Source of the DNA: an uncultured Actinomycetota bacterium | GTDB taxonomy: Bacteria; Actinomycetota; Actinomycetes; Mycobacteriales; Mycobacteriaceae | Assembly (NCBI GenBank): GCA_963743225.1 | Contig: CAVUPN010000010.1 | Span: 16,084-80,083, forward strand | Length of the DNA: 64,000 nucleotides | Direction of reading: 5' to 3' | Notes under the pieces: model-generated | What the model was told of the DNA's origin: nothing | What the model saw: only the letters and a program-made list of their open reading frames with translations | Databases searched by the model: none | Program-made: the position numbers and the translations under genes | Shown: positions 1 to 64,000 of the stretch, piece after piece | Numbering within the stretch: the stretch's first letter is position 1 | Layout: each line of letters opens with the position of its first letter

Positions 1-2774
1 CCTACGTCACCCGCCAGGCGCGCTGGGTCGACTTCGAAAATGACTACAAGACACTGGATCTCGGCTTCATGGAGTCGGTGATCTGGGCATTCAAGCAGCT
101 GTGGGACAAGGGCCTGGCCTACGAGGGCTATCGGGTGCTGCCGTACTGCTGGAACGACGAGACCCCGTTGTCCAGTCACGAACTGCGGATGGACGACGAC
201 GTCTACCAAAGCCGTCAGGACCCCGCCATCACGGTTGGGTTCAAGGTGGCCGGCGGAGAGCTCGATGGCGCATACCTGTTGATCTGGACGACGACGCCGT
301 GGACGCTGCCGTCAAACCAGGCGGTGGCGGTCAATCCGGACGTCGAGTACGTGCTCGTGCAGTCGGGGGAGCGGCGCTACGTGCTGGCGAAGGCGCGGCT
401 GGCGGCGTACGCCAGGGAGCTCGGCGAAGAACCCGAGATCCTCGCCACCCATCGCGGCGCGGACCTCCTCGGCACGCGGTACCTGCCGCCGTTCCCGTAT
501 TTCATGGACGCGCCCAACAGTTTTCAGGTGTTGCCCGCCGACTTCGTGTCCACCGAGGACGGCACCGGCATCGTGCACATGTCACCGGCCTATGGCGAGG
601 ACGACATGGCGACAGGTCAGGCGGCAGACATCGTCGCGGTCACGCCCGTCGACTCCAAGGGCCGGTTCGACGAGACGGTGCCGGACTACGTCGGCCAGCA
701 TGTCTTCGACGCCAATCCACAGATCATCCGGGACCTGAAGGACCAAAGCGGACCGGTGGCGCGCAACGGCGCCGTGCTGTTGCGCCACGAAACCTACGAA
801 CACTCCTACCCGCACTGCTGGCGCTGCCGGAATCCGCTGATCTACCGGGCGGTTTCATCGTGGTTCGTCAAGGTCACCGAGTTCCGTGACCGGATGGTCG
901 AGATCAACCAGGACATCACCTGGTATCCCGAACACGTCAAGGAGGGCCAGTTCGGCAAGTGGCTTCAAGGTGCGCGCGACTGGTCGATCTCCCGAAACCG
1001 GTACTGGGGCACGCCGATTCCGGTGTGGATCTCCGATGATCCGGCCCATCCGCGCATCGACGTCTACGGCAGCCTCGACGAACTCGAGCGCGACTTCGGG
1101 GTCCGCCCCACCAACCTGCACCGGCCCTACATCGACGAGCTGACCCGCCCGAACCCGGACGACCCGACCGGCCGATCGACGATGCGGCGCATCCCCGACG
1201 TGTTCGACGTGTGGTTCGATTCCGGCTCGATGCCCTACGCCCAGGTGCATTACCCGTTCGAGAACGTCGACTGGTTCGACGGTGTCGAATCCGCCGACCC
1301 TGACAAGCGGATCGACGGCCACAACCCCGGCGACTACATCGTCGAATACATCGGGCAGACCCGCGGCTGGTTCTACACGCTGCACGTGCTGGCCACCGCA
1401 CTGTTCGACCGCCCGGCGTTTCGCACCGTTTCGGCGCACGGCATCGTGCTGGGCAACGACGGCCAGAAGATGAGCAAGTCGCTGCGCAACTATCCCGACG
1501 TCACCGAGGTTTTCGACCGCGACGGCTCCGACGCCATGCGCTGGTTTCTGATGGCATCGCCGATCCTGCGGGGCGGCAACCTGATCGTCACCGAACAGGG
1601 CATCCGGGAGGGCGTCCGGCAGGTGCTGTTGCCGTTCTGGAATGCCTACACGTTCCTGGCGCTGTACGCACCGAAGAAGGGCACGTGGCGCACGAACTCG
1701 ACCCATGTGCTCGATCGCTACATCCTGGCCAAGCTGGCGCAGCTGCGCGACGATCTCACCGCTTCGATGGACGTCTGCGACATCTCCGGCGCCTGCGACG
1801 AGTTACGTCAGTTCACCGAGGCGCTGACGAACTGGTATGTGCGACGGTCCCGTTCGCGGTTCTGGGAAGAGGACCCCGACGCAATCGACACGCTGCACAC
1901 CGTGCTGGAGGTGGCGGCCCGGCTGGCCGCGCCGCTGCTTCCGCTGATCACCGAGGTGATCTGGCGGGGCATCACCGACGAGCGCTCGGTACATCTGACC
2001 GATTGGCCGGAGGCCGGCGACCTGCCGCACGATGCCGAACTGGTCGCGACCATGGACCAGGTGCGCGACGTGGCCTCGGCGGCGTCCTCGCTGCGCAAGG
2101 CGAAGAAGCTGCGGGTGCGGCTGCCACTGCCCAAACTCACTGTCGCCGTGGAGAACCCGCAGCGCCTCGAGCCGTTCCTCGACCTGCTCGCCGACGAGCT
2201 CAACGTGAAGGAAGTCGAGCTCACCGACGACATCGCCACCTATGGCCGCTTCGAGCTGACGGTCAACGCACGCGAAGCGGGGCCTCGCCTGGGCAAGGAC
2301 GTGCAGGCCGCGATCAAGGCCGTCAAGGCGGGTGAGGGCGTCATCAACCCCGACGGGACGCTGACCGCGGGCCCGGCGGTGCTGCTGCCCGAGGAATTCA
2401 GCTCGAGGTTGGTGGCCGCGGATCCACGGGAGACGAAGCGCAGCGGAGCTCGACCCGAGCAGGAGTTCACGGCCGCGCTGCCCGAGGGATCGGGCCTGGT
2501 GGTGCTCGACGGCACCGTCACCCCTGAGCTGGAGGCCGAGGGTTGGGCCAAGGACCGCATCCGCGAACTGCAGGAGCTGCGCCGGACGACGGGCCTTGAC
2601 GTGTCGGACCGCATCTCGGTGGTCATCGAGGTGCCCGCCGAGCGCGACGCGTGGGCGCACACGCACGCCGACCTGATCGCGCGGGAGATCCTGGCGACCA
2701 GCTTCGAGTTCGGCGAGCCCGCCGACGGCACCGAGATCGGCGACGGGGTGCGGGTCGCGATCGCCAAGGCCTAA
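1..2774 (+). CDS. ileS: Isoleucine--tRNA ligase, 5' end cut by window edge
   Basis: Frame 3 is open from the window edge ([18 protein letters not shown] precedes the listed ORF 69..2774). It has the KMSKS signature ([13 protein letters not shown]) and class I aaRS architecture over about 920 aa. TAA stop at 2772-2774. Confidence 0.95.
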
Positions 2775-2817
2775 TGGCGTCCACGTCCATGGCTCGAGCG
2801 CCCTAGCATCGGCAGTT

Positions 2818-4203
2818 GTGGCCGCTCGCTGGGTGCTGCACCTCGACATGGACGCGTTCTTCGCGTCTGTCGAGCAGCTGACCCGCCCGACGCTGCGCGG
2901 ACGCCCTGTGCTCGTCGGCGGGCTGGGCGGACGCGGCGTGGTGGCCGGCGCGAGTTACGAGTCCCGGGTGTACGGCGCGCGATCGGCGATGCCGATGCAT
3001 CAGGCCCGCCGCCTGATCGGCGCAACGGCAGTGGTGCTGCCGCCCCGCGGCGTGGTCTACGGCGTGGCCAGCCGCCGCGTGCTCGACACGGTTCGAGGCG
3101 TCGTGCCCGTTCTCGAGCAGCTGTCCTACGACGAGGCGTTCGGCGAGCCCGCCGAACTCGTCGGTGCCACCGCGGAGGACGTCGAGGCGTTCTGCGAGGC
3201 GCTGAGGGCGGATATCCGCGAGGTGACCGGGCTGGTCGCGTCCGTCGGGGCCGGATCGGGCAAGCAGATCGCCAAGATCGCCTCCGGGCTGGCCAAACCC
3301 GACGGCATCCGGGTGGTCCGCCGCGACGAGGAACCGACGCTGTTGGCCGGCCTGCCGGTACGTCGACTGTGGGGGATCGGTCCGGTCGCCGAGGAGAAGC
3401 TGCACCGGCTGGGCATCGACACCATCGGCGCATTCGCCGCGCTGTCGGACGCCGAAGCGGCCAACATCCTGGGCGGGACCGTCGGGCCTGCGCTGCACCA
3501 GCTGGCCCGGGGGATCGACGACCGGCCCGTCGCCGAGAATGGACCGGCCAAACAGATCAGCGCCGAGTCCACGTTTCCCGAGGACCTCACGACCCTGGAC
3601 CAGCTGCGCGAGGCGGCGGGCCCGATCGGAGAGCACGCGCATGTGCGCCTCGAAAAGGACGGTCGTGGCGCGCGCACCGTCACCGTCAAGCTGAAGAAGT
3701 CCGACATGAGTACCCTGACGCGCTCGGCGACGCTGCCGTACGCCACCACCGACGCCGCGACGTTGATCGCGACGGCCCGCAGGCTGCTGCTCGACCCCCT
3801 CGAGATCGGCCCTATTCGCCTTGTCGGAGTTGGCTTTTCGGGACTGTCGGAGGTTCGTCAGGAGTCGCTGTTCCCCGACCTGGAGCTGATGGCCGAAGAG
3901 GTGTCCGACACGGGCCTGCCGCAGACGCTCACCGAAGCCACCGCGACGGCTCCTGCCTGGCGCGTCGGCGACGACGTCGTGCACACCGAGTACGGGCACG
4001 GCTGGATCCAGGGCGCGGGCCACGGGGTGATGACCGTGCGCTTCGAGACCCGCAGTAGCGGCCCTGGCCCGGTGCACACGTTTCCCGACAGCACACCGGG
4101 AATCGACCGGGCGAACCCCGTCGACAGCCTCGACTGGCCCGACTATCTCAGCGAGCTGGCCGCCCGCTCAGCCCCAGCGGGCGACGACGTCGTCGACGGG
4201 TGA
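2818..4203 (+). CDS. dinB: DNA polymerase IV (Y-family, DinB/DinX type)
   Basis: 461-aa ORF with a GTG start. The N-terminus [21 protein letters not shown] is the canonical Y-family catalytic motif. Position after ileS matches mycobacteria. Confidence 0.9.
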
Positions 4204-5091
4204 GCCGCTCGCCAGCGCGGCCATCAGCAGCACACGGGCCTGCGCGGGGCGGAGTCGCGGCACCATCAGCGCCCCCGAGTCCACCAACTCGCGGCCGGGT
4301 CCGTAGCCGGCGCCGACCTTCCCGCCGGGCACCCTCGTCGACACCGCAACCGCGACGCCGTCGCGACAGTGCCGACGCACGGCGTCGATCACCGCGGCGC
4401 CCGCATTGCCGGAACCCAGCGCCTCGAGCACGATTCCCCGCGCGCCCGCTGCGACGCACGCGTCCATCGCCACCGCATCGGTTCCCGGGTACACCGCGAC
4501 GATGTCCACCCGGGGCGCGTCGGCGGCCGACAGCGCGCCGAGGAACGGCCGGTCCTTGGCAGCCGCGGGGGTGAACCGGCCGTCGGCGACCGAACCGACC
4601 GCCACACCGGCGAAGCCGCCGAGGCCGGCGGTCGCCACCTTCTGCAGCCCCAGCGGCTGCCACACCGTGCCCGCGAAGCTCACCAACACGCCAAGGCCCC
4701 GCGCGGCCGCGCCGGCCGCAACGGTCAGCGCGTCGCGCAGATTTCCCGGTCCGTCGGCATCCGGCGCGTCCGCACTGCGCTGCGCACCCGTGATCACCAC
4801 GGGGGTGGCGCCGTCGTAGGTCAGCTCCAGCCAGAGCGCCGTTTCCTCCAAGGTGTCGGTGCCGTGTGTGACCACCACACCGTCGGCATCCGAGGCCGCT
4901 TCAACCGCCGCGCCGATCCGGTCCCAGTCCGCGGGCGTCAGTTGCGAACTGTCCACCGCCATCAGGTCGACGACCTCGACGTCGAGCCCGGAGACCAGGT
5001 CGGCGCCGCTGGTGTCGGGCCGCTTGACTCCGTCCTCGTCGGCGCTGCTCGCGATCGTCCCGCCGGTGGCGATGACGACAAAGCGGCTCAC
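4168..5091 (-). CDS. ansA: L-asparaginase
   Basis: 307 aa with a GTG start. [16 protein letters not shown] carries the TGGTIA active-site motif. Convergent with dinB and overlaps its 3' end. Confidence 0.85.
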
Positions 5092-5132
5092 GCCCCCATC
5101 AAACCAAAATCAGCCTTTGGAATGATGGGGGA

Positions 5133-5738
5133 GTGACTGATGAATCGGCTGGCCAGAGCGAGCCGGTGACCGCTGCCGACGACACCGAGCCGAAGCCAAG
5201 GCGCCGGGTCCGCCTGCTGGTGACGGTGGCTGCCGTCATTCTGGCGCTCGACATCGTCAGCAAGGTTCTCGCGGTCAGGCTGCTCACGCCGGGTCAGCCG
5301 GTGTCGATCATCGGCGACACCGTGACCTGGACGCTGGTGCGCAACTCCGGCGCCGCGTTCTCGATGGCCACCGGTTACACCTGGGTGCTGACCCTGATCG
5401 CCAGCGGCGTCGTGGTCGGCATCATCTGGATGGGCCGAAGGCTCGTCTCCCCGTGGTGGGCTATCGGGCTCGGCATGATCCTGGGCGGGGCGATGGGCAA
5501 CCTGGTCGACCGGTTCTTCCGGTCACCGGGGCCACTGCGCGGACACGTCGTCGACTTCCTGTCCATCGGCTGGTGGCCGGTGTTCAACGTCGCCGACCCC
5601 TCGGTGGTCGGCGGGGCCATCCTGCTGGTTGTGCTGTCGCTGTTCGGGTTCGATTTCGACACCGTCGGCAGGCGCAAGCCCGGCGACCAGTCGGACGAAT
5701 CAGACACGGTTGGCCGACCTGAGGTCGAACCCTCCTGA
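5133..5738 (+). CDS. lspA: Lipoprotein signal peptidase (signal peptidase II)
   Basis: 201 aa with four hydrophobic segments. Conserved NSGAAFS and VFNVADP blocks of the LspA family. Confidence 0.9.
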
Positions 5739-6691
5739 TGGATACTCGGTCGATGCCCGTGCCGGAAGGACTGGCGGGCATGCGCGTCGACGCCGGGCTG
5801 GCCCGGCTGCTCGGCCTGTCCCGCACCGCCGCCGCAACGCTGGCCGAAGCCGGCGGCGTCGACCTGGACGGGACCCCGGTTGGCAAGTCCGACCGGCTGA
5901 CGCCGGGTGCGTGGCTCGAGGTGCGGCTGCCCGAAGCGCCTGCGCCGCCGGAGAATACGCCGGTCGAGATCGAAGGCATGACCGTTCTGTACTCCGACGA
6001 CGACATCGTCGCGGTGGACAAGCCGGCCGGGGTGGCCGCCCACGCCACGGTCGGCTGGCACGGGCCGACGGTGCTCGGCGGGCTGGCGGCCGCCGGCTAC
6101 CGGATCACCACCTCGGGCATACACGAGCGGCAGGGCATCGTGCACCGCCTCGACGTCGGCACGTCGGGCGTGATGGTGGTGGCGCTCTCCGAACGCGCTT
6201 ACACCCTGCTCAAGCGGGCCTTCAAACAGCGCACCGTCGACAAGCGCTATCACGCACTGGTGCAAGGACATCCGGACCCGTCCAGCGGCACCATCGATGC
6301 GCCGATCGGCAGGCACCGCGGGCACGACTGGAAGTTCGCCGTCATTCGGGGCGGCCGGCACAGCATCACGCACTACGACACGCTTGAGGCCCACCAGGCC
6401 GCGAGCCTGCTCGACGTGGAGCTGGAAACCGGTCGCACACACCAGATCCGGGTGCATTTCGCCGCGCTGCACCACCCGTGTGCAGGCGATCTCACCTACG
6501 GTGCCGACCCGGTGCTTGCGAAAAAGCTTGGCCTGGAACGGCAATGGCTACACGCACGGTCGTTGGCCTTCGCCCATCCCGCCGACGGCCGTCGCATCGA
6601 GATCACCAGCCCGTATCCGTCCGACCTGCAGCACGCCCTGGACGTCCTGCGCAACCTGGGGGCACCTCCCGCTCGCGGGGGAGAACTGTGA
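5738..6691 (+). CDS. RluA-family 23S rRNA pseudouridine synthase (RluD-like)
   Basis: 317 aa. ATGA start/stop overlap with lspA. Catalytic block [14 protein letters not shown] and an S4-like N-terminus. Confidence 0.85.
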
Positions 6692-7590
6692 GCGATACCC
6701 GCAGGACCGGTCTGCTCTTTGGTATCGGCGCCTACTGCATGTGGGGAATGTTTCCCGCCTTCTTCCCCCTACTGAAACCGGCGGGTGCGTTCGAGATCCT
6801 CGCCCACCGGATCGTCTGGAGCTTCGCGCTCATGGTCATCGTGATCGCGGCGGCTCGCCGCCTCGGCGATGTGCGAACACTGTCGGCGCGGACCTGGGTG
6901 CAGCTGGTCTGCGCCTCGATCCTGATCGCGGTCAACTGGGTCATCTACATCTACGCCGTCAACAACGGGCACGTGGTGGACGCGGCGCTCGGCTACTTCA
7001 TCAATCCGCTGGTCACCGTGGCACTCGGACTGCTGATCTTCAAGGAGCGGCTCAACCGTGCGCAGATCGTCGCCCTGGCGATAGCGATTGTGGCGGTGGT
7101 TGTGCTGACCGTCGAGATCGGATCACCGCCCGTGATCGGGCTCGGGCTGGCCTTCTCGTTCGGGCTATACGGCGCCGTCAAGAAGGTGGTGCCGGTCGAC
7201 CCGCGTGTCAGTGTGGGGGTGGAGGCCGGGTTGGCGACGCCGTTCGCGTTGGCCTACATCCTGGTGCTGCTGGCCACGGGCCACGGGACATTCGCCGACC
7301 ACGGCGCCGGTCACGTCGTGCTGATGATCCTCTCCGGTTTTGTGACGGCCTTGCCACTCCTGATGTTCGCCGGCGCCGCGCAGCGGCTGCCGATGGTGAC
7401 GATGGGCCTGCTGTTCTATCTCACGCCTGCGATGCAGCTGACCTGGGGCGTGGTGGTCGGCCACGAACCGATGCCGCCTGCGCGATGGCTGGGCTTCGCG
7501 CTGATCTGGCTGGCGCTGCTGGTGTTCACCGGCGACGCGTTGCGGAGGGCCCGTGTCGATCGGGCCGCGCTGCAATCGTCATACCGGTGA
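6688..7590 (+). CDS. rarD: RarD/EamA-family transporter
   Basis: I trimmed the 370-aa ORF 6478..7590 to the GTG at 6688 (GTGA overlap with the upstream stop). [26 protein letters not shown] is a typical RarD N-terminus. About 10 TM segments. Confidence 0.8.
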
Positions 7591-7622
7591 CACCATCGAC
7601 AACTATCGAGGAGGTTCACGTC

Positions 7623-8000
7623 ATGCGGTACTGCCTGTTGATGCACTACCAGGAAGCCGGCGAGATCGGGCTCACCGAGGAGGACATGGCCCCGGCGATG
7701 GCCGCGTTCCAGGCCTACGCCGACGACCTGCAGGTCGCCGGGGTGCTCATCGACACCGAGGTGCTCGAGCCGGTCGTCGCCACCACCACCGTGACGGCCC
7801 GCAACGGCAAGCCGGAGATCCAGGACGGCCCCTTCGCCGACACCAAGGAACGCCTCGGCGGCATCTTCGTCATCGAGGTGGCCAATCTTGACGAGGCACT
7901 GAAGTGGGCGCAAGCCAACCCGGCCAATGACTGGGGTTCCATCGAGATCCGCCCGGTGGCGCGGACATACGCCGCCGCCCGCGGGTGGTACAACCCGTAG
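7623..8000 (+). CDS. YCII-related (DGPF) domain protein
   Basis: Only the last 125 aa of composite ORF 6297..8000 look real, starting at the ATG at 7623. MRYCLLMHY...DGPFADTKERLGGIFVIE is the YCII signature. Commonly paired with the downstream sigma-factor type. Confidence 0.75.
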   Translation: MRYCLLMHYQEAGEIGLTEEDMAPAMAAFQAYADDLQVAGVLIDTEVLEPVVATTTVTARNGKPEIQDGPFADTKERLGGIFVIEVANLDEALKWAQANPANDWGSIEIRPVARTYAAARGWYNP

Positions 8001-9224
8001 CGGCACAACGGCGGGTAGCCGACCTGGTTCGCGATTCCTACGGTCGGCTGCTCGCCGTGCTCGCGGCCCCCACCCGGGATATCGCCGCCGCCGAGGACGC
8101 GCTCGCCGATGCGCTGGAACGCGCACTCGACCGGTGGCCTGATGACGGGATCCCAGCCAATCCGGAGGCGTGGCTGCTGACAGTGGCCCGCAACAGGCAG
8201 CGCGACATGTGGAAGTCACGCGCCTACCGGATGACCGAGCCGCTCGGCGAAACCGACGACCGCCCAAGCGAACTCAGTGATTTTGGGGACATGTCGGAGA
8301 TTCCCGACAGGCGCCTCGAGCTGATGCTGGTGTGCGCGCACCCCGCCATCGCGGCCAACATCCGTACCCCGCTGATGCTGCAGGTCGTGCTGGGCGTCGA
8401 GGCAGCCGCCGTCGCGGAGGCCTTCGCGGTGCCGCAGGCCGCGATGGCCCAGCGGCTGGTGCGCGCCAAGAAGCGCATTCGCGATGCGGGCATCCCGTTC
8501 GAGCTGCCCGGACGCGCCGACCTCGACGAGCGGCTGCCGGCTGTGCTCGAAGCGGTCTACGGCGCATATGCGATCGACTGGCAACTCGGCGGCCAGGGCG
8601 CACCGATCGAAACGCTGTCCGCCGAGGCGCTGCACCTGGCGCTGGTGCTGGCCGAACTGCTGCCCGACGAGCCAGAGGTACTCGGGCTGGCAGCGCTGGT
8701 GTGTCTGTCCGAGGCCCGTCGGCCGGCGCGGCGCACCACTGCGGGTCGGTTCGTGCCGCTTGACGAGCAGGACACCACGAGCTGGGATGCGACGCTGATC
8801 GCGCGCGGGGAGGGCCTGCTGCGTCGCGCGCACGGCTTCGGGCGGCCGGGCCGCTTCCAGTACGAGGCGGCGATCCAGTCGGCGCACTGCAGCAGGGCGT
8901 CGCGTGGACACGTCGATGTAAAGGCGTTGCGCCCGCTGCACCGGGCGCTGCTGCAGGTGGCACCGTCGCTGGGCGCCGCGGTGGCGCTGGCTGCGGTGGA
9001 GGGCCAGATCGACGGGCCCGACGCCGGGTTGCGCCTGTTGGACGGCATCGACGACCCGGCCGCCGAAGCGTTTCCAGCCGGCGTGGACCACGCGTGCGCA
9101 TCTGCTGGCCCAGGCTGGCCGGACCGGGCCAGCCGCGGACGCGTACCGCACCGCCATAGAGCTGACCAGCGATCCCGGGGTCGCCCAGTACCTGCGCGGA
9201 CAGCTGAGTTCGCTACGGCCTTAA
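7985..9224 (+). pseudogene. ECF-like sigma-70 family factor (YCII-associated type) with a C-terminal frameshift
   Basis: ORF 7985..9346 reads normally to ...GIDDPAAEAF and then becomes Arg/Pro-rich nonsense. The conserved tail FQPAWTTRAHLLAQAGRTGPAADAYRTAIELTSDPGVAQYLRGQLSSLRP* is in the +1 frame and ends at TAA 9222-9224. The shift is near 9060-9072. Confidence 0.7.
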
Positions 9225-9281
9225 GACACGCATCGCGACACGCCCGTGCTCGTCGGTGGGCGGCCATAGACTGGCGTCCCT

Positions 9282-12200
9282 ATGAACTCCGGTCCGTCTA
9301 CTCTTCGCGCGAGCGCTCATCGGTCCTCCTTCGTGCACCTCCATAACCACACCGAGTACTCGATGCTGGATGGTGCTGCGAAGATCGCTCCGATGCTGGC
9401 CGAGGCCCAGCGGCTGGAGATGCCGGCGATCGGCATGACCGACCACGGAAACATGTTCGGCGCCAGCGAGTTCTACAACTTGGCGACCGAGGCCGGGATC
9501 AAGCCGATCATCGGCGTCGAGGCCTACATCGCGCCGGGATCCCGGTTCGATACCCGACGCATTCTCTGGGGCGATCCCGGCCAGAAGGCCGACGACGTGT
9601 CGGGCAGCGGCTCCTACACCCACCTGACGATGGTCGCGGAGAACGCGACGGGTGTGCGCAACCTCTTCAAGCTGTCGTCGCTGGCGTCGTTCGAGGGCCA
9701 GCTCGGCAAGTGGTCGAGGATGGACGCCGAGATCGTGGCCGAGAACGCCGCGGGCATCATCGCCACCACCGGCTGCCCGTCCGGCGAGGTCCAGACCCGG
9801 CTGCGGCTGGGCCACGACCGCGAGGCACTGGAGTCGGCTGCGCGGTGGCGCGAGATCTTCGGGCCGGACAACTACTTCCTCGAGTTGATGGACCACGGCC
9901 TGCAGATCGAGCGGCGGGTCCGCGACGGGTTGCTGGAGATCGGCCGCAAGCTCGACATTCCGGCACTGGCCACCAACGACTGCCACTACGTGACCCGCGA
10001 CGCCGCGCACAACCACGAGGCCCTGCTGTGCGTGCAGACCGGCAAGACGCTGTCGGATCCCAACCGGTTCAAGTTCGACGGCGACGGCTACTACCTGAAG
10101 TCCGCCGCCGAAATGCGGTCGCTGTGGGACGACGAGCTGCCCGGGGCGTGCGACTCGACGCTGCTCATCGCCGAGCGTGTTCAGTCCTACGAGGACGTCT
10201 GGGCGCCGCGCGACCGCATGCCGGTCTTCCCGGTGCCCGATGGACACGACCAGGCGTCCTGGCTGCGACACGAGGTGGACGCCGGGCTGGCGCGGCGGTT
10301 CCCGGCCGGGGTGCCACCCGAGTACGTCGACCGCGCCGCATTCGAGATTCAGGTCATCTGCGCCAAGGGCTATCCGTCGTACTTCCTGATCGTCGCCGAC
10401 CTCGTCGGCTACGCACGGTCGGTCGACATCCGGGTCGGGCCCGGCCGCGGGTCGGCCGCCGGCTCGCTGGTCGCCTACGCACTGCGCATCACCGACATCG
10501 ACCCGATCGAGCACGGGCTGCTGTTCGAGCGCTTCCTCAATCCCGAGCGCGCGTCGATGCCCGACATCGACATCGACTTCGACGACCGCCGCCGCGGTGA
10601 GATGGTGCGCTACGCCGCCGACAAGTGGGGGCACGACCGGGTCGCGCAGGTGATCACGTTCGGCACCATCAAAACCAAGGCGGCGCTGAAGGATTCGGCC
10701 CGGATCCACTACGGTCAGCCCGGATTCGCGATCGCCGACCGGATCACCAAGGCGCTGCCGCCCGCCGTCATGGCCAAGGACATTCCGCTGTCGGGCATCA
10801 CCGACCCCACCCACGAGCGGTACAAGGAAGCCGCCGAGGTGCGCGGCCTGATCGACACCGACCCCGACGTCCGCACCATCTACGAAACCGCCCGCGGGCT
10901 GGAAGGCCTGATCCGCAACGCCGGCGTGCACGCCTGCGCGGTGATCATGAGCTCCGAGCCGCTGACGGAGGCGATCCCGCTGTGGAAGCGGCCGCAGGAC
11001 GGCGCCATCATCACCGGCTGGGACTACCCGTCGTGCGAGGCCATCGGCCTGTTGAAGATGGACTTCCTCGGCCTGCGGAACCTGACGATCATCGGCGACG
11101 CGCTGGAGAACATCCAGGCCAACAGGGGGATCGACCTCGACCTGGAGTCGTTGGCGCTCGACGACGGACCCACCTACGAGTTGCTCGGCCGCGGCGACAC
11201 GCTCGGCGTGTTCCAGCTCGACGGCGGTCCGATGCGCGATCTGCTGCGCCGCATGCAGCCCACCGGGTTCGAGGACGTCGTGGCCGTGATCGCCCTGTAC
11301 CGCCCGGGCCCGATGGGCATGAACGCCCACAACGACTACGCCGACCGCAAGAACGGCCGCCAGGCCATCCGGCCCATCCACCCGGAGCTCGCCGAACCGC
11401 TCGAGGAGATCCTCGCCGAGACCTACGGCCTGATCGTCTACCAAGAGCAGATCATGCGCATTGCGCAGAAGGTCGCCGGCTACTCGCTCGCCCGAGCAGA
11501 CATTCTGCGTAAAGCCATGGGCAAGAAGAAACGTGAGGTGCTCAAGAAGGAGTACGAGGGCTTCTCCGAGGGCATGAAGGCCAACGGGTTCTCGGCCGCG
11601 GCGATTAAGGCGCTGTGGGACACCGTGCTCCCGTTCGCCGACTACGCGTTCAACAAGTCGCACGCCGCGGGCTATGGACTGGTGTCGTACTGGACGGCCT
11701 ACCTCAAGGCCAACTATCCGGCCGAGTACATGGCCGGCCTGCTGACGTCGGTCGGAGACGACAAGGACAAAGCGGCGGTGTACCTGGCTGACTGCCGCAA
11801 GCTCGGCATCACCGTGCTGCCGCCGGACGTCAACGAATCCGGCCTGAACTTCGCGTCGGTCGGCGAGGACATCCGCTACGGGCTGGGCGGCGTGCGCAAC
11901 GTCGGATCGAATGTCGTTGCGTCGCTGATCGGTTCGCGGACGGACAAGGGAAAGTTCATCGACTTCTCTGACTATCTCAACAAGATCGACATCGGCCCGT
12001 GCAACAAGAAGGTCACCGAGTCGCTGATCAAGGCTGGCGCATTCGACTCGCTCGGCCATCCGCGCAAGGGTCTGTTCCTGGTGCACACCGACGCGGTCGA
12101 ATCGGTACTGGGCACCAAGAAGGCCGAGGCGATGGGGCAGTTCGACCTGTTCGGCGGGGCCGACACCGCCACCGACGCGGTGTTCACCATCAAGGTGCCC

Positions 12201-12845
12201 GACGACGAGTGGGACGACAAACACAAGCTGGCGCTGGAGCGGGAGATGCTCGGCCTGTACGTGTCCGGCCACCCGCTGAACGGCGTTGCGCACCTGCTGA
12301 TCGGACAGGTCGATACGCAGATTCCGTCGATCCTCGACGGCGACATCCCCAACGACGCGCAGGTACGGGTCGGCGGGATCCTGACCGGGGTGAACCGCCG
12401 CGTCAACAAGAACGGGATGCCTTGGGCGTCAGCGCAGTTGGAGGATCTGACGGGCGGGGTCGAGGTGATGTTCTTCCCGCACACGTACTCGAGCGTCGGC
12501 GCGGAGATCATGGACGACGCCGTGGTGCTGGTCAGCGCCAAGGTGCGAATCCAGGATGACCGGCTCTGCCTGATCGCCAACGACCTTGTGGTGCCAGACT
12601 TTTCGAATGCCGCGGTGGACCGGCCACTGGCGGTGAGCCTGCCGACGCGGCAGTGCACCATCGACAAGGTGAACGCGCTCAAGCAGGTGCTCGCCCGTCA
12701 CCCGGGCACGTCACAGGTGCATCTGCGACTGATCAGCGGCGAGCGCATCACCACCCTGGAGCTGGACCAGTCACTACGGGTCACGCCGTCGTCGGCCCTG
12801 ATGGGTGACCTGAAGGCGCTGCTCGGTCCCGGCTGCCTCGGTTAG
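9282..12845 (+). CDS. dnaE: DNA polymerase III alpha subunit (replicative, DnaE1)
   Basis: 1187 aa. PHP-domain start [16 protein letters not shown], then polymerase core and OB fold. Single uninterrupted frame. Confidence 0.95.
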
Positions 12846-13675
12846 AAGGCGTAGCGCAGAATCCGGGCCTTGCGGCGTCCCGTCTTGCTCATGCCCGACA
12901 GCTTGGTGGCCACCCGGATCCAGCCGGGAAACAGGTCGACTTCGGGAGCGTCGGTCAGGCTGGCCTCCTCGACGAGTTTCATGCGCGGATTCCAGGTCTC
13001 GGGGTGATGCGCGTCCTTGAATCCTGGATAGCCGAACTGGCTGCCGACGTCGGAGAACATCTTCTGCGGGTAGAGCTTGATCGCGACGCGGCTCACCCAG
13101 CCAATACGGCCGTAGTCGTTGAAGGAGAGCTCGCCGGAGCGGAAGTGGTCGGTGATGCGCCGGAAAATTCCGACGATCACCGGTTCGGAGAGGAATGCGA
13201 ACAGCCCGTCGGCGATCAGCATGGTCGGGCGATCCGCCGGGATGGCGTCGGGCCAGTGCTCGTCGGCCAACGACACCGGTACCGAATGTGATTGCGGGAC
13301 AGCAGGTAGCACCTCGTCGCGTAGCCCGGTGATGCCGGGTAGGTCGACGCTGTACCAGTCCACGGTCGACGGTGGTCCGACGCGGTAGAAGCCGCTGTCG
13401 AGGCCGGCGCCGAGGTCGACGACGACCGCGTCGGGGTGCTCGCTCACGAACGCCCGCACCCGGTCGTCGAGCATCTTGGCGCGCAACGCCGTCTGGCAGA
13501 CCACGCTGGTCTGCACGCCGAGGCCGGCGAAGTCGTAGTCGATTTTGCCGACCACCTCGTGCGCGAGCGTGTCACCCAGGATGGGTCGCGTCCACTGGCT
13601 GTCCAAGGCCCTGGCGTACTCGGTGAGAAACGCGGTCTGCTCGATTGGTGTCAGGCCGGTTGTCGCAATCCCCAT
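12842..13675 (-). CDS. Class I SAM-dependent methyltransferase (LCM/TcmP-like O-methyltransferase family)
   Basis: 277 aa. SAM motif I is [16 protein letters not shown]. Its stop codon overlaps the dnaE stop on the opposite strand. Confidence 0.75.
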
Positions 13676-13711
13676 GTTCGCGAACGTACTCCTGTTCAGC
13701 GGCTGAACGAT

Positions 13712-14452
13712 TCAGCCCAAAACGTTCACTGCTCTGGAGATTACAAGCGCGGCAGTGGACAGCGCCACCATCGCCTGCACGGTCATCATCGCCTTGGCCC
13801 AGCGCGCCAGCGGCATGGTGTCGGTGGGGGAGAAGGCCATCACGTTGGTGACGCTGACGTACAGGTAGTCGACGAACGTCGGCCGCCAATCCGGCTTGGA
13901 AACGTTGGGAGTCGTCATCTGCGGGAACATGAAATCGGGATACGGCCGCTCGCCCTCGTGCCGGGCGAACGGGCCGCCGCGGTCGAGTTCCCAGTACCAG
14001 ATGCCGAACACGATGATGTTGGTGACGAAGATCGCCGCGCCGCTGCCGAGCAGCACGGCCGCCTTGTTGCTGACCTCGCCTGTGATGATGCGAACGTCCA
14101 ACATCACCGCTGACAGAGTGTTGTCGACGGTGATGGCTGCCAGCAGCACCCAGGTGGCGTACCTGCCCATCGTGGTGCGGCGCGACATTGTGAGCGGGTT
14201 GATGACCAGCAGGACGATCAGCAGCAGCACTTCCATCACCAGCAGCGGCCAGCGCGGGACGAGCGTGAGGCTCTTTGGGATGGCCACCTGCAGCGCGACG
14301 GCCGACAGCACTGCAACCAGAACCGGAAACGCGCTTTCCGGGTCGCCTGCGCGCAGCCACGACGGCACCCGCTTCTCGGCGTCGACCGCAAGTTCCTCGG
14401 CCCTGCGCGTCAGACCCTCGTGTGGGTGATGAGATTCCGGTGAACCGTCCAT
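13712..14452 (-). CDS. DUF1345 family membrane protein
   Basis: I trimmed ORF 13712..14581 to the ATG at 14452 (MDGSPESHH) so it does not run into the divergent fadD start. Multi-TM, with the conserved block FVDYLYVSVTNVMAFSPTD. Confidence 0.7.
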   Translation of the reverse strand: MDGSPESHHPHEGLTRRAEELAVDAEKRVPSWLRAGDPESAFPVLVAVLSAVALQVAIPKSLTLVPRWPLLVMEVLLLIVLLVINPLTMSRRTTMGRYATWVLLAAITVDNTLSAVMLDVRIITGEVSNKAAVLLGSGAAIFVTNIIVFGIWYWELDRGGPFARHEGERPYPDFMFPQMTTPNVSKPDWRPTFVDYLYVSVTNVMAFSPTDTMPLARWAKAMMTVQAMVALSTAALVISRAVNVLG

Positions 14453-14465
14453 CTCCTCAGTGTGA

Positions 14466-16307
14466 GTGCCTACGGTGGGAATCATGAGCACATCCGATCG
14501 GCCAGCCACCCTGTGTGAGGCCTTCCAGCGCACCGCCGCCATCGATCCCGACGCCGTAGCGATACGCACCGTGGGCGACACTCAGACCCTGACCTGGCGC
14601 GACTACGCCGCACAGGTTGAGCAAGTGGCGGCCGGACTCGCCGCTCTCGGGGTCCGGTCCGGCGACACTGTGTCGCTGATGATGGGCAACCGGATCGAGT
14701 TCTATCCGATCGATGTGGGTGCGCAGCACCTCGGCGCCACATCGTTCTCGGTGTACAACACGTTGGCCCCCGAGCAACTGGTCTACGTGTTCGACAACGC
14801 GGGCACCAAGGTCGTCATCTGCGAGGCGCAGTACGTCGACCGCATCCGGGCCAGCGGTGCGCCCATCGAACACATCGTCTGCATCGACGGCTCGCCAGAG
14901 GGAACGACGCCGATCGAGGATGTTCTGGCCGCCGGTGCCGACGACTTCGACTTCGAGTCCACGTGGCGGGCCGTGCAGCCCGACGACGTGGCCACCCTGA
15001 TCTATACCTCGGGCACGACGGGCAATCCGAAGGGCGTGGAGATGACGCACGCCAACCTTCTCTTCGAGACGTTCGCCGTCGGGGAAGTGCTGGGTATCGA
15101 GTTCGGTGATCGCATCACGTCGTTTCTTCCGTCGGCGCACATCGCCGACCGGTGGGGCTGCTTGTACAGCCAGGAAGGGTTCGGCAATCAGATCACCGTC
15201 GTTCCCGATGCCCGGGCCATCGCGGCGGCCCTGCCCGACGTGCGACCCACAATCTGGGGCGCGGTGCCCCGCGTGTGGGAGAAGCTCAAGGCGGCAATCG
15301 AATTCGCGGCCGAGAACGAACCCGACGAGATGAAGCGCCAGGGGTTGCAGTGGGGACTGTCGGTCGCCGCGAAGAAGGCCGGCGCATTGGTCGCAGGCGA
15401 ACCGGTGCCCGACGACGTCGCAGCCGAATGGGCGCAAGCCGACGAGTTGGTGCTGTCCAAGCTGCGGGAAAAGCTCGGGCTTGACCAGGTCCGGTGGACG
15501 GTGTCGGGTGCGGCTCCGATCCCGAAGGAGACCCTGGCCTTTTTCCTCGGCCTCGGGATACCCATCTGTGAGGTCTGGGGCATGTCGGAGCTGAGTTGCA
15601 TTGCGACGGTGAGTCATCCACGAGATGCGCGCATCGGTACTGTGGGCAAGCTGCTGCCCGGGATGGAGGGGCGCGTCGCCGACGACGGCGAATTCCTCAT
15701 CCGCGGGCCCCTGGTGATGAAGGGCTACCGCAAGGAGCCGCAAAAGACGGCGGAGGCCGTCGACGAAGACGGCTGGTTGCACACCGGCGACATCATGGAC
15801 GCCGATGAGGACGGCTACCTGAAGGTGGTCGACCGCAAGAAGGAAATAATCATCAACGCGGCTGGCAAGAACATGTCGCCCGCCAACATCGAGAACACCA
15901 TCAAGGCCGCGTGTCCGCTCGTCGGCGTGTTGCTCGTCATCGGCGATGCCCGCCCGTACAACACCGCGCTGATCGTCCTCGACGCCGAGTCGGCGGGCCC
16001 GTTCGCCGCGCAGCGGGGGCTCGCCGACGCATCGCCGGGGACGCTGGCGGCCGATCCAGGCGTGATCGCCGATATCGCGGCAGGCGTGGCTGAGGGCAAT
16101 TCGAAGTTGTCGAAGGTGGAGCAGATCAAACGTTTTCGGGTGCTGCCGACTTTCTGGGAACCCGGCGGTGACGAGATCACGCTGACGATGAAGCTCAAGC
16201 GCAAGCCAATCCACGAGAAGTACTGCGCCGAGATCGACGAACTCTATGCCTCCGACGTCGCCGATGCGGTGCACGAGCCGAAGGCGGCGGCAGGCGCTGC
16301 GCAGTGA
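14466..16307 (+). CDS. Long-chain fatty-acid--CoA ligase / AMP-dependent synthetase (FadD11-like)
   Basis: 613 aa. AMP-binding motif LIYTSGTTGNPKGV. The start is either GTG 14466 or ATG 14484. Confidence 0.85.
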   Translation: MPTVGIMSTSDRPATLCEAFQRTAAIDPDAVAIRTVGDTQTLTWRDYAAQVEQVAAGLAALGVRSGDTVSLMMGNRIEFYPIDVGAQHLGATSFSVYNTLAPEQLVYVFDNAGTKVVICEAQYVDRIRASGAPIEHIVCIDGSPEGTTPIEDVLAAGADDFDFESTWRAVQPDDVATLIYTSGTTGNPKGVEMTHANLLFETFAVGEVLGIEFGDRITSFLPSAHIADRWGCLYSQEGFGNQITVVPDARAIAAALPDVRPTIWGAVPRVWEKLKAAIEFAAENEPDEMKRQGLQWGLSVAAKKAGALVAGEPVPDDVAAEWAQADELVLSKLREKLGLDQVRWTVSGAAPIPKETLAFFLGLGIPICEVWGMSELSCIATVSHPRDARIGTVGKLLPGMEGRVADDGEFLIRGPLVMKGYRKEPQKTAEAVDEDGWLHTGDIMDADEDGYLKVVDRKKEIIINAAGKNMSPANIENTIKAACPLVGVLLVIGDARPYNTALIVLDAESAGPFAAQRGLADASPGTLAADPGVIADIAAGVAEGNSKLSKVEQIKRFRVLPTFWEPGGDEITLTMKLKRKPIHEKYCAEIDELYASDVADAVHEPKAAAGAAQ

Positions 16308-16714
16308 CTTCCGGGCCTTCCCGCCATGTCAGCGTGTGGATCGACGTCGCTCCCGAGGTCGTGTACGCCATCGCCGCCGACCCCGAGCAGATGCCGCGGT
16401 GGGCTGCCGGGCTCGCGGCGGGTGGGCTGCGGCAGACGGCGGACGGCTGGGTCGCCGATTCGCCGATGGGTCAGGTGACCGTCGAGTTCGCGCCGCCCAA
16501 CGACTACGGGGTGCTCGACCACGTGGTGCGGATGCCGTCGGGCGAGGCGGTGTACAACCCGCTGCGGGTGATCCCCGCGGGCGAGGGCCAGCCGCGTTGT
16601 GAGGTGGTGTTCACCGTGCGACGACGAGAAGGCATGACCGACGAGGAGTTCGAAAGCGACGTGGCGACGGTGACCGCCGACCTCGACCGGCTGCGACAGC
16701 TGGCCGAGGACTAG
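16304..16714 (+). CDS. SRPBCC (polyketide cyclase/START-like) family protein
   Basis: 136 aa. GTGA overlap with the fadD stop. HVSVWIDVAPEVVYAIAADPEQMPRW is a typical SRPBCC N-terminus. Confidence 0.65.
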   Translation: MTSGPSRHVSVWIDVAPEVVYAIAADPEQMPRWAAGLAAGGLRQTADGWVADSPMGQVTVEFAPPNDYGVLDHVVRMPSGEAVYNPLRVIPAGEGQPRCEVVFTVRRREGMTDEEFESDVATVTADLDRLRQLAED

Positions 16715-16905
16715 CGGCGTGAGGCTGCGACGCGCAGGCCGAGCCACACCGCAGTGGCCGTGGCGGCCGCGGTCAGCACAGCGGGCGCCGAGCTCGCGGT
16801 GACGACGCCGACCGCGATCAGCACAACGGCGCCGACCACAAGGGCGACCAGCTTGTACACCGGCCAGGGCACCCCGGCGATCAGCACTTCGTCGCGCACG
16901 GTCAT
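16711..16905 (-). CDS. Small hypothetical membrane protein
   Basis: I trimmed ORF 16711..16950 to the ATG at 16905. It has two hydrophobic helices (VALVVGAVVLIAVGVV, APAVLTAAATATAVWLGL). No family recognised. Confidence 0.35.
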   Translation of the reverse strand: MTVRDEVLIAGVPWPVYKLVALVVGAVVLIAVGVVTASSAPAVLTAAATATAVWLGLRVAASRR

Positions 16906-16993
16906 GGTTTCACGATAGCTCGTAAGCAATATTTCGGGCAACCGAAACACCGGATCAGGGCCGACAGTTTCCTAGTCGTCCTAATCTGGTGTC

Positions 16994-17428
16994 ATGCCAC
17001 TTTCCGGAGAATATGAGCCCAGCGCGTCCGAGTGGGTCCGCGACCACGTCGAGAAGATCGAGGAGTCCGGCGGCAGCGACGCCGAGATGCAGGGCAAGCC
17101 CGTCATCCTGCTGACCACCATCGGGGCCAAGAGCGGCAAGATCCGCAAGACCCCGCTGATGCGGGTCGAGCACGACGGCGAATACGCGGTGGTGGCATCG
17201 CTGGGTGGCGCTCCGAACAATCCGGTCTGGTACTACAACGTCAAGAAGAACCCGCGCGTCGAGCTGCAGGACGGCTCCGACACCGGTGACTACGAGGCCC
17301 GCGAGGTTTTCGGCGACGAGAAGGCCACCTGGTGGGGGCGGGCGGTCGAGGCCTGGCCCGACTACGCCGACTACCAGAAGAAGACCGACCGGCAGATCCC
17401 GGTCTTCGTGCTCACGCCGGTCAGCTGA
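16994..17428 (+). CDS. Deazaflavin (F420)-dependent nitroreductase family protein (Rv1558/Ddn-like)
   Basis: 144 aa. The block [32 protein letters not shown] is diagnostic of the F420H2-dependent split beta-barrel family. Confidence 0.85.
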
Positions 17429-17470
17429 ACCCGTTTTGGCAGGAAAACCCCTAGATGGCACCATTGATCG

Positions 17471-18754
17471 GTGTCCGCTGAACTGAGCCAGACCCCTCGC
17501 ACGTCGCCGCCGCTGTCCGCGGCCGACATCGACGGGGCCGTTCAGCGAATTTCCGGCGTGGTGGCACGCAGTCCGCTGCAGCTCTCCGAACGGCTGTCGG
17601 CAGCGACCGGCGCCCGGGTTTTCCTCAAGCGTGAAGACCTGCAGACCGTGCGGTCCTACAAGCTGCGCGGCGCCTACAACCTGCTGATGCAGCTGTCCGA
17701 GGCCGAGATCGCCGCCGGGGTGGTGTGCTCGTCGGCGGGCAATCACGCCCAGGGTTTCGCGCTGGCGTGCCGGTCGATGGGGATCCGCGGCCGGGTCTAC
17801 GTGCCGGTCAAGACGCCGAAGCAGAAACGCGACCGCATCCGCTATCACGGCGGCGAGTACATCGAGCTCATCGCCATCGGCTCCACGTACGACGACGCCG
17901 CGGCGGCCGCGCTCGAGGACGTCGCGCGCACCGGTGCAACCCTGGTGCCGCCGTACGACGATCCGCGCACGATGGCCGGGCAGGGCACCATCGCCGCCGA
18001 GCTGCTCGAGCAGCTCGAGGGCGAGCCGGACGTGGTGATCGTTCCGGTCGGCGGTGGCGGCTGCATCGCGGGCATCACCACCTACCTGGCCGAGCGGACC
18101 GCGAGCACATCGGTGTTGGGCATCGAGCCGGCCGGCGCCGCCGCGATGATCGCCGCACTGGCGGCGGGCCAACCGGTCACGCTCGACCACGTCGACCAGT
18201 TCGTCGACGGCGCCGCGGTGAATCGGGCAGGCACGTTGACCTACGCCGCACTTGCGGCCGCCGGTGACATGGTCTCGATCACCACCGTCGACGAGGGCGC
18301 GGTGTGCACGGCCATGCTGGACCTGTACCAAAACGAGGGCATCATCGCCGAGCCGGCGGGCGCGCTGTCGGTGGCCGGCCTGCTGGAGGCCGAGATCGAG
18401 CCGGACTCCACCGTGGTGTGCCTGATCTCCGGCGGCAACAACGACGTGTCCCGCTACGGCGAGGTGCTGGAGCGGTCGCTTGTCCACCTCGGACTCAAGC
18501 ACTACTTCCTGGTCGACTTCCCGCAGGAGCCGGGCGCGTTGCGGCGCTTCCTCGACGAGGTGCTCGGCCCTGGCGACGACATCACGCTGTTCGAGTATGT
18601 CAAGCGCAACAACCGGGAAACGGGGGAGGCGCTGGTCGGCATCGAACTCACATCGGCCGCCGACCTGGACGGGCTGCTTGCCCGGATGCGGGCATCCGAC
18701 ATTCATATCGAGGAACTCGAGCCGGGCTCGCCGGCGTATCGCTACCTGCTCTAG
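17471..18754 (+). CDS. ilvA: Threonine ammonia-lyase (biosynthetic threonine dehydratase)
   Basis: 427 aa. PLP-lysine context QTVRSYKLRGAYN, glycine loop VPVGGGGCIAG, and a C-terminal ACT-like regulatory domain. Confidence 0.92.
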   Translation: MSAELSQTPRTSPPLSAADIDGAVQRISGVVARSPLQLSERLSAATGARVFLKREDLQTVRSYKLRGAYNLLMQLSEAEIAAGVVCSSAGNHAQGFALACRSMGIRGRVYVPVKTPKQKRDRIRYHGGEYIELIAIGSTYDDAAAAALEDVARTGATLVPPYDDPRTMAGQGTIAAELLEQLEGEPDVVIVPVGGGGCIAGITTYLAERTASTSVLGIEPAGAAAMIAALAAGQPVTLDHVDQFVDGAAVNRAGTLTYAALAAAGDMVSITTVDEGAVCTAMLDLYQNEGIIAEPAGALSVAGLLEAEIEPDSTVVCLISGGNNDVSRYGEVLERSLVHLGLKHYFLVDFPQEPGALRRFLDEVLGPGDDITLFEYVKRNNRETGEALVGIELTSAADLDGLLARMRASDIHIEELEPGSPAYRYLL

Positions 18755-19140
18755 GACGGTGAGACGACGACAAGGCCTGCGTCGGTAGCGGCGTCAGCTA
18801 GGCGCCTGTCATAGGTAACGAGCGCGCGCAGTTCGGGCACGGACATCGCCGCAGCGAGGTGGATCGCATCGAGAGTGCGTAGCTCAGGCGGCGTGATCGC
18901 CGCCGCGACATCGAGCACGCTTGTCGTCATCGCGACAAAGTTGAGTCCCGCCAGCGCGGTACGTGCGTTCTCGACGGCAGCACCGCGACGGGCCACGGCG
19001 CGCGGCAATTCCGTGCGGGCAATCGCGGCGGATAGCCGGTTGTCGCCCGAGAAGCCCGCCAAATACTGTGCCAGCGCGAGCGACTCAGGCTCTTCGATGA
19101 CGATCTTCACAAGCGCCGACGAGTCGACGTAGATATTCAC
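18751..19140 (-). CDS. vapC: Type II toxin VapC (PIN-domain ribonuclease)
   Basis: 129 aa from the GTG at 19140 (VNIYVDSSALV...). PIN acidic residues are present (D in YVDSS, E in ARTELPRA, D in LDAIHLAAA). GTGA overlap with the antitoxin stop. Confidence 0.85.
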   Translation of the reverse strand: MNIYVDSSALVKIVIEEPESLALAQYLAGFSGDNRLSAAIARTELPRAVARRGAAVENARTALAGLNFVAMTTSVLDVAAAITPPELRTLDAIHLAAAMSVPELRALVTYDRRLADAATDAGLVVVSPS

Positions 19141-19403
19141 GGGCGGTCTTCGCGCTGCCGCTGCAATTCTGCTGAGGCGTCGAAATCGACACTGATCGGC
19201 ACGATGTCCTCTAGGGCACCCGGCGACTCCGCCGGAATGATGTCGCCGCGCAGGATCATGTCTTCCCAGGTGTCGGGACGGGCGGGAACTATGCGGGCCA
19301 CCAGCCGACCTCGTTGGGTTACCTCGACGGTTTCCCCGCGTGCCACACGCGCGATGTATCGGCTCGCGTTCTGGCGCAGTTCCCGAAGCCCGATGCGCTC
19401 CAT
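19137..19403 (-). CDS. vapB: Type II antitoxin (Phd/YefM-like VapB)
   Basis: 88 aa from the ATG at 19403. MERIGLRELRQNASRYIARVARGETVEVTQRGRLVARIVP is a typical Phd/YefM fold N-terminus. The longer ORF to 19685 is not supported. Confidence 0.75.
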   Translation of the reverse strand: MERIGLRELRQNASRYIARVARGETVEVTQRGRLVARIVPARPDTWEDMILRGDIIPAESPGALEDIVPISVDFDASAELQRQREDRP

Positions 19404-20044
19404 GTAGCACATGGTAGCACTTAGCTTACCGCTTCCAATGGCGGCTGCCAACTGCACCAACGCATCGTCGTTGGCGCGGAAGATCGGCTCCAGCGTTACC
19501 CCGCGCTCCTTGGCCGCGCCGGTCAGCAATGACGACCGCTGGCGGTCCGCGAGATCGACGTTGGCGTGGCGGCGATTCGAACTTATCTGTATTGAGGACC
19601 CCCGCAAGTGGTGTGAGTCCATTGTTTTGTTTGGGTCCTCGCTGTCGGCCCATGCTTGGGGGGGTTGACCGTGGTCGGGGGTCAAGGTGGAGCGCCCGCA
19701 GCGCCAGCGAGGACGAACGACCTTGACGCCGACGAGGTCGAGCGCATGCTGTTGGGCGGGGGCGGCGAGGAACTGCTGGTGTTCAAGTCATGTGCTGCCT
19801 CCGGTGGTGGGAGAGGTGTTGTTGTGCGCATGTTGGGGCGTGCCGGCGCCCAGACTTATCTGGGTCCGCGGACAAGGTCCGGCGACATGATGAGGATGGG
19901 GTGCCCGGCGCGCGGGCTAGTGAGGGTTGCGGCCGCTCAGTCTTTCCAGGACGTCCACCCTGGGGATGGGTGGCGACAGTTCGAGTTAGGGAGCGAGTCG
20001 CAGGCATCAGGTGATTGGTGAGCACGGCACGCGCACAGCGCATT

Positions 20045-20530
20045 TCAGGCGACCTGTGGTTCCGGGGTCGGCGGCGCTAGCGCGGCATCGCCGAGCTCAC
20101 GCAGGGTGTGGTAGCAGCGGCACAGCAGCTTACGTTCGACCGCCAGGGTGGGGTTTTTGCCGCTGGCTTGTTTCGTGCCGCGCATCCGCTGGGCCACCTG
20201 GTGGTAGTAGGCGTAATCCGGTGAGCCGGGCCGGGCGGCGCATTTGGCCGCCTCATAGGCTGCCCACCGCAGCGCGGGTGAGCCCTGCTTGGAGAGGTGC
20301 CCCGGGGTGCGTTTGCCATCGGAGGAATACACAGTGACGTCCAGCCCGGCAAAGCGCACCAGCTGATCGGAACTGGAGAACCGGCGGGCGTCGCCGATCT
20401 CAGCCCAGATGATGGCCGCGCACAACCAGCCCACCCCGAAATGGTGGGCTTGCAGTGCCCGGCAACCGGGCTGGCGCTTGGCCAAGTCCACAGCAGTCGG
20501 TTGGCAGTGAGTCGTCAATGGGGTCCGTGA
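20045..20530 (-). mobile_element. IS110-family transposase relic (C-terminal part only)
   Basis: The C-terminal 150 aa of ORF 20045..20626 read ...AAIIWAEIGDARRFSSSDQLVRFAGLDVTVYSSDGKRTPGHLSKQGSPALRWAAYEAAKCA..., the Transposase_20 domain of IS110 elements. There is no DEDD N-terminal domain upstream. Confidence 0.65.
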
Positions 20531-20872
20531 GCGGTCCCGCCAATCGCTGGCGGCATATCGGCGGCCGAAGCTGCATCGGGGACTCTGTGGCCCGCGTCGA
20601 TCGGCTGGATGCCCGGACTTCGGCATGCGTCAATCGGCCATTCGCATCAGCACCTACTCGGTTCGTGCGGTAACCGAGCCTGCACAGCCGTCTGCGGCCA
20701 CGACAGCACTCAATTCCGTCGGCGACCGGCAGCAGTCCCTTTACGGCAAACGAGGGCGTGTTGAAGTTGAGGCAAATGCCTCATGCGCCGAAGTACCGGG
20801 CCCGACGAGCATCGATGCATACGGACCCGACGGACTTGCGGGTGGCGAGACGGCCCCGACGAAAGGCGAGAA

Positions 20873-21259
20873 ATGACGTCGACACATCGCATCGCCTACC
20901 TGCACCGCCTCGTGCCCGCCGCGCTTTTGGCGGTCGCAGCCACACTCGGCGGCAGCGCAATCGGTGAACCCGCAATCGTGCGTGCCGCACCCACCGAAGA
21001 CCCGGAGTGGGACATCGATAAGTACGACCAGTGCATGCGAATTTCTTACAACCGCGCGCAGTGCTGCATCGAATCCGGCGGAGTGTTGATCCCTCCGAAC
21101 GCGGGCGGTGTGTGCCACGCGCCGCCGATCCCAGGCGCTGGCCCAGCCGGTGCGCTACCCGCACCGCCGTCGTCACCGCCCGAGGTGGTCTCCCGCCCCG
21201 GGGTGACCCCGGCTCAGGACGCGGCGACGCAAACACCGCCCCGTCTGCGCGGGTGGTGA
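20873..21259 (+). CDS. Hypothetical small secreted Cys- and Pro-rich protein
   Basis: ATG at 20873 preceded by GAAAGGCGAG. Signal-peptide-like MTSTHRIAYLHRLVPAALLAVAATLGGSAIGEPAIVRA, then a Cys-containing core (CMRISYNRAQCC, GGVC) and a Pro-rich tail. No family recognised. Confidence 0.45.
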   Translation: MTSTHRIAYLHRLVPAALLAVAATLGGSAIGEPAIVRAAPTEDPEWDIDKYDQCMRISYNRAQCCIESGGVLIPPNAGGVCHAPPIPGAGPAGALPAPPSSPPEVVSRPGVTPAQDAATQTPPRLRGW

Positions 21260-21353
21260 CCTTCACGCCAGTGCCGGCCAACCCGGGCTGTGTCGGGAGT
21301 CGTTATTCCGTCGACACTCTGCCATTGCCGTAAATGGGGGTGGACTTGGACGG

Positions 21354-21410
21354 CGAGATCGACGTTAGCGTGCAGCTCACTCGCATTTCGTAACGCTAAC
21401 GTCGATCTCG
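21354..21410. repeat. Perfect 17-bp inverted repeat (18 bp with a T-A closing pair) around a 21-nt loop; possible bidirectional terminator
   Basis: CGAGATCGACGTTAGCG at 21354-21370 pairs with CGCTAACGTCGATCTCG at 21394-21410. It lies between convergent gene ends (21259 on + and 21465 on -). No T-tract follows. Confidence 0.6.
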
Positions 21411-21464
21411 AACAAGACTCGTCCGGACACAGGAGAGCTGCTTCGGATTTAATTGCTCACGACA

Positions 21465-23215
21465 CTAGGAACGGGCGAGAAGGGGGCCGGATAGGACTTC
21501 GCGCAGGATTGCAAACGAATGCCCCTGCAACCGCGTGGATTTCGCGTCGACCGTCGGCTCGCCCCAGGCCAGCACGGGCTCGCCGGTGATCGGGACGACG
21601 ACATCGTCGGAGTTCAGGTTGCACGCGATGGCCAGTGAGCCGCGGTGCATGACGATCCAGCGCTGCTTCTTCGTCGTAGTCGACCTTCAGATGGTCCAGC
21701 CACGGGTCGGCCATGTCGGGCTCGGTGCCGCCGGAGCGCGATGAGCGCGTGGTAGATCCGTCGCAGCCGGCCATGGTCGCCGTCGTCGATCTCGTCCCAG
21801 TTCAGCTTCGACCGCCGGAAGGTCTCGGGATCCTGCGGGTCGGGGATTTCGTCGGCGTCCCAACCGTGTTCGGCGAACTCCCGTCTACGCCCTTCGGCGG
21901 TGGCCCTGGCCAACTCGGGTTCGGGATGGCTGCTGAAGAACTGGAACGGGCTCGACGACCCCCACTCTTCACCCATGAAAAGCAGTGCCGTATAGGGCGA
22001 TCCGAGTGCGAGCGCGGCCTTCACTGCGAGCTGGCCCGATGTCAGATTCTGTGACGGCCGGTCGCCGATCGCCCGGTTGCCGACCTGGTCGTGCGTCAGC
22101 GTGTAGGCCAGTAGCCGGGTGGCCGGGATGGTCGCCGTGTCCAGTGGGCGGCCGTGGCGCCGGTGCCGGAATGACGAATACGTGCCCGCGTGGTAGTAGC
22201 CGTGCTTGAGCGTCTGCGCCAGCGTCTCCAGGGATCCGAAGTCGCCGTAGTAGCCCTGGCGTTCACCAGACACCGCGGCGTGGATGGCGTGGTGGATGTC
22301 GTCGTCCCACTGCGCGGTCATGCCAAGGCCGCCGCGGTCCCGTGGGGTGATCAGGCGCGGGTCATTGCGGTCGCTCTCGGCGATCAGCGACAGCGGCCTG
22401 TCGAGATCTTCTGCCAGCAACGCGGTTTCGGCCGATAACTCCTCCAGGATGTTGAGCGCGGTGGTGTCCACCAGCGCGTGCACGGCGTCCAGCCGCAGGC
22501 CGTCGGCGTGGAAGTCGCGCATCCACCGCAGGGCACAGTCGATGATGTAGCGGCGCACCTCGTCGGCGTCCGCGTCGGAGATGTTGATCGACTCGCCCCA
22601 CGGGTTGCTGCCCGACGACAGGTACGGGCCGAACCTCGGCAGGTAGTTGCCCGACGGGCCGAGGTGGTTGAACACCGCGTCGATCAGCACGCCGAGGCCG
22701 CGGGCATGGCAGGCATCGATGAGCCGGACCAGTGCGTCGGGCCCGCCGTACGGCTCGTGCACGGCATACCAGAGCACACCGTCATAGCCCCAGCCGTGCG
22801 TGCCGCCGAACGCGTTGACCGGCATCAACTCGACGAAGTCCACGCCCAGATCGACCAGATAGTCCAGTTTTTCGATGGTGGAGTCGAAGGTGCCTGCGGG
22901 GGAGAAGGTGCCGACGTGCAGTTCATAGATCACCCGGCCCTCGATCGAGCGGCCTTGCCAGCCGCCGTCCGTCCACGCGTCCGGTGCCGGCTGCCACAGT
23001 TGCGACCGTTCGTGCACTCCATCGGGCTGCCGTGGTGACCGAGGATCGGGCAGGACCGTTGGGTCGTCGTCGAGTACGAACCCGTAGCGAGCATCCGGCC
23101 GCGTGTCGACGCCCGCGCGCCACCACTCGCCGGAGCGGGTCATCGGGTGCAACGTTCCGTCGACGTCGAGACGCACTCTCTCGGGGCGCGGTGCCCACAC
23201 CGAGAATTCAGTCAT
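21465..23215 (-). pseudogene. treZ: Malto-oligosyltrehalose trehalohydrolase with two C-terminal frameshifts
   Basis: The body is in ORF 21614..23215 (GH13 core, ...RLRRIYHALIALRR). The conserved tail continues in ORF 21457..21774 (EPDMADPWLDHLKVDYDEE) and then in ORF 21465..21650 (RGSLAIACNL...GHSFAILR). Shifts are near 21730 and 21665. Confidence 0.85.
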
Positions 23216-25461
23216 CCGTCTTCTCCAACAACGCCACCGGTGTTTCGTTGAGCAGCTCGGATACGTTGAGTCGGCCGCTATACCTATGACCGGTGAGGAT
23301 CTCGGTCCACTCTCCGTTCGGGAGCGTCAGGAACGTGTCGCCCCAGCCGGTTTCGCTCAGCCGAACGGTGTGGCGGCTGACCGCGACGAGCACGTCGTCC
23401 CCGCGCAGAAACGCGACGAGATGCTCGGCGGACTCTCCCTGGGCGAGCACTGGCGTGTAGCCGCCCGACAGGAAGGTGTCGGGTCGCGCTCTGCGCAGAC
23501 GCAGAGCGGCGGCGACGACGCACATCTTCGCGTCGTTGCGGGCCGCGAGCGCTTCCCGCCGTCGCGCATAGTCCACCGGCCTGCGGTTGTCGGGATCGAC
23601 GAGGCTGTCGTCGAACAGCTCGGTGCCCTGGTACACGTCGGGAACGCCGGGGACGGTGAGCGCCAACAGCTTCTGGCCGAGTGCGTCGCAGATGGCGTCG
23701 GCCTGCAGTTGGGTGACGAGTCCGCTGAGTTCGACTCCGACCGGACCGTCGACGACCTCGTCGAGCCATCTGTGTACGGCGGCCTCGAATTCTTCGTTCG
23801 GCTGGTGCCAGTAGGTGTGGACTGCCGCTTCCCGCATTGCCTTCTCGGCGTAGTCGTGCAGTCGAGCCCTCAACTGATCGGTGACGACTCCGTCGGCCGG
23901 CCACACACCGAAGACGTTCTGCAACAGGAACAGTGCGGTCGACTCGTCGGGCCACGGCGTGGCCAGCGCCCACCTGCCCGTCAGTTCGTTCCACAGAGCG
24001 GGCACCTGTGACAGCACCCCGATGCGGGCGCGCACGTCCTCACTTCGCTTGGTGTCGTGAGTCGACAGCGAAACCATGGCCTGCGGCCACAACCGTGCCC
24101 GCACCGCGGCGGCATGGTGGAACTCGGCGGGGTCGACCCCGAAGCGGTCGGGTTCGCCGCCGACCTCGTTGAGCGCCACCAACCGCGTGTCCCGGTAGAA
24201 CAGGCAGTCCTCCACGGCCTTGGCGGTCACCGCCCCGCATAGCTGTTGGAGTCGCGTCGCGGGTTCGGTGTGCTCGAGGGCCGCCGAGACCAACCGAAGC
24301 GGTCGGGCCAACTCCGGTGTGGTGCTTGCGGTCTCGGCGAGCGCAGTCGTCATCACCGCGGACATTCCGCGGTAGTCGCAGCGGTAGACGTCGAGGTGGG
24401 TGAGCAGGGCGGCGACGGCATCGGGAAGCCCCGGCTGGTCGGTTCCCACCGCCCTGACAATGGCGCGGTGCAGTCGGGCCAGCTCGCTGCCCAGTGTTTC
24501 GGTGGCAGCGAACATCTTCAGTCGAGCGGCACTGTCGGGCGGCTCGCCTCGACGTCAGCGCACCCGCCGGGTCGATGAAGACGCCTCCGATTTCGCGCAG
24601 TGCGTCATACCCGGTGGTTCCCGCCACCGGCAGTGTAGGTTCGAGCGCTTCGTCGACCGCCAGGATCTTCTCGATGACGATCCACGCGTCGGGACCGGTG
24701 ATCTCGCGCAGCCACGTGAGATAGCCGGCCGGGTCGGACAGTCCGTCCGGGTGGTCGATGCGCACGCCGTCGACCAGACCTTCGTCGAACCAGCGTTTCA
24801 CTTCCACATGGGTGGCGTCGAAAACGGCACGGTCTTCCTGGCGCAGACCGGCCAGCGAGGTGATCGAGAAGAACCGGCGGTAACCGCAGACGCCGTTGCG
24901 CCAGCCGATCAGGCGGTAGTGCTGACGGTCGTGCACCTCGGGCCCGGTGCCCGATCCGGTCCCCGGTGCGATGGGATAGGCGAGGTCGCCGAGCCGCAGC
25001 ACATCCCCGTCCACCACGAGGTCGGCGACATCGTCGTCGGAACCCAACACCGGCAGCACAATTCGGCTGCGCTCGTCCAACTCCCAGTCGATATCGAAGT
25101 ACGACGCGTACGCCGAGTCCCGGCCGTTCTTCAGCACGTCCCACCACCACGCGTTCTCTTCCGGTGAGCCGACGCCGAGGTGGTTGGGAACGATGTCGAC
25201 GACCAGGCCCATGCCGCGCGATCGCGCCGCCGCCGACAACCGGGCCAGTCCCTCGGCGCCACCCAGCTCCGCAGAAACGGTGGTGGGATCGGTGACGTCG
25301 TACCCGTGCGTCGAGCCGCGCACCGCGGTCAGGATCGGAGACAGGTACAGGTGCGTCACGCCAAGGTCGTCAAGGTAGGGCACCAGGTCCTCGGCGTCGG
25401 CGAAAGTGAAACAGTCGCCGCGCATCTGCAGTCGGTACGTCGACAGCACGCGAGAAGCCAT
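23208..25461 (-). pseudogene. treY: Malto-oligosyltrehalose synthase split by one frameshift
   Basis: The N-terminal half is in ORF 24040..25461 (to ...GGVFIDPAGAL, then nonsense). The C-terminal half is in ORF 23208..24515 (FAATETLGSELARL...). The shift lies between about 24520 and 24557. There is an 8-nt overlap with the treZ start. Confidence 0.85.
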
Positions 25462-25464
25462 GCG

Positions 25465-27615
25465 TCAGGCGGTCTTACGCAGCACCAGAAGGGACCGTGG
25501 TTGCAACGAGATCTTTTCGCCCGCGGCAACCACGATCTCTGTGTCACCCTGTGGGTCGGCCGTGTCGAGTTCGGCGGTCCACTGCTTGGCGTAGGCAAGC
25601 TTGGGTGCGATGAAGTCCTGCTCCTCGTCATGGGCGTTGAAGCACAGCAGGAAGGAGTCGTCGACCACCCGCTCGCCGCGTTCGTTCGGTGCCGGGATCG
25701 CCTCGCCGTTGAGGAACACCGCCACGCACTTGTCGAGGCCCGTACCCCAGTCCTCCGGTGTCATCTCCGTGCCCGCCGGCGTGAGCCAGGCGATGTCGCG
25801 GACCTGGTCGCCGCTGCGGATCGGCTTACCTTCGAAGAAGCGCCGGCGGCGAAACACGGGGTGGTTCTTCCGCAACTCGGTCACCTTGCGGGTGAACGCC
25901 AGCTGGTCGGCGTTGGTCTCGCACAGCGACCAGTCCATCCAGCTCGTCTCGGAGTCCTGGCAGTAGACGTTGTTGTTGCCCTTCTGGGTACGGCCGATCT
26001 CGTCGCCGTGCGACAGCATCGGGGTGCCCTGCGAGAGCACCAGCGTGCCCATGATGTTGCGCATCTGCCTGGCCCGCAGCGCCAGGATGTCCGGATCGTC
26101 GGTCGGGCCTTCGACACCGCAGTTCCACGACCGGTTGTGGCTCTCGCCGTCCCGGTTGTCCTCTCCGTTGGCCTCGTTGTGCTTTTCGTTGTAGGACACC
26201 AGGTCGTTCAGGGTGAACCCGTCATGACAGGTGACGAAGTTGATGCTGGCGCTGGGCCGGCGCCCGGTGTCTTCGTACAGGTCCGACGAGCCGGTCAGCC
26301 GGGAGGCGAATTCGCCAAGGGTCGCGGGTTCGCCCCGCCAATAGTCACGCACGGTGTCGCGATACTTCCCGTTCCACTCGGTCCACAAACCTGGGAAGTT
26401 GCCGACCTGGTAGCCGCCCTCGCCGATGTCCCACGGCTCGGCGATCAGCTTCACCTGGCTGACCACCGGATCCTGCTGCACCAGATCGAAGAACGCGCTC
26501 AGCCGGTCGACGTCGTAGAACTCGCGGGCAAGGGTGGCCGCCAGGTCGAAGCGGAAACCGTCGACGTGCATCTCCAGCACCCAGTACCGCAGCGAGTCCA
26601 TGATCAGCTGCAGGGTGTGCGGATGACGGGCGTTGAGACTGTTGCCGGTGCCGGTGAAATCCTTGTAGAGCTTCAGGTCTCCGTCGAGCAGTCGGTAGTA
26701 GGCGGCGTTGTCTATACCGCGAAAATTGATCGTAGGTCCGAGATGATCGCCTTCGGCCGTGTGGTTGTAGACGACGTCGAGGATCACCTCGATGCCCGCC
26801 TCGTGGAACGAACGCACCATGGTTTTGAACTCGGCGACGGCGCCGCCCGCGTGCGGGCTGGACGAGTACTGATAATGCGGGGCGAAGAATCCAAAGGTGT
26901 TGTAGCCCCAGTAGTTTCGCAGTCCCAGGTCCATCAGCCGGTGGTCGTGCAGGAATTGGTGCACCGGCATCAGCTCGATCGCGGTGACGTTCAGCGACTT
27001 CAGGTGGTCGATGACGGCCGGATGCCCCAGCCCGGCGTAGGTGCCGCGCAGCCCCTCGGGAATGCCCGGGTGGGTCTGCGTCATGCCCTTGACATGCGCC
27101 TCATAGATGACCGTCTCGTGGTACGGCGTGCGCGGAGCGCGGTCGGACGCCCAGCCGAAGTAGGGATTGATGACAACGCTGGTCATGGTGTGGCCGAGCG
27201 AGTCGATCCCCGGTGGCGTTCCGGTAGCAGCCGGATCGGCCCTGGCGACCGCTAGGTCGTACGAGTACAGCGCCTGCGTGAACTCGAAGTCGCCGTGAAA
27301 GGACTTCCCGTACGGGTCCAGCAGCAGCTTGCTTGGGTCGCAGCGGTGCCCGGCTTCCGGATCCCACGGCCCGTGCACGCGGAAGCCGTACCGCTGGCCG
27401 GGGGTCACCGTCGGCAGATAGGCGTGCCAGACGTATCCGTCCACCTCGTCGAGGTTGATCCGGTCCTCGGTACCGTCCTTGGCGATCAGGCACAGCTCGA
27501 CCTTCTCGGCGACCTCGGAGAACAGCGAGAAATTGGTGCCCGCGCCGTCGTAGGTGGCGCCGAGCGGGTACGGCGTACCTGGCCACACCGTCGTCGTCGC
27601 GGGAGTCGAGGCCAT
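25465..27615 (-). CDS. glgX: Glycogen debranching enzyme GlgX/TreX
   Basis: 716 aa in a single frame. MASTPATTTVWPGTPYPLGATYDGAGTNFSLFS is the canonical GlgX N-terminus and GH13 catalytic blocks are present. Confidence 0.92.
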   Translation of the reverse strand: MASTPATTTVWPGTPYPLGATYDGAGTNFSLFSEVAEKVELCLIAKDGTEDRINLDEVDGYVWHAYLPTVTPGQRYGFRVHGPWDPEAGHRCDPSKLLLDPYGKSFHGDFEFTQALYSYDLAVARADPAATGTPPGIDSLGHTMTSVVINPYFGWASDRAPRTPYHETVIYEAHVKGMTQTHPGIPEGLRGTYAGLGHPAVIDHLKSLNVTAIELMPVHQFLHDHRLMDLGLRNYWGYNTFGFFAPHYQYSSSPHAGGAVAEFKTMVRSFHEAGIEVILDVVYNHTAEGDHLGPTINFRGIDNAAYYRLLDGDLKLYKDFTGTGNSLNARHPHTLQLIMDSLRYWVLEMHVDGFRFDLAATLAREFYDVDRLSAFFDLVQQDPVVSQVKLIAEPWDIGEGGYQVGNFPGLWTEWNGKYRDTVRDYWRGEPATLGEFASRLTGSSDLYEDTGRRPSASINFVTCHDGFTLNDLVSYNEKHNEANGEDNRDGESHNRSWNCGVEGPTDDPDILALRARQMRNIMGTLVLSQGTPMLSHGDEIGRTQKGNNNVYCQDSETSWMDWSLCETNADQLAFTRKVTELRKNHPVFRRRRFFEGKPIRSGDQVRDIAWLTPAGTEMTPEDWGTGLDKCVAVFLNGEAIPAPNERGERVVDDSFLLCFNAHDEEQDFIAPKLAYAKQWTAELDTADPQGDTEIVVAAGEKISLQPRSLLVLRKTA

Positions 27616-27655
27616 CAGTCGACCTTATCGGCGTCGGTGATCCGACGCGCGGTGG

Positions 27656-29830
27656 TCACCACCAGCGGGTGGCAGCCCTGATCTGACGTCCCAGCTCGTT
27701 GGCCATCGTGCGCATGTACGTCTTGGATATGTGGTGAGAATCGTGGTACAGCAGGACGTTTCCTTCGACGGCGCGGCAGACGTCCCTGCGGCATACCGCA
27801 TCGCTCATATCCAGCGGCTTCAGCAACGGGAACCGTGCCACCCACGCCTCGGTGGGATTGGTCCGGGACAGCACATCCGCGCGCCTGATCCCGCACGAAA
27901 TGCCGTTGCCGCCGTCGGCAAGGCAGTCGGCTGGGAAGAACGGCTGGCTCCTGCGCACCAGCCATGGGGTGTCCCGCATCGCCAACATCGGAATGTTGTT
28001 CTGCGACAGCGTTTGCCAGATTCCGACATAGGTGCCCGGCATGACATCGCCTGCCTTGATGTTCCACGGCCGAGTGGCTGTGGTGAACACAAAATCGGGG
28101 CGATCGCGGATGAGTTTGTTCATCACCCGTTCGTTCCAGGTGCGGCACTTGGGGTAGGGCCGGTTGTCGCCCATCACCAGCGGGACTTGCTCGGTGGTCA
28201 GCGGGCAGCCCATCTTCAGGTAGGTGACCACCTTGAAGTGGTGCTGCCGTCCAAGCAGGTCCAGCGCCGTGATCCAGTGCTCGGCATGTGACCCGCCGGC
28301 CAGCGCGATGGTTCGGGTGGCCGACTTGTCGCCGTAGGCGCAGTTGACGACGTTGACGTTGTCGAAGTCGCTGATGCAGCCGTCCTCGGTGGTTTCCGGG
28401 AGGTCCTCCTTGGCCTCAAGCACCGTCGGCCGCATCGACACGTCGGGGGGCACCTTCGCGTTGTCGAGCAACGCGTGGGCGCCGGGATAGTCGTGCAGAT
28501 CCAGTCCGGTCAACGTCTGGGCGTTCGCACTCTGCATGAGGACGTGCTCACGCCAGCTGAACGACGTCGCCGTCAGTGCCACCCCCAGCAGAGCCACCAC
28601 CGCGCCGAGGGCGATCGTGGGCCTGCGCAGCCGCGTGTGCAGCGGAATCTTCACGGACGGCCCGATATCGGCGGTGGTGGCGCGGTAGCGCAACGGGGTC
28701 TCCACGTATTTGGTGGTCAGGTAGGCCAGCAGGACGGACACCAGCAGCACCCCTGCGCCATCGAGGAAGCCGACGCGCGAGCTGTCCGTGTAGGCAAGCC
28801 AGAAGATCAGCAGCGGCCAGTGCCACAGGTACAGCGAGTAGGCGATGGATCCGAGCCACACGAACGGCGCGGTGGCCAGCAGCCGGTTGGGGAAGGGCAG
28901 CTTGCCGCCGGTATGCGGGTCGGCGAACCGATTGGCGCCGGTGAGGATGAACAGCATGGTGGCGCCGACGGGAACCAGCGCCCACGGCCCGGGGAACTCT
29001 TTCACGCCGTTGATCAGGGCGCCGCAGGACAGGATCGCGGCCAGGGCGGCCACCGCGATCGTCGAGCGCAGCCACATCGGCCAGCGGATGTAACCGACCA
29101 CCGCCCCCACCAGCGCACCGAGCAGCAATTCCCATCCGCGCGCGAAACTGTTGTAATACGCCGTCGCCTGGTCGGCATTGTGAGCAAATATCGCGTAGAC
29201 GAAAGAAGCGATGGTCAACGCGCTCAACAGCACGACGAGTGAAACCCGCATGTACTTGCCGAACATCCGGCGGAAGAGAAGGGCGAACACGAAGATCAGC
29301 GCAAGGAACGCGATGTAGAACTGGCCCTGCACCGACATCGACCAGATGTGCTGCAGCGGACTCACCGCCTCGCCGGCGCGAAGATAATCCGAAGCGGTGT
29401 TCGCCAATTCCCAATTCTGGAAATAGCCGAGGCTGGCCAGACTTTGGTCAGCAAACGTCTCCCACCGCGTTTCGGGCTGCACCAGAATTGTCAGCACGGC
29501 CGAAGCGGCGAGCACGACAACCAGCGCGGGCAACAGCCGGCGAACCAATCGCATCACCTCGGGAACCGGCCACAACGACGCACCAGGCGTCAGCGCGGTC
29601 CGCAGCAGACGCCCGCCGAAGAAAAACCCCGACAGCGCGAGGAAAACGTCGACACCGCCCGAAACGCGACCGAACCAGACGTGGAATACCGCTACGAGGG
29701 CGATCGCGATGCCGCGCAGGCCATCGAGATCGTGTCGGTAGAAACCGGACTTCCGGTCAGCGGTCGGTGCGCCCGATACTGGTCCCCTCGCGATAACCGG
29801 TGCCGGGCGGGGTGGGGCGATGGTCATCAT
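27656..29830 (-). CDS. Membrane acyltransferase (acyltransferase_3 domain plus C-terminal SGNH-like domain, Rv1565c-like)
   Basis: 724 aa. The N-terminal part has about 10 TM segments and the FRHDLDGLRGIAI-type motif (FYRHDLDGLRGIAIALV). The C-terminal domain is soluble. Confidence 0.85.
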   Translation of the reverse strand: MMTIAPPRPAPVIARGPVSGAPTADRKSGFYRHDLDGLRGIAIALVAVFHVWFGRVSGGVDVFLALSGFFFGGRLLRTALTPGASLWPVPEVMRLVRRLLPALVVVLAASAVLTILVQPETRWETFADQSLASLGYFQNWELANTASDYLRAGEAVSPLQHIWSMSVQGQFYIAFLALIFVFALLFRRMFGKYMRVSLVVLLSALTIASFVYAIFAHNADQATAYYNSFARGWELLLGALVGAVVGYIRWPMWLRSTIAVAALAAILSCGALINGVKEFPGPWALVPVGATMLFILTGANRFADPHTGGKLPFPNRLLATAPFVWLGSIAYSLYLWHWPLLIFWLAYTDSSRVGFLDGAGVLLVSVLLAYLTTKYVETPLRYRATTADIGPSVKIPLHTRLRRPTIALGAVVALLGVALTATSFSWREHVLMQSANAQTLTGLDLHDYPGAHALLDNAKVPPDVSMRPTVLEAKEDLPETTEDGCISDFDNVNVVNCAYGDKSATRTIALAGGSHAEHWITALDLLGRQHHFKVVTYLKMGCPLTTEQVPLVMGDNRPYPKCRTWNERVMNKLIRDRPDFVFTTATRPWNIKAGDVMPGTYVGIWQTLSQNNIPMLAMRDTPWLVRRSQPFFPADCLADGGNGISCGIRRADVLSRTNPTEAWVARFPLLKPLDMSDAVCRRDVCRAVEGNVLLYHDSHHISKTYMRTMANELGRQIRAATRWW

Positions 29831-29920
29831 GGTCGACGGTAAATGTACCTAAGATCGCGGCGCGGCTCATGTCGCGATGGCGCGGTCACCTTCAACAGCA
29901 AAGGGTTAGGCTCGTCTCCC

Positions 29921-31213
29921 ATGCCCGCGTTGACTCCCGCTGAGATCAGCGCGATCGACGCCGCCCACGTTTGGCATCCCTACAGCCCGATCGGCGCCGA
30001 GGCGCTGCCACCGGTGGTCGCCGTCGGAGCGCGCGGCGCGTGGCTGACGCTGATCGACGACGGCACACCGGTCGAGGTGTTCGACGCGATGAGCTCGTGG
30101 TGGACCGCCATCCACGGCCACGGCCACCCGGCACTCGACTACGCCATCGCTTCCCAGCTGGCCAGGATGAACCACGTCATGTTCGGCGGCCTCACCCACG
30201 AGCCGGCGGCCAGGCTGGCCCAGCTGCTGGTGGGGATCACCCCCGACGGGCTGGACACCGTGTTCTTCAGCGACTCCGGCTCGGTCTCGGTCGAGGTCGC
30301 GGTGAAGATGGCCCTGCAGTACTGGCGCAGCCTCGACCGTCCGGGCAAACACCGGCTGATGACGTGGCGCGGCGGCTATCACGGCGACACCTTCACCCCG
30401 ATGAGCGTGTGCGACCCGGACGGCGGCATGCACTCGCTGTGGACCGACATCCTGGCCCACCAGGTTTTCGCCCCGCAGGTGCCCGCCGACTATGACCCCG
30501 GCTACAGCGCCGCCTTCGAAAAGCAGTTGGCCGAGCACGCCGAGGAACTCGCCGCGGTCATCGTCGAGCCCGTCGTACAGGGCGCCGGCGGCATGCGGTT
30601 CCATGACCCGCGGTACCTGACCGACCTGCGGGAGATGTGCACCCGCCACGAGGTACTTCTGATCTTCGACGAGATCGCCACCGGCTTCGGCCGCACCGGT
30701 GAGCTGTTCGCCGCCGACCATGCCGGGGTGAGCCCGGACATCATGTGCGTCGGCAAGGCGCTCACCGGTGGCTATATCACCCTGGCGGCCACGTTGTGCA
30801 CGACGCACATCGCGCACACGATCAGCAGTCACGAGCCGGGGGCGTTGATGCACGGCCCGACGTTCATGGCGAACCCGCTGGCGTGCTCGGTGGCGGTGGC
30901 ATCGGTCGAGCTGCTGCTCGACGGGGACTGGCGGGCACGGGTTCTCGAGATCGAGGAGGGCCTGCGCGCCGGTCTCGAGCCGGCGCGGTCGCTGCCCGGC
31001 GTGGCCGATGTCCGGGTGCTCGGCGCCATCGGCGTGATCGAAATGGCCAAGCCGGTCGACATGCCGGTGGCCACCGCCGCCGCGCTTGCGCAGGGCATTT
31101 GGCTGCGCCCGTTCCGCAACCTGGTCTACGCCATGCCGCCGTACATCTGCACGCCGGACGAGATCGGGCAGATCACTTCCGCGATGGTGGCGGTCGCCGA
31201 TTCCCTGGGATGA
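29921..31213 (+). CDS. bioA: Adenosylmethionine-8-amino-7-oxononanoate aminotransferase
   Basis: I trimmed ORF 29843..31213 to the ATG at 29921 ([22 protein letters not shown]), giving 430 aa. Class III aminotransferase with the PLP lysine in [12 protein letters not shown]. Confidence 0.92.
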
Positions 31214-31254
31214 AAACACAGGTCAGCGCCGTATCGACGGCCTCCAGATCGTCG

Positions 31255-31398
31255 TCAAACAGGTCGGCATACACGTCCAACGTCTGAGGCCGCTCGCTTG
31301 AGGGCAGTGCGTCCCTTGACCAGTTCCCGCTCGAACTCGGCCATGCTCGCGAGTACTCCGATCACCAGTGACACGATGGTCAGGTGAGCGACGGTCGG
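31255..31398 (-). pseudogene. Serine recombinase (resolvase/invertase) relic, about 45 aa
   Basis: The minus-strand frame reads PTVAHLTIVSLVIGVLASMAEFERELVKGRTALKRAASDVGRV then a stop. (L/V)xxxAEFEREL(I/V)xxRT is the conserved end of the serine-recombinase catalytic domain. No N-terminal catalytic Ser region is present. Confidence 0.45.
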
Positions 31399-31469
31399 AA
31401 CGCCGGAGCGCTAGACGGCCCGAGTCGTGGTGACAGGGCTTCGGTTCGTGAGCTGCGGGAGAGGTCGCG

Positions 31470-34400
31470 ATGACGGCGGCGACAGCCTGCCGTACATGCG
31501 GCACTGAACTCCTCGCGAACGCTGGGTTCTGCCACGGCTGTGGCTCACCCGTTGTCGAGTCAGAAACACATGCGGAGTACAAGCAGGTCACCGTGCTGTT
31601 CGCCGATGTGGTGCGGTCGATGGACATCGCGGCCGCGGTGGATATGGAGCGGTTGCGCGAAATCGTGACCGAGCTCGTGGAGCGCGCGGCGGCGGTGGTG
31701 CAGCGCTACGGCGGGACCGTGGACTACACCGGTGACGGAGTGATGGCGATCTTCGGCGCCCCAATCGCATTGGAGGATCACGCTTTTCGGGCATGCCTGG
31801 CCGCACTGGCCATCCAGGAGGAAGCGACCCGCTTGGCGGCCGAGGTGGCCCGCCGCGACGGCCTGGCGCTGCAGCTGCGGGTCGGCCTGAATTCGGGTCG
31901 GGTGATCGCCGGTGACATCGGTTCGGGCTCGCTGGGGTACGCCGCGACCGGCGAGTCGGTCGGGTTCGCGCAGCGGATGGAATCGGCGGCTCCCCCGGGC
32001 GCGGTGATGCTGTCGGAGTCCACCGCGCGGCTGGTCGAGCGAACGGTCACGCTGGCTGACCCGGAGTGGGTGCGCATCAAGGGTGCCGAGGAACCGGTGC
32101 GCGCGCGCCGGCTGTTGGGGATCGGCCCGCGCGAGGGCCTGGTCGGGCACGCCGAGGCGAGCCTGGTCGGTCGGCGCTGGGAGATGGCGGCCCTCGACGC
32201 CATGGTGGAGCGCATGATCGGTGGCCGCGGTGGAGTCGTGGGCGTGGTGGGGCCGCCGGGTATCGGCAAGTCCCGGGTGGCGCGCGAGGCCGCGGCACTG
32301 GCGGCCGGTCGCGGGGTCGAGGTGTTTTGGACCTTCTGCGAGTCCCACGCAAGCGAAATTTCCTTCTATGTCGTGGCGCGACTGCTGCGAGCGGGCGGCG
32401 GCGTGGCTGACCTCGACGGCGACGCCGCCCGCGCCCGGTTGCGGGCCCTTGTGCCCGCCGATGCCGATCCGCAGGATTTGCTACTGCTGGATGATCTGCT
32501 CGGCATCGCCGACCCCGACGTGGCGCTGCCCCCGATCGACCCGGATGCGCGGCGGCGCCGGCTGACCACACTGATCAACACCACGACGCTGGCCCGCACC
32601 GAACCGGCGCTTTACATCATCGAGGATGCCCACTGGATCGATGCGGTCAGCGAGTCGATGCTGGCCGACTTCCTCACCGTCATTCCGCGCACCCCGTCGA
32701 TGGTGCTGATCACCTCCCGCCCCGAGTACCAGGGAGCGCTGACGCGGGTACACGGCGGACAGACGATCGCCCTTGCCCCTCTCGGTCATTCGGACACCGC
32801 GGTGCTGCTGGGTGAGCTGCTGGGTTCGGATCCCTCGGTGGGCGAGCTGGCGGCGATCATCGCCGAACGGGCCGCCGGGAACCCGTTCTTCGCCGAGGAG
32901 ATGGTGCGCGAGTTGGCCCAGCGCGGGGTGCTGGCCGGTGAGCGCGGCGGCTATGTCTGCCACACGAGCGCCGCCGAGGTGAGCGTGCCGGCCACGGTGC
33001 AGGCGGCCATCGCGGCGCGCATCGACCGGCTGAGCACCCCGGCCAGGCGCACGTTGAACGCGGCGTCGGTGATCGGCGCCCGCTTCGGGGCCGAGCTGCT
33101 GACCGCGCTGGGCATCGATGCGGTGGTCGACGAGCTGCTCGGCGCGGAGCTGATCGATCAGGTGCGGTTCACCCCGAGCGCCGAGTACGCCTTCCGCCAT
33201 CCGCTGATCCGCGCGGTGGCCTACGAATCGCAGCTGAAATCCGATCGCGCCCAATGGCACCGGCGCCTGGCCACGGCTATCCAAGAGCGCGAGCCGGCAG
33301 CAGCCGAGGAGAACGCGGCGCTGATCGCCGAACATCTAGAGGCCGCCGGTGATCTGCATGGCGCGTACGGCTGGCACATGCGCGCCGCCGCGTGGTCAAC
33401 CAACCGCGATCTCGACGCTGCCCGGCTCAGCTGGGAGCGGGCACGCCGCATCGCCGACGCGCTGCCTGCCGACGACCCCGACCAGCTGTCGATGCGCATC
33501 GCCCCCCGCACCATGCTGTGTGCCACCGACTGGCAAGACCGAGCAGTCCAGGAAAGCCGGGGCCGCTTCGCGGAGTTGCGGGAGTTGTGCAGCGCGGCCG
33601 GGGACAAGGTCTCGCTGGCCATCGCCATGACCGGGCCGGCAACCGAGCTCGGCTACGCCGGGCGTTCGCGCGAGGGCTCGCGGCTGGCATCCGAACAGAT
33701 GGCGCTGCTGGAGTCGATCGGCGATCCCACCCCGACCATGGGGTTGGCGTTCGATAGCGTTCACCGACTGGTTCGATGCCGGCGAATTCGGCGAGCTCCT
33801 GCGGTGGTCGCAGACCGTCGTCGACCTGGCCGCCGGCGATCCCGCCAAGGGCGCCGGCTTCGGTGTGGGTCACCGCTGGCGGTCGCGTTGACGTGGCGCG
33901 GTGTTGCTCGGTGGTGGCTGGGCCGTCCCGGGTGGCGCCAAGACCTCGATGACGCCGTCGCGATGGCCCGAACGCAGCGACCCGACAACCCTCGTCGCTG
34001 TCGTCACCTGGGCCTACGGTTGGGCGATTCACTACGGGGTGCTTCGGGCCGATGACTCCGCGGTGCGCGCGATCGAGGAGGCGGTGCAGACCGCCGAAGG
34101 GACCAGCAACGATGTCGCACTGACCGTGGCCGAGTACGCGCTGGGTGGCGTGCTGCTGAGTCGAGACGCCGCGGCCGACCGTCACCGCGGGCTGGAGCTG
34201 ATGGGGCAGTACCACGATATCGCGCTGCGCAGGCAGGCTGGTCTTCAGATGCGTCCCGGTCATCGAGTTGTGGGCCGCCCGGGAGAGGGCCAGGCGCGGC
34301 GACCGCGATGCTGCCATTGCGGTGATGCGCGAGGCCGTGGACGAGCTGCACCAGGCAGGACGGCCCGGATATGGCGTTTGGGGCACCGGCGTTCTGGTGG

Positions 34401-34669
34401 AGACGCTGCTGGAGCGTGGCACCGAGGGCGACCTGGCCGAAGCCCAAGAGGCGATCGACCGGTTGGCGAACGTGTCGGCCGATCAAGGTTCGGCGATGAG
34501 CGAGATCACGCTGCTGCGGCTGCGCGCACTGCTGGCCAAGGCGCACGGCGATGAGGCCGCCCATCGCGACTACCGGGACCGCTACCGCGCCATGGCGACA
34601 TCCCTTGGGTTCGAGGGGCATATCGACTGGGCGAAGGCGATGACCGAGGGCGACACGAGGTCACGGTGA
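31470..34669 (+). pseudogene. Zinc-ribbon / class III adenylate-guanylate cyclase / AAA(STAND) ATPase / TPR regulator with about 4 frameshifts in the TPR region
   Basis: ORF 31470..34055 covers the CxxC..CxxC ribbon, the cyclase domain (VTVLFADVVRSM, GDGVMAIFGAP) and the Walker A (GPPGIGKS). Past about 33750 the conserved sequence hops frames: DWFDAGEFGELLRWSQTVVDLAAGDPAKGAGFGVG (+1), back to frame 0, then ORF 33901..34554, then ORF 34268..34669. Confidence 0.8.
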
Positions 34670-36260
34670 TGCGTCCTCACCCCCGTCCTTAATATCGTCG
34701 TCTTTGCCGCCGCTAAGTGCCTTCTTGATGCTGTCGGAAAACTTGGTCATGACCTTCTTGACGTCACTGCGGGCGTCCTTGAACGCATCTCGCGCAGGTG
34801 TCTTTCGCGCGGGTCCTGCGATGGACGTGGGGGAGCCGTTGTCGTCACCGCTGGACTTCACGATCGTGCGCCCGTTCCCGATCACCGACTTCACCGCACC
34901 AATGGACTCGTTGATTCGATGCATGAACGCCGGCAGCTTTTGACCAACCTTGCCCGGGTCTGCCTCGACATGTCCTTGGATGTCGACCGACTCCGGAAGC
35001 GGTGACCCCACCGCGGGCGGCTTCTCTGGCGCCGGCCCGACGCGCGCCAGCTCCACGACCGCGTCCCCATCCTCGCTGGCCGGTGGGACCGGAATGCGCA
35101 GCGGCGGCGGCGAACCGATGAGAGCCGCCGCGTTGGTGATGCCCTCGCCGACTGCGTCGACGAGATCGCCGGCCACCGTCGCCGGGTTGAGTGGCGGGAT
35201 CAGCCGTGCCGGGGTGGGTTCCCACGGGTCAATGCTGCGGTCATAGCCCAGTTCCACGATCTCCCGAAAGAACGGCTCGACCACATCGATCACCGGCTCG
35301 GGCACCCTCAGGGTGCGCAGCGGACCGAACAACGGCAGGTCCTCGGTCTCGAAGAAGTAGTAGTCGGTGTCACCGTACTTGCCCTGGTAGGCGGCGGCTG
35401 TCGTCGGATCGGCAGCCAGGCTGACGTCGAACGGGTACGTGTGCACGTAGACGAAGCCCAGGACCGCGTTCATGAGGGAGATGCCGTTGAGCGGATACAA
35501 CGGGAAATCGGCCATGAAGTCGTACTGGCGGGTGATCTCCACCGTGTCGAACTGGGTGTCGGTCGGCGCGGGACCGTTGAACGACAAATCGAGGATCGGG
35601 ATGTAGAGGCCCGGGAACCGCGCAAGAAAGCCCCCGTTGGGAAGATTGGGGTCACCGCCCAGCACGAAGTCGATATCGGGGGCTTGGTTCCCTTCGGGTA
35701 CTGCTCGGCGAGCTTGCGCTTCTCCCGGTTCGCGATGACCGCGCTCTGCGAGTAGCCGTAGATCACCAGATGGTCGTTGGGGTGCGCGGCGATCGCCCGC
35801 CTCCAGATCGGCGACCCCGTCCTGGACCGACTGATTGAGGGTGAGGTCGAAGAGCCCCGTGAGATTCCACCACGGCACGTCCCACCCTGGGCCGCCAGGC
35901 CCGAAAAGCTCCGGGGACCCGAGCCCGAGGCCGAGCAGCGAGACGAGGCGACCAAGCCCCGCGACGGGCCAAAACCCCTCGGGCGTCGTCACCGCGATCG
36001 TACTCGATCTGGCCCGGATGCGTCGGCGCGATGAACTGGTTCTTGACCGACTCGACGTAGAAGTCATCGGGCGTCGGGACGCCGCTCGTGCCCATGATCA
36101 AGGCGCACGTTACGTCGGTCTTCGTACACGGCGGGCTCGAGGCCGACAGCCGCACCTCCGGCGACACCGTCGACACCGGCATGACCGTGGCCGCCACCGC
36201 CAGGGCTGCGACGCCGATCGACACCGTCATCCGCGTGGCGGCGTACTTTGCGTTTCCCAT
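34661..36260 (-). pseudogene. Secreted PE-PPE (PF08237) serine-hydrolase-like protein with about 3 frameshifts
   Basis: Signal peptide and start are in ORF 35763..36260 (MGNAKYAATRMTVSIGVAALAVAA...ALIMGTSGVPTPDD). The body is in ORF 34661..36067. The catalytic segment AIAAHPNDHLVIYGYSQSAVIANREKRKLAEQYP is only in ORF 35470..35955. Shifts are near 36000, 35797 and 35680. Confidence 0.75.
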
Positions 36261-36692
36261 CGCCTCTCCTTCGTCCTCGCGAAACGATGGCCACCGTGTC
36301 CGGTGTCGAGCTTCGCGGCGGAAATTGTCATTCGCGTGGGGGGAGACGAGCTCAGTAGTGGACTACTGCAATCTCGCGGGTTTCGGCGCGGTACTACCTA
36401 GCCGCGATCTTGAGTCCGCGGGCGTGGCGCGACGGAGATCACCCGGAGCGTGGGCCCTCTGGTGGATGAGGTGGGCCGAGGTGATGCCGTGACGGCGGCC
36501 CTTCTGCAACGCTCTCTCGGCAGGCGTCTCATTACTACTCAAGGGCGGAAGATGAGACACCTCGTTGTGAGACGAACTTCTGAGACGACGCGACGTGCGG
36601 AATCACGCGCCCAGCAAGGGGATCGATGCGTGTCGCAGATGTGCTTGAGCTCTTTCGAGACGCCGATGATGGCTGCGCGCCTGGGCGGTGAG

Positions 36693-36746
36693 GAGATCGG
36701 GCAGATCACCTCCGCGATGGTCGGCGTCGCGCGTGCACTAACCTGA
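36693..36746 (+). pseudogene. Orphan duplicate of the last 18 codons of bioA
   Basis: 36693-36722 matches 31160-31189 at 29 of 30 nt (GAGATCGGGCAGATCAC[C/T]TCCGCGATGGT). It encodes [10 protein letters not shown] and reaches a TGA the same 54 nt downstream as in the intact bioA. Confidence 0.6.
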
Positions 36747-36756
36747 ACGCTGTTCA
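36744..36756. promoter_or_regulatory. BioQ-type operator TGAAC-GCT-GTTCA upstream of bioF
   Basis: Perfect 5+3+5 palindrome 18 nt upstream of the bioF GTG, followed by the RBS GGAGAGGAG. It matches the TGAAC-N3-GTTCA site described for M. smegmatis BioQ. Confidence 0.65.
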
Positions 36757-36773
36757 AGTCGGAGAGGAGCATC

Positions 36774-37922
36774 GTGACCCGCGTAGACGTTTCCCCGCTG
36801 GCCTGGCTCGACGAGGTCGAGCGTCAGCGCCGCGCGGCGGGATTGCGCCGATCGCTGCGCGCGCGGCCGCCGGTGGGCGCGGAGCTCGATCTGGCGTCCA
36901 ACGACTACCTCGGCCTGTCCCAGCATCCCGACGTGATCGAGGGCGGCGTCGCCGCGCTGCGCATCTGGGGCGCGGGGTCGTCCGGGTCCCGGCTGGTCAC
37001 CGGCAACACCGAACTTCATGAGGGCTTCGAGTCCGCGCTCGCCGATTTCGTCGGCGCCGAGTCCGCGCTGGTGTTCTCGTCGGGGTACACCGCCAATCTC
37101 GGTGCGGTCGTCGCGCTGTCCGGGCCGGGCTCGCTTCTGGTGTCGGACGCGCTGACCCATGCGTCGCTGGTCGACGCGTGCCGGTTGTCGCGGGCGCGCG
37201 TGGCGGTGACGCCGCATCGGGACGTGGCCGCGGTGGAACGGGAGCTGGCGTCTCGCGACGAGGAGCGCGCGGTGGTGATCACGGACTCGGTGTTCAGCGC
37301 CGGCGGTGACCTCGCCCCGGTGCGTCAGCTCCACGACGTGTGCAGGCGCCACCGCGCGCTGCTGATCGTCGACGAGGCGCACGGGCTCGGCGTCCGGGGG
37401 ACCGGTGGGCGTGGCCTGCTCGAGGAGGTCGGGCTGGCCGGTGCGCCCGACGTCGTGGTGACGATGACGATGTCCAAGGCGTTGGGCAGCCAGGGCGGTG
37501 CGGTGCTGGGGCCGGCCGCGGTGCGCGATCATCTCGTCGACGCGGCGCGGCCGTTCATCTTCGACACCGGTCTTGCTCCTGCCGCAGTGGGCGCGGCGTG
37601 GGCGGCGCTGCGGGTGCTGGAGGCCGAACCCTGGCGGGCGCAGGCGGTGCTGCGCCACTCCGCCGAGCTGGCCCGAGTGTGCGACGTCCCCGACCGACCG
37701 GAATCGGCGGTGGTTTCGGTGATTCTCGGTGAACCCGAGGTGGCGTTGGCCGCCGCGACCGCGTGCCTGGACCGGGGTGTGCGGGTGGGCTGCTTCCGCC
37801 CGCCGACGGTGCCTGCGGGCACCTCGCGGCTGCGGCTCACGGCGCGTGCATCGCTGTCCGACGAGGAGATGGCGTTGGCACGCCGCGTGCTCACGGAAGT
37901 GCTGACAACGGCCCGCTCGTGA
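36774..37922 (+). CDS. bioF: 8-amino-7-oxononanoate synthase
   Basis: 382 aa with a GTG start. Class II aminotransferase fold. PLP lysine in [13 protein letters not shown]. Confidence 0.92.
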
Positions 37923-38599
37923 GCGTTGTCGTCGTCTCGGGCACCGACACCGGCGTCGGCAAGACGGTGGCCACCGCGGCGCTGGCGTGTCATGCGCGGC
38001 TGGCCGGGATCGACGTCGCGGTGTGCAAGCCGGTTCAGACCGGCAGTGCCGACGGCGACGACGATCTCGCCGAGGTCGGGCGGCTGTCCGGCATCACCGA
38101 ATTACACGGCCTCGCACGCCTTCCCGAGCCACTGGCCCCCGCCGCGGCGGCGCAGCGGGCCGGGGTGCCGCTGCCCACGCGCAGGGACCTGGGCTCGGCG
38201 ATCGCCGAGGTGGACCGGCCGGGGTGGTTGACGTTGGTTGAGGGCGCGGGAGGTCTGCTCGTCGAGATCGGTGCGGGCGGTGTGACGCTGCGCGATCTCG
38301 CGCTCGATCTCGCCGCGCCGGTGCTGGTGGTGGTCAGACCGGGGCTGGGCACGCTGAACCACACCGCTTTGACCCTGGAAGCGCTTGCCTCACACAATGT
38401 TTGGTGCGCCGGGCTGGTGATCGGTGCGTGGCCCCGCGAACCGGGGACCGTCGAGGCCGACAACCGCGACGTGCTGGACAGGCAGGCGCCGGTGCGGGCG
38501 GTGCTGCCAGACGGGGCGGGAGCGCTGAGCGCAGCGGAGTTCGAGTCGATGAGCGCTTCCGCGTTCGACTCGCAGTGGGTCGCTAGCCTGGTCGGCTGA
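37919..38599 (+). CDS. bioD: Dethiobiotin synthetase
   Basis: I trimmed ORF 37763..38599 to the GTG at 37919 (GTGA overlap with the bioF stop), giving 226 aa. P-loop [13 protein letters not shown]. Confidence 0.9.
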
Positions 38600-39109
38600 T
38601 GGTCCATTCCGTCGAGCTGGTCTTCGACGCGGACACCGAGGCGGTGATCCGGCAGATCTGGGAGCGACCTGCGCGACGCGGGGATCCCCAGCCAGGCGCC
38701 GGCCAGCCGCCCGCACGCGACGCTGACGGTGGCCGAACGGATCGACCCCGCCGTGGACGAGTTGCTGGTCGGTCTGGCCGATCGTTTCCCGTTTTCGTGC
38801 CGGATCGGCGCGCCACTGCTGTTCGGTCGGGCCAAGGTGGTGCTGGCCCGGCTGGTGGTGCCGACGATCGAGCTGCTCGACGTGCACGCCGAGGTGTACC
38901 GGCTGTGCGTGCCACACTTGCAGCCCGGCCCGATGTCCAACGCGCAGCCCGGCCAGTGGACCGGACATGTCACGTTGGCCCGCCGACTGGTGCCCGCCCA
39001 GCTGGGCCGCGCGCTGCGGATCGCGGGCAAGCCGTCGGAGATCAAGGGCAGCGTCGTGGGGCTGCGCCGCTGGGACGGCAAGTCCAAGCGCGAGTACCCG
39101 ATCGCCTGA
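38599..39109 (+). pseudogene. 2H phosphoesterase / 2'-5' RNA ligase superfamily protein (Rv1571-like) with one frameshift
   Basis: The start [22 protein letters not shown] is in ORF 38599..39141. The rest (SDLRDAGIPSQAPASRPHATLTVAERID...TGHVTLARR), with both HxT motifs, is in the frame of ORF 38729..39109. The shift is near 38662. Confidence 0.7.
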
Positions 39110-39197
39110 CGTCAGCATCTAAATCCGTAGGTCAACGGTGAAGTCTCCGGGTTTTCCCTGATGATTTGCGGCTCCTGGTCATCGCAGGCTGGCTAGC

Positions 39198-42100
39198 ATG
39201 AGCGGACCTGATCCACGCACGGAGACGTTGAACTGGAGCGACCTGGGCGTGAGCGAACTGCCGACCGGCACGGTGACGCTGCTTCTCGCCGACGTCGAAG
39301 GATCGACCCGGCTGTGGGAGACCCAGCCTGACGAGATGACAGATGCGGTCGCACGCCTCGACCGCGCTTTGACCGATCTGGTGGCGTCCTACAAGGGCGT
39401 GCGACCGGTCGAACAGGGCGAGGGGGACAGCTTCGTGGTGGCGTTCGCCCGCGCCGGCGACGCGGTGGCCTGTGCGCTGAAGCTGCAGCAGGCACCACTT
39501 GCTCCGATCCGGCTCCGCATCGGCGTGCATACCGGTGACGTGCGGATGCGCGACGAGGGGAACTACATCGGCCCCACCGTCAATCGGACCGCGCGGCTGC
39601 GCGATCTTGCCCACGGTGGCCAAACCGTGCTTTCGGGTGTCACTGAGGAGCTGGTGTTCGACCAGCTGCCGGACGGCGCGTGGCTCAGCGATCTGGGCAC
39701 ACACGAGTTGCGCGATGTTGCGCGTCCGGAACGGGTTGCGCAGCTGTGCCATCCCGATCTTCGCAATGAGTTCCCACCGCTGCGAGTGCCTAAATCAACT
39801 GCGCAACAACGACTCCCGGCACAGTTCACGAGGTTCGTTGGCCGCGGCCCCCAGATGGCAGAGGTGCGCCAGCTTCTCGCCGAGCACCGCCTTGTCACGC
39901 TTACGGGCGCGGGCGGCGCAGGCAAGACCCGTCTCGCGATAGAGATTGCGGGCCAGATAGCCGATGAGTTCGACGATGGCGTGTGGTACGTCGACCTGGC
40001 ACCGATCACCCATCCCGATCTCGTGGCCGTCACGGTCGCTCGAGCGTTCGGGCTGCCGGATCAACCCGGCAGCACGCCTGTGGACACGCTCGTGCGGTTC
40101 ATCGGTGACCGACCGATGCTGCTGGTCCTGGACAACTGTGAGCATCTTGCCGATGCGTGTGCGGCGATGACGGCCGCACTGCTGGGGGCGTGTTCCGCGG
40201 TGACGCTCCTTGCGACCAGCCGCGAGCCCATCCGGGCCGCCGGGGAGATCACGTGGGGGGTTCCGTCGCTATCGCTGGAAGACGAAGCCATCGAGTTGTT
40301 CACCGACCGCGCCCGTCAGTCCCGCCCGGACTTCGTCGTCACCGACGACAACGCCGCCACGTTGACCGAAATCTGTCTCCGCCTCGACGGCATGCCGCTG
40401 GCGATCGAACTCGCCGCTGCGCGCATCCGTGCGCTGTCACCGACCGAGATCGTCGACAGCCTCCACGACCGATTCCGCCTCCTGACCGGCGGCGCCCGAA
40501 CTGCGGTGCGTCGCCAGCAGACGTTGCGCGCCTCGGTGGATTGGTCGCACGCGTTGTTGACCGAACCCGAGCAGGTGCTGTTTCGCCGGCTGTCGGTATT
40601 TTTGGGCGGGTTCGACCTCGACGCCGCACAGGCGGTGTGCGGCGGCCATGATGTCGAGCGTTACCAAGTGCTGGATCAGCTCACCCTGCTCGTCGACAAG
40701 TCGCTCGTGGTGGCCGAACACATCAAGGACCGGACGCGATACCGCCTGCTGGAGACGGTGCGCCAGTATGCGCTGGAAAAGCTCGGCGAATCGGGCGAGG
40801 CGGATGCGGTGCGTACCCGGCACCGCGACTATTACACGGCGGGTGCGGCGCAATTGGATGTCGCTGCGGACGTCGGCCGGGAGGCGCGGCTCGATCAGGC
40901 CGAAGCGGAGATCGACAACCTCCGGGCAGCTTTCGCCTGGAGCCTCGAGAACGGCGAGATCGAGCCGGCCTTGCGGCTGGCATCGTCGCTGCAGCCGACT
41001 GTGGCTGACGCGCGGGACGCGTCGTGGAAGGGTTGGGTTGGCTGGACACGGCGCTCGCCGAGAAGGCCGCTGACAGTGCCGACGTGCGGCCAGCGCGCGG
41101 GCGCGCACTCGCGGACAAGGCCCTGCTGCTCGCGAATGTAGGCGTCGACCGATAGCGAGCTTGGAGGCCGCTGAGCAGGCACTGACGCTTGCGCGCGAAC
41201 TCGGCGATCCGGCCCTGCTGGTACGGGCGCTCGTGTCACGCGGGTCTATCAGTGCGTACGACGCCGAGGTGTCGCTGCCGTATCTCGAGGAGGCGGCCGA
41301 CCTCGCCCGTCAACTCGGTGACTCGTCACGGTTGAGCCAAATCCTCAGCTGGCAGGCGACTGCGGCGCTGATGGCCGGTGACATGGTGGCGACGATCGTG
41401 GCCGCCGAGGAAGGGCTCGACCTCGCCGATGCCATCGGGGACCGGTTCGTTTCGCGGCAGTGCCGTGTGTGGCTCGCTAATGCGCAGGTGTACCGCGGTG
41501 ATCTGGCCGGGGCGGTCTCCAGATGCGACGAGGCGATCGCCGAGGCGGCGGCAGCACACGATGTCCTCATGCAGGCGATCGGCACTGATGGGCCAGACTT
41601 TCACGCTGGCTTTGCAAGGCGACGTGAGCGGTGCGCGGACGACCGCGGAGAAGACCGTGCAGATCTCATCCGAGCTTGGCGAGTACTACGACTTAGCTTC
41701 CTCGGGGGGAGTCGCTCTCGCGTGCTTGGCCGCCGGCGATGCCGATGCAGCGTGGGAGGCCACTGAGGCGGCAAGGGAGCACACCAGCTCGGCAGCCCAT
41801 GACAACGGGAATCTTCGTCGTCTGGGCGGCCCAGGCCGCGTTGGGGCGCGGCGATCTACCCGCCGCCCGCCGCTGGGCCGACGAGGCCGTGTCGATGACG
41901 AAGGGCGTCTTTTTGTCGTGGGCGCTGGTGACGCGTTCCCGCGTCGAAATCACCGATGGCGAGCCGCAACTCGCTGATCGTGACGCCCATGAAGCGCTCG
42001 GCATCGCCGCCGATGTCGGGGGGCACCTTCTCATTCCAGAGATTCTCGAGCGTCTCGCCGACGTGGCCCGAGAGGCCGACAGTCACCCCGAAGCGGCGCG

Positions 42101-42515
42101 GTTCCTCGGAGCGGCGGACGCGATTCGCGGGCGCATGGGGGCGGTCCGCTTCAAGGTTTTCGACGCGGCCCATGAGGAAGCCGTTTCGGCGGTCCGTGCG
42201 GCATTGGGCGACAACGACTTCGACGAGGCGTGGGCCGAAGGCGCAGCCCTGACGATCGAGGAAGCGATCGCGTATGCCCAGCGCGGCCGCGGCGAACGCA
42301 AACGGCCGACTAGCGGGTGGGCATCGCTCACTCCGACGGAGCGTGATGTTGTGCGACTCGTCGGCGAAGGCCTGGCCAATAAGGACGTCGCCGCAAGGCT
42401 TTTCGTCTCACCACGAACAGTTGAGTCGCACCTCACGCATGTTTACACAAAGCTCGGACTGTCCTCCAGGGTCCAACTCGCGCAAGAGGCAACCCGGCGC
42501 GGAGAAGGCGACTAG
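39198..42515 (+). pseudogene. Adenylate cyclase / NB-ARC-type ATPase / TPR / LuxR-HTH regulator (Rv0386/Rv1358/Rv2488c type) with at least 5 frameshifts
   Basis: ORF 39198..41141 holds the cyclase (LLLADVEGSTRLWE, RIGVHTGDV) and the P-loop (GAGGAGKTRLA). The TPR part hops through four further frames (a short stretch of about 5 codons, 41015-41155, ORF 41161..41766, ORF 41378..41977) into ORF 41739..42515, which ends in the LuxR HTH (LTPTERDVVRLVGEGLANKDVAARLFVSPRTVESHLTHVYTKLG). Confidence 0.8.
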
Positions 42516-42877
42516 GGGACAGTCGCCGCAACCTTTTTCGGCACACACATCCGCCACGCCTCGATGACGATCTCGCGGAGCTCGACGAGGTCGATCGCGT
42601 CGAGCCGGACGTGGACCCAGTTGTATCTCATGTCGGACGGCCTCGGCAGCATGAACTTGTCGGGCTCGGACGCAACCAGTCCGGCGCGCTCCTCCTTGGG
42701 GAAGGCAAAACCCATCACGGTCTCGTCGCGCGAGAACGCCAGGTAGACGATCTGCCCGATGCGGAACTTGATGCGGTCGCGCACGACCACCTCGTAGGAC
42801 CTGGGCAGGGTCGAGGTTATGCGCCGCACATCAGCGACGGTGATCATGTTCGCGACGTTAGTCGGGCCGTCCGACAA
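42512..42877 (-). CDS. MmcQ/YjbR family DNA-binding protein
   Basis: 121 aa. VADVRRITSTLPRSYEVVVRDRIKFRIGQIVYLAF...MRYNWVHVRLD fits the YjbR fold family. Its stop overlaps the LuxR pseudogene stop. Confidence 0.7.
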   Translation of the reverse strand: MSDGPTNVANMITVADVRRITSTLPRSYEVVVRDRIKFRIGQIVYLAFSRDETVMGFAFPKEERAGLVASEPDKFMLPRPSDMRYNWVHVRLDAIDLVELREIVIEAWRMCVPKKVAATVP

Positions 42878-42929
42878 CGGCGCTGATCTGCTGATTTCCT
42901 CCGCCCAAGTCCGGTAACTTTACGCCTCG

Positions 42930-43706
42930 GTGGCCAAGCAATCGGACGACGATAACGACCGGGCTTCCAAGTGGAGCCCCGGTCAAACGCATTGGTGGAC
43001 AACCACGGCCATCGCGATCATCGGAGCCATCGTCGGCGGTACCTCGCTGATCATGAATTTCTTCTACCACCCGAGCCCGCCGCCCATCACCATCGACTCC
43101 GGTCATTCGGAATTCATGAAGCTGAGCTATTCGGACCGCATCGACCGGTGCGTGCCGTACATCTCCGAGCACCTCGATGCATGGCGCGACAAGTGGCGAA
43201 CCGCGCTGGACGATTCCGGCGGCTCGCACCAGAAGGCACCGGTGCCCTATGCGGGCCTTGGCGACGCCGACGGGGCGGGCCAGGGGATCGTGAACACCTA
43301 CCTCGCGGTGGTGAACTACGCCGAAAAGATCGCACCTACCGACGAGGGCGAGAATTTGTTGTCCTGCGTGTTCGCACCCGTGCTGAAAATGGACCCGAAC
43401 AACAGCTATCCGGATGTCGAGTCGCTTGTCGGGAGCGGCGACGAGGCACCCAAAGCCGACAACCTCGTCGTACGCGAAAGCCCGGTCTACGACCAGGGCG
43501 AATTCGCCGGTGTCACCGCCGAGGGGCGCCCGAGCAAGATCGTCGAGGTGATCATCCGGCCGGGCAAGAGCGAATCGCACCGGCAGTTGGGATTCGCGAT
43601 CGTGGGCGGTCACGACCAAGGGGTCCGCATGTGGGCTCTCAACGCGTCAGTGAACGCGGGCAGTCCGCAGTGGATGAACGACATCCAGAACTATCGGGGC
43701 TTTTAG
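42930..43706 (+). CDS. Hypothetical membrane-anchored protein, no recognised family
   Basis: 258 aa with a GTG start. It has one N-terminal TM (WWTTTAIAIIGAIVGGTSLIMNFFY) and then a soluble domain. By eye it is less GC-rich than its neighbours. Confidence 0.5.
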   Translation: MAKQSDDDNDRASKWSPGQTHWWTTTAIAIIGAIVGGTSLIMNFFYHPSPPPITIDSGHSEFMKLSYSDRIDRCVPYISEHLDAWRDKWRTALDDSGGSHQKAPVPYAGLGDADGAGQGIVNTYLAVVNYAEKIAPTDEGENLLSCVFAPVLKMDPNNSYPDVESLVGSGDEAPKADNLVVRESPVYDQGEFAGVTAEGRPSKIVEVIIRPGKSESHRQLGFAIVGGHDQGVRMWALNASVNAGSPQWMNDIQNYRGF

Positions 43707-44308
43707 ACGGGTGATTCCCGTCGCGCCGCGGTGAACGCTCCCTGCACGTTCAAGCCGTCGACGAGCAGTGCGAGCCCGAAACCGAACCGCTTGCTCGCAT
43801 CGTCGGCGAGCACGGACTGCTCGTCCGGCAGTTCTGCGCCTGCGGCGTCCCACTGCAGCCGGGACTGCTCGTCGGCCGTGAATCCGAGCACGTAGTAAAC
43901 GACCGTTCGTGCGGCCAACTCGGCGTGCGCCCGTTCGACTCCTGCATCGGTGGCGGCCTCGGCCAAACGGGCCAAGATGTGCGCCATCGCCTCCGACTGG
44001 CCGGCGGCGAAGCTGGCCGACACCAACTCGGCGCCGTCGGTGTGCGACAGCAAGGCGTCCCGCAGGCGCGTGCAGATGCCGGAGAGACGGTCGTGCCACC
44101 CACCAGGGGCATCTTCGGCCGCCGCCGGCTCCAGGATGCGGTCGGCGACCGCGCCGAGCAGCTGCTGCTTGTTGGCGAAATGCCAGTACAGCGTGCCGGG
44201 GGAGACGTTGAGCTCGCGTCCCAGCCGCCGCATCGTCAGGTCGGCGATCCCGTAGTTGTCCAGGATCGCCGTCGCCGCATCGACCACGTCGCGTTTGTGG
44301 AGCTGCAC
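43703..44308 (-). CDS. bioQ: TetR-family repressor, BioQ-like (divergent from bioB)
   Basis: 201 aa with a GTG start. TetR HTH is DLTMRRLGRELNVSPGTLYWHFANKQQLL. Only 46 nt separate it from bioB, and that gap contains a TGAAC-N3-GTTCA palindrome. Confidence 0.7.
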   Translation of the reverse strand: MQLHKRDVVDAATAILDNYGIADLTMRRLGRELNVSPGTLYWHFANKQQLLGAVADRILEPAAAEDAPGGWHDRLSGICTRLRDALLSHTDGAELVSASFAAGQSEAMAHILARLAEAATDAGVERAHAELAARTVVYYVLGFTADEQSRLQWDAAGAELPDEQSVLADDASKRFGFGLALLVDGLNVQGAFTAARRESPV

Positions 44309-44323
44309 ACCCGTACCCTAACC

Positions 44324-44336
44324 TGAACGGCGTTCA
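44324..44336. promoter_or_regulatory. BioQ-type operator TGAAC-GGC-GTTCA in the bioQ-bioB intergenic region
   Basis: Perfect palindrome 16 nt from the bioQ start and 19 nt from the bioB GTG. The 22-nt context CTAACCTGAACGnnGTTCAAGT matches the bioF site at 20 of 22 positions. Confidence 0.65.
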
Positions 44337-44351
44337 AGTTGAGGAGGGTGA

Positions 44352-45350
<999 letters not shown>

Positions 45351-45352
45351 CT

Positions 45353-45568
45353 GTGGTTTGTCTGATGGGGCCGGCCAAGTTCAACGTCTACACTGGCGAA
45401 CCCGCCGGCGGCGCGGTGCCCGCGGCGGCCCAACTCGGTCTCGAACCGCCACGGTTCTGTGCGGAGTGCGGCCGGCGGATGGTGGTGCAGGTGCGCCCCG
45501 ACGGGTGGTCGGCCAAGTGCTCCCGCCACGGTGTGCTGGACTCAAAGGACCTGGAGACCGAGCGATGA
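45353..45568 (+). CDS. bsaP: Small zinc-ribbon protein downstream of bioB (Rv1590 / BsaP-like biotin synthase auxiliary protein)
   Basis: 71 aa (or 67 aa from the ATG at 45365). [25 protein letters not shown] gives CxxC...CxxH ligands. It starts 3 nt after the bioB stop. Confidence 0.6.
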
Positions 45569-46230
45569 GCGACACGCGCGAAGAGCCGATGACGGCGATG
45601 AATGAAGTTGCGCCACCGCGGATTTCGCGTCGCCGAGCCGCTGTCACGGTGATCGTCGGCCTGGCGATCGGCGGAGCCCTGATCGGTGCGTTGTGGGCGT
45701 GGCTCGCACCGCCGATCCACGGCGTCATCGCACTGACCAAGAGCGGCGAGCGGGTGCACGCCTATCTGGGCAACGAGGCGGACAACTTCTTCATCGCGGC
45801 GTTCCTGCTGGTGGGCATGGTCGTGGCGCTGGCGGTCGTGTGCGCGGTGTTGGTGTGGCAGTGGCGGGCGCATCGCGGCCCGGTGATGGTCGCCGCGCTG
45901 ACGATCGGCTCGGCGGCCGCTGCCGGCGCCGCGGCGGGGGTCGGCGCGCTGCTGGTGCGGTCGCGCTACGACATCATCGACATCGCGGGCGCCCCGATCT
46001 CACCCGAGCATCGGGTGCACTACGTCACCGAGGCGCCGCCGGTGTTCTTCGCGCACACGCCGTTGTTGATCGCGACGTCGATCCTGTTTCCCGCGGCGAT
46101 GGCGGCGCTGGTCTACGCGCTGATGGCGGTGTCGACGTCACGCGACGATCTCGGCGCCTGGCCTCCGGTCGAAGCCGGTCCTGCTCGGCCGCCGGTCACA
46201 GCGGAGAGCGCTCTACCGTCCGCCCCGTGA
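45565..46230 (+). CDS. Conserved membrane protein (Rv1591-like)
   Basis: 221 aa from the ATG at 45565 (ATGA overlap with the upstream stop). Four hydrophobic segments. Confidence 0.7.
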
Positions 46231-47542
46231 CGACCTTCGCGGCGATCCGCACCAGCCGCGCCATGCCCACGTAGGTCATCGGGTTCAGCAGCGTCGGCCA
46301 CTTCGTCCGCACCAGGTGCTCGGTCAGCGGCTTGCCCGCGAACCGGTCGGTCAGCCAGCGCAGCGTCATCGGCGCCGACATCGGGTGCAGCAGCATGTGC
46401 TCGCTGAACATGTCGCGGTGGTAGGTCACCGACGCGCCGCCGGACCGATAGGTGTCGGCCAGCTCGTCGATGTCCTCGACCGAGACGATCCGGTCGTGGA
46501 CCGCCTGCACGATCAGCACCGGCGGCGTGGGCACCGCGGTGCCCAGCTTGATGCTCGTCGAAGACGTGCTGCACCTCGGGCGTGTCGAGGATCTCGCTCG
46601 AGCGGCCGGTCGACCAGCTTGCCCATGTCCATGCCGACCAGCCGCAGCACGGCGTCGGACGGTGGTCATGTTCTCCAGCCGCAGCAGCATCGCCTTGCCC
46701 GTCGTCGGTGGCGTGCTCCTGGATGACCCGGTCGAGGTCGGGATAGATGTGCGCCAGCGCGGCGACCACCATCGCGGGCAGCCCGGACATAGAAGCTGCC
46801 GTTGAGCCGGCGGAAGGTGTGGCCGAGGTCGCCGACGGGCGATCCGAGCACCGCGCCGACGATGTTCAGTTCCGGCGCGTAGGAGCCGCTCATCTCGGCG
46901 GCCCACGCGCTGGCCAGGCCACCGCCGGAGTAGCCCCACAGGCCGATCGGCGCCGTCGCCGACAGGCCCAGCCGCTCGGAGCTCAGCGCGGCGCGCAGGC
47001 CGTCGAGAACGCGGTAGCCCGGCTCGTACGGTGTGCCCCAGCTCCCGTTCGCGTCCCTCGTGGTCGGGCACCGACACCGCCCAGCCCTCGGCCAGCGCCG
47101 CGGCGATGAGGAAGAACTCGAACTGCGCGAGCGCTCCCGGCGCCAGCGCGCGCCGGCGCAGCGCGTACGACGGGAAGCAGCGCGACGTCACGGCGTCGAT
47201 CGCGCACTGGTAGGACACCACCGGGGTGACCGGCCTCGGGCGCGCGTTCGGCGGGCACGATCACCGTGGTGACGGTCGCCTCCGGATTGCCGTGCATGTC
47301 GGTGGTCCGGTACAGCAGCTGCGTGGCGGTGAACTTCTGCGGGATCAGCCCGAGAAACGCCAGCTCGACGTCGCGGCTGCGCAGCACGGTGCCCGGCGCG
47401 GGAATGCTGGAAACCTGCGGGTGGGTCGTAGAACGGGTCGTCGGCGGGCAGCTGCGGACGGATGCCCCGCTGCAGTTCTTCGTGCGGTGCGGTGCCCGAT
47501 CCACTCGGCACCGGTTGCCGGAGCCACGCTGCCCAAGTCCAT
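46196..47542 (-). pseudogene. Secretory lipase (LIP family, Rv1592c-like), heavily frameshifted
   Basis: Conserved segments lie in alternating minus frames in the order ATGAEWIG / [20 protein letters not shown] / [20 protein letters not shown]...TVIVPAE / [23 protein letters not shown]...VPDHEG / [17 protein letters not shown]...[17 protein letters not shown]...RRLNGSF / [16 protein letters not shown] / ...IKLGTAVPTPPVLIVQAVHD...RWLTDRFAGKPLTEH. I count about 9 shifts. Confidence 0.8.
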
Positions 47543-47584
47543 CCGGGCATTCTTACTTAAGAAGGCATTAAGAATCCAGTCGAC

Positions 47585-48278
47585 TCACCCAGGCGGCCGC
47601 AACGCGGCGAACTCGTCGGTGACGCGATAGGCGCGACTCGGTGAAGCGGTACAGCGCCGCGGGACGGCCCCCGCTGCGGCCCGACCGCGCGGTGGTGCCG
47701 GTCGGGGTGATGACGCCGCGACGTGCGAGCACCCGCTGCAGGTTGGTGGCGTCGACTTGATAGCCGAGCGCGGCGCCGTAGATGTCGCGCAGCGTCGACA
47801 GCGCGAATTCCTTTGGCGCCAAGGCAAATCCGATGTTCGTGTAGGACATCTTCGCGACCAGGCGGGTGCGCGCGTGCTCGACCATCGGTCCGTGGTCGAA
47901 CGCCATCGGCGGCAGCGCGTTCACCGGATGCCAGCGGGTGTCGGGCGGCAGCTCGGGGGTGGCGGGGGAGGGCACCAGGCCCGAGGAACGTCGACGCGAT
48001 GGTGCGGACGCCGGGAACCCGGTGTGGGTCGGAGAACACAGCCAGCTGCTCGAGGTGAGCCAATTCACGCAGGTCGACCTTCTCGGCCAGCTGACGCCGA
48101 ACTGAACTGATCATGTCCTCGTCGTGACGCAGCTGGCCGCCGGGCAGCGACCACGCGCCGCGCTCGGGTTCTCGGGCGCGCTGCCACAGCAGCACGTGAG
48201 CTGCGGGTCCCGCGTGCTCAGCTGCCGAACCTGGAACACGACGGCGAGCACTTCGTGTGCAGTGCTACTATTGACCAT
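47585..48278 (-). pseudogene. nrtR: Nudix-related transcriptional regulator NrtR (Rv1593c-like) with about 3 frameshifts
   Basis: MVNSSTAHEVLAVVFQVRQLS is at the tail of ORF 48111..48566. The Nudix part LLWQRAREPERGAWSLPGGQL is in ORF 47557..48195. The wHTH part MSYTNIGFALAPKEFALSTLRDIYGAALGYQVDATNLQRVL is in ORF 47568..48068. The tail YRVTDEFAALRPPG* is in ORF 47585..47827. Confidence 0.75.
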
Positions 48279-48301
48279 GTTTTCGATTATAAGTCGAAAA
48301 C
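48279..48301. promoter_or_regulatory. Palindrome GTTTTCGA-N7-TCGAAAAC in the nrtR-nadA intergenic region (candidate NrtR operator)
   Basis: 8+7+8 perfect inverted repeat that is AT-rich in a GC-rich genome. It starts directly after the nrtR start codon and ends 24 nt before the nadA ATG. Confidence 0.55.
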
Positions 48302-48325
48302 CTGACTGTCCGCGAGGAGGCGGCC

Positions 48326-49349
48326 ATGACGGTGTTGGACCGACCGGATCGTCAACAGTCCGACCGGCTATTCCGGCGTCGACGGCGACGAGGAATGGGC
48401 CGCCGAGGTGCGACGCCTCGCCGAGCTGCGCGGCGCCACGCTGCTGGCGCACAACTACCAGCTGCCCGCGATCCAGGACGTCGCCGACCACGTCGGCGAC
48501 TCGCTGGCGCTGTCGCGGATCGCCGCCGACGCGCCCGAGGACACCATCGTGTTCTGCGGCGTGCACTTCATGGCCGAGACCGCGAAGATCCTGTCAGCCC
48601 GGACAAGACCGTGCTGATCCCCGACCAGCGGGCCGGCTGCTCGCTGGCCGACTCGATCACCGCCGACGATCTGCGCGCCTGGAAGGCCGAGTATCCCGGC
48701 GCGGTCGTGGTGTCCTACGTGAACACCACCGCGGCGGTGAAGGCCGAGACCGACATCTGCTGCACGTCGTCGAACGCGGTCGAGGTGGTGGCGTCGATTC
48801 CCGAGGACCGCGAGGTGCTGTTCTGCCCGGACCAGTTCCTCGGCGCCCACGTGCGGCGGATCACCGGCCGCAAGAACCTGCACGTGTGGGCCGGCGAGTG
48901 CCACGTGCACGCCGGCATCAACGGCGACGAGCTGGCCGACCAAGGCGCTCGCACATCCCGACGCCGAGCTGTACGTGCATCCCGAATGCGGTTGTGCGAC
49001 TTCGGCTTTGTACCTCGCCGGCGAGGGCGCGTTCCCCGAGGACCGGGTGAAGATCCTGTCCACCGGCGGCATGCTGGACGCCGCCCGCGAGACCCACGCC
49101 CGTCAGGTGCTGGTCGCCACCGAGGTCGGCATGCTGCACCAATTGCGCCGGGCGGCACCGGAAGTCGACTTCCGCGCCGTCAACGACCGCGCGTCGTGCA
49201 AGTACATGAAGATGATCACGCCCGCCGCGCTGCTGCGCTGCCTGGTCGAGGGCGCCGACGAGGTCGACGTCGATCCCGACATCGCCCGACGGGCCCGCGC
49301 CAGCGTGCAGCGGATGATCGAGATCGGCACGCCCGGCGGCGGCGAATGA
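48326..49349 (+). pseudogene. nadA: Quinolinate synthase with 3 frameshifts
   Basis: MTVLDRPD is in the ATG-48326 frame. [46 protein letters not shown]...AETAKILS is in the frame of ORF 48408..48617. [20 protein letters not shown]...[14 protein letters not shown] is back in the first frame. [17 protein letters not shown]...[10 protein letters not shown] is in ORF 48975..49349. Confidence 0.9.
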
Positions 49350-49356
49350 GACTGGC

Positions 49357-50864
49357 ATGCAGCGTGCCGACGTCGTCGTCATCGGCACCGGGGTCGCCGG
49401 GCTTGGTCGCCGCCCTGGCCGCACACCGTCGCGGCCGCAACGTGGTGGTGCTGAGCAAGGCCGCCGATACCGCAACGTTCTACGCGCAGGGCGGCATCGC
49501 GGTCGTGCTGCCGGACACCGACGACTCGATCGACGCCCATGTCGCCGACACGATCGCCGCGGGCGCCGGGCTGTGCGACCCGGATGCGGTGCGGTCGATC
49601 GTGGCCGACGGCTACCGCGCGGTCGTCGAATTGGTCGACGACGGAGCGCGTTTCGACGAGGCCGCGCCCGGCCGCTGGTCGCTGACCCGGGAGGGCGGGC
49701 ATTCGCGGCGCCGCATCATCCATGCCGGCGGCGACGCCACCGGCGCCGAGGTGCAACGGGCGCTCGACCACGCCGCGGCGACCGCTGGACATCCGTCGCA
49801 ACCACGTCGCGCTGCAGATCCTGCAGACCGGCGGCGCGGTGACGGGCGTGCTGGTGCTCAACGAGGACGGGCTCGGCATCGTGCACGCGCCGTCGGTGGT
49901 CCTCGCGACCGGCGGGCTGGGTCATCTGTACTCGGCGACCACGAATCCCGAAGGGTCGACGGGCGACGGCGTCGCGCTGGCGCTGTGGGCGGGTGTGCCG
50001 GTCAGCGACATCGAGTTCATCCAGTTCCACCCGACCATGCTGTTCGACGGTCAAGCAGGCGGCCGCCGTCCGTTGATCACCGAAGCCGTTCGCGGTGAGG
50101 GCGGCGATTCTGCTTGACCGGCAAGGGAAATCGATCACCGCAGGCGTTCATCCGATGGGCGACCTGGCCCCGCGTGACGTCGTGGCGGCAGCGATCGACG
50201 CCCGGCTCCGGGACACCGGCGATCCGTGTGTCTATCTCGACGCCCGCGGCATCGCCGACTTCGAGCGGCGGTTCCCGACGGTCACCGCGGCCTGCCGGGC
50301 CGCAGGCATCGATCCGACGCGCCAACCGATTCCGGTGGTGCCCGGGGCGCACTACAGCTGCGGCGGCGTCGTGACCGACGTGCACGGCCGCACCGACCTT
50401 CCCGGGTTGTTCGCCGCGGGTGAGGTGGCGCGCACCGGCATGCACGGCGCCAACCGGTTGGCGTCCAACAGCCTGCTGGAGGGCCTGGTGGTGGGTGGGC
50501 GGGCCGGGAAGGCGGCTGCCCAGCATGCGGTCGACGCCGGACCCGCACAAGCGGAGCTCGGTGAGGTCGAGACACGGGTCGCACTCCCCCGCAAGGTCTT
50601 ACAGCGTGCGATGTCGCACCACGCGTCGGTGGTCCGCGACGGCGACGGCCTGCAGCGGCTCACGCAGGAGCTGGACGCAGCGGTGCCACGGGACATCGAT
50701 TGCAGGGCCGACTTCGAGGACGTCGCGTTGACCGTGACCGCCCGCACTGTCGCCGCCGCGGCGTTGGCGCGAACCGAATCTCGCGGCTGTCATCACCGCT
50801 CCGACTTCCCCGACACCGACCCGGCGTTGGCGCACAGCCTGGTGCTCGCGGCGGCTGCTGCTGA
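49357..50864 (+). pseudogene. nadB: L-aspartate oxidase with 3 or more frameshifts
   Basis: [16 protein letters not shown] starts at ATG 49357. [19 protein letters not shown]...[15 protein letters not shown] is in the frame of ORF 48326..50098. [11 protein letters not shown]...[10 protein letters not shown]...ITEAVRGEG is in ORF 49722..50117. [14 protein letters not shown]...ESRGCHHRSDFP is in ORF 50095..51375. The native stop is not identifiable. Confidence 0.9.
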
Positions 50865-51722
50865 TGGAGCTCAGCGCCGACGAGCTGACCGAAGCTCGCA
50901 GGGTGATCGCGCGCGCTCTGGAAGAAGACCTGCGCTACGGCCCCGACGTGACCACGCTGGCGACGGTGTCCCGCCGATGCGACGCACGACGGCGTCGATG
51001 GTGACCCGCGAACCGGGTGTGATCGCCGGCGTCGACGTCGCGCTGCTGGTTCTCGACGAGGTGCTCGGCCAGGACGGCTACCGGGTGAAGCACCGCGTCG
51101 ACGACGGTGCACGCCTGGAGTCGGGCGCGGTGGTGCTGATCGTCGAGGCGCCAACGCAAGGTCTGTTGACCGCCGAGCGCACGATGCTGAACCTGGTCTG
51201 CCACCTGTCCGGCATCGCGACGACCACCGCGGCGTGGGTCGAGGCGGTGAGGGCACCAACGCGAAGATCCGCGACACCCGCAAGACGCTGCCGGGCCTGC
51301 GGGCGCTGCAGAAGTACGCGGTGCGGGTCGGCGGCGGCGTCAACCACCGGATGGGGCTCGGCGATGCAGCGCTGATCAAGGACAACCACGTCGCGGCCGC
51401 GGGTTCGGTGGTGGCCGCGCTGCGTGCCGTCCGCGAAGCGGCGCCCGATCTGCCGTGCGAGGTCGAGGTCGACTCGCTCGAACAGCTCGACGAGGTGCTG
51501 GCCGAAAACGTGGAACTCGTTCTGCTGGACAACTTTCCGGTGTGGCAGACGCAGATCGCCGTGCAGCGCCGCGACGCCCGCGCGCCCCAGACGAAACTCG
51601 AGTCGTCGGGCGGTCTGTCGCTGGACACCGCGGCCGAGTACGCGGGTACGGGCGTCGACTACCTCGCCGTCGGCGCCCTCACCCATTCGGTGCGGGTGCT
51701 GGATGTCGGCCTGGACATCTAA
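50864..51722 (+). pseudogene. nadC: Nicotinate-nucleotide pyrophosphorylase (quinolinate phosphoribosyltransferase) with 2-3 frameshifts
   Basis: ATG 50864 gives MELSADELTEARRVIARALEEDLRYGPDVTTLATV. TTASMVTREPGVIAGVDV...TAERTMLNLVCHLSGIATTTAAWVEAVR is in the nadB-tail frame. GTNAKIRDTRKTLPGLRALQKYAV...VLDVGLDI* is in ORF 51234..51722. Confidence 0.9.
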
Positions 51723-51731
51723 GTTGGCAAC

Positions 51732-52142
51732 ATGGCATCGATACGCACCGAATTCCCGATCGACGTCGACGCTTCGCGGGTATGGCAGGTGATCGGCGAC
51801 TGGGCGGACGGCCCGGTCCGGATGGCACGCGGGCTGGTGGTCTCGTCTGACGCCGAGGGCGCTGTGCGCGTGGTGACGTTCGCCGACGGCATGATCGCCC
51901 GGGAGCGGCTGGTCACCCGCGAGGACGACGCGCGTCGCATCGTCTACTCGATGGTCGGCGACACGGTGCGACCCGAGCACGACAATGCGGTCATGCAGAT
52001 CGTCCCGGAGGGTGCGGACCGGTGCCGGTTCATCTGGACCCGCGACGTGCTGCCCGACGAGCTCGCCGAGTCGCTGCGCGCGGCCATGGAGGATGCCGGC
52101 GCGGTCATCAAGCGCACTCTCGAGGAGGACGCGCCCGGTTGA
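51732..52142 (+). CDS. SRPBCC family protein
   Basis: 136 aa. MASIRTEFPIDVDASRVWQVIGDWADGP is a typical START/Bet v1-like N-terminus. Confidence 0.65.
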   Translation: MASIRTEFPIDVDASRVWQVIGDWADGPVRMARGLVVSSDAEGAVRVVTFADGMIARERLVTREDDARRIVYSMVGDTVRPEHDNAVMQIVPEGADRCRFIWTRDVLPDELAESLRAAMEDAGAVIKRTLEEDAPG

Positions 52143-52698
52143 GAAGCGAGCGCGCTGCCGTCTTCGCCGAACTCAGCCCGGCCGCGTCGCCGGTGATGCG
52201 GGACAGCAGCAACGCCCCCTCGACCAGGGCGATCACGGCCAGCGCCGTCTGGTCGGCCTCGTCATCCGGCCACCCGTCGGCACGCAGCCGGTCGGTCACC
52301 GCACTGCGCCAGCCGTTGAAGACCTTCGCCGCCGCCTCGCGCACCTGCGGGCTGGCGTGCACCGATTCGGTGGCGATGGGCTCGATGGGGCAGCCGTCGC
52401 GTTGATCGCAGGCCAGCCCGGCGGCCATCACGTCGATCCAGCCGTCGACGATGTCGGCCACCGACGAGTCGCTGTCGAGGAAGCGGCGCAGTAGCCGCTC
52501 GATCTCCCCACCGGCGGAGTCGACCACCGCGGCGGCGAGTTCCTGCTTTCCGTTCGGAAAGTGGTGGTAGAGCGAGCCGGCCTTGACGTCGGCGGTTTCG
52601 AGAATCTGGTTCACGCCGGTGGCCGCGTAGCCCTGCCGGCGAAACAGCAGGGCCGCGGTGTCGATCAGCGCGGCACGGCTTCGATCGGGGCGGGGCAC
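52108..52698 (-). CDS. TetR/AcrR-family transcriptional regulator
   Basis: 196 aa. The HTH is YAATGVNQILETADVKAGSLYHHFPNGKQEL. Confidence 0.8.
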   Translation of the reverse strand: MPRPDRSRAALIDTAALLFRRQGYAATGVNQILETADVKAGSLYHHFPNGKQELAAAVVDSAGGEIERLLRRFLDSDSSVADIVDGWIDVMAAGLACDQRDGCPIEPIATESVHASPQVREAAAKVFNGWRSAVTDRLRADGWPDDEADQTALAVIALVEGALLLSRITGDAAGLSSAKTAARSLLNRARPPRECA

Positions 52699-52756
52699 CC
52701 CTTGACAATACTAGAACGGTCGCTCAAGAAGGAGAACGTCCGCCAGCGTCAGTGTG

Positions 52757-53179
52757 TCACGCGATGTCGGCGACGAGCACTCCCATTTTGCGCGCCTGCA
52801 CCCGGGCCATGAACGGTAGGCCTTCGGCGTCGCCTCCGGCGGGCACGATGCGTGGATTGACGATGTGCACACTCCGCTTGCCGAAGAGCACGTCGGCCTC
52901 ACCGGCGGCGAGCACGTTCTTCACCCAGTCGGTCTTGCCGTGTCCCAGCACGACGGCGAGGATGTTGCCTTTGCGGAACGGGGTGACGACTGTCTCGTAG
53001 GCCTTGCCGGACTTGCGGCCGCGATGCTTGATGGTCGCCACACCAGGCATGAACCGCGAGAGCCGTTTGACCATCGGGTTCATGTACTTGATCTGCAGTC
53101 GCTCGAACGCGGGCGGATAGACCATCGGCACGCCCGGGGCGTTGTTGGGGTGATCCTTTGCGGACATGCTCTTGGACAT
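52757..53179 (-). CDS. Deazaflavin-dependent nitroreductase family protein
   Basis: I trimmed ORF 52757..53344 to the ATG at 53179, giving 140 aa. IKHRGRKSGKAYETVVTPFRKGNILAVVLGHGKTDWVKNVLAAG fits the F420H2-dependent family. It lies upstream of the TetR gene on the same strand. Confidence 0.75.
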   Translation of the reverse strand: MSKSMSAKDHPNNAPGVPMVYPPAFERLQIKYMNPMVKRLSRFMPGVATIKHRGRKSGKAYETVVTPFRKGNILAVVLGHGKTDWVKNVLAAGEADVLFGKRSVHIVNPRIVPAGGDAEGLPFMARVQARKMGVLVADIA

Positions 53180-53228
53180 TACGTGACGATGCCCGCCGCC
53201 CGAGAGGACTGCCGTTACGATCAGCCGC

Positions 53229-53723
53229 ATGTCCGAGTCAACGGGGTCTCCAAGGTTTTCTATGCTCTCTGTCGTGGCGCTGGTCGTGGCGCTCGTCGCG
53301 GTCGGCCTTGCCGTCTGGGCGCTGCTGAGGGAGCCGTCGACCACAGAATCCGCGCAGGTCTATACCGGCGAGCCGAGCATCGACGCCAAGGGCAGCATCT
53401 GCCAGGCCTTCAACGTCGTCCGCAACGGTGTGCAGATCAACACGAACCTGCAGCCTCCGGGCGGGCCTGAGGACGTCACCGGCTCCATGGCGGTAGCGGC
53501 CAATGCCCGCTTGGCGCTTTATGACGGCGGACAGTATCTGCTCGCCCGTCTGGAGCCTGGGACGCCGCCGGAGCTGGCAGACGCCGTCCGCAAGTTCGCC
53601 AACAATCTGATGGACATCGGCGCGCGGTCGACATCGGGCATCCCGAACTCCGACCCTGATCAGGCCGGACGCTTGAAGGAAGCCGACGCCGCCAACGCCA
53701 CGATCACCAATCTGTGCAAGTAA
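53229..53723 (+). CDS. Hypothetical membrane-anchored protein
   Basis: 164 aa with one N-terminal TM (FSMLSVVALVVALVAVGLAVWALL) and a soluble C-terminal domain. No family recognised. Confidence 0.5.
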   Translation: MSESTGSPRFSMLSVVALVVALVAVGLAVWALLREPSTTESAQVYTGEPSIDAKGSICQAFNVVRNGVQINTNLQPPGGPEDVTGSMAVAANARLALYDGGQYLLARLEPGTPPELADAVRKFANNLMDIGARSTSGIPNSDPDQAGRLKEADAANATITNLCK

Positions 53724-53824
53724 GCGCCCGCCTCACTTGACCCCGGACGCGGCGCTCCTTGCCGCAGCAATATCGATTTGGCCTGTTCTGGGACAATAGG
53801 TGCGTGAACGCATCGGTACCGCTC

Positions 53825-56854
<3,030 letters not shown>

Positions 56855-56858
<4 letters not shown>

Positions 56859-57475
56859 CAACGAAGTCCGTTGTTGTTCTGGACTACGGGTCCGGCAACC
56901 TGCGGTCGGCGCAGCGCGCACTACAGCGGGTCGGCGCCGACGTCGAGGTGACCGCCGACGCCGGTGCGGCCGCACGCGCCGACGGGCTGGTGGTTCCCGG
57001 CGTTGGCGCATTCGAAGCCTGCATGAACGGATTGCGGGGGATCGGCGGCGACACGATCATCGCCGAGCGGGTCGCCGCCGGGCGCCCGGTGCTCGGGGTC
57101 TGCGTCGGCATGCAGATCCTGTTCGCACGCGGCGTGGAGTTCGGCGTCGAGTCACAGGGCTGCGGCCAGTGGCCGGGCGCCGTTGTCCGGCTGGACGCCC
57201 CGGTGATCCCGCACATGGGCTGGAACGTCGTCGACGCCGGCGCGGGTAGCGCATTGTTCAAGGGCCTGGACCCCACCACCCGGTTTTACTTCGTGCACTC
57301 ATACGCCGCGCAGACCTGGGAGGGTGATTCCGAAGCGCGGCTGACCTGGGCGACCCATCACGTGCCGTTCCTGGCGGCGGTCGAGGACGGCGCGCTGGCC
57401 GCCACCCAGTTCCACCCGGAGAAAAGCGGCGACGCGGGGGCGACGCTGCTGGCCAATTGGGTGGCCGACCTGTGA
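56855..57475 (+). CDS. hisH: Imidazole glycerol phosphate synthase, glutamine amidotransferase subunit
   Basis: 206 aa. Nucleophile context [15 protein letters not shown] overlap with hisB. Confidence 0.93.
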
Positions 57476-57494
57476 GGACGCTAGGTTGTCGGCC

Positions 57495-58241
57495 GTGCGA
57501 TTGATTCTTTTGCCTGCCGTCGACGTCGTGGACGGCAAGGCGGTGCGGCTTGTGCAGGGGCAGGCGGGCAGCGAAACCGACTACGGCTCCGCGCTGGACG
57601 CCGCGATGACCTGGCAGCGCGACGGCGCCGAGTGGATCCACCTGGTCGACCTGGACGCCGCGTTCGGCCGGGGATCCAACCGCGAGCTTCTCGCCGAGGT
57701 CGTCGGCAAGCTCGACGTCGCCGTGGAGCTGTCCGGCGGAATCCGCGATGACGAGTCACTGAAGGCCGCGCTGGCGACGGGCTGCGCGCGAGTCAACCTG
57801 GGCACCGCGGCGTTGGAGAACCCCGAGTGGTGTGCCCGCGTCGTCGCAGAGCACGGCGACAAGGTCGCCGTCGGGCTCGACGTGAAGATCGACCCCTCCT
57901 TGCCCGGCGGCGGGTTCCGACTCCGCGGCCGCGGCTGGGAGACCGACGGCGGAGACCTGTGGCCGGTGCTGGAACGCCTTGACAAACAGGGATGTTCGCG
58001 CTTCGTCGTCACTGACGTCACCAAGGACGGCACGTTGGCCGGGCCCAACCTCGACCTGCTGTCCAGCGTCGCTGGACGCACCGGCGCTCCGGTGATCGCG
58101 TCGGGCGGCGTGTCCAGCCTCGACGATCTGCGCGCCATCGCCACGCTCACCGGCAGTGGCGTGGAGGGCGCGATCATCGGAAAGGCCTTGTACGCCGGGC
58201 GATTCACGCTGCCGCAGGCACTGGCCGCGGTAGGAGAGTAG
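57495..58241 (+). CDS. hisA: Bifunctional ProFAR/PRA isomerase (actinobacterial HisA/PriA)
   Basis: I prefer the GTG at 57495 ([22 protein letters not shown]) to the TTG at 57486. (beta/alpha)8 HisA family, 248 aa. Confidence 0.9.
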
Positions 58242-58247
58242 CCGGCG

Positions 58248-59067
58248 ATGGCGCTCGACGAGACCGACCTCGACGCGCTGGTCTCCGCGGCAGCCGCGAT
58301 CCTCGACGAGGCAGCCAAGCCGTTCGTGTCCGGTCACCGTGCCGATCTCGGCCGTGCCGAAGAAGGGCAACGACTTCGCCACCGAGGTCGACCTCGCGAT
58401 CGAACGCCAGGTGGCCGACGCGCTGGTATCGAAAACCGGCATCGAGGTGCACGGCGAGGAATTCGGCGGCGCCGACGTCGACTCACCGCTGGTGTGGGTG
58501 CTCGACCCGATCGACGGCACGTTCAACTATGCGGCCGGTCTGCCGACCGCGGCGATACTGCTCGCGCTGGTGCGCGACGGCGATCCGGTGGCCGGGTTGA
58601 CGTGGTTGCCGTTCACCGATCAGCGATTCACCGCAGTCGTCGGAAAGCCGCTGTACGCCAACGGTGTTGCCCAGACGCCGCTGGAGCCGGCCAAGCTGGG
58701 TGACTGCCTGGTCGGCACCGGCACCTTCGACGTCGACTCCCGCGGACGATTCCCTGGCCGCTATCGGGTCGCAATTCTGGAGCGTCTGAGCCGAGAGTGC
58801 TTGCGGATGCGGATGCACGGCGCCATCGGCCTCGACCTTGCCTACACCGCCGCCGGAATCCTCGGTGGGACAATCACCTTCGGCCATCATGTCTGGGACC
58901 ACGCGGCCGGCGTCGCGCTGACGCGGGCCGCCGGAGGCATCGTCACCGATCTGGAAGGTAACGACTGGACAATCACGTCAAAGTCGGCACTGGCCGGACT
59001 GCCCGGCGTGCATGGTGAGCTCCTCGACATCGTGCGGTCGGCCGGAGATCCCGAGGACTACCGATGA
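58248..59067 (+). pseudogene. impA: Inositol monophosphatase family protein (ImpA-like) with one N-terminal frameshift
   Basis: MALDETDLDALVSAAAAILDEAAKPFVSGHRAD is in ORF 58248..58703. SAVPKKGNDFATEVDLAIERQV...WVLDPIDGT...HVWDHAAG is in ORF 58339..59067. The shift is near 58343. An in-frame GTG at 58339 could still give an N-terminally truncated product. Confidence 0.75.
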
Positions 59068-59846
59068 ACCCCAAGGACCTCGCGGTTCGCATCATTCCGT
59101 GCCTGGACGTCGACGACGGCCGGGTGGTCAAGGGCGTCAACTTCGAAAACCTGCGTGATGCAGGTGATCCCGTCGAACTCGCGGCCGTATACGACCGCGA
59201 GGGCGCCGACGAGCTGACCTTCCTGGACGTGACCGCATCCTCGTCGGGCCGCGCCACCATGCTGGAGGTCGTCAAGCGCACCGCAGAACAGGTGTTCATC
59301 CCGCTGACCGTCGGGGGCGGGGTGCGGTCGGTGGCCGATGTCGACGTGTTGTTGCGGGCGGGCGCCGACAAGGTCGCCGTCAACACGGCGGCCATCGCGC
59401 GTCCGGAGCTGCTCGCCGAACTGTCCCGCCAGTTCGGTTCGCAATGCATCGTGTTGTCGGTCGACGCCCGAACCGTGCCGCAGGGTTCGCAGCCGACGCC
59501 GTCGGGATGGGAGGTCACCACCCACGGCGGACGGCGCGGCACGGGCATGGACGCCATCGAATGGGCGGCCCGCGGTGCCGAGCTCGGGGTAGGCGAAATC
59601 CTGCTCAATTCGATGGACTTCGACGGCACCAAGGCCGGATTCGACCTCAAGATGTTGCGGGCGGTCCGCGGAGCCGTCACTGTCCCGGTCATCGCCAGCG
59701 GCGGCGCAGGGGCCAAGGAACATTTCGCGCCCGCGGTTGTTGCAGGTGCCGACGCCGTGCTGGCCGCCAGCGTGTTCCACTTCCGCGAGCTGACCATCGC
59801 CGAGGTGAAGGCGGCGATGGCGGCAGAAGGGATCGTTGTGCGATGA
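59064..59846 (+). CDS. hisF: Imidazole glycerol phosphate synthase, cyclase subunit
   Basis: 260 aa. ATGA overlap with the impA stop. [16 protein letters not shown] start and [11 protein letters not shown] block. Confidence 0.93.
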
Positions 59847-60195
59847 CACTCGACAGCTGGACGCGATTGCGTCGCGGCTCAAGCGCGACGCCAACGGGCT
59901 GTTTACCGCGGTCGCGCAGGAGCGCGGCACCGGCAAGGTGCTTATGGTGGCGTGGATGGACGACCTCGCCCTGGCGCGCACGCTGGAAACCCGCAACGCG
60001 ACCTATTACTCACGCTCCCGTGGCGAGCACTGGGTCAAGGGGGAAACATCCGGCCACACGCAGCACGTGCACTCGGTGCGGTTGGATTGCGACGGCGACA
60101 CCGTTCTGCTGGAAGTCGACCAGGTCGGCGGCGCCTGCCACACCGGCGACCACACCTGCTTCGATGCCGACCTGCTGCTCGGACCGGAGGACTAA
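59836..60195 (+). CDS. hisI: Phosphoribosyl-AMP cyclohydrolase
   Basis: 119 aa from the TTG at 59836. [42 protein letters not shown] and the CDGD...CHTGDHTCF zinc site are present. See the finding about the out-of-frame ATG at 59843. Confidence 0.85.
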
Positions 60196-61200
60196 TTGGG
60201 CACGAGGAAAGCCCCCGCGCTCGCCGCGGTGGGGGTGGCCGCGTTGGCGGTCCGTCGTTACGCCGCATTACGGAAAGCGATGGCGACCGTGGCTCCGGAG
60301 TTGCGCACCCCGGTGCTCGGCGTCTCGTCCATCCCGTTCAACAAGCTGACGCTGCCCATCGTTCGGATGGCGATGGGGTTCCGCTCCAGTCCCGGACCCG
60401 GGGTCTCGGTCACCAAACACCATGTCGGCGACTCGGCCGTCGATGTACTGGTGCTGACACCGAGCGAGCGTCGCGCACCTCGACCGGCTCTGCTGTATCT
60501 CCATGGCGGCGGAATGATGGCGGGCACAGCGCAGTTCGAAGTGGCACACGTCGCACCCCTCGTAAGAGACATCGGTGCAGTGGCGGTGTCGCCGGATTAC
60601 CGGCTGGCCCCCGAAAACCCCTTCCCCGCAGGACTAGACGATTGCATGGCCACGCTGAAATGGATGGTCAAACACGCTGACGAGCTCGGCATCGATCCCG
60701 ACCGGATCGCCGTGTGCGGAGCGAGTGCGGGCGGCGGCCTGGCCGCGGCTGTCGCGCAGCGTGCCTTTGACGAGGGCATCCCCCTGCGGGCCCAGGCGCT
60801 CGTCTATCCGATGATCGACGATCGAACCGCGCTGCGAGATGACCTCGCCGGTCGCGGTGAGCTGACGTGGTCACCGAAGTCCAACCGGTTCGGCTGGACC
60901 GCATACCTGGGACGCGAACCGCGCACGTCGGACGCACCGGAATATGCGGCGCCCGCCCGGCGCACCGATCTGGCCGGGCTGCCGCCGGCATGGATCGGAG
61001 TCGGTGACTTGGACGTGTTCTATGACGAGGACGTCGCCTACGCCGAGAAGCTGAAGGCGGCGGGTGTGCCGTGTGAACTCGTCACCGTGCCCGGGATGTA
61101 TCACGGCGCCGATGGCATCGTGCAGAAGGCTTCGTCAATGCGGGACTTTCGCGCCAGCATGGTCAAACATTTGCGTACCTATCTGGACGCGGAGGCGTAG
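60196..61200 (+). CDS. Alpha/beta hydrolase, HSL-type esterase/lipase
   Basis: 334 aa. Oxyanion HGGG (LYLHGGGMMAG) and nucleophile GASAGGG. The start is uncertain (TTG 60196 or ATG 60280). Confidence 0.75.
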   Translation: MGTRKAPALAAVGVAALAVRRYAALRKAMATVAPELRTPVLGVSSIPFNKLTLPIVRMAMGFRSSPGPGVSVTKHHVGDSAVDVLVLTPSERRAPRPALLYLHGGGMMAGTAQFEVAHVAPLVRDIGAVAVSPDYRLAPENPFPAGLDDCMATLKWMVKHADELGIDPDRIAVCGASAGGGLAAAVAQRAFDEGIPLRAQALVYPMIDDRTALRDDLAGRGELTWSPKSNRFGWTAYLGREPRTSDAPEYAAPARRTDLAGLPPAWIGVGDLDVFYDEDVAYAEKLKAAGVPCELVTVPGMYHGADGIVQKASSMRDFRASMVKHLRTYLDAEA

Positions 61201-62151
61201 AAGGTTTCCAGTTCCCGCGCGACGTCGGGGCCGCTTGGCGTGTAGATGAATTCCTGCACACCCTGTTCCGCCAGTTGAGTGACTCGAGCCCCGATCTCTT
61301 CGGCGCTTCCGATCACTGCCATCCCATCCGGGGCCTCGTCGAGCAGTTGGTGGTCGCGTTCGGTCAGATGGGTGACGTGGCCCTGATGGGTGAACAAATG
61401 CCGTTCACCCTCCGGGGCGAGATCTTCGAGCGCATCCCGCCAGGCGCGTCCGCCGGGCATCGCGTCGACGGCGCTCGGGGCCGACGACGGAATACGCCTC
61501 GTGATAGCTGACCACCTGCCACGGCCCGACGGCCTCGCGAACCCGTTGACTGCCACGATCTTCGCCGGGCTCGAGCACAGTGGCAGGCATCAGCATGGCG
61601 ACGGGCAGCGCGTGTTCCATGGGCAGGCCGATAATGCCGTCGGCGATCTCCGCGGCGAGTTCGATACCGCGTGGCCCGAAGACGCTCAACCAGATCTCGA
61701 CGTCGACCGGACGCGGTGCGGCCAGGTCTTCGGCGTGCAGCATCCGTACCGGCCGGCCGTCGATCATCGTCGTCTCGCCCGCGAGCAACGCCCGCACGGC
61801 AGTCACATAGCTCTTCAGATACCGCAGCGTCAGCGGCCGCTGACCCATGGTGCGACGCGCGGTTGCGCCGGTGCCGAAGCAGGCCCGGAATCGGCCATCG
61901 GAGAGTCGGGCGATTGTGGCGATCGCCGACGCCGTGGTCATCGCCGACCGCTCGTGCGGGATCAGAACGGCGGTGCCAAGGCCGATGCGCGACGTTCGTT
62001 CGGCGGCGAGCGCCAGATGGACGAACGGGTCTTCCCACAACGGTGCAGAGTCGAAGATCCAAACCCGCGAATAGCCCAGGGTTTCGGCAGCGACAGCGAG
62101 GTCGCTGAAGTCGGGGCCCGGCGGCAACCCGCACGAAAGCTCGATCGTCAT
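61179..62151 (-). pseudogene. LLM-class (luciferase-like, probably F420-dependent) oxidoreductase with one frameshift
   Basis: The N-terminal 220 aa are in ORF 61405..62151 (MTIELSCGLPPGPDFSDLAVAAETLGYSRVWIFDS...). The C-terminus PSAVDAMPGGRAWRDALEDLAPEGERHLFTHQGHVTHLTERD... is in ORF 61179..61556. The shift is near 61475-61495. Confidence 0.75.
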
Positions 62152-62264
62152 TTCTGCACACTAGGGCCCGACCGCCTGTACGCAGCGCCGAATTCTGCGT
62201 CAGGGCTGCGATTGCACTGGCGCAACGACCCTGGTGCAGAATTCGACGCCTGCCGTCGCGTCGG

Positions 62265-62730
62265 CTAAGCGCTCTGCCGTCGCCGCAGCACCTCCAGCGC
62301 CTTGTCGGCGTGCGTATCCATGCTGAACTCACTCGAGATCACGTCGAGAACGGTCCCGTCGCTGTCAATGACGAACGTCGTCCGCTTGACCGGCATCAGC
62401 TTGCCCAGGAGCCCGCGCTTGACGCCGAACGCAGTGGCGACCTTGCCGTCGGCGTCGGACAGCAGCGGATAGTCGAAGCGCTGGGTGTCGGAGAACTTGG
62501 CCTGCTTGGTCGACGGGATCGGTGCTGATACCGACGCGCGATGCGCCGAGAGCGGCGAAATCGTCGGCGAGGTCGCGGAAGTGACAGGCCTCCTTGGTGC
62601 ACCCGGGCGTCATCGCCGCGGGGAAGAAGAACAACACGGTCGGGCCGTCGGCGAGCAACGATGTGAGGCTTCGCACAGCACCCGTTTGGTCTGGCAATTC
62701 GAACTCGGCTACCCGGTCACCACGTTTCAT
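62265..62730 (-). pseudogene. bcp: Peroxiredoxin Bcp (BcpB-like) with one frameshift
   Basis: MKRGDRVAEFELPDQTG...FFFPAAMTPGCTKEACHFRD...GISTDPVD is in ORF 62365..62817. KQAKFSDTQRFDYPLLSDADGKVATAFGVKRG...ALEVLRRRQSA* is in another frame and ends at 62265. The 466-nt span is not a multiple of 3. There appears to be an extra C near 62509. Confidence 0.8.
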
Positions 62731-62792
62731 GGGTGTCACTGTATGCCTGACTGACTGCCGGTCCCGCGGTAGGAGTCTGGGAGGATTACTAC

Positions 62793-64000
62793 GTGCAAAC
62801 GACCGCCAACCTCGCACTCACCACGCCGCGCGAGGACTTCCGGGCGCTGGCCGCCGGGCATCGGGTGGTTCCGGTGACTCGTAAGGTGCTGGCCGACAGC
62901 GAGACGCCGCTGTCGGCATATCGCAAGCTGGCTGCCAACCGTCCGGGCACGTTCTTGCTGGAATCGGCGGAGAACGGGCGGTCCTGGTCGCGGTGGTCGT
63001 TCATCGGGGCGGGCGCGCCGTCGGCGTTCACGGTCCGCAACGGTGAGGCGGCATGGCTGGGGGTAAGCCCGCAGGACGCGCCGAGCGGCGGCGATCCGCT
63101 GCGGGCGCTGCACGAGACGCTTGAGCTGCTGCAGACCGAACCGGTGGCCGGGCTGCCGCCGCTTTCCGGCGGACTTGTGGGCTTTTTCGCCTACGACCTG
63201 GTGCGCAGGCTGGAGCGACTGCCCGAACTGGCCGTCGACGACCTCGAGTTGCCGGACATCTTGCTGCTGCTGGCCACCGACATCGCCGCGGTCGACCACC
63301 ACGAGGGCACCATCACGTTGATCGCCAACGCGGTGAACTGGAACGGCACCGACGAACGCGTCGACTGGGCCTACGACGACGCGGTCGCGCGGCTGGACGT
63401 CATGACCGAGGCGCTCGGCAAGAACCTGTCGTCGGCGGTGGCGACGTTCAGCAAGCCCGACCCGCTGCACCGCGCGCAGCGCACGGTCGACGAATACGGC
63501 GCGATCGTGGAGCGGCTGGTCGGCGAGATCGAAGCGGGCGAGGCGTTCCAGGTGGTTCCGTCGCAACGCTTCGAGATGGACACCGACGCCAACCCCCTCG
63601 ACGTGTACCGGATGCTGCGCGTCTCGAACCCCAGCCCGTACATGTATCTGCTGAATGTGCCCGACGAGGCTGGCGGACTGGACTTTTCGATCGTCGGGTC
63701 GAGTCCTGAAGCGCTGGTAACCGTCAAGGACGGTCGTGCGACGACGCACCCCATCGCGGGAACGCGGTGGCGCGGCGCCAACGAAGAAGAGGACGTGCTG
63801 CTCGAGAAGGAGCTGCAGGAGGACGAGAAGGAGCGCGCCGAGCACCTGATGCTGGTCGACCTCGGCCGCAACGACCTGGGCCGGGTTTGCGTGCCCGGGA
63901 CGGTGCGGGTGGAGGACTACAGCCATATCGAGCGCTACAGCCACGTCATGCACCTGGTGTCGACGGTGACCGGGCGGTTGGCCGACGGCAAGACCGCGTT
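62793..64000 (+). CDS. trpE: Anthranilate synthase component I, 3' end beyond window
   Basis: GTG at 62793 behind the [57 protein letters not shown] translated 63120-63950 by hand and it stays in frame (…[15 protein letters not shown]…[12 protein letters not shown]). Confidence 0.93.

Follow-up and report, generated by a model that had tools for sequence, protein, structure and literature searches.

The 64,000-nucleotide stretch of DNA analysed here (the window) carries frameshifts in many of its genes. We conclude that these frameshifts are very likely not mutations but errors in the consensus of a metagenome assembly made from long reads only, most probably with Nanopore reads, Flye and Medaka. 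The lesions are confined to this assembly, their spectrum is not mutational, they lie in patches, and the genes that carry them show no relaxation of selection. They are an artefact, and do not indicate new biology. The original prediction had favoured selection-filtered pseudogenisation in a host-restricted, genome-reducing mycobacterium, which fails on the privacy, spectrum and selection of the lesions and on the soil and rhizosphere origin of the relatives. Its fallback, indel-prone reads in patches, was essentially right, and the cautions that it gave (lesions of 1-2 nt, no nonsense codons, high residual conservation, local clustering) were the correct clues.

Frameshifts along the window

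Frame switches were detected with a frame HMM that is based on codon usage and is reference-free, and reference-based checks were concordant with it. The HMM found same-strand frame switches at the predicted sites, and none inside the genes called intact. We counted about 40-45 lesions, and all 15 of the 15 listed genes require frame switching to be rebuilt, which bears out the claim of about 40 indels in 15-16 genes. The genes listed as intact (ileS, dinB, dnaE1, ilvA, glgX, the acyltransferase gene, bioA/F/B, hisD/C/B and trpE) are free of frame switches, as claimed, and the rebuilt LIP, nrtR, nadA, nadB and nadC frames contain no premature stops, in agreement with the reported absence of in-frame nonsense codons. 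The observation itself is therefore confirmed: the frameshifts are truly present in the contig sequence, at the following places.

9070..9076, plus strand: 3′ end of an ECF sigma factor gene (7985-9346), one +1 at about 9073 (TTTCCAG)
21665..21730, minus strand: 3′ end of treZ, two +G insertions (21665, 21730), both missing from the sister assembly L161
24545..24565, minus strand: treY, +1 insertion at about 24555 (ACG-T-CGA), judged against the intact protein P0002
33753..34480, plus strand: last third of a cyclase-STAND-TPR regulator gene (31572-34655), lesion patch with frames +3, +1, +2 in succession (HMM)
35681..35981, minus strand: PE-PPE hydrolase gene (34673-36276), three frame switches at 35681, 35791 and about 35930 (frame HMM)
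38660, plus strand: 2H phosphoesterase gene (38599-39109), +G that is not in L165
40995..41790, plus strand: cyclase-STAND-LuxR regulator gene (39219-42294), five window-private insertions, four +1 and one +2
42919, no strand: spacer between the YjbR gene and orf258, +T that is window-private in a three-way alignment
46172..51251, no strand: DUF2567 tail to nadC, 5.1-kb patch with 27 window-private indels of 1-2 nt
58326..58332, plus strand: impA (58248-59067), +1 shift at about 58328, frame +3 to +1 (HMM)
61435..61556, minus strand: F420/LLM-type oxidoreductase gene (61179-62151), one shift at about 61480
62517, minus strand: bcp (62271-62740), one +1

Stitching across the lesions gives single-stretch Pfam matches for the LLM oxidoreductase (Bac_luciferase positions 25-313 of 314) and the bcp protein (AhpC-TSA positions 2-121 of 124), and the stitched 2H phosphoesterase covers positions 8-139 of the 152 of 2_5_RNA_ligase2. 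The C-terminal fragment of impA begins at position 37 of 271 in the Inositol_P profile, the first 36 positions being in another frame. Each half of treY is 93% identical to P0002, which has 750 aa. In the ECF sigma factor gene, Pfam places Sigma70_r2 and DUF6596 upstream of the lesion and TPR in the tail; the sequence GCG TTT CCA G reads as TTT/TTC plus CAG, and the conserved tail, FQPAWTTRAHLLAQAGR..., is in frame +3.

The TPR regulator is indeed frameshifted; where four shifts had been claimed, the HMM gives two net frame changes, and there are six 1-2 nt indel differences from L161, all in a SNP-dense patch, while the initial 2.2 kb of the gene are clean. A supposed 10-nt duplication at 33747-33762 proved, against L161, to be a 1-nt insertion and a nearby SNP. 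The LuxR regulator sites, from a three-way alignment with the assemblies L165 and L163, are 40995, 41017, 41150 (the +2), 41583 and 41790. The 5.1-kb patch takes in five genes and two spacers besides the tail of the DUF2567 gene; in order, it spans that tail, the LIP lipase gene, nrtR, the nrtR-nadA spacer, nadA, nadB and nadC. The DUF2567 gene (45561-46230) looks intact, but its tail is frameshifted at 46172, 46186 and 46217. Further lesions are 9-10 +1 insertions in LIP (within 46554-47633), two in nrtR (47983, 48196), three in nadA (48340, 48597 (+2), 48940), four in nadB (49359, 49402, 49784, 50106) and four at the nadB/nadC junction and in nadC (50854, 50973, 50983, 51251).

Two other candidates were rejected. 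A frame switch at 19140, considered as a sigma-factor lesion, is the vapB/vapC gene junction, and an ORF at 60196-61434 on the plus strand, considered as the LLM gene, is an intact esterase gene, the LLM gene being on the minus strand.

Comparison with sister assemblies

We compared the window with five independent ENA assemblies from the same or sister populations (L161, L165, L163, L162 and L164). L161 (ENA ERZ25039469) has 98.06% nucleotide identity to the window overall and at least 99.5% in most 300-nt bins, L165 has 94-96%, and L163 about 90%. Many of the genes broken in the window are whole in these assemblies: TreZ (582 aa) and, on the sister contig, the PE-PPE protein (532 aa) in L161, LIP (463 aa), NrtR (230), NadA (339) and NadB (504) in L165, and the LuxR regulator (1102 aa), NadA, NadB and NadC in L163. 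None of the polarisable window lesions is also present in L161, L165 or L163. Private 1-nt indels, different in each case, occur in the window and in L161, L165, L162 and L164, with bioA and bioB among the targets. The bioA gene of L161 contains two additional C that are private to that assembly. Within 7.5 kb, L165 shows 17 small indels of its own, most of them in the LuxR regulator and at positions other than the window's, and in L162 and L164 nearly all genes are split, bioB and hisC included. The indels in these alignments that reflect real evolution keep the reading frame or lie between genes, and are longer (3, 7, 21, 22 and 33 nt).

These comparisons make it highly improbable that the lesions mark very young strain-specific pseudogenes, with de novo NAD synthesis, the lipase, TreY/TreZ and several regulators just lost and indispensable genes kept clean by selection. 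The sparing of ileS, dnaE1, ilvA, the bio and his genes and trpE would fit such losses, as would the joint damage to nadABC and nrtR, which are one regulon, and the damage to the LuxR regulator in both the window and L165. However, not one lesion is common to the window and the 98%-identical L161 or 96%-identical L165, and bioA and bioB carry the same type of lesion in sister assemblies. The lesions are also clustered within genes (Fisher combined P = 0.006), and extend into intergenic DNA (42919, 48304) and into the end of a gene that looks expressed. Finally, the close relatives are all soil or rhizosphere sequences, and none is host-restricted.

Mass pseudogenisation is a feature of the host-restricted, reductive mycobacteria M. 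leprae, M. lepraemurium and M. ulcerans. The window resembles them in having many frameshifted genes amid intact housekeeping genes, but it differs in that its lesions are not common to conspecific assemblies, in lacking nonsense codons, larger deletions and IS expansion, and in its unrelaxed dN/dS, its G+C content of 65-71% and the soil origin of its relatives.

An unlikely, though less remote, reading is a mixture of mostly artefacts with a few genuine polymorphisms or pseudogenes, for which treY and part of the LuxR or TPR regulators would be candidates. It draws on the breakage of treY at the same site in two assemblies and of the LuxR regulator in two lineages, and on the TPR regulator of L161, which also seems to stop early. 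However, L161 has a -1 within the same ~10-nt site of treY where the window has a +1, and lesions of opposite sign are therefore not one inherited mutation. Moreover, the LuxR regulator has 11 or more private indels in L165, and none of their positions is common to the window, and selection on the treY, LuxR and TPR candidates is not relaxed.

Searches for further references added little. Exact-protein look-ups with the window's DnaE1, HisF and DUF2567 matched no further contig, the closest sequences were at about 82% amino acid identity in a JGI metagenome scan and at about 82-86% nucleotide identity in a GTDB scan, and blastx against stop-to-stop ORFs of 80 GTDB loci was dropped as too noisy in favour of close references, because high-GC genomes produce shadow ORFs.

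Lesion spectrum and selection

The spectrum of the lesions is unlike mycobacterial mutation. The window-private lesions comprise about 34 insertions and 4 deletions, all of at most 2 nt. This excess of insertions stays significant (P = 0.002) when the 2.1:1 bias towards insertions among the small indels of M. smegmatis (PMC4938668) is taken as the expectation. As small insertions outnumber deletions in M. smegmatis, we dropped a simple argument from deletion bias. Of the 26 insertions of a single base, no more than 6 (23%) repeat the base next to them, compared with 50% in random simulation (P = 0.005), and the difference from the approximately 79% of M. smegmatis small indels located in simple repeats (PMC4938668) is larger still (P = 2e-9). 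Among the 20 non-duplicating insertions, 8 carry a relative's base from the adjacent column, compared with 8.3% in simulation (P = 1.2e-4). This two-allele signature is seen, for example, at CTG-TC|AG-CCC, a site at which the serine codon of relatives is TCN or AGC. The signature is confined to 40% of the non-duplicating insertions and leaves the remainder unaccounted for, which counts against the artefact reading. These non-slippage insertions with their two-allele signature are further evidence against young pseudogenes. Programmed frameshifting and phase variation were rejected, since slippery or repeat sites are absent and single genes carry many lesions.

Selection on the damaged genes is not relaxed, and their purifying signature equals that of their intact neighbours. 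In LIP, nrtR and nadABC, window-private codon changes are 64 synonymous to 19 nonsynonymous, compared with 35 to 13 in the intact neighbours (Fisher P = 0.67); the LuxR regulator has 36 to 17. Mycobacterial mutation has a substitution-to-indel ratio of 4:1 (PMC4938668), with which 24 indels and 19 nonsynonymous changes are incompatible: the 24 indels of the LIP-nadC block predict about 71 neutral nonsynonymous changes, which were not observed (P = 2e-13). Young pseudogenes are thus again disfavoured, both by this ratio and by the combination of normal selection and zero nonsense codons. It would be more surprising still, and we regard it as extremely improbable, if the lesions were real and recorded a recent burst of +1 non-slippage insertions by an insertion-specific mutator in a free-living soil strain. 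De novo NAD synthesis, TreY/TreZ and several signalling regulators would then have been inactivated before substitutions accumulated.

Probable origin of the frameshifts

Plain low-depth noise, in which patches are carried by 1-2 raw reads with random read errors and strain mixtures play no role, is possible but rather doubtful. In its favour, the patches measure 0.1-5 kb, on the order of read length, and lesions increase as contigs shrink, with contig size standing in for depth: they are few in L163 (568 kb), more frequent in L165 (268 kb), more so again in the window's 86-kb contig, and many in L162 and L164 (about 42 kb). However, a raw read would bring 20-40 random substitutions per 5 kb, for which there is no room; substitution errors are not raised, the window-private changes being 3:1 synonymous. 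The ratio of insertions to deletions is about 8:1, insertions that copy a neighbouring base are depleted, and the agreement of inserted bases with relatives' alleles is far above random.

We prefer consensus errors to which mixed strains would contribute. The organism would be a free-living soil Mycobacterium or Mycolicibacterium population with real strain microdiversity. In consensus stretches poorly determined, whether by low local depth, by stacked reads of co-occurring strains or by both, the assembler or polisher may add one base, rarely two, or drop one, and both SNP alleles would often be written side by side. Such error patches, between a few hundred bases and about 5 kb long, would be blind to gene borders. 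Inter-strain SNPs, and therefore errors, are probably more numerous in genes that evolve fast (regulators, lipase, PE-PPE) and in neighbourhoods that vary between strains, and this excess could give rise to the apparent selectivity for accessory genes. The indel differences from L161 do coincide with SNP-dense bins (Mann-Whitney P = 0.002). The big patch does not behave as a mosaic of two known haplotypes, as the best match does not alternate at 150-nt resolution.

We infer the sequencing platform of the window, its local depth and the role of mixed strains from related data. The closest ENA assemblies have Flye-style contig names, and the nearest GTDB relatives are MAGs of the Microflora Danica project, which is Nanopore-only, with Flye assembly and one Medaka round (PMC12313526). 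R10.4 assemblies need about 40x depth to escape frameshift errors (PMC9262707). As with the indel errors of Nanopore-only assemblies and MAGs revealed by IDEEL-type truncated-protein tests, 1-2 nt indels split conserved genes, are missing from better-covered assemblies of the taxon and commoner in poorer contigs (PMC9262707, PMC12313526), and are not accompanied by substitution decay. The window differs in that its lesions lie in kb-scale patches and often resemble serial output of both alleles of a strain SNP. Homopolymer deletions are the classic Nanopore consensus error, and their rarity here, where most lesions are single-base insertions outside homopolymers, counts against an artefact.

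Two further observations weigh on that side. NadA, nadB, nadC and their regulator nrtR are one functional unit, whose joint loss would be biologically coherent, and the replication, translation, histidine and biotin genes of the window, about 20 kb in all, are lesion-free, which is somewhat unlikely for randomly placed patches (roughly P ~0.003-0.01, depending on how 'core' is defined post hoc). The predicted split between core and accessory genes is itself post hoc: nadABC serve cofactor biosynthesis like bioABFD, and many dispensable genes of the window (dinB, vapBC, TetR, YjbR, esterase and LysE) are untouched.

Patchy consensus indels in long-read-only MAGs can thus look like selective pseudogenisation, with the risk that a pathway (here of NAD, trehalose or inositol-phosphate metabolism) is wrongly called lost, or the organism host-restricted. 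Several diagnostics used here need no reads and are reusable: the privacy of lesions relative to sister assemblies, the ratio of synonymous to nonsynonymous changes among those private to the lineage, and tests for neighbour-duplicating insertions and for insertions with both SNP alleles. The region covered by the window is syntenic with Rv1536-Rv1609 of M. tuberculosis.

Frameshifted and intact genes in the window

The window is an actinobacterial chromosome segment with a G+C content of 65-71%, whose gene order corresponds to that of M. tuberculosis from Rv1536 (ileS) to Rv1609 (trpE). We segmented it, without any reference, using a frame HMM trained by codon usage on long window ORFs. The model placed same-strand frame switches, with no stop and start between the two frames, at the sites named in the original prediction, and together with reference-based checks it bears out the frameshifts in the listed genes, with small corrections. 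In total, about 40-45 lesions were counted. The nadA, nadB and nadC genes are each rebuilt from three or four frames, with 85-97% amino acid identity to relatives. The stitched Bcp, LLM (minus strand) and 2H phosphoesterase proteins each give one end-to-end Pfam match, the match of the ImpA fragment begins at profile position 37, and the tail of the ECF sigma factor lies in the next frame. DUF2567 (45561-46230) receives a gene call as an intact ORF of 221 aa, but relative to the 225-aa protein of L165, a related metagenome contig, it is read in the wrong frame over the final ~22 codons (+1, +2 and -1 at 46172, 46186 and 46217). Two lesions are intergenic (42919 and 48304), and what had been read as a 10-nt duplication is really a 1-nt insertion plus a SNP.

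The listed core genes were predicted to be free of lesions, and this holds: the frame HMM found no switch within ileS, dinB, dnaE1, ilvA, glgX, the acyltransferase gene, bioA/F/B, hisD/C/B/H/A/F or trpE. Alignments agree, as DnaE1 aligns end to end with M. tuberculosis structure 7PU7, and HisD, HisC and HisB are 98%, 96% and 91% identical to those of L163, a second related contig, with undisturbed frames. HisB (window 56244-56858), otherwise 91-96% identical, differs in length from its L163 counterpart by 33 nt, in frame, and so illustrates the form that genuine indels take in functional genes here.

A frame switch at 19140 was rejected as a lesion, being the junction of vapB (Phd/YefM-type antitoxin) and vapC (PIN toxin), a minus-strand pair (18760-19566) also present in the related contig L161. 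A C-terminal fragment of an IS110-family transposase (PF02371; 20045-20626, minus strand) lies within a segment (19495-21542) missing from the 98%-identical L161; its N-terminal DEDD domain was sought in every frame and not found. About 1.1 kb at 20439-21542 scored as non-coding. An intact Abhydrolase_3 esterase gene (HGGG/GxSxG; 60196-61200), between hisI and the LLM gene, is readily mistaken for the latter in a six-frame reading.

Relatives and sister assemblies

Among species-representative genomes, the nearest are 82-86% identical in nucleotides at best, and the top matches are soil MAGs, several of them from Microflora Danica (MFD...). A JGI metagenome scan gave relatives from soil and rhizosphere only, with at most 82% amino acid identity. 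Neither scan gave any pointer to host restriction, and with relatives from soil and rhizosphere only, the suggestion of a host-restricted mycobacterium is not upheld. The only sequences near-identical to the window are ENA contigs that bear Flye-type names and consecutive ERZ numbers, and we therefore infer that the window, whose own contig is 86 kb long, is itself a Flye-type long-read assembly.

L161 (ERZ25039469 contig_98374) was found by a TreY-fragment search, through a 99%-identical 313-aa fragment. Its identity to window 20755-35461 is 98.06% overall and reaches at least 99.5% in the majority of 300-nt bins. TreZ (582 aa) and PE-PPE (532 aa) are both intact in L161, against which the two treZ lesions of the window are private +G insertions. 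Conversely, two additional C nucleotides, neither of which is in the window or L165, break up bioA in L161. In treY, judged against an intact 750-aa reference, the window carries +1, and L161 -1, inside the same ten bases. These opposite-sign 1-nt errors in two independent assemblies (window 24545-24565, L161 10895-10925) fall at a Thr/Ser strain polymorphism, with a GACGTC palindrome in the window, and the site may be a systematic trouble spot for basecalling or polishing.

L165 and L163 were reached via NadA and DUF2567 homologues. L165 (ERZ25039456), a contig of 268 kb, shares 96.4% identity with the window over 36.7-46.2 kb and 93.6% over 46.2-51.6 kb, with LIP (463 aa), NrtR (230), NadA (339) and NadB (504) intact. 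L163 (ERZ25039552, 568 kb) is ~90% identical, with intact NadA, NadB and NadC and a cyclase-STAND-LuxR regulator of 1102 aa. Two further contigs of this accession series, L162 and L164, have almost all genes split, bioB and hisC included. The best of these assemblies is not free of such errors either: the otherwise clean L163 has two private +C in nrtR (L163 7877-9800; at positions equivalent to 47724 and 47953 of the window), and lacks a gene call for nrtR.

The genes lying between nadC and hisD vary from assembly to assembly. The window (51.7-53.7 kb) encodes a polyketide cyclase and LysE, L163 (13.4-17.7 kb) an amidohydrolase, a TetR regulator and ADH, and L162 (13.5-18.7 kb) a PE-PPE gene, while the L165 contig terminates inside nadC. 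This strain-variable junction adjoins the largest lesion patch.

Mutation or assembly error

Three-way alignments, in which the window was set against L165 and L163, served to polarise the indels. In 46189-51603, 24 are private to the window (20 of +1, one of +2, three of -1), as compared with three in L165 and ~5 in L163. In 38675-46226, nine are window-private (five in the LuxR regulator, one intergenic, three in the DUF2567 tail) and 17 are private to L165, at least 11 of them elsewhere in the LuxR regulator than those of the window. In these alignments no lesion is common to two assemblies. The indels that resemble real evolution measure 3, 7, 21, 22 or 33 nt, and either preserve the reading frame or lie between genes.

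Four tests, namely selection, spectrum, two-allele signature and geography, speak against the lesions being mutations. First, the codon changes that only the window has in LIP, nrtR and nadABC comprise 64 synonymous and 19 nonsynonymous, with no premature stop in these rebuilt genes, and six intact neighbour genes have 35 and 13 (Fisher P = 0.67); the LuxR regulator is similar (36 and 17). Mutation accumulation in M. smegmatis yielded 856 substitutions and 207 small indels (PMC4938668). At this ratio, 24 neutral indels predict ~71 nonsynonymous changes, and only the 19 were seen (P = 2e-13). Second, there are ~34 insertions versus 4 deletions, the longest 2 nt. Simple repeats hold ~79% of real mycobacterial small indels (PMC4938668); here, 6 of 26 single-base insertions copy an adjoining base, where random insertion would give 50%. 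Third, 8 of the 20 non-duplicating insertions introduce the base that a relative has in the adjacent column; for random insertions, simulated and then likewise realigned, the figure is 8.3% (P = 1.2e-4).

Examples of insertions carrying two alleles
CTG-TC/AG-CCC: relatives have TCN or AGC serine codons
CAT/G: relatives have CAT or CAG
ccc-G/T-cg: G in L163, T in L165

Fourth, lesions cluster within genes (combined P = 0.006), in the final 0.8 kb of each 3.1-kb cyclase-STAND regulator (LuxR and TPR), a 300-nt stretch of the PE-PPE gene and one of 65 nt in treZ. The largest patch extends from 46172 to 51251 and takes in the DUF2567 tail, LIP, nrtR, a spacer and nadA-C.

The lesions are thus very probably an assembly artefact without new biology. 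The original prediction preferred selection-filtered pseudogenisation, which is not supported, given lesions unshared among assemblies, no relaxed selection, a non-mutational spectrum and patches crossing gene borders; its fallback of error-prone patches was right. Genuine loss could draw on nadABC and nrtR forming a coherent unit, and on the lack of any lesion across the replication, translation, his and bio genes (~20 kb), which is mildly surprising for randomly placed patches. However, the same lesion type occurs in bioA and bioB of sister assemblies, and the 'core' class was drawn up after the fact, nadABC serving cofactor biosynthesis no less than the bio genes do. The case serves as a cautionary example and provides a set of diagnostics that need no reads.

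Proposed origin of the lesions

We infer both the platform and the mechanism. The Microflora Danica long-read project used Nanopore-only data and Flye assembly with a minimum read-coverage cut-off (PMC12313526), and the same group found that R10.4 assemblies need ~40x depth against frameshift errors (PMC9262707). Simple single-read noise could be the source, but substitution errors are not raised within the patches, and insertions prevail, often giving both alleles of a SNP. Failure of the consensus on pile-ups of mixed strains, with modest depth contributing, is therefore favoured. Such mixed-strain failure would account for the seeming preference for fast-evolving genes, and for lesions in the strain-variable nadC neighbourhood.

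Indel differences between the window and L161 concentrate in SNP-dense bins (P = 0.002). In intact genes, SNPs between the two are mainly synonymous (12 to 1 in glgX), and therefore reflect real, patchily arranged microdiversity in the population. Over the compared 21500-35461, the SNP-dense patches lie at 22.1-22.9, 25.7-26.2, 29.9, 33.5-34.6 and 35.0-35.5 kb, and resemble either tracts of recombination or genuine microdiversity among strains.

Follow-up and report, generated by a model that had tools for sequence, protein, structure and literature searches.

A decayed genomic island, very probably inserted by a tyrosine integrase, at the 3' end of bioA in a mycobacterial genome

In the window, by which we mean the whole 64-kb stretch of mycobacterial DNA analysed here, a 5.5-kb gap with dead genes lies between bioA and bioF, and a stray in-frame bioA tail stands before bioF. 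How did this block come to lie there, and why does the end of bioA occur twice? We propose that the block is very probably a fossil genomic island, which a tyrosine integrase inserted into the last ~55 nt of bioA. For annotation, this reading accounts for the gap, the stray tail and the dead genes between (Table 1).

Table 1. Features of the bioA–bioF interval and its flanks, in window positions
Feature	Position	Strand	Remarks
bioA, intact but apparently chimeric	29843..31213	+	host body with a tail (last ~8 codons) probably supplied by the element
Predicted attL common core	31160..31188	+	29 nt; looser repeat 31157-31197
Replacement bioA tail, TGA and attL arm remnant, probably element-derived	31189..31235	+	blastn
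Tyrosine integrase relic	31224..31284	-	last conserved 20 codons, including the catalytic Tyr position (LDVY)
Probable small serine recombinase relic (resolvase/invertase, alpha-E helix region)	31286..31398	-	weak profile matches
Adenylate cyclase/AAA_16 (STAND-type) ATPase/TPR pseudogene	31470..34669	+	at least 3-4 frameshifts
Secreted PE-PPE-domain hydrolase pseudogene	34661..36260	-	3 frameshifts; Pfam PE-PPE 6.5e-47
Putative right arm of element	36261..36692	.	no recognisable gene; last 12 nt conserved among sisters
Predicted attR common core	36693..36721	+	relatives' alignment resumes at 36691
Stranded native bioA tail (...GVARALT*)	36722..36746	+	same type as relatives' bioA ends
BioQ-type operator palindrome TGAAC-N3-GTTCA	36744..36756	+	overlaps old stop codon, precedes bioF
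bioF, intact	36774..37922	+	Pfam Aminotran_1_2 3e-59
bioD	GTG 37919, to 38599 (about)	+	follows bioF

The two copies of the bioA end (copy 1, 31160–31213, and copy 2, 36693–36746) are each 54 nt long, in frame and terminated by TGA, as the first-pass annotation had described. They are identical at 41 of 54 positions overall, at 28 of 29 within the predicted att core and at 28 of the first 30, one fewer than the 29 of 30 originally counted, with the mismatches lying at positions 18 and 30. A repeat search extends the pair to 41 nt (31157–31197 and 36690–36730; 36/41 identical, 88%). Likeness begins abruptly at the core, the sequences 5' of it showing no relatedness, and it fades behind the core, where, as a point against the island reading, three mismatches fall within 9 nt after a single one in the preceding 29. 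The duplication is real and not due to chance: with up to three mismatches allowed, the 29-mer core occurs at two sites only within the 64-kb window, where it does not form part of a longer dispersed repeat, and none of 100 dinucleotide-preserving shuffles yielded two matches. At position 31177 the attL core carries a T, as does the attL core of one related locus (L081), whereas attR, the relatives' attB and most sister attL cores carry a C. From this T we infer that the crossover lay to the left of 31177, unless the T is a later mutation.

The alignment with three relatives in which bioA and bioF are contiguous (L002, L003 and L007), a comparison that the first-pass annotation had called for, is continuous to 31198 and resumes at 36691 with nothing between, so that the 5.5 kb constitute an insertion exactly between the copies. 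At about 40 further mycobacterial loci, bioF begins 20–100 nt after bioA. Ends of the ...ARALT* type with bioF directly after them were found at nine loci, the three relatives included, and bioA of the relatives is followed by the same TGAAC-N3-GTTCA palindrome. In the window, this palindrome (TGAACGCTGTTCA) overlaps copy 2 and lies 17 nt before the GTG of bioF, the protein product of which is 91% identical to that of L002. Because the ...ARALT* tail and the palindrome are both found before bioF in relatives, copy 2 is best read as the ancestral bioA end, in keeping with the earlier statement that it abuts the bioF operator at the point where an ancestral bioA would have ended. The palindrome occurs twice in the window, against a chance expectation of 0.01; the second occurrence (44324–44336) adjoins a TetR gene. 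In M. smegmatis, BioQ sites lie upstream of bioF and of bioQ/bioB (PMC5640590). Directly left of the attR core, the window reads CTGGGCGGTGAG, compared with CTGGGCGGCGTG in L242 and CTGGGGTGCGAG in L233, two sister loci described below; a 98-aa open reading frame at 36450–36746 has no Pfam match. Four loci of slow growers (L013, L019, L020 and L033), which have no bioF within 10 kb, were rejected as examples on account of their different native arrangement; L019 contains MmpL/MmpS genes and no integrase.

At the left junction, bioA itself is complete. Its product matches Pfam Aminotran_3 (E=8.8e-112) over profile positions 10–401 of 403, its synteny with relatives extends to 31198, and its divergence from them equals that of the flanks. 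Its tail, ...VAVADSLG*, is similar to VGVADSLG* of L242 and VGVADSVG* of L233 and unlike the native ...ARALT*. In sister elements, the replacement bioA end reads ADSLG*, ADSVG* or AQSSG* and the target gene is kept open; here likewise, bioA is full length with the tail ADSLG*, and the native ARALT* is stranded at attR. By blastn, 31100–31235 matches L233rc 9859–9994 at 87% and L241 at 89%. The arm that follows the stop codon, AAAACACAGGTCAGCGCCGTATC, is common to the elements at L233, L241, L242, L010, L081 and L001, and relative to L233 about 74 bp of it, together with the C-terminal tail of the integrase, is deleted in the window. On these comparisons, copy 1 appears to be the one supplied by the element. 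Since the replacement tail is bioA-like (41/54 nt), as a diverged gene copy would be, one might suppose that no site-specific recombination took place and that homologous recombination of a foreign bioA, or a duplication with partial deletion, left a stub. We consider this highly improbable: similarity sets in abruptly at the core with nothing upstream, bioA is syntenic to 31198 and as diverged from relatives as its flanks, and the same junction, tail and arm recur in genomes with other cargo, which is the signature of an attP.

Directly after the new bioA stop lies the remnant of a tyrosine integrase, which the first-pass annotation had not noticed; its translation (TLDVYADLFDDDLEAVDTAL) shares 19 of 20 residues with the L233 integrase (TLDVYADLFDDDLEAVATAL), and its DNA, over about 61 nt, is 95% identical to L241, 90% to L242 and 87% to L233. 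Intact tyrosine integrases placed tail-to-tail with bioA were found at no fewer than seven loci (L010, L001, L081, L233, L234, L241 and L242), the L001 gene being cut by a contig end. The sister enzyme combines a Pfam Phage_integrase domain (1.2e-27) with SAM-like and arm-binding domains, and the motifs TGLRWGE, TKAHKQR, HDLRH, GHAS and LDxY of the L010 and L233 proteins correspond to the R-K-HxxR-H-Y catalytic set. Two sister elements are complete, measuring 10,001 bp (L233) and 10,422 bp (L242) from core to core; their attL tails are ADSVG* and ADSLG*, respectively, and their attR consists of the native tail, TGAAC-N3-GTTCA and bioF. The elements at L010, L081 and L241 exceed the 10-kb flank, and attR was seen only in L233 and L242. 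The arms after the stop codon and left of attR are homologous among elements, and L242, L241 and L010 differ in cargo. Within its 10 kb, L233 encodes the integrase, an XRE-type HTH protein, an Xis-like HTH_17 protein, a Toprim primase, an HNH-like protein and a prohead protease (Peptidase_S78, 6.6e-32), and L242 encodes a D5_N/DUF5906 primase-helicase. The locus closest to the window is L241, with 89% nucleotide identity. The GenBank phage collection held no close relative of the integrase; the best matches, from the Gordonia phages Finkle and Gsput1, are only 47–49% identical, and the elements are therefore not known phages. When IMG/VR and JGI/ENA metagenome contigs were searched with the L010 integrase, most matches fell below 50% identity, many came from the human gut, and none of the closer ones adjoined bioA. 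The layout proposed at the outset by the first-pass annotation, with attL, cargo, attR and a replacement bioA terminus, agrees with both the relatives' empty site and these intact sisters. Because the window retains only a 20-codon relic, it is from the sister loci that we infer a tyrosine integrase to be the recombinase responsible.

The same annotation had attributed integration to a serine recombinase, a remnant of which it placed beside the left copy (31255–31398); the block would then resemble the products of large serine integrases such as those of phiRv1 and Bxb1. A fragment is indeed present near attL: the peptide ...SMAEFERELVKGRT... matches Pfam Resolvase with 15.9 bits, below the cut-off of 23.3 (E=0.014, profile positions 111–137 of 145), as well as the DNA invertase family phrog_125 (E=0.0029), and a PDB sequence search gave no match. 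Furthermore, 31286–31341 is 81% identical, in inverted orientation, to L010 13414–13358, which falls inside a 75-aa truncated invertase (HTH_7 E=4.8e-11, phrog_125 E=1.7e-16). The peptide thus appears to be a genuine, if weakly matching, piece of a small invertase, and the earlier claim stands as to its existence and not as to its role. In the L010 homologue, the alpha-E helix runs straight into HTH_7, an architecture that indicates a small resolvase/invertase and not a large serine integrase; the relic in the window, for its part, matches the Resolvase profile in the alpha-E helix only and does not qualify as a large serine recombinase. The L010 gene, which is oppositely oriented, is separated from the att site by about 2 kb and is not the att-adjacent gene. 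The Pfam gene lists of L233 and L242 include no serine recombinase, yet both elements have the same attL and attR, and in every intact member it is a tyrosine integrase that adjoins attL. Serine integrases have cores of 2–12 bp and are not known to restore the gene that they enter. A repeat of 29–41 nt that rebuilds its target, as found here for bioA, is typical of tyrosine integrases, whereas it is untypical of large serine integrases, the phiRv1 enzyme among them. Like the bioA element, phiRv1 of M. tuberculosis is a prophage-like element in a mycobacterial biotin gene neighbourhood; its integrase, however, is a large serine enzyme, its targets are REP13E12 repeats between bioD and bioB, and it is not known to rebuild a gene end, and none of these features applies to the bioA element. 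Short cores (5–8 bp) and gene disruption have also been described for Int-S systems (PMC8092301). Integration by the serine recombinase is accordingly rated even less probable than the non-site-specific origin considered above, and its relic was probably cargo of the element.

Both remaining cargo genes are decayed, as the first-pass annotation had noted. Exact-match look-ups of the window's bioF protein and of an 861-aa open reading frame of the cyclase gene yielded no record. The cyclase gene (Pfam Guanylate_cyc 7.6e-22, AAA_16 1.1e-22) has intact homologues of 1050–1060 aa that are at most 84% identical; a tblastn search with one of them (P0128) covers 31470–34648 in frames 3, 1 and 2, with frame switches near 33755, 33870, 33960 and 34260. 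The PE-PPE gene is split over three frames, which hold the signal peptide/N-terminus, the GYSQS segment and the C-terminal part; its frame switches lie near 36000, 35800 and 35690, and at 35998, 35800 and 35683–35685 contigs from soil metagenomes differ by 1-nt indels. At least six frameshifts thus fall within the 4.8 kb of cargo, compared with none in the 5.4 kb of bioA, bioF, bioD and the upstream acyltransferase gene. No tRNA genes or Rfam families were found in the region. Of what the sister elements contain, the window retains their ends and the fragment of the invertase but no backbone gene (HTH regulators, primase), so the present cargo may not be original to the element; the two genes would have come either with it or later. 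Independent soil-metagenome contigs from two studies cover attL and the relics (31094–31487, 31178–31397 and 31266–31606) and the attR junction (36554–36712). An assembly artefact, such as a chimeric contig or a mis-join at a repeat, is the least probable explanation of all. In its favour, the window probably stems from a soil metagenome assembly, its relatives at sequence level come from soil and sediment metagenomes only, and the region has many frameshifts. Against it, four sequencing runs belonging to two studies yielded short-read contigs that cross both the attL-relic region and the attR junction and show few mismatches, the frameshifts fall in the cargo and not in bioA, bioF, bioD or the acyltransferase gene, and the junction anatomy is reproduced at the sister loci.

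Based on these comparisons, we propose the following history, which we regard as very probable, for the island inserted by a tyrosine integrase: (i) the attP of a circular element would have carried a copy of the bioA segment encoding EI(G/A)QITSAMV, the common core of 29–41 nt, and behind it an 8-codon tail of its own (..ADSLG) with a stop codon; (ii) integration would have produced an attL consisting of host bioA, the core, the element tail with its stop codon and an integrase gene converging on bioA, and an attR in which the right arm leads into the core and the native tail ..ARALT*, with the BioQ-type operator and bioF-bioD after them, a layout that leaves bioA with a complete reading frame and bioFD with its own operator and ribosome-binding site; (iii) the element then lost its mobility, a deletion having reduced the integrase to 20 codons, while about 74 bp of the attL arm disappeared and the cargo serine invertase shrank to about 35 codons; (iv) the two remaining cargo genes gained several frameshifts each.

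The event is an ordinary one, with no new mechanism; elements of this kind are known, and what is new is their attachment at the bioA 3' end. Among the closest parallels are the M. abscessus prophages at attB-8, a site within MAB_2979 at the 3' end of that gene (Dedrick et al. 2021, PMC8092301). These likewise have a tyrosine integrase and an attB in the 3' end of a protein gene, recombination takes place a few codons ahead of the stop, and C-terminal residues are swapped for element-derived ones in a protein that is probably functional. They differ in their target gene, in being full prophages of 40–60 kb and in their cores of 3–25 bp, whereas the bioA elements are about 10 kb or larger, have no full virion gene set and share a core of 29–41 nt; the copy in the window, moreover, is a fossil. 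In actinobacterial elements that enter tRNA genes by means of a tyrosine integrase, such as mycobacteriophage L5 and pSAM2-type AICEs (PMC2440964), attP also copies the 3' end of the target so that integration rebuilds the gene, the integrase gene lies beside the att site and direct repeats flank the island. However, those elements target tRNA genes, whereas the bioA elements target a protein gene and the window contains no tRNA gene. The FtsK/SpoIIIE-type transfer gene that defines AICEs is absent from the Pfam lists of L233 and L242, in which many open reading frames have no Pfam match; primase-type genes, the counterpart of the AICE replication module, are present in both. With its integrase, regulators, primase and prohead protease, L233 also resembles in gene types the phage satellites such as PICIs (~10 kb), which combine an integrase, a regulator and a primase with a few capsid-related genes. 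Satellites are mobilised by helper phages, and L233 and L242 would be candidates for such elements by gene content; the copy in the window differs in retaining none of these gene types.

Our literature search found no description of bioA as an attachment site, in agreement with what the first-pass annotation had stated. The bioA 3' end thereby joins the known attachment sites of mycobacterial integrative elements, with an empty site, two intact elements and a fossil forming a worked example. An additional integration system for mycobacterial vectors, one that leaves bioA and bioFD usable, could be built on the integrase and attP found in the intact sisters. More tentatively, the fossil might belong to an undescribed clade of mycobacterial tyrosine integrases whose members are placed at the 3' ends of protein genes, at least three of them and unrelated to each other, a possibility that we regard as doubtful at present. 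The integrases concerned are 74–90% identical to one another, and their sites lie at the 3' ends of bioA, of nrdF (ribonucleotide reductase small subunit) and of a 30-codon membrane open reading frame; the nrdF site is also occupied in a genome of M. abscessus subsp. massiliense. The mimic of the target end appears to be particular to each member, while the post-stop arm is shared. If such a clade exists, it would represent an integrase scaffold that is re-targeted in nature, from which new orthogonal attB/attP pairs could be drawn for mycobacterial genetics. An integrase from another site (P0008) is 80–87% identical to the bioA-type integrases, which share 78–90% among themselves, and the groups differ at only a few residues, such as those at positions 86 and 273, the former of which lies in the core-binding domain.

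Classical tyrosine-integrase integration is the best explanation for the layout between bioA and bioF, in which the last 54 nt of bioA (copy 1) are found again ahead of bioF (copy 2), with the reading frame kept and a TGA once more following. Identity between the copies is 41/54 overall, 28/29 in the 29-nt core and 28/30 over the first 30 nt; the first-pass annotation had recognised the in-frame duplicate and its TGA, but gave the last count as 29/30. An independent repeat finder widened the pair to 41 nt with 88% identity (31157-31197 and 36690-36730), and 5' of the core the copies are unrelated. Within the window, the match is not part of a dispersed repeat, since the 29-mer, allowing up to three mismatches, has no further site in the 64 kb; two such matches arose in 0 of 100 shuffles.

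Features of the window (positions in nt)
Feature	Position	Observation
Block between ilvA and treZ	18752-21545	PIN-domain toxin and Phd/YefM antitoxin; IS110-family transposase C-terminal fragment
Copy 1 (attL core)	31160-31213 (31160-31188)	
Tyrosine-integrase relic	31224-31284	19/20 residues as in L233 integrase; DNA identity 95% (L241), 90% (L242), 87% (L233)
Serine-recombinase stretch	31286-31341	81% identity to L010 13414-13358, inverted orientation
Decayed cyclase gene	from 31470	Cyclase and AAA_16 domains (Pfam); intact homologue P0128 aligns to 31470-34648 over three frames; switches near 33755, 33870, 33960, 34260 (GC3 frame plot, three-frame translations)
Decayed PE-PPE gene		Pfam 6.5e-47; switches near 36000, 35800, 35690
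98-codon ORF	36450-36746	From right arm of element into stranded bioA tail; no family match
Copy 2 (attR core)	36693-36746 (36693-36721)	
TGAAC-N3-GTTCA palindrome	36744-36756	Part of the copy 2 junction
Block downstream of bioD	39102-42519	One large cyclase / STAND ATPase / TPR / LuxR(GerE) gene, frameshifted into at least 4 ORFs
TetR-family gene, probably bioQ	43703-44308	
TGAAC-N3-GTTCA palindrome	44324-44336	Just upstream of the TetR-family gene

BioA, used as a protein query against representative genomes, yielded 80 loci, and in about 40 mycobacterial ones bioF starts 20-100 nt past bioA. In the nearer relatives (L002, L003, L007, L008, L012, L022, L026, L038, L043 and others), bioA ends in ...VARALT* and a TGAAC-N3-GTTCA palindrome overlaps its stop codon; copy 2 is exactly of this type, palindrome included. 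The window has just one other such palindrome, which faces a region aligning with the relatives' stretch downstream of bioD; in M. smegmatis, BioQ sites lie upstream of bioF and of bioQ/bioB (PMC5640590). L002, L003 and L007 align unbroken with the window to 31198 and again from 36691, so that the 5.5 kb was inserted exactly between the copies. On these comparisons, copy 2 represents the stranded native end of bioA, and copy 1 is foreign. The first-pass view that copy 2 marks where the ancestral bioA ended, for which an alignment with relatives having contiguous bioA-bioF had been suggested, is thus borne out by their C-terminus and palindrome. The bioA-bioF link is not universal in the genus, as L013, L019, L020, L025, L030 and L033 (several slow-growing mycobacteria and MAGs) have no integrase and no bioF in the 10 kb that follow bioA; in L019, MmpL/MmpS genes lie downstream of bioA.

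The recombinase at attL belongs to the tyrosine class, and the earlier assignment to serine recombinases was wrong. Just past the new bioA stop, the minus strand translates as ...TLDVYADLFDDDLEAVDTAL, a signature that marks the C-terminus of actinobacterial tyrosine integrases; the position of the nucleophilic tyrosine is part of it. In locus L010, a 389-aa tyrosine integrase with the end ...TLDLYAELFDDDLEAVATAL... converges tail-to-tail on bioA, 27 nt past the bioA stop, and L001, whose BioA is the closest in the representative set, is arranged in the same way up to where its contig stops. Used as a protein query, the L010 integrase retrieved a large mycobacterial clade, intact members of which adjoin bioA in L081, L233/L234, L241 and L242 according to context look-ups; integrases of known phages are distant (at most 49% identical). 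Compared with L233, the window has lost about 74 bp in the interval from the post-stop arm to the integrase relic, along with all of the integrase upstream of codon ~340.

The serine-recombinase peptide (...VIGVLASMAEFERELVKGRTALKRAAS...) scores weakly with Pfam Resolvase (E=0.014, under the curated cut-off), matches the phrog_125 DNA invertase with E=0.0029 and has zero PDB matches. Despite these scores it is a real fragment: the similar stretch of L010 sits within a 75-aa truncated invertase (HTH_7, 4.8e-11; phrog_125, 1.7e-16) that has the architecture of a small resolvase/invertase. This invertase is not the gene adjoining the att site in L010, and a serine recombinase is absent from the Pfam lists of both complete elements (L233 and L242). 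The relic is best read as decayed cargo moved beside the integrase stump by deletion; the first-pass annotation had seen a genuine remnant, of the small invertase type.

L233 and L242 hold both bioA and bioF, with core repeats 10,001 bp and 10,422 bp apart, respectively. In L233, attL is ...AGATCGAGCAGATCACCTCGGCGATGGTGGGGGTCGC followed by GGATTCTGTGGGGTAA (VGVADSVG*), and attR is ...AGATCGCGCAGATCACCTCGGCGATGGTGGGGGTCGC followed by CGGTACGTTAACCTGAACACCGTTCA (VGVAGTLT*), then bioF; the L242 tails are VGVADSLG* and VGVARALT*, then operator and bioF. The last five residues of the window's bioA tail equal the element-supplied L242 tail ADSLG*. The elements have in common the post-stop pattern A(A/C)nCGCAG(G/T)TCAgcGCC, and the 12 nt left of the attR core are CTGGGCGGTGAG in the window, CTGGGCGGCGTG in L242 and CTGGGGTGCGAG in L233; with these shared arms, the window shows the complete junction anatomy of a family of bioA elements. 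The closest relative found is L241, with 88.9% identity along 9.7 kb that reach to window position 31239; it carries an intact integrase in an element of more than 10 kb. Junctions, the relatives' empty site and sister elements agree with the attL / cargo / attR layout proposed at first pass. The intact 10-kb L233 element (1222-11193) encodes an XRE-type HTH, an Xis-like HTH_17, DUF6011, a Toprim primase, an HNH-like protein and a 204-aa prohead protease (Peptidase_S78), with no recognisable capsid gene; it is a satellite-like element or else what is left of a prophage. Sister cargo varies: L241 (586-5103) has a 1505-aa Mrr_cat/DEAD-helicase protein that looks like a defence gene, and L081 (2520-4025) a group II intron reverse transcriptase.

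The most probable sequence of events is that (i) an attP with a mimic of the conserved bioA 3' end recombined with bioA; (ii) at attL, bioA was rebuilt with a new 8-codon tail; (iii) at attR, the native tail and the BioQ-type operator remained, with bioFD kept intact downstream; and (iv) the element was later immobilised by deletion and frameshifts. Position 31177 is T, versus C in attR, the relatives' attB and most sister attL cores (the L081 attL core also has T); unless this T is a later mutation, we infer a crossover within 31160-31176.

The cyclase-STAND-TPR and PE-PPE genes are decayed, as first described, each being spread over three frames. Intact homologues of the former are 1050-1060 aa long and at most 84% identical; in the latter, the signal peptide/N-terminus, the GYSQS segment and the C-terminal part each occupy their own frame. 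Contigs from soil metagenomes that are at least 90% alike have 1-nt indels at 33754, 33869, 35683-35685, 35800 and 35998, the frameshift sites of both pseudogenes, which indicates that unbroken versions circulate in related soil strains; other contigs match the window. An assembly artefact is argued against by soil-metagenome runs of two studies, which span both attL with its relics and the attR junction. There are no frameshifts in bioA, bioF, bioD or the upstream acyltransferase gene, and the cyclase and PE-PPE genes, which may have come with the element or later, occur in none of the sister elements seen. The 98-codon ORF is most likely a junction by-product.

The closest case described so far is attB-8 of M. 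abscessus, where Int-Y prophages insert seven codons ahead of the MAB_2979 stop and substitute the C-terminus (PMC8092301). As the first-pass annotation had supposed, we found no description of bioA as an attachment site in the literature; the target is new, while this kind of element is already well known. Closely related integrases (P0005, P0009 and P0022), 74-80% identical to the bioA type, lie tail-to-tail with the 3' end of nrdF, the ribonucleotide reductase small subunit gene, in L230-L232 and L236-L240, one of these loci being from M. abscessus subsp. massiliense; nrdE is a few kb off, and these loci share the post-stop arm and GCCCACATTTTGCCCACAC repeats with the bioA elements. In L082 (11141-11300), integrase P0008, 80-87% identical to the bioA-type integrases (78-90% among themselves), abuts a 30-codon membrane ORF; the final codons of this ORF (..GDCVG*) and the arm after its stop are similar to the bioA tail supplied by the elements. 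This ORF, with no tRNA gene in L082 and no attR within 10 kb, may be a third target of the clade, and re-targeting among bioA, nrdF and the ORF is a lead rather than a result.

Two further blocks are window-specific. The one between ilvA and treZ is missing in L002, L003 and L007; the one downstream of bioD, where relatives have about 0.5 kb, carries a gene of the same regulator kind as the island's decayed cyclase gene.
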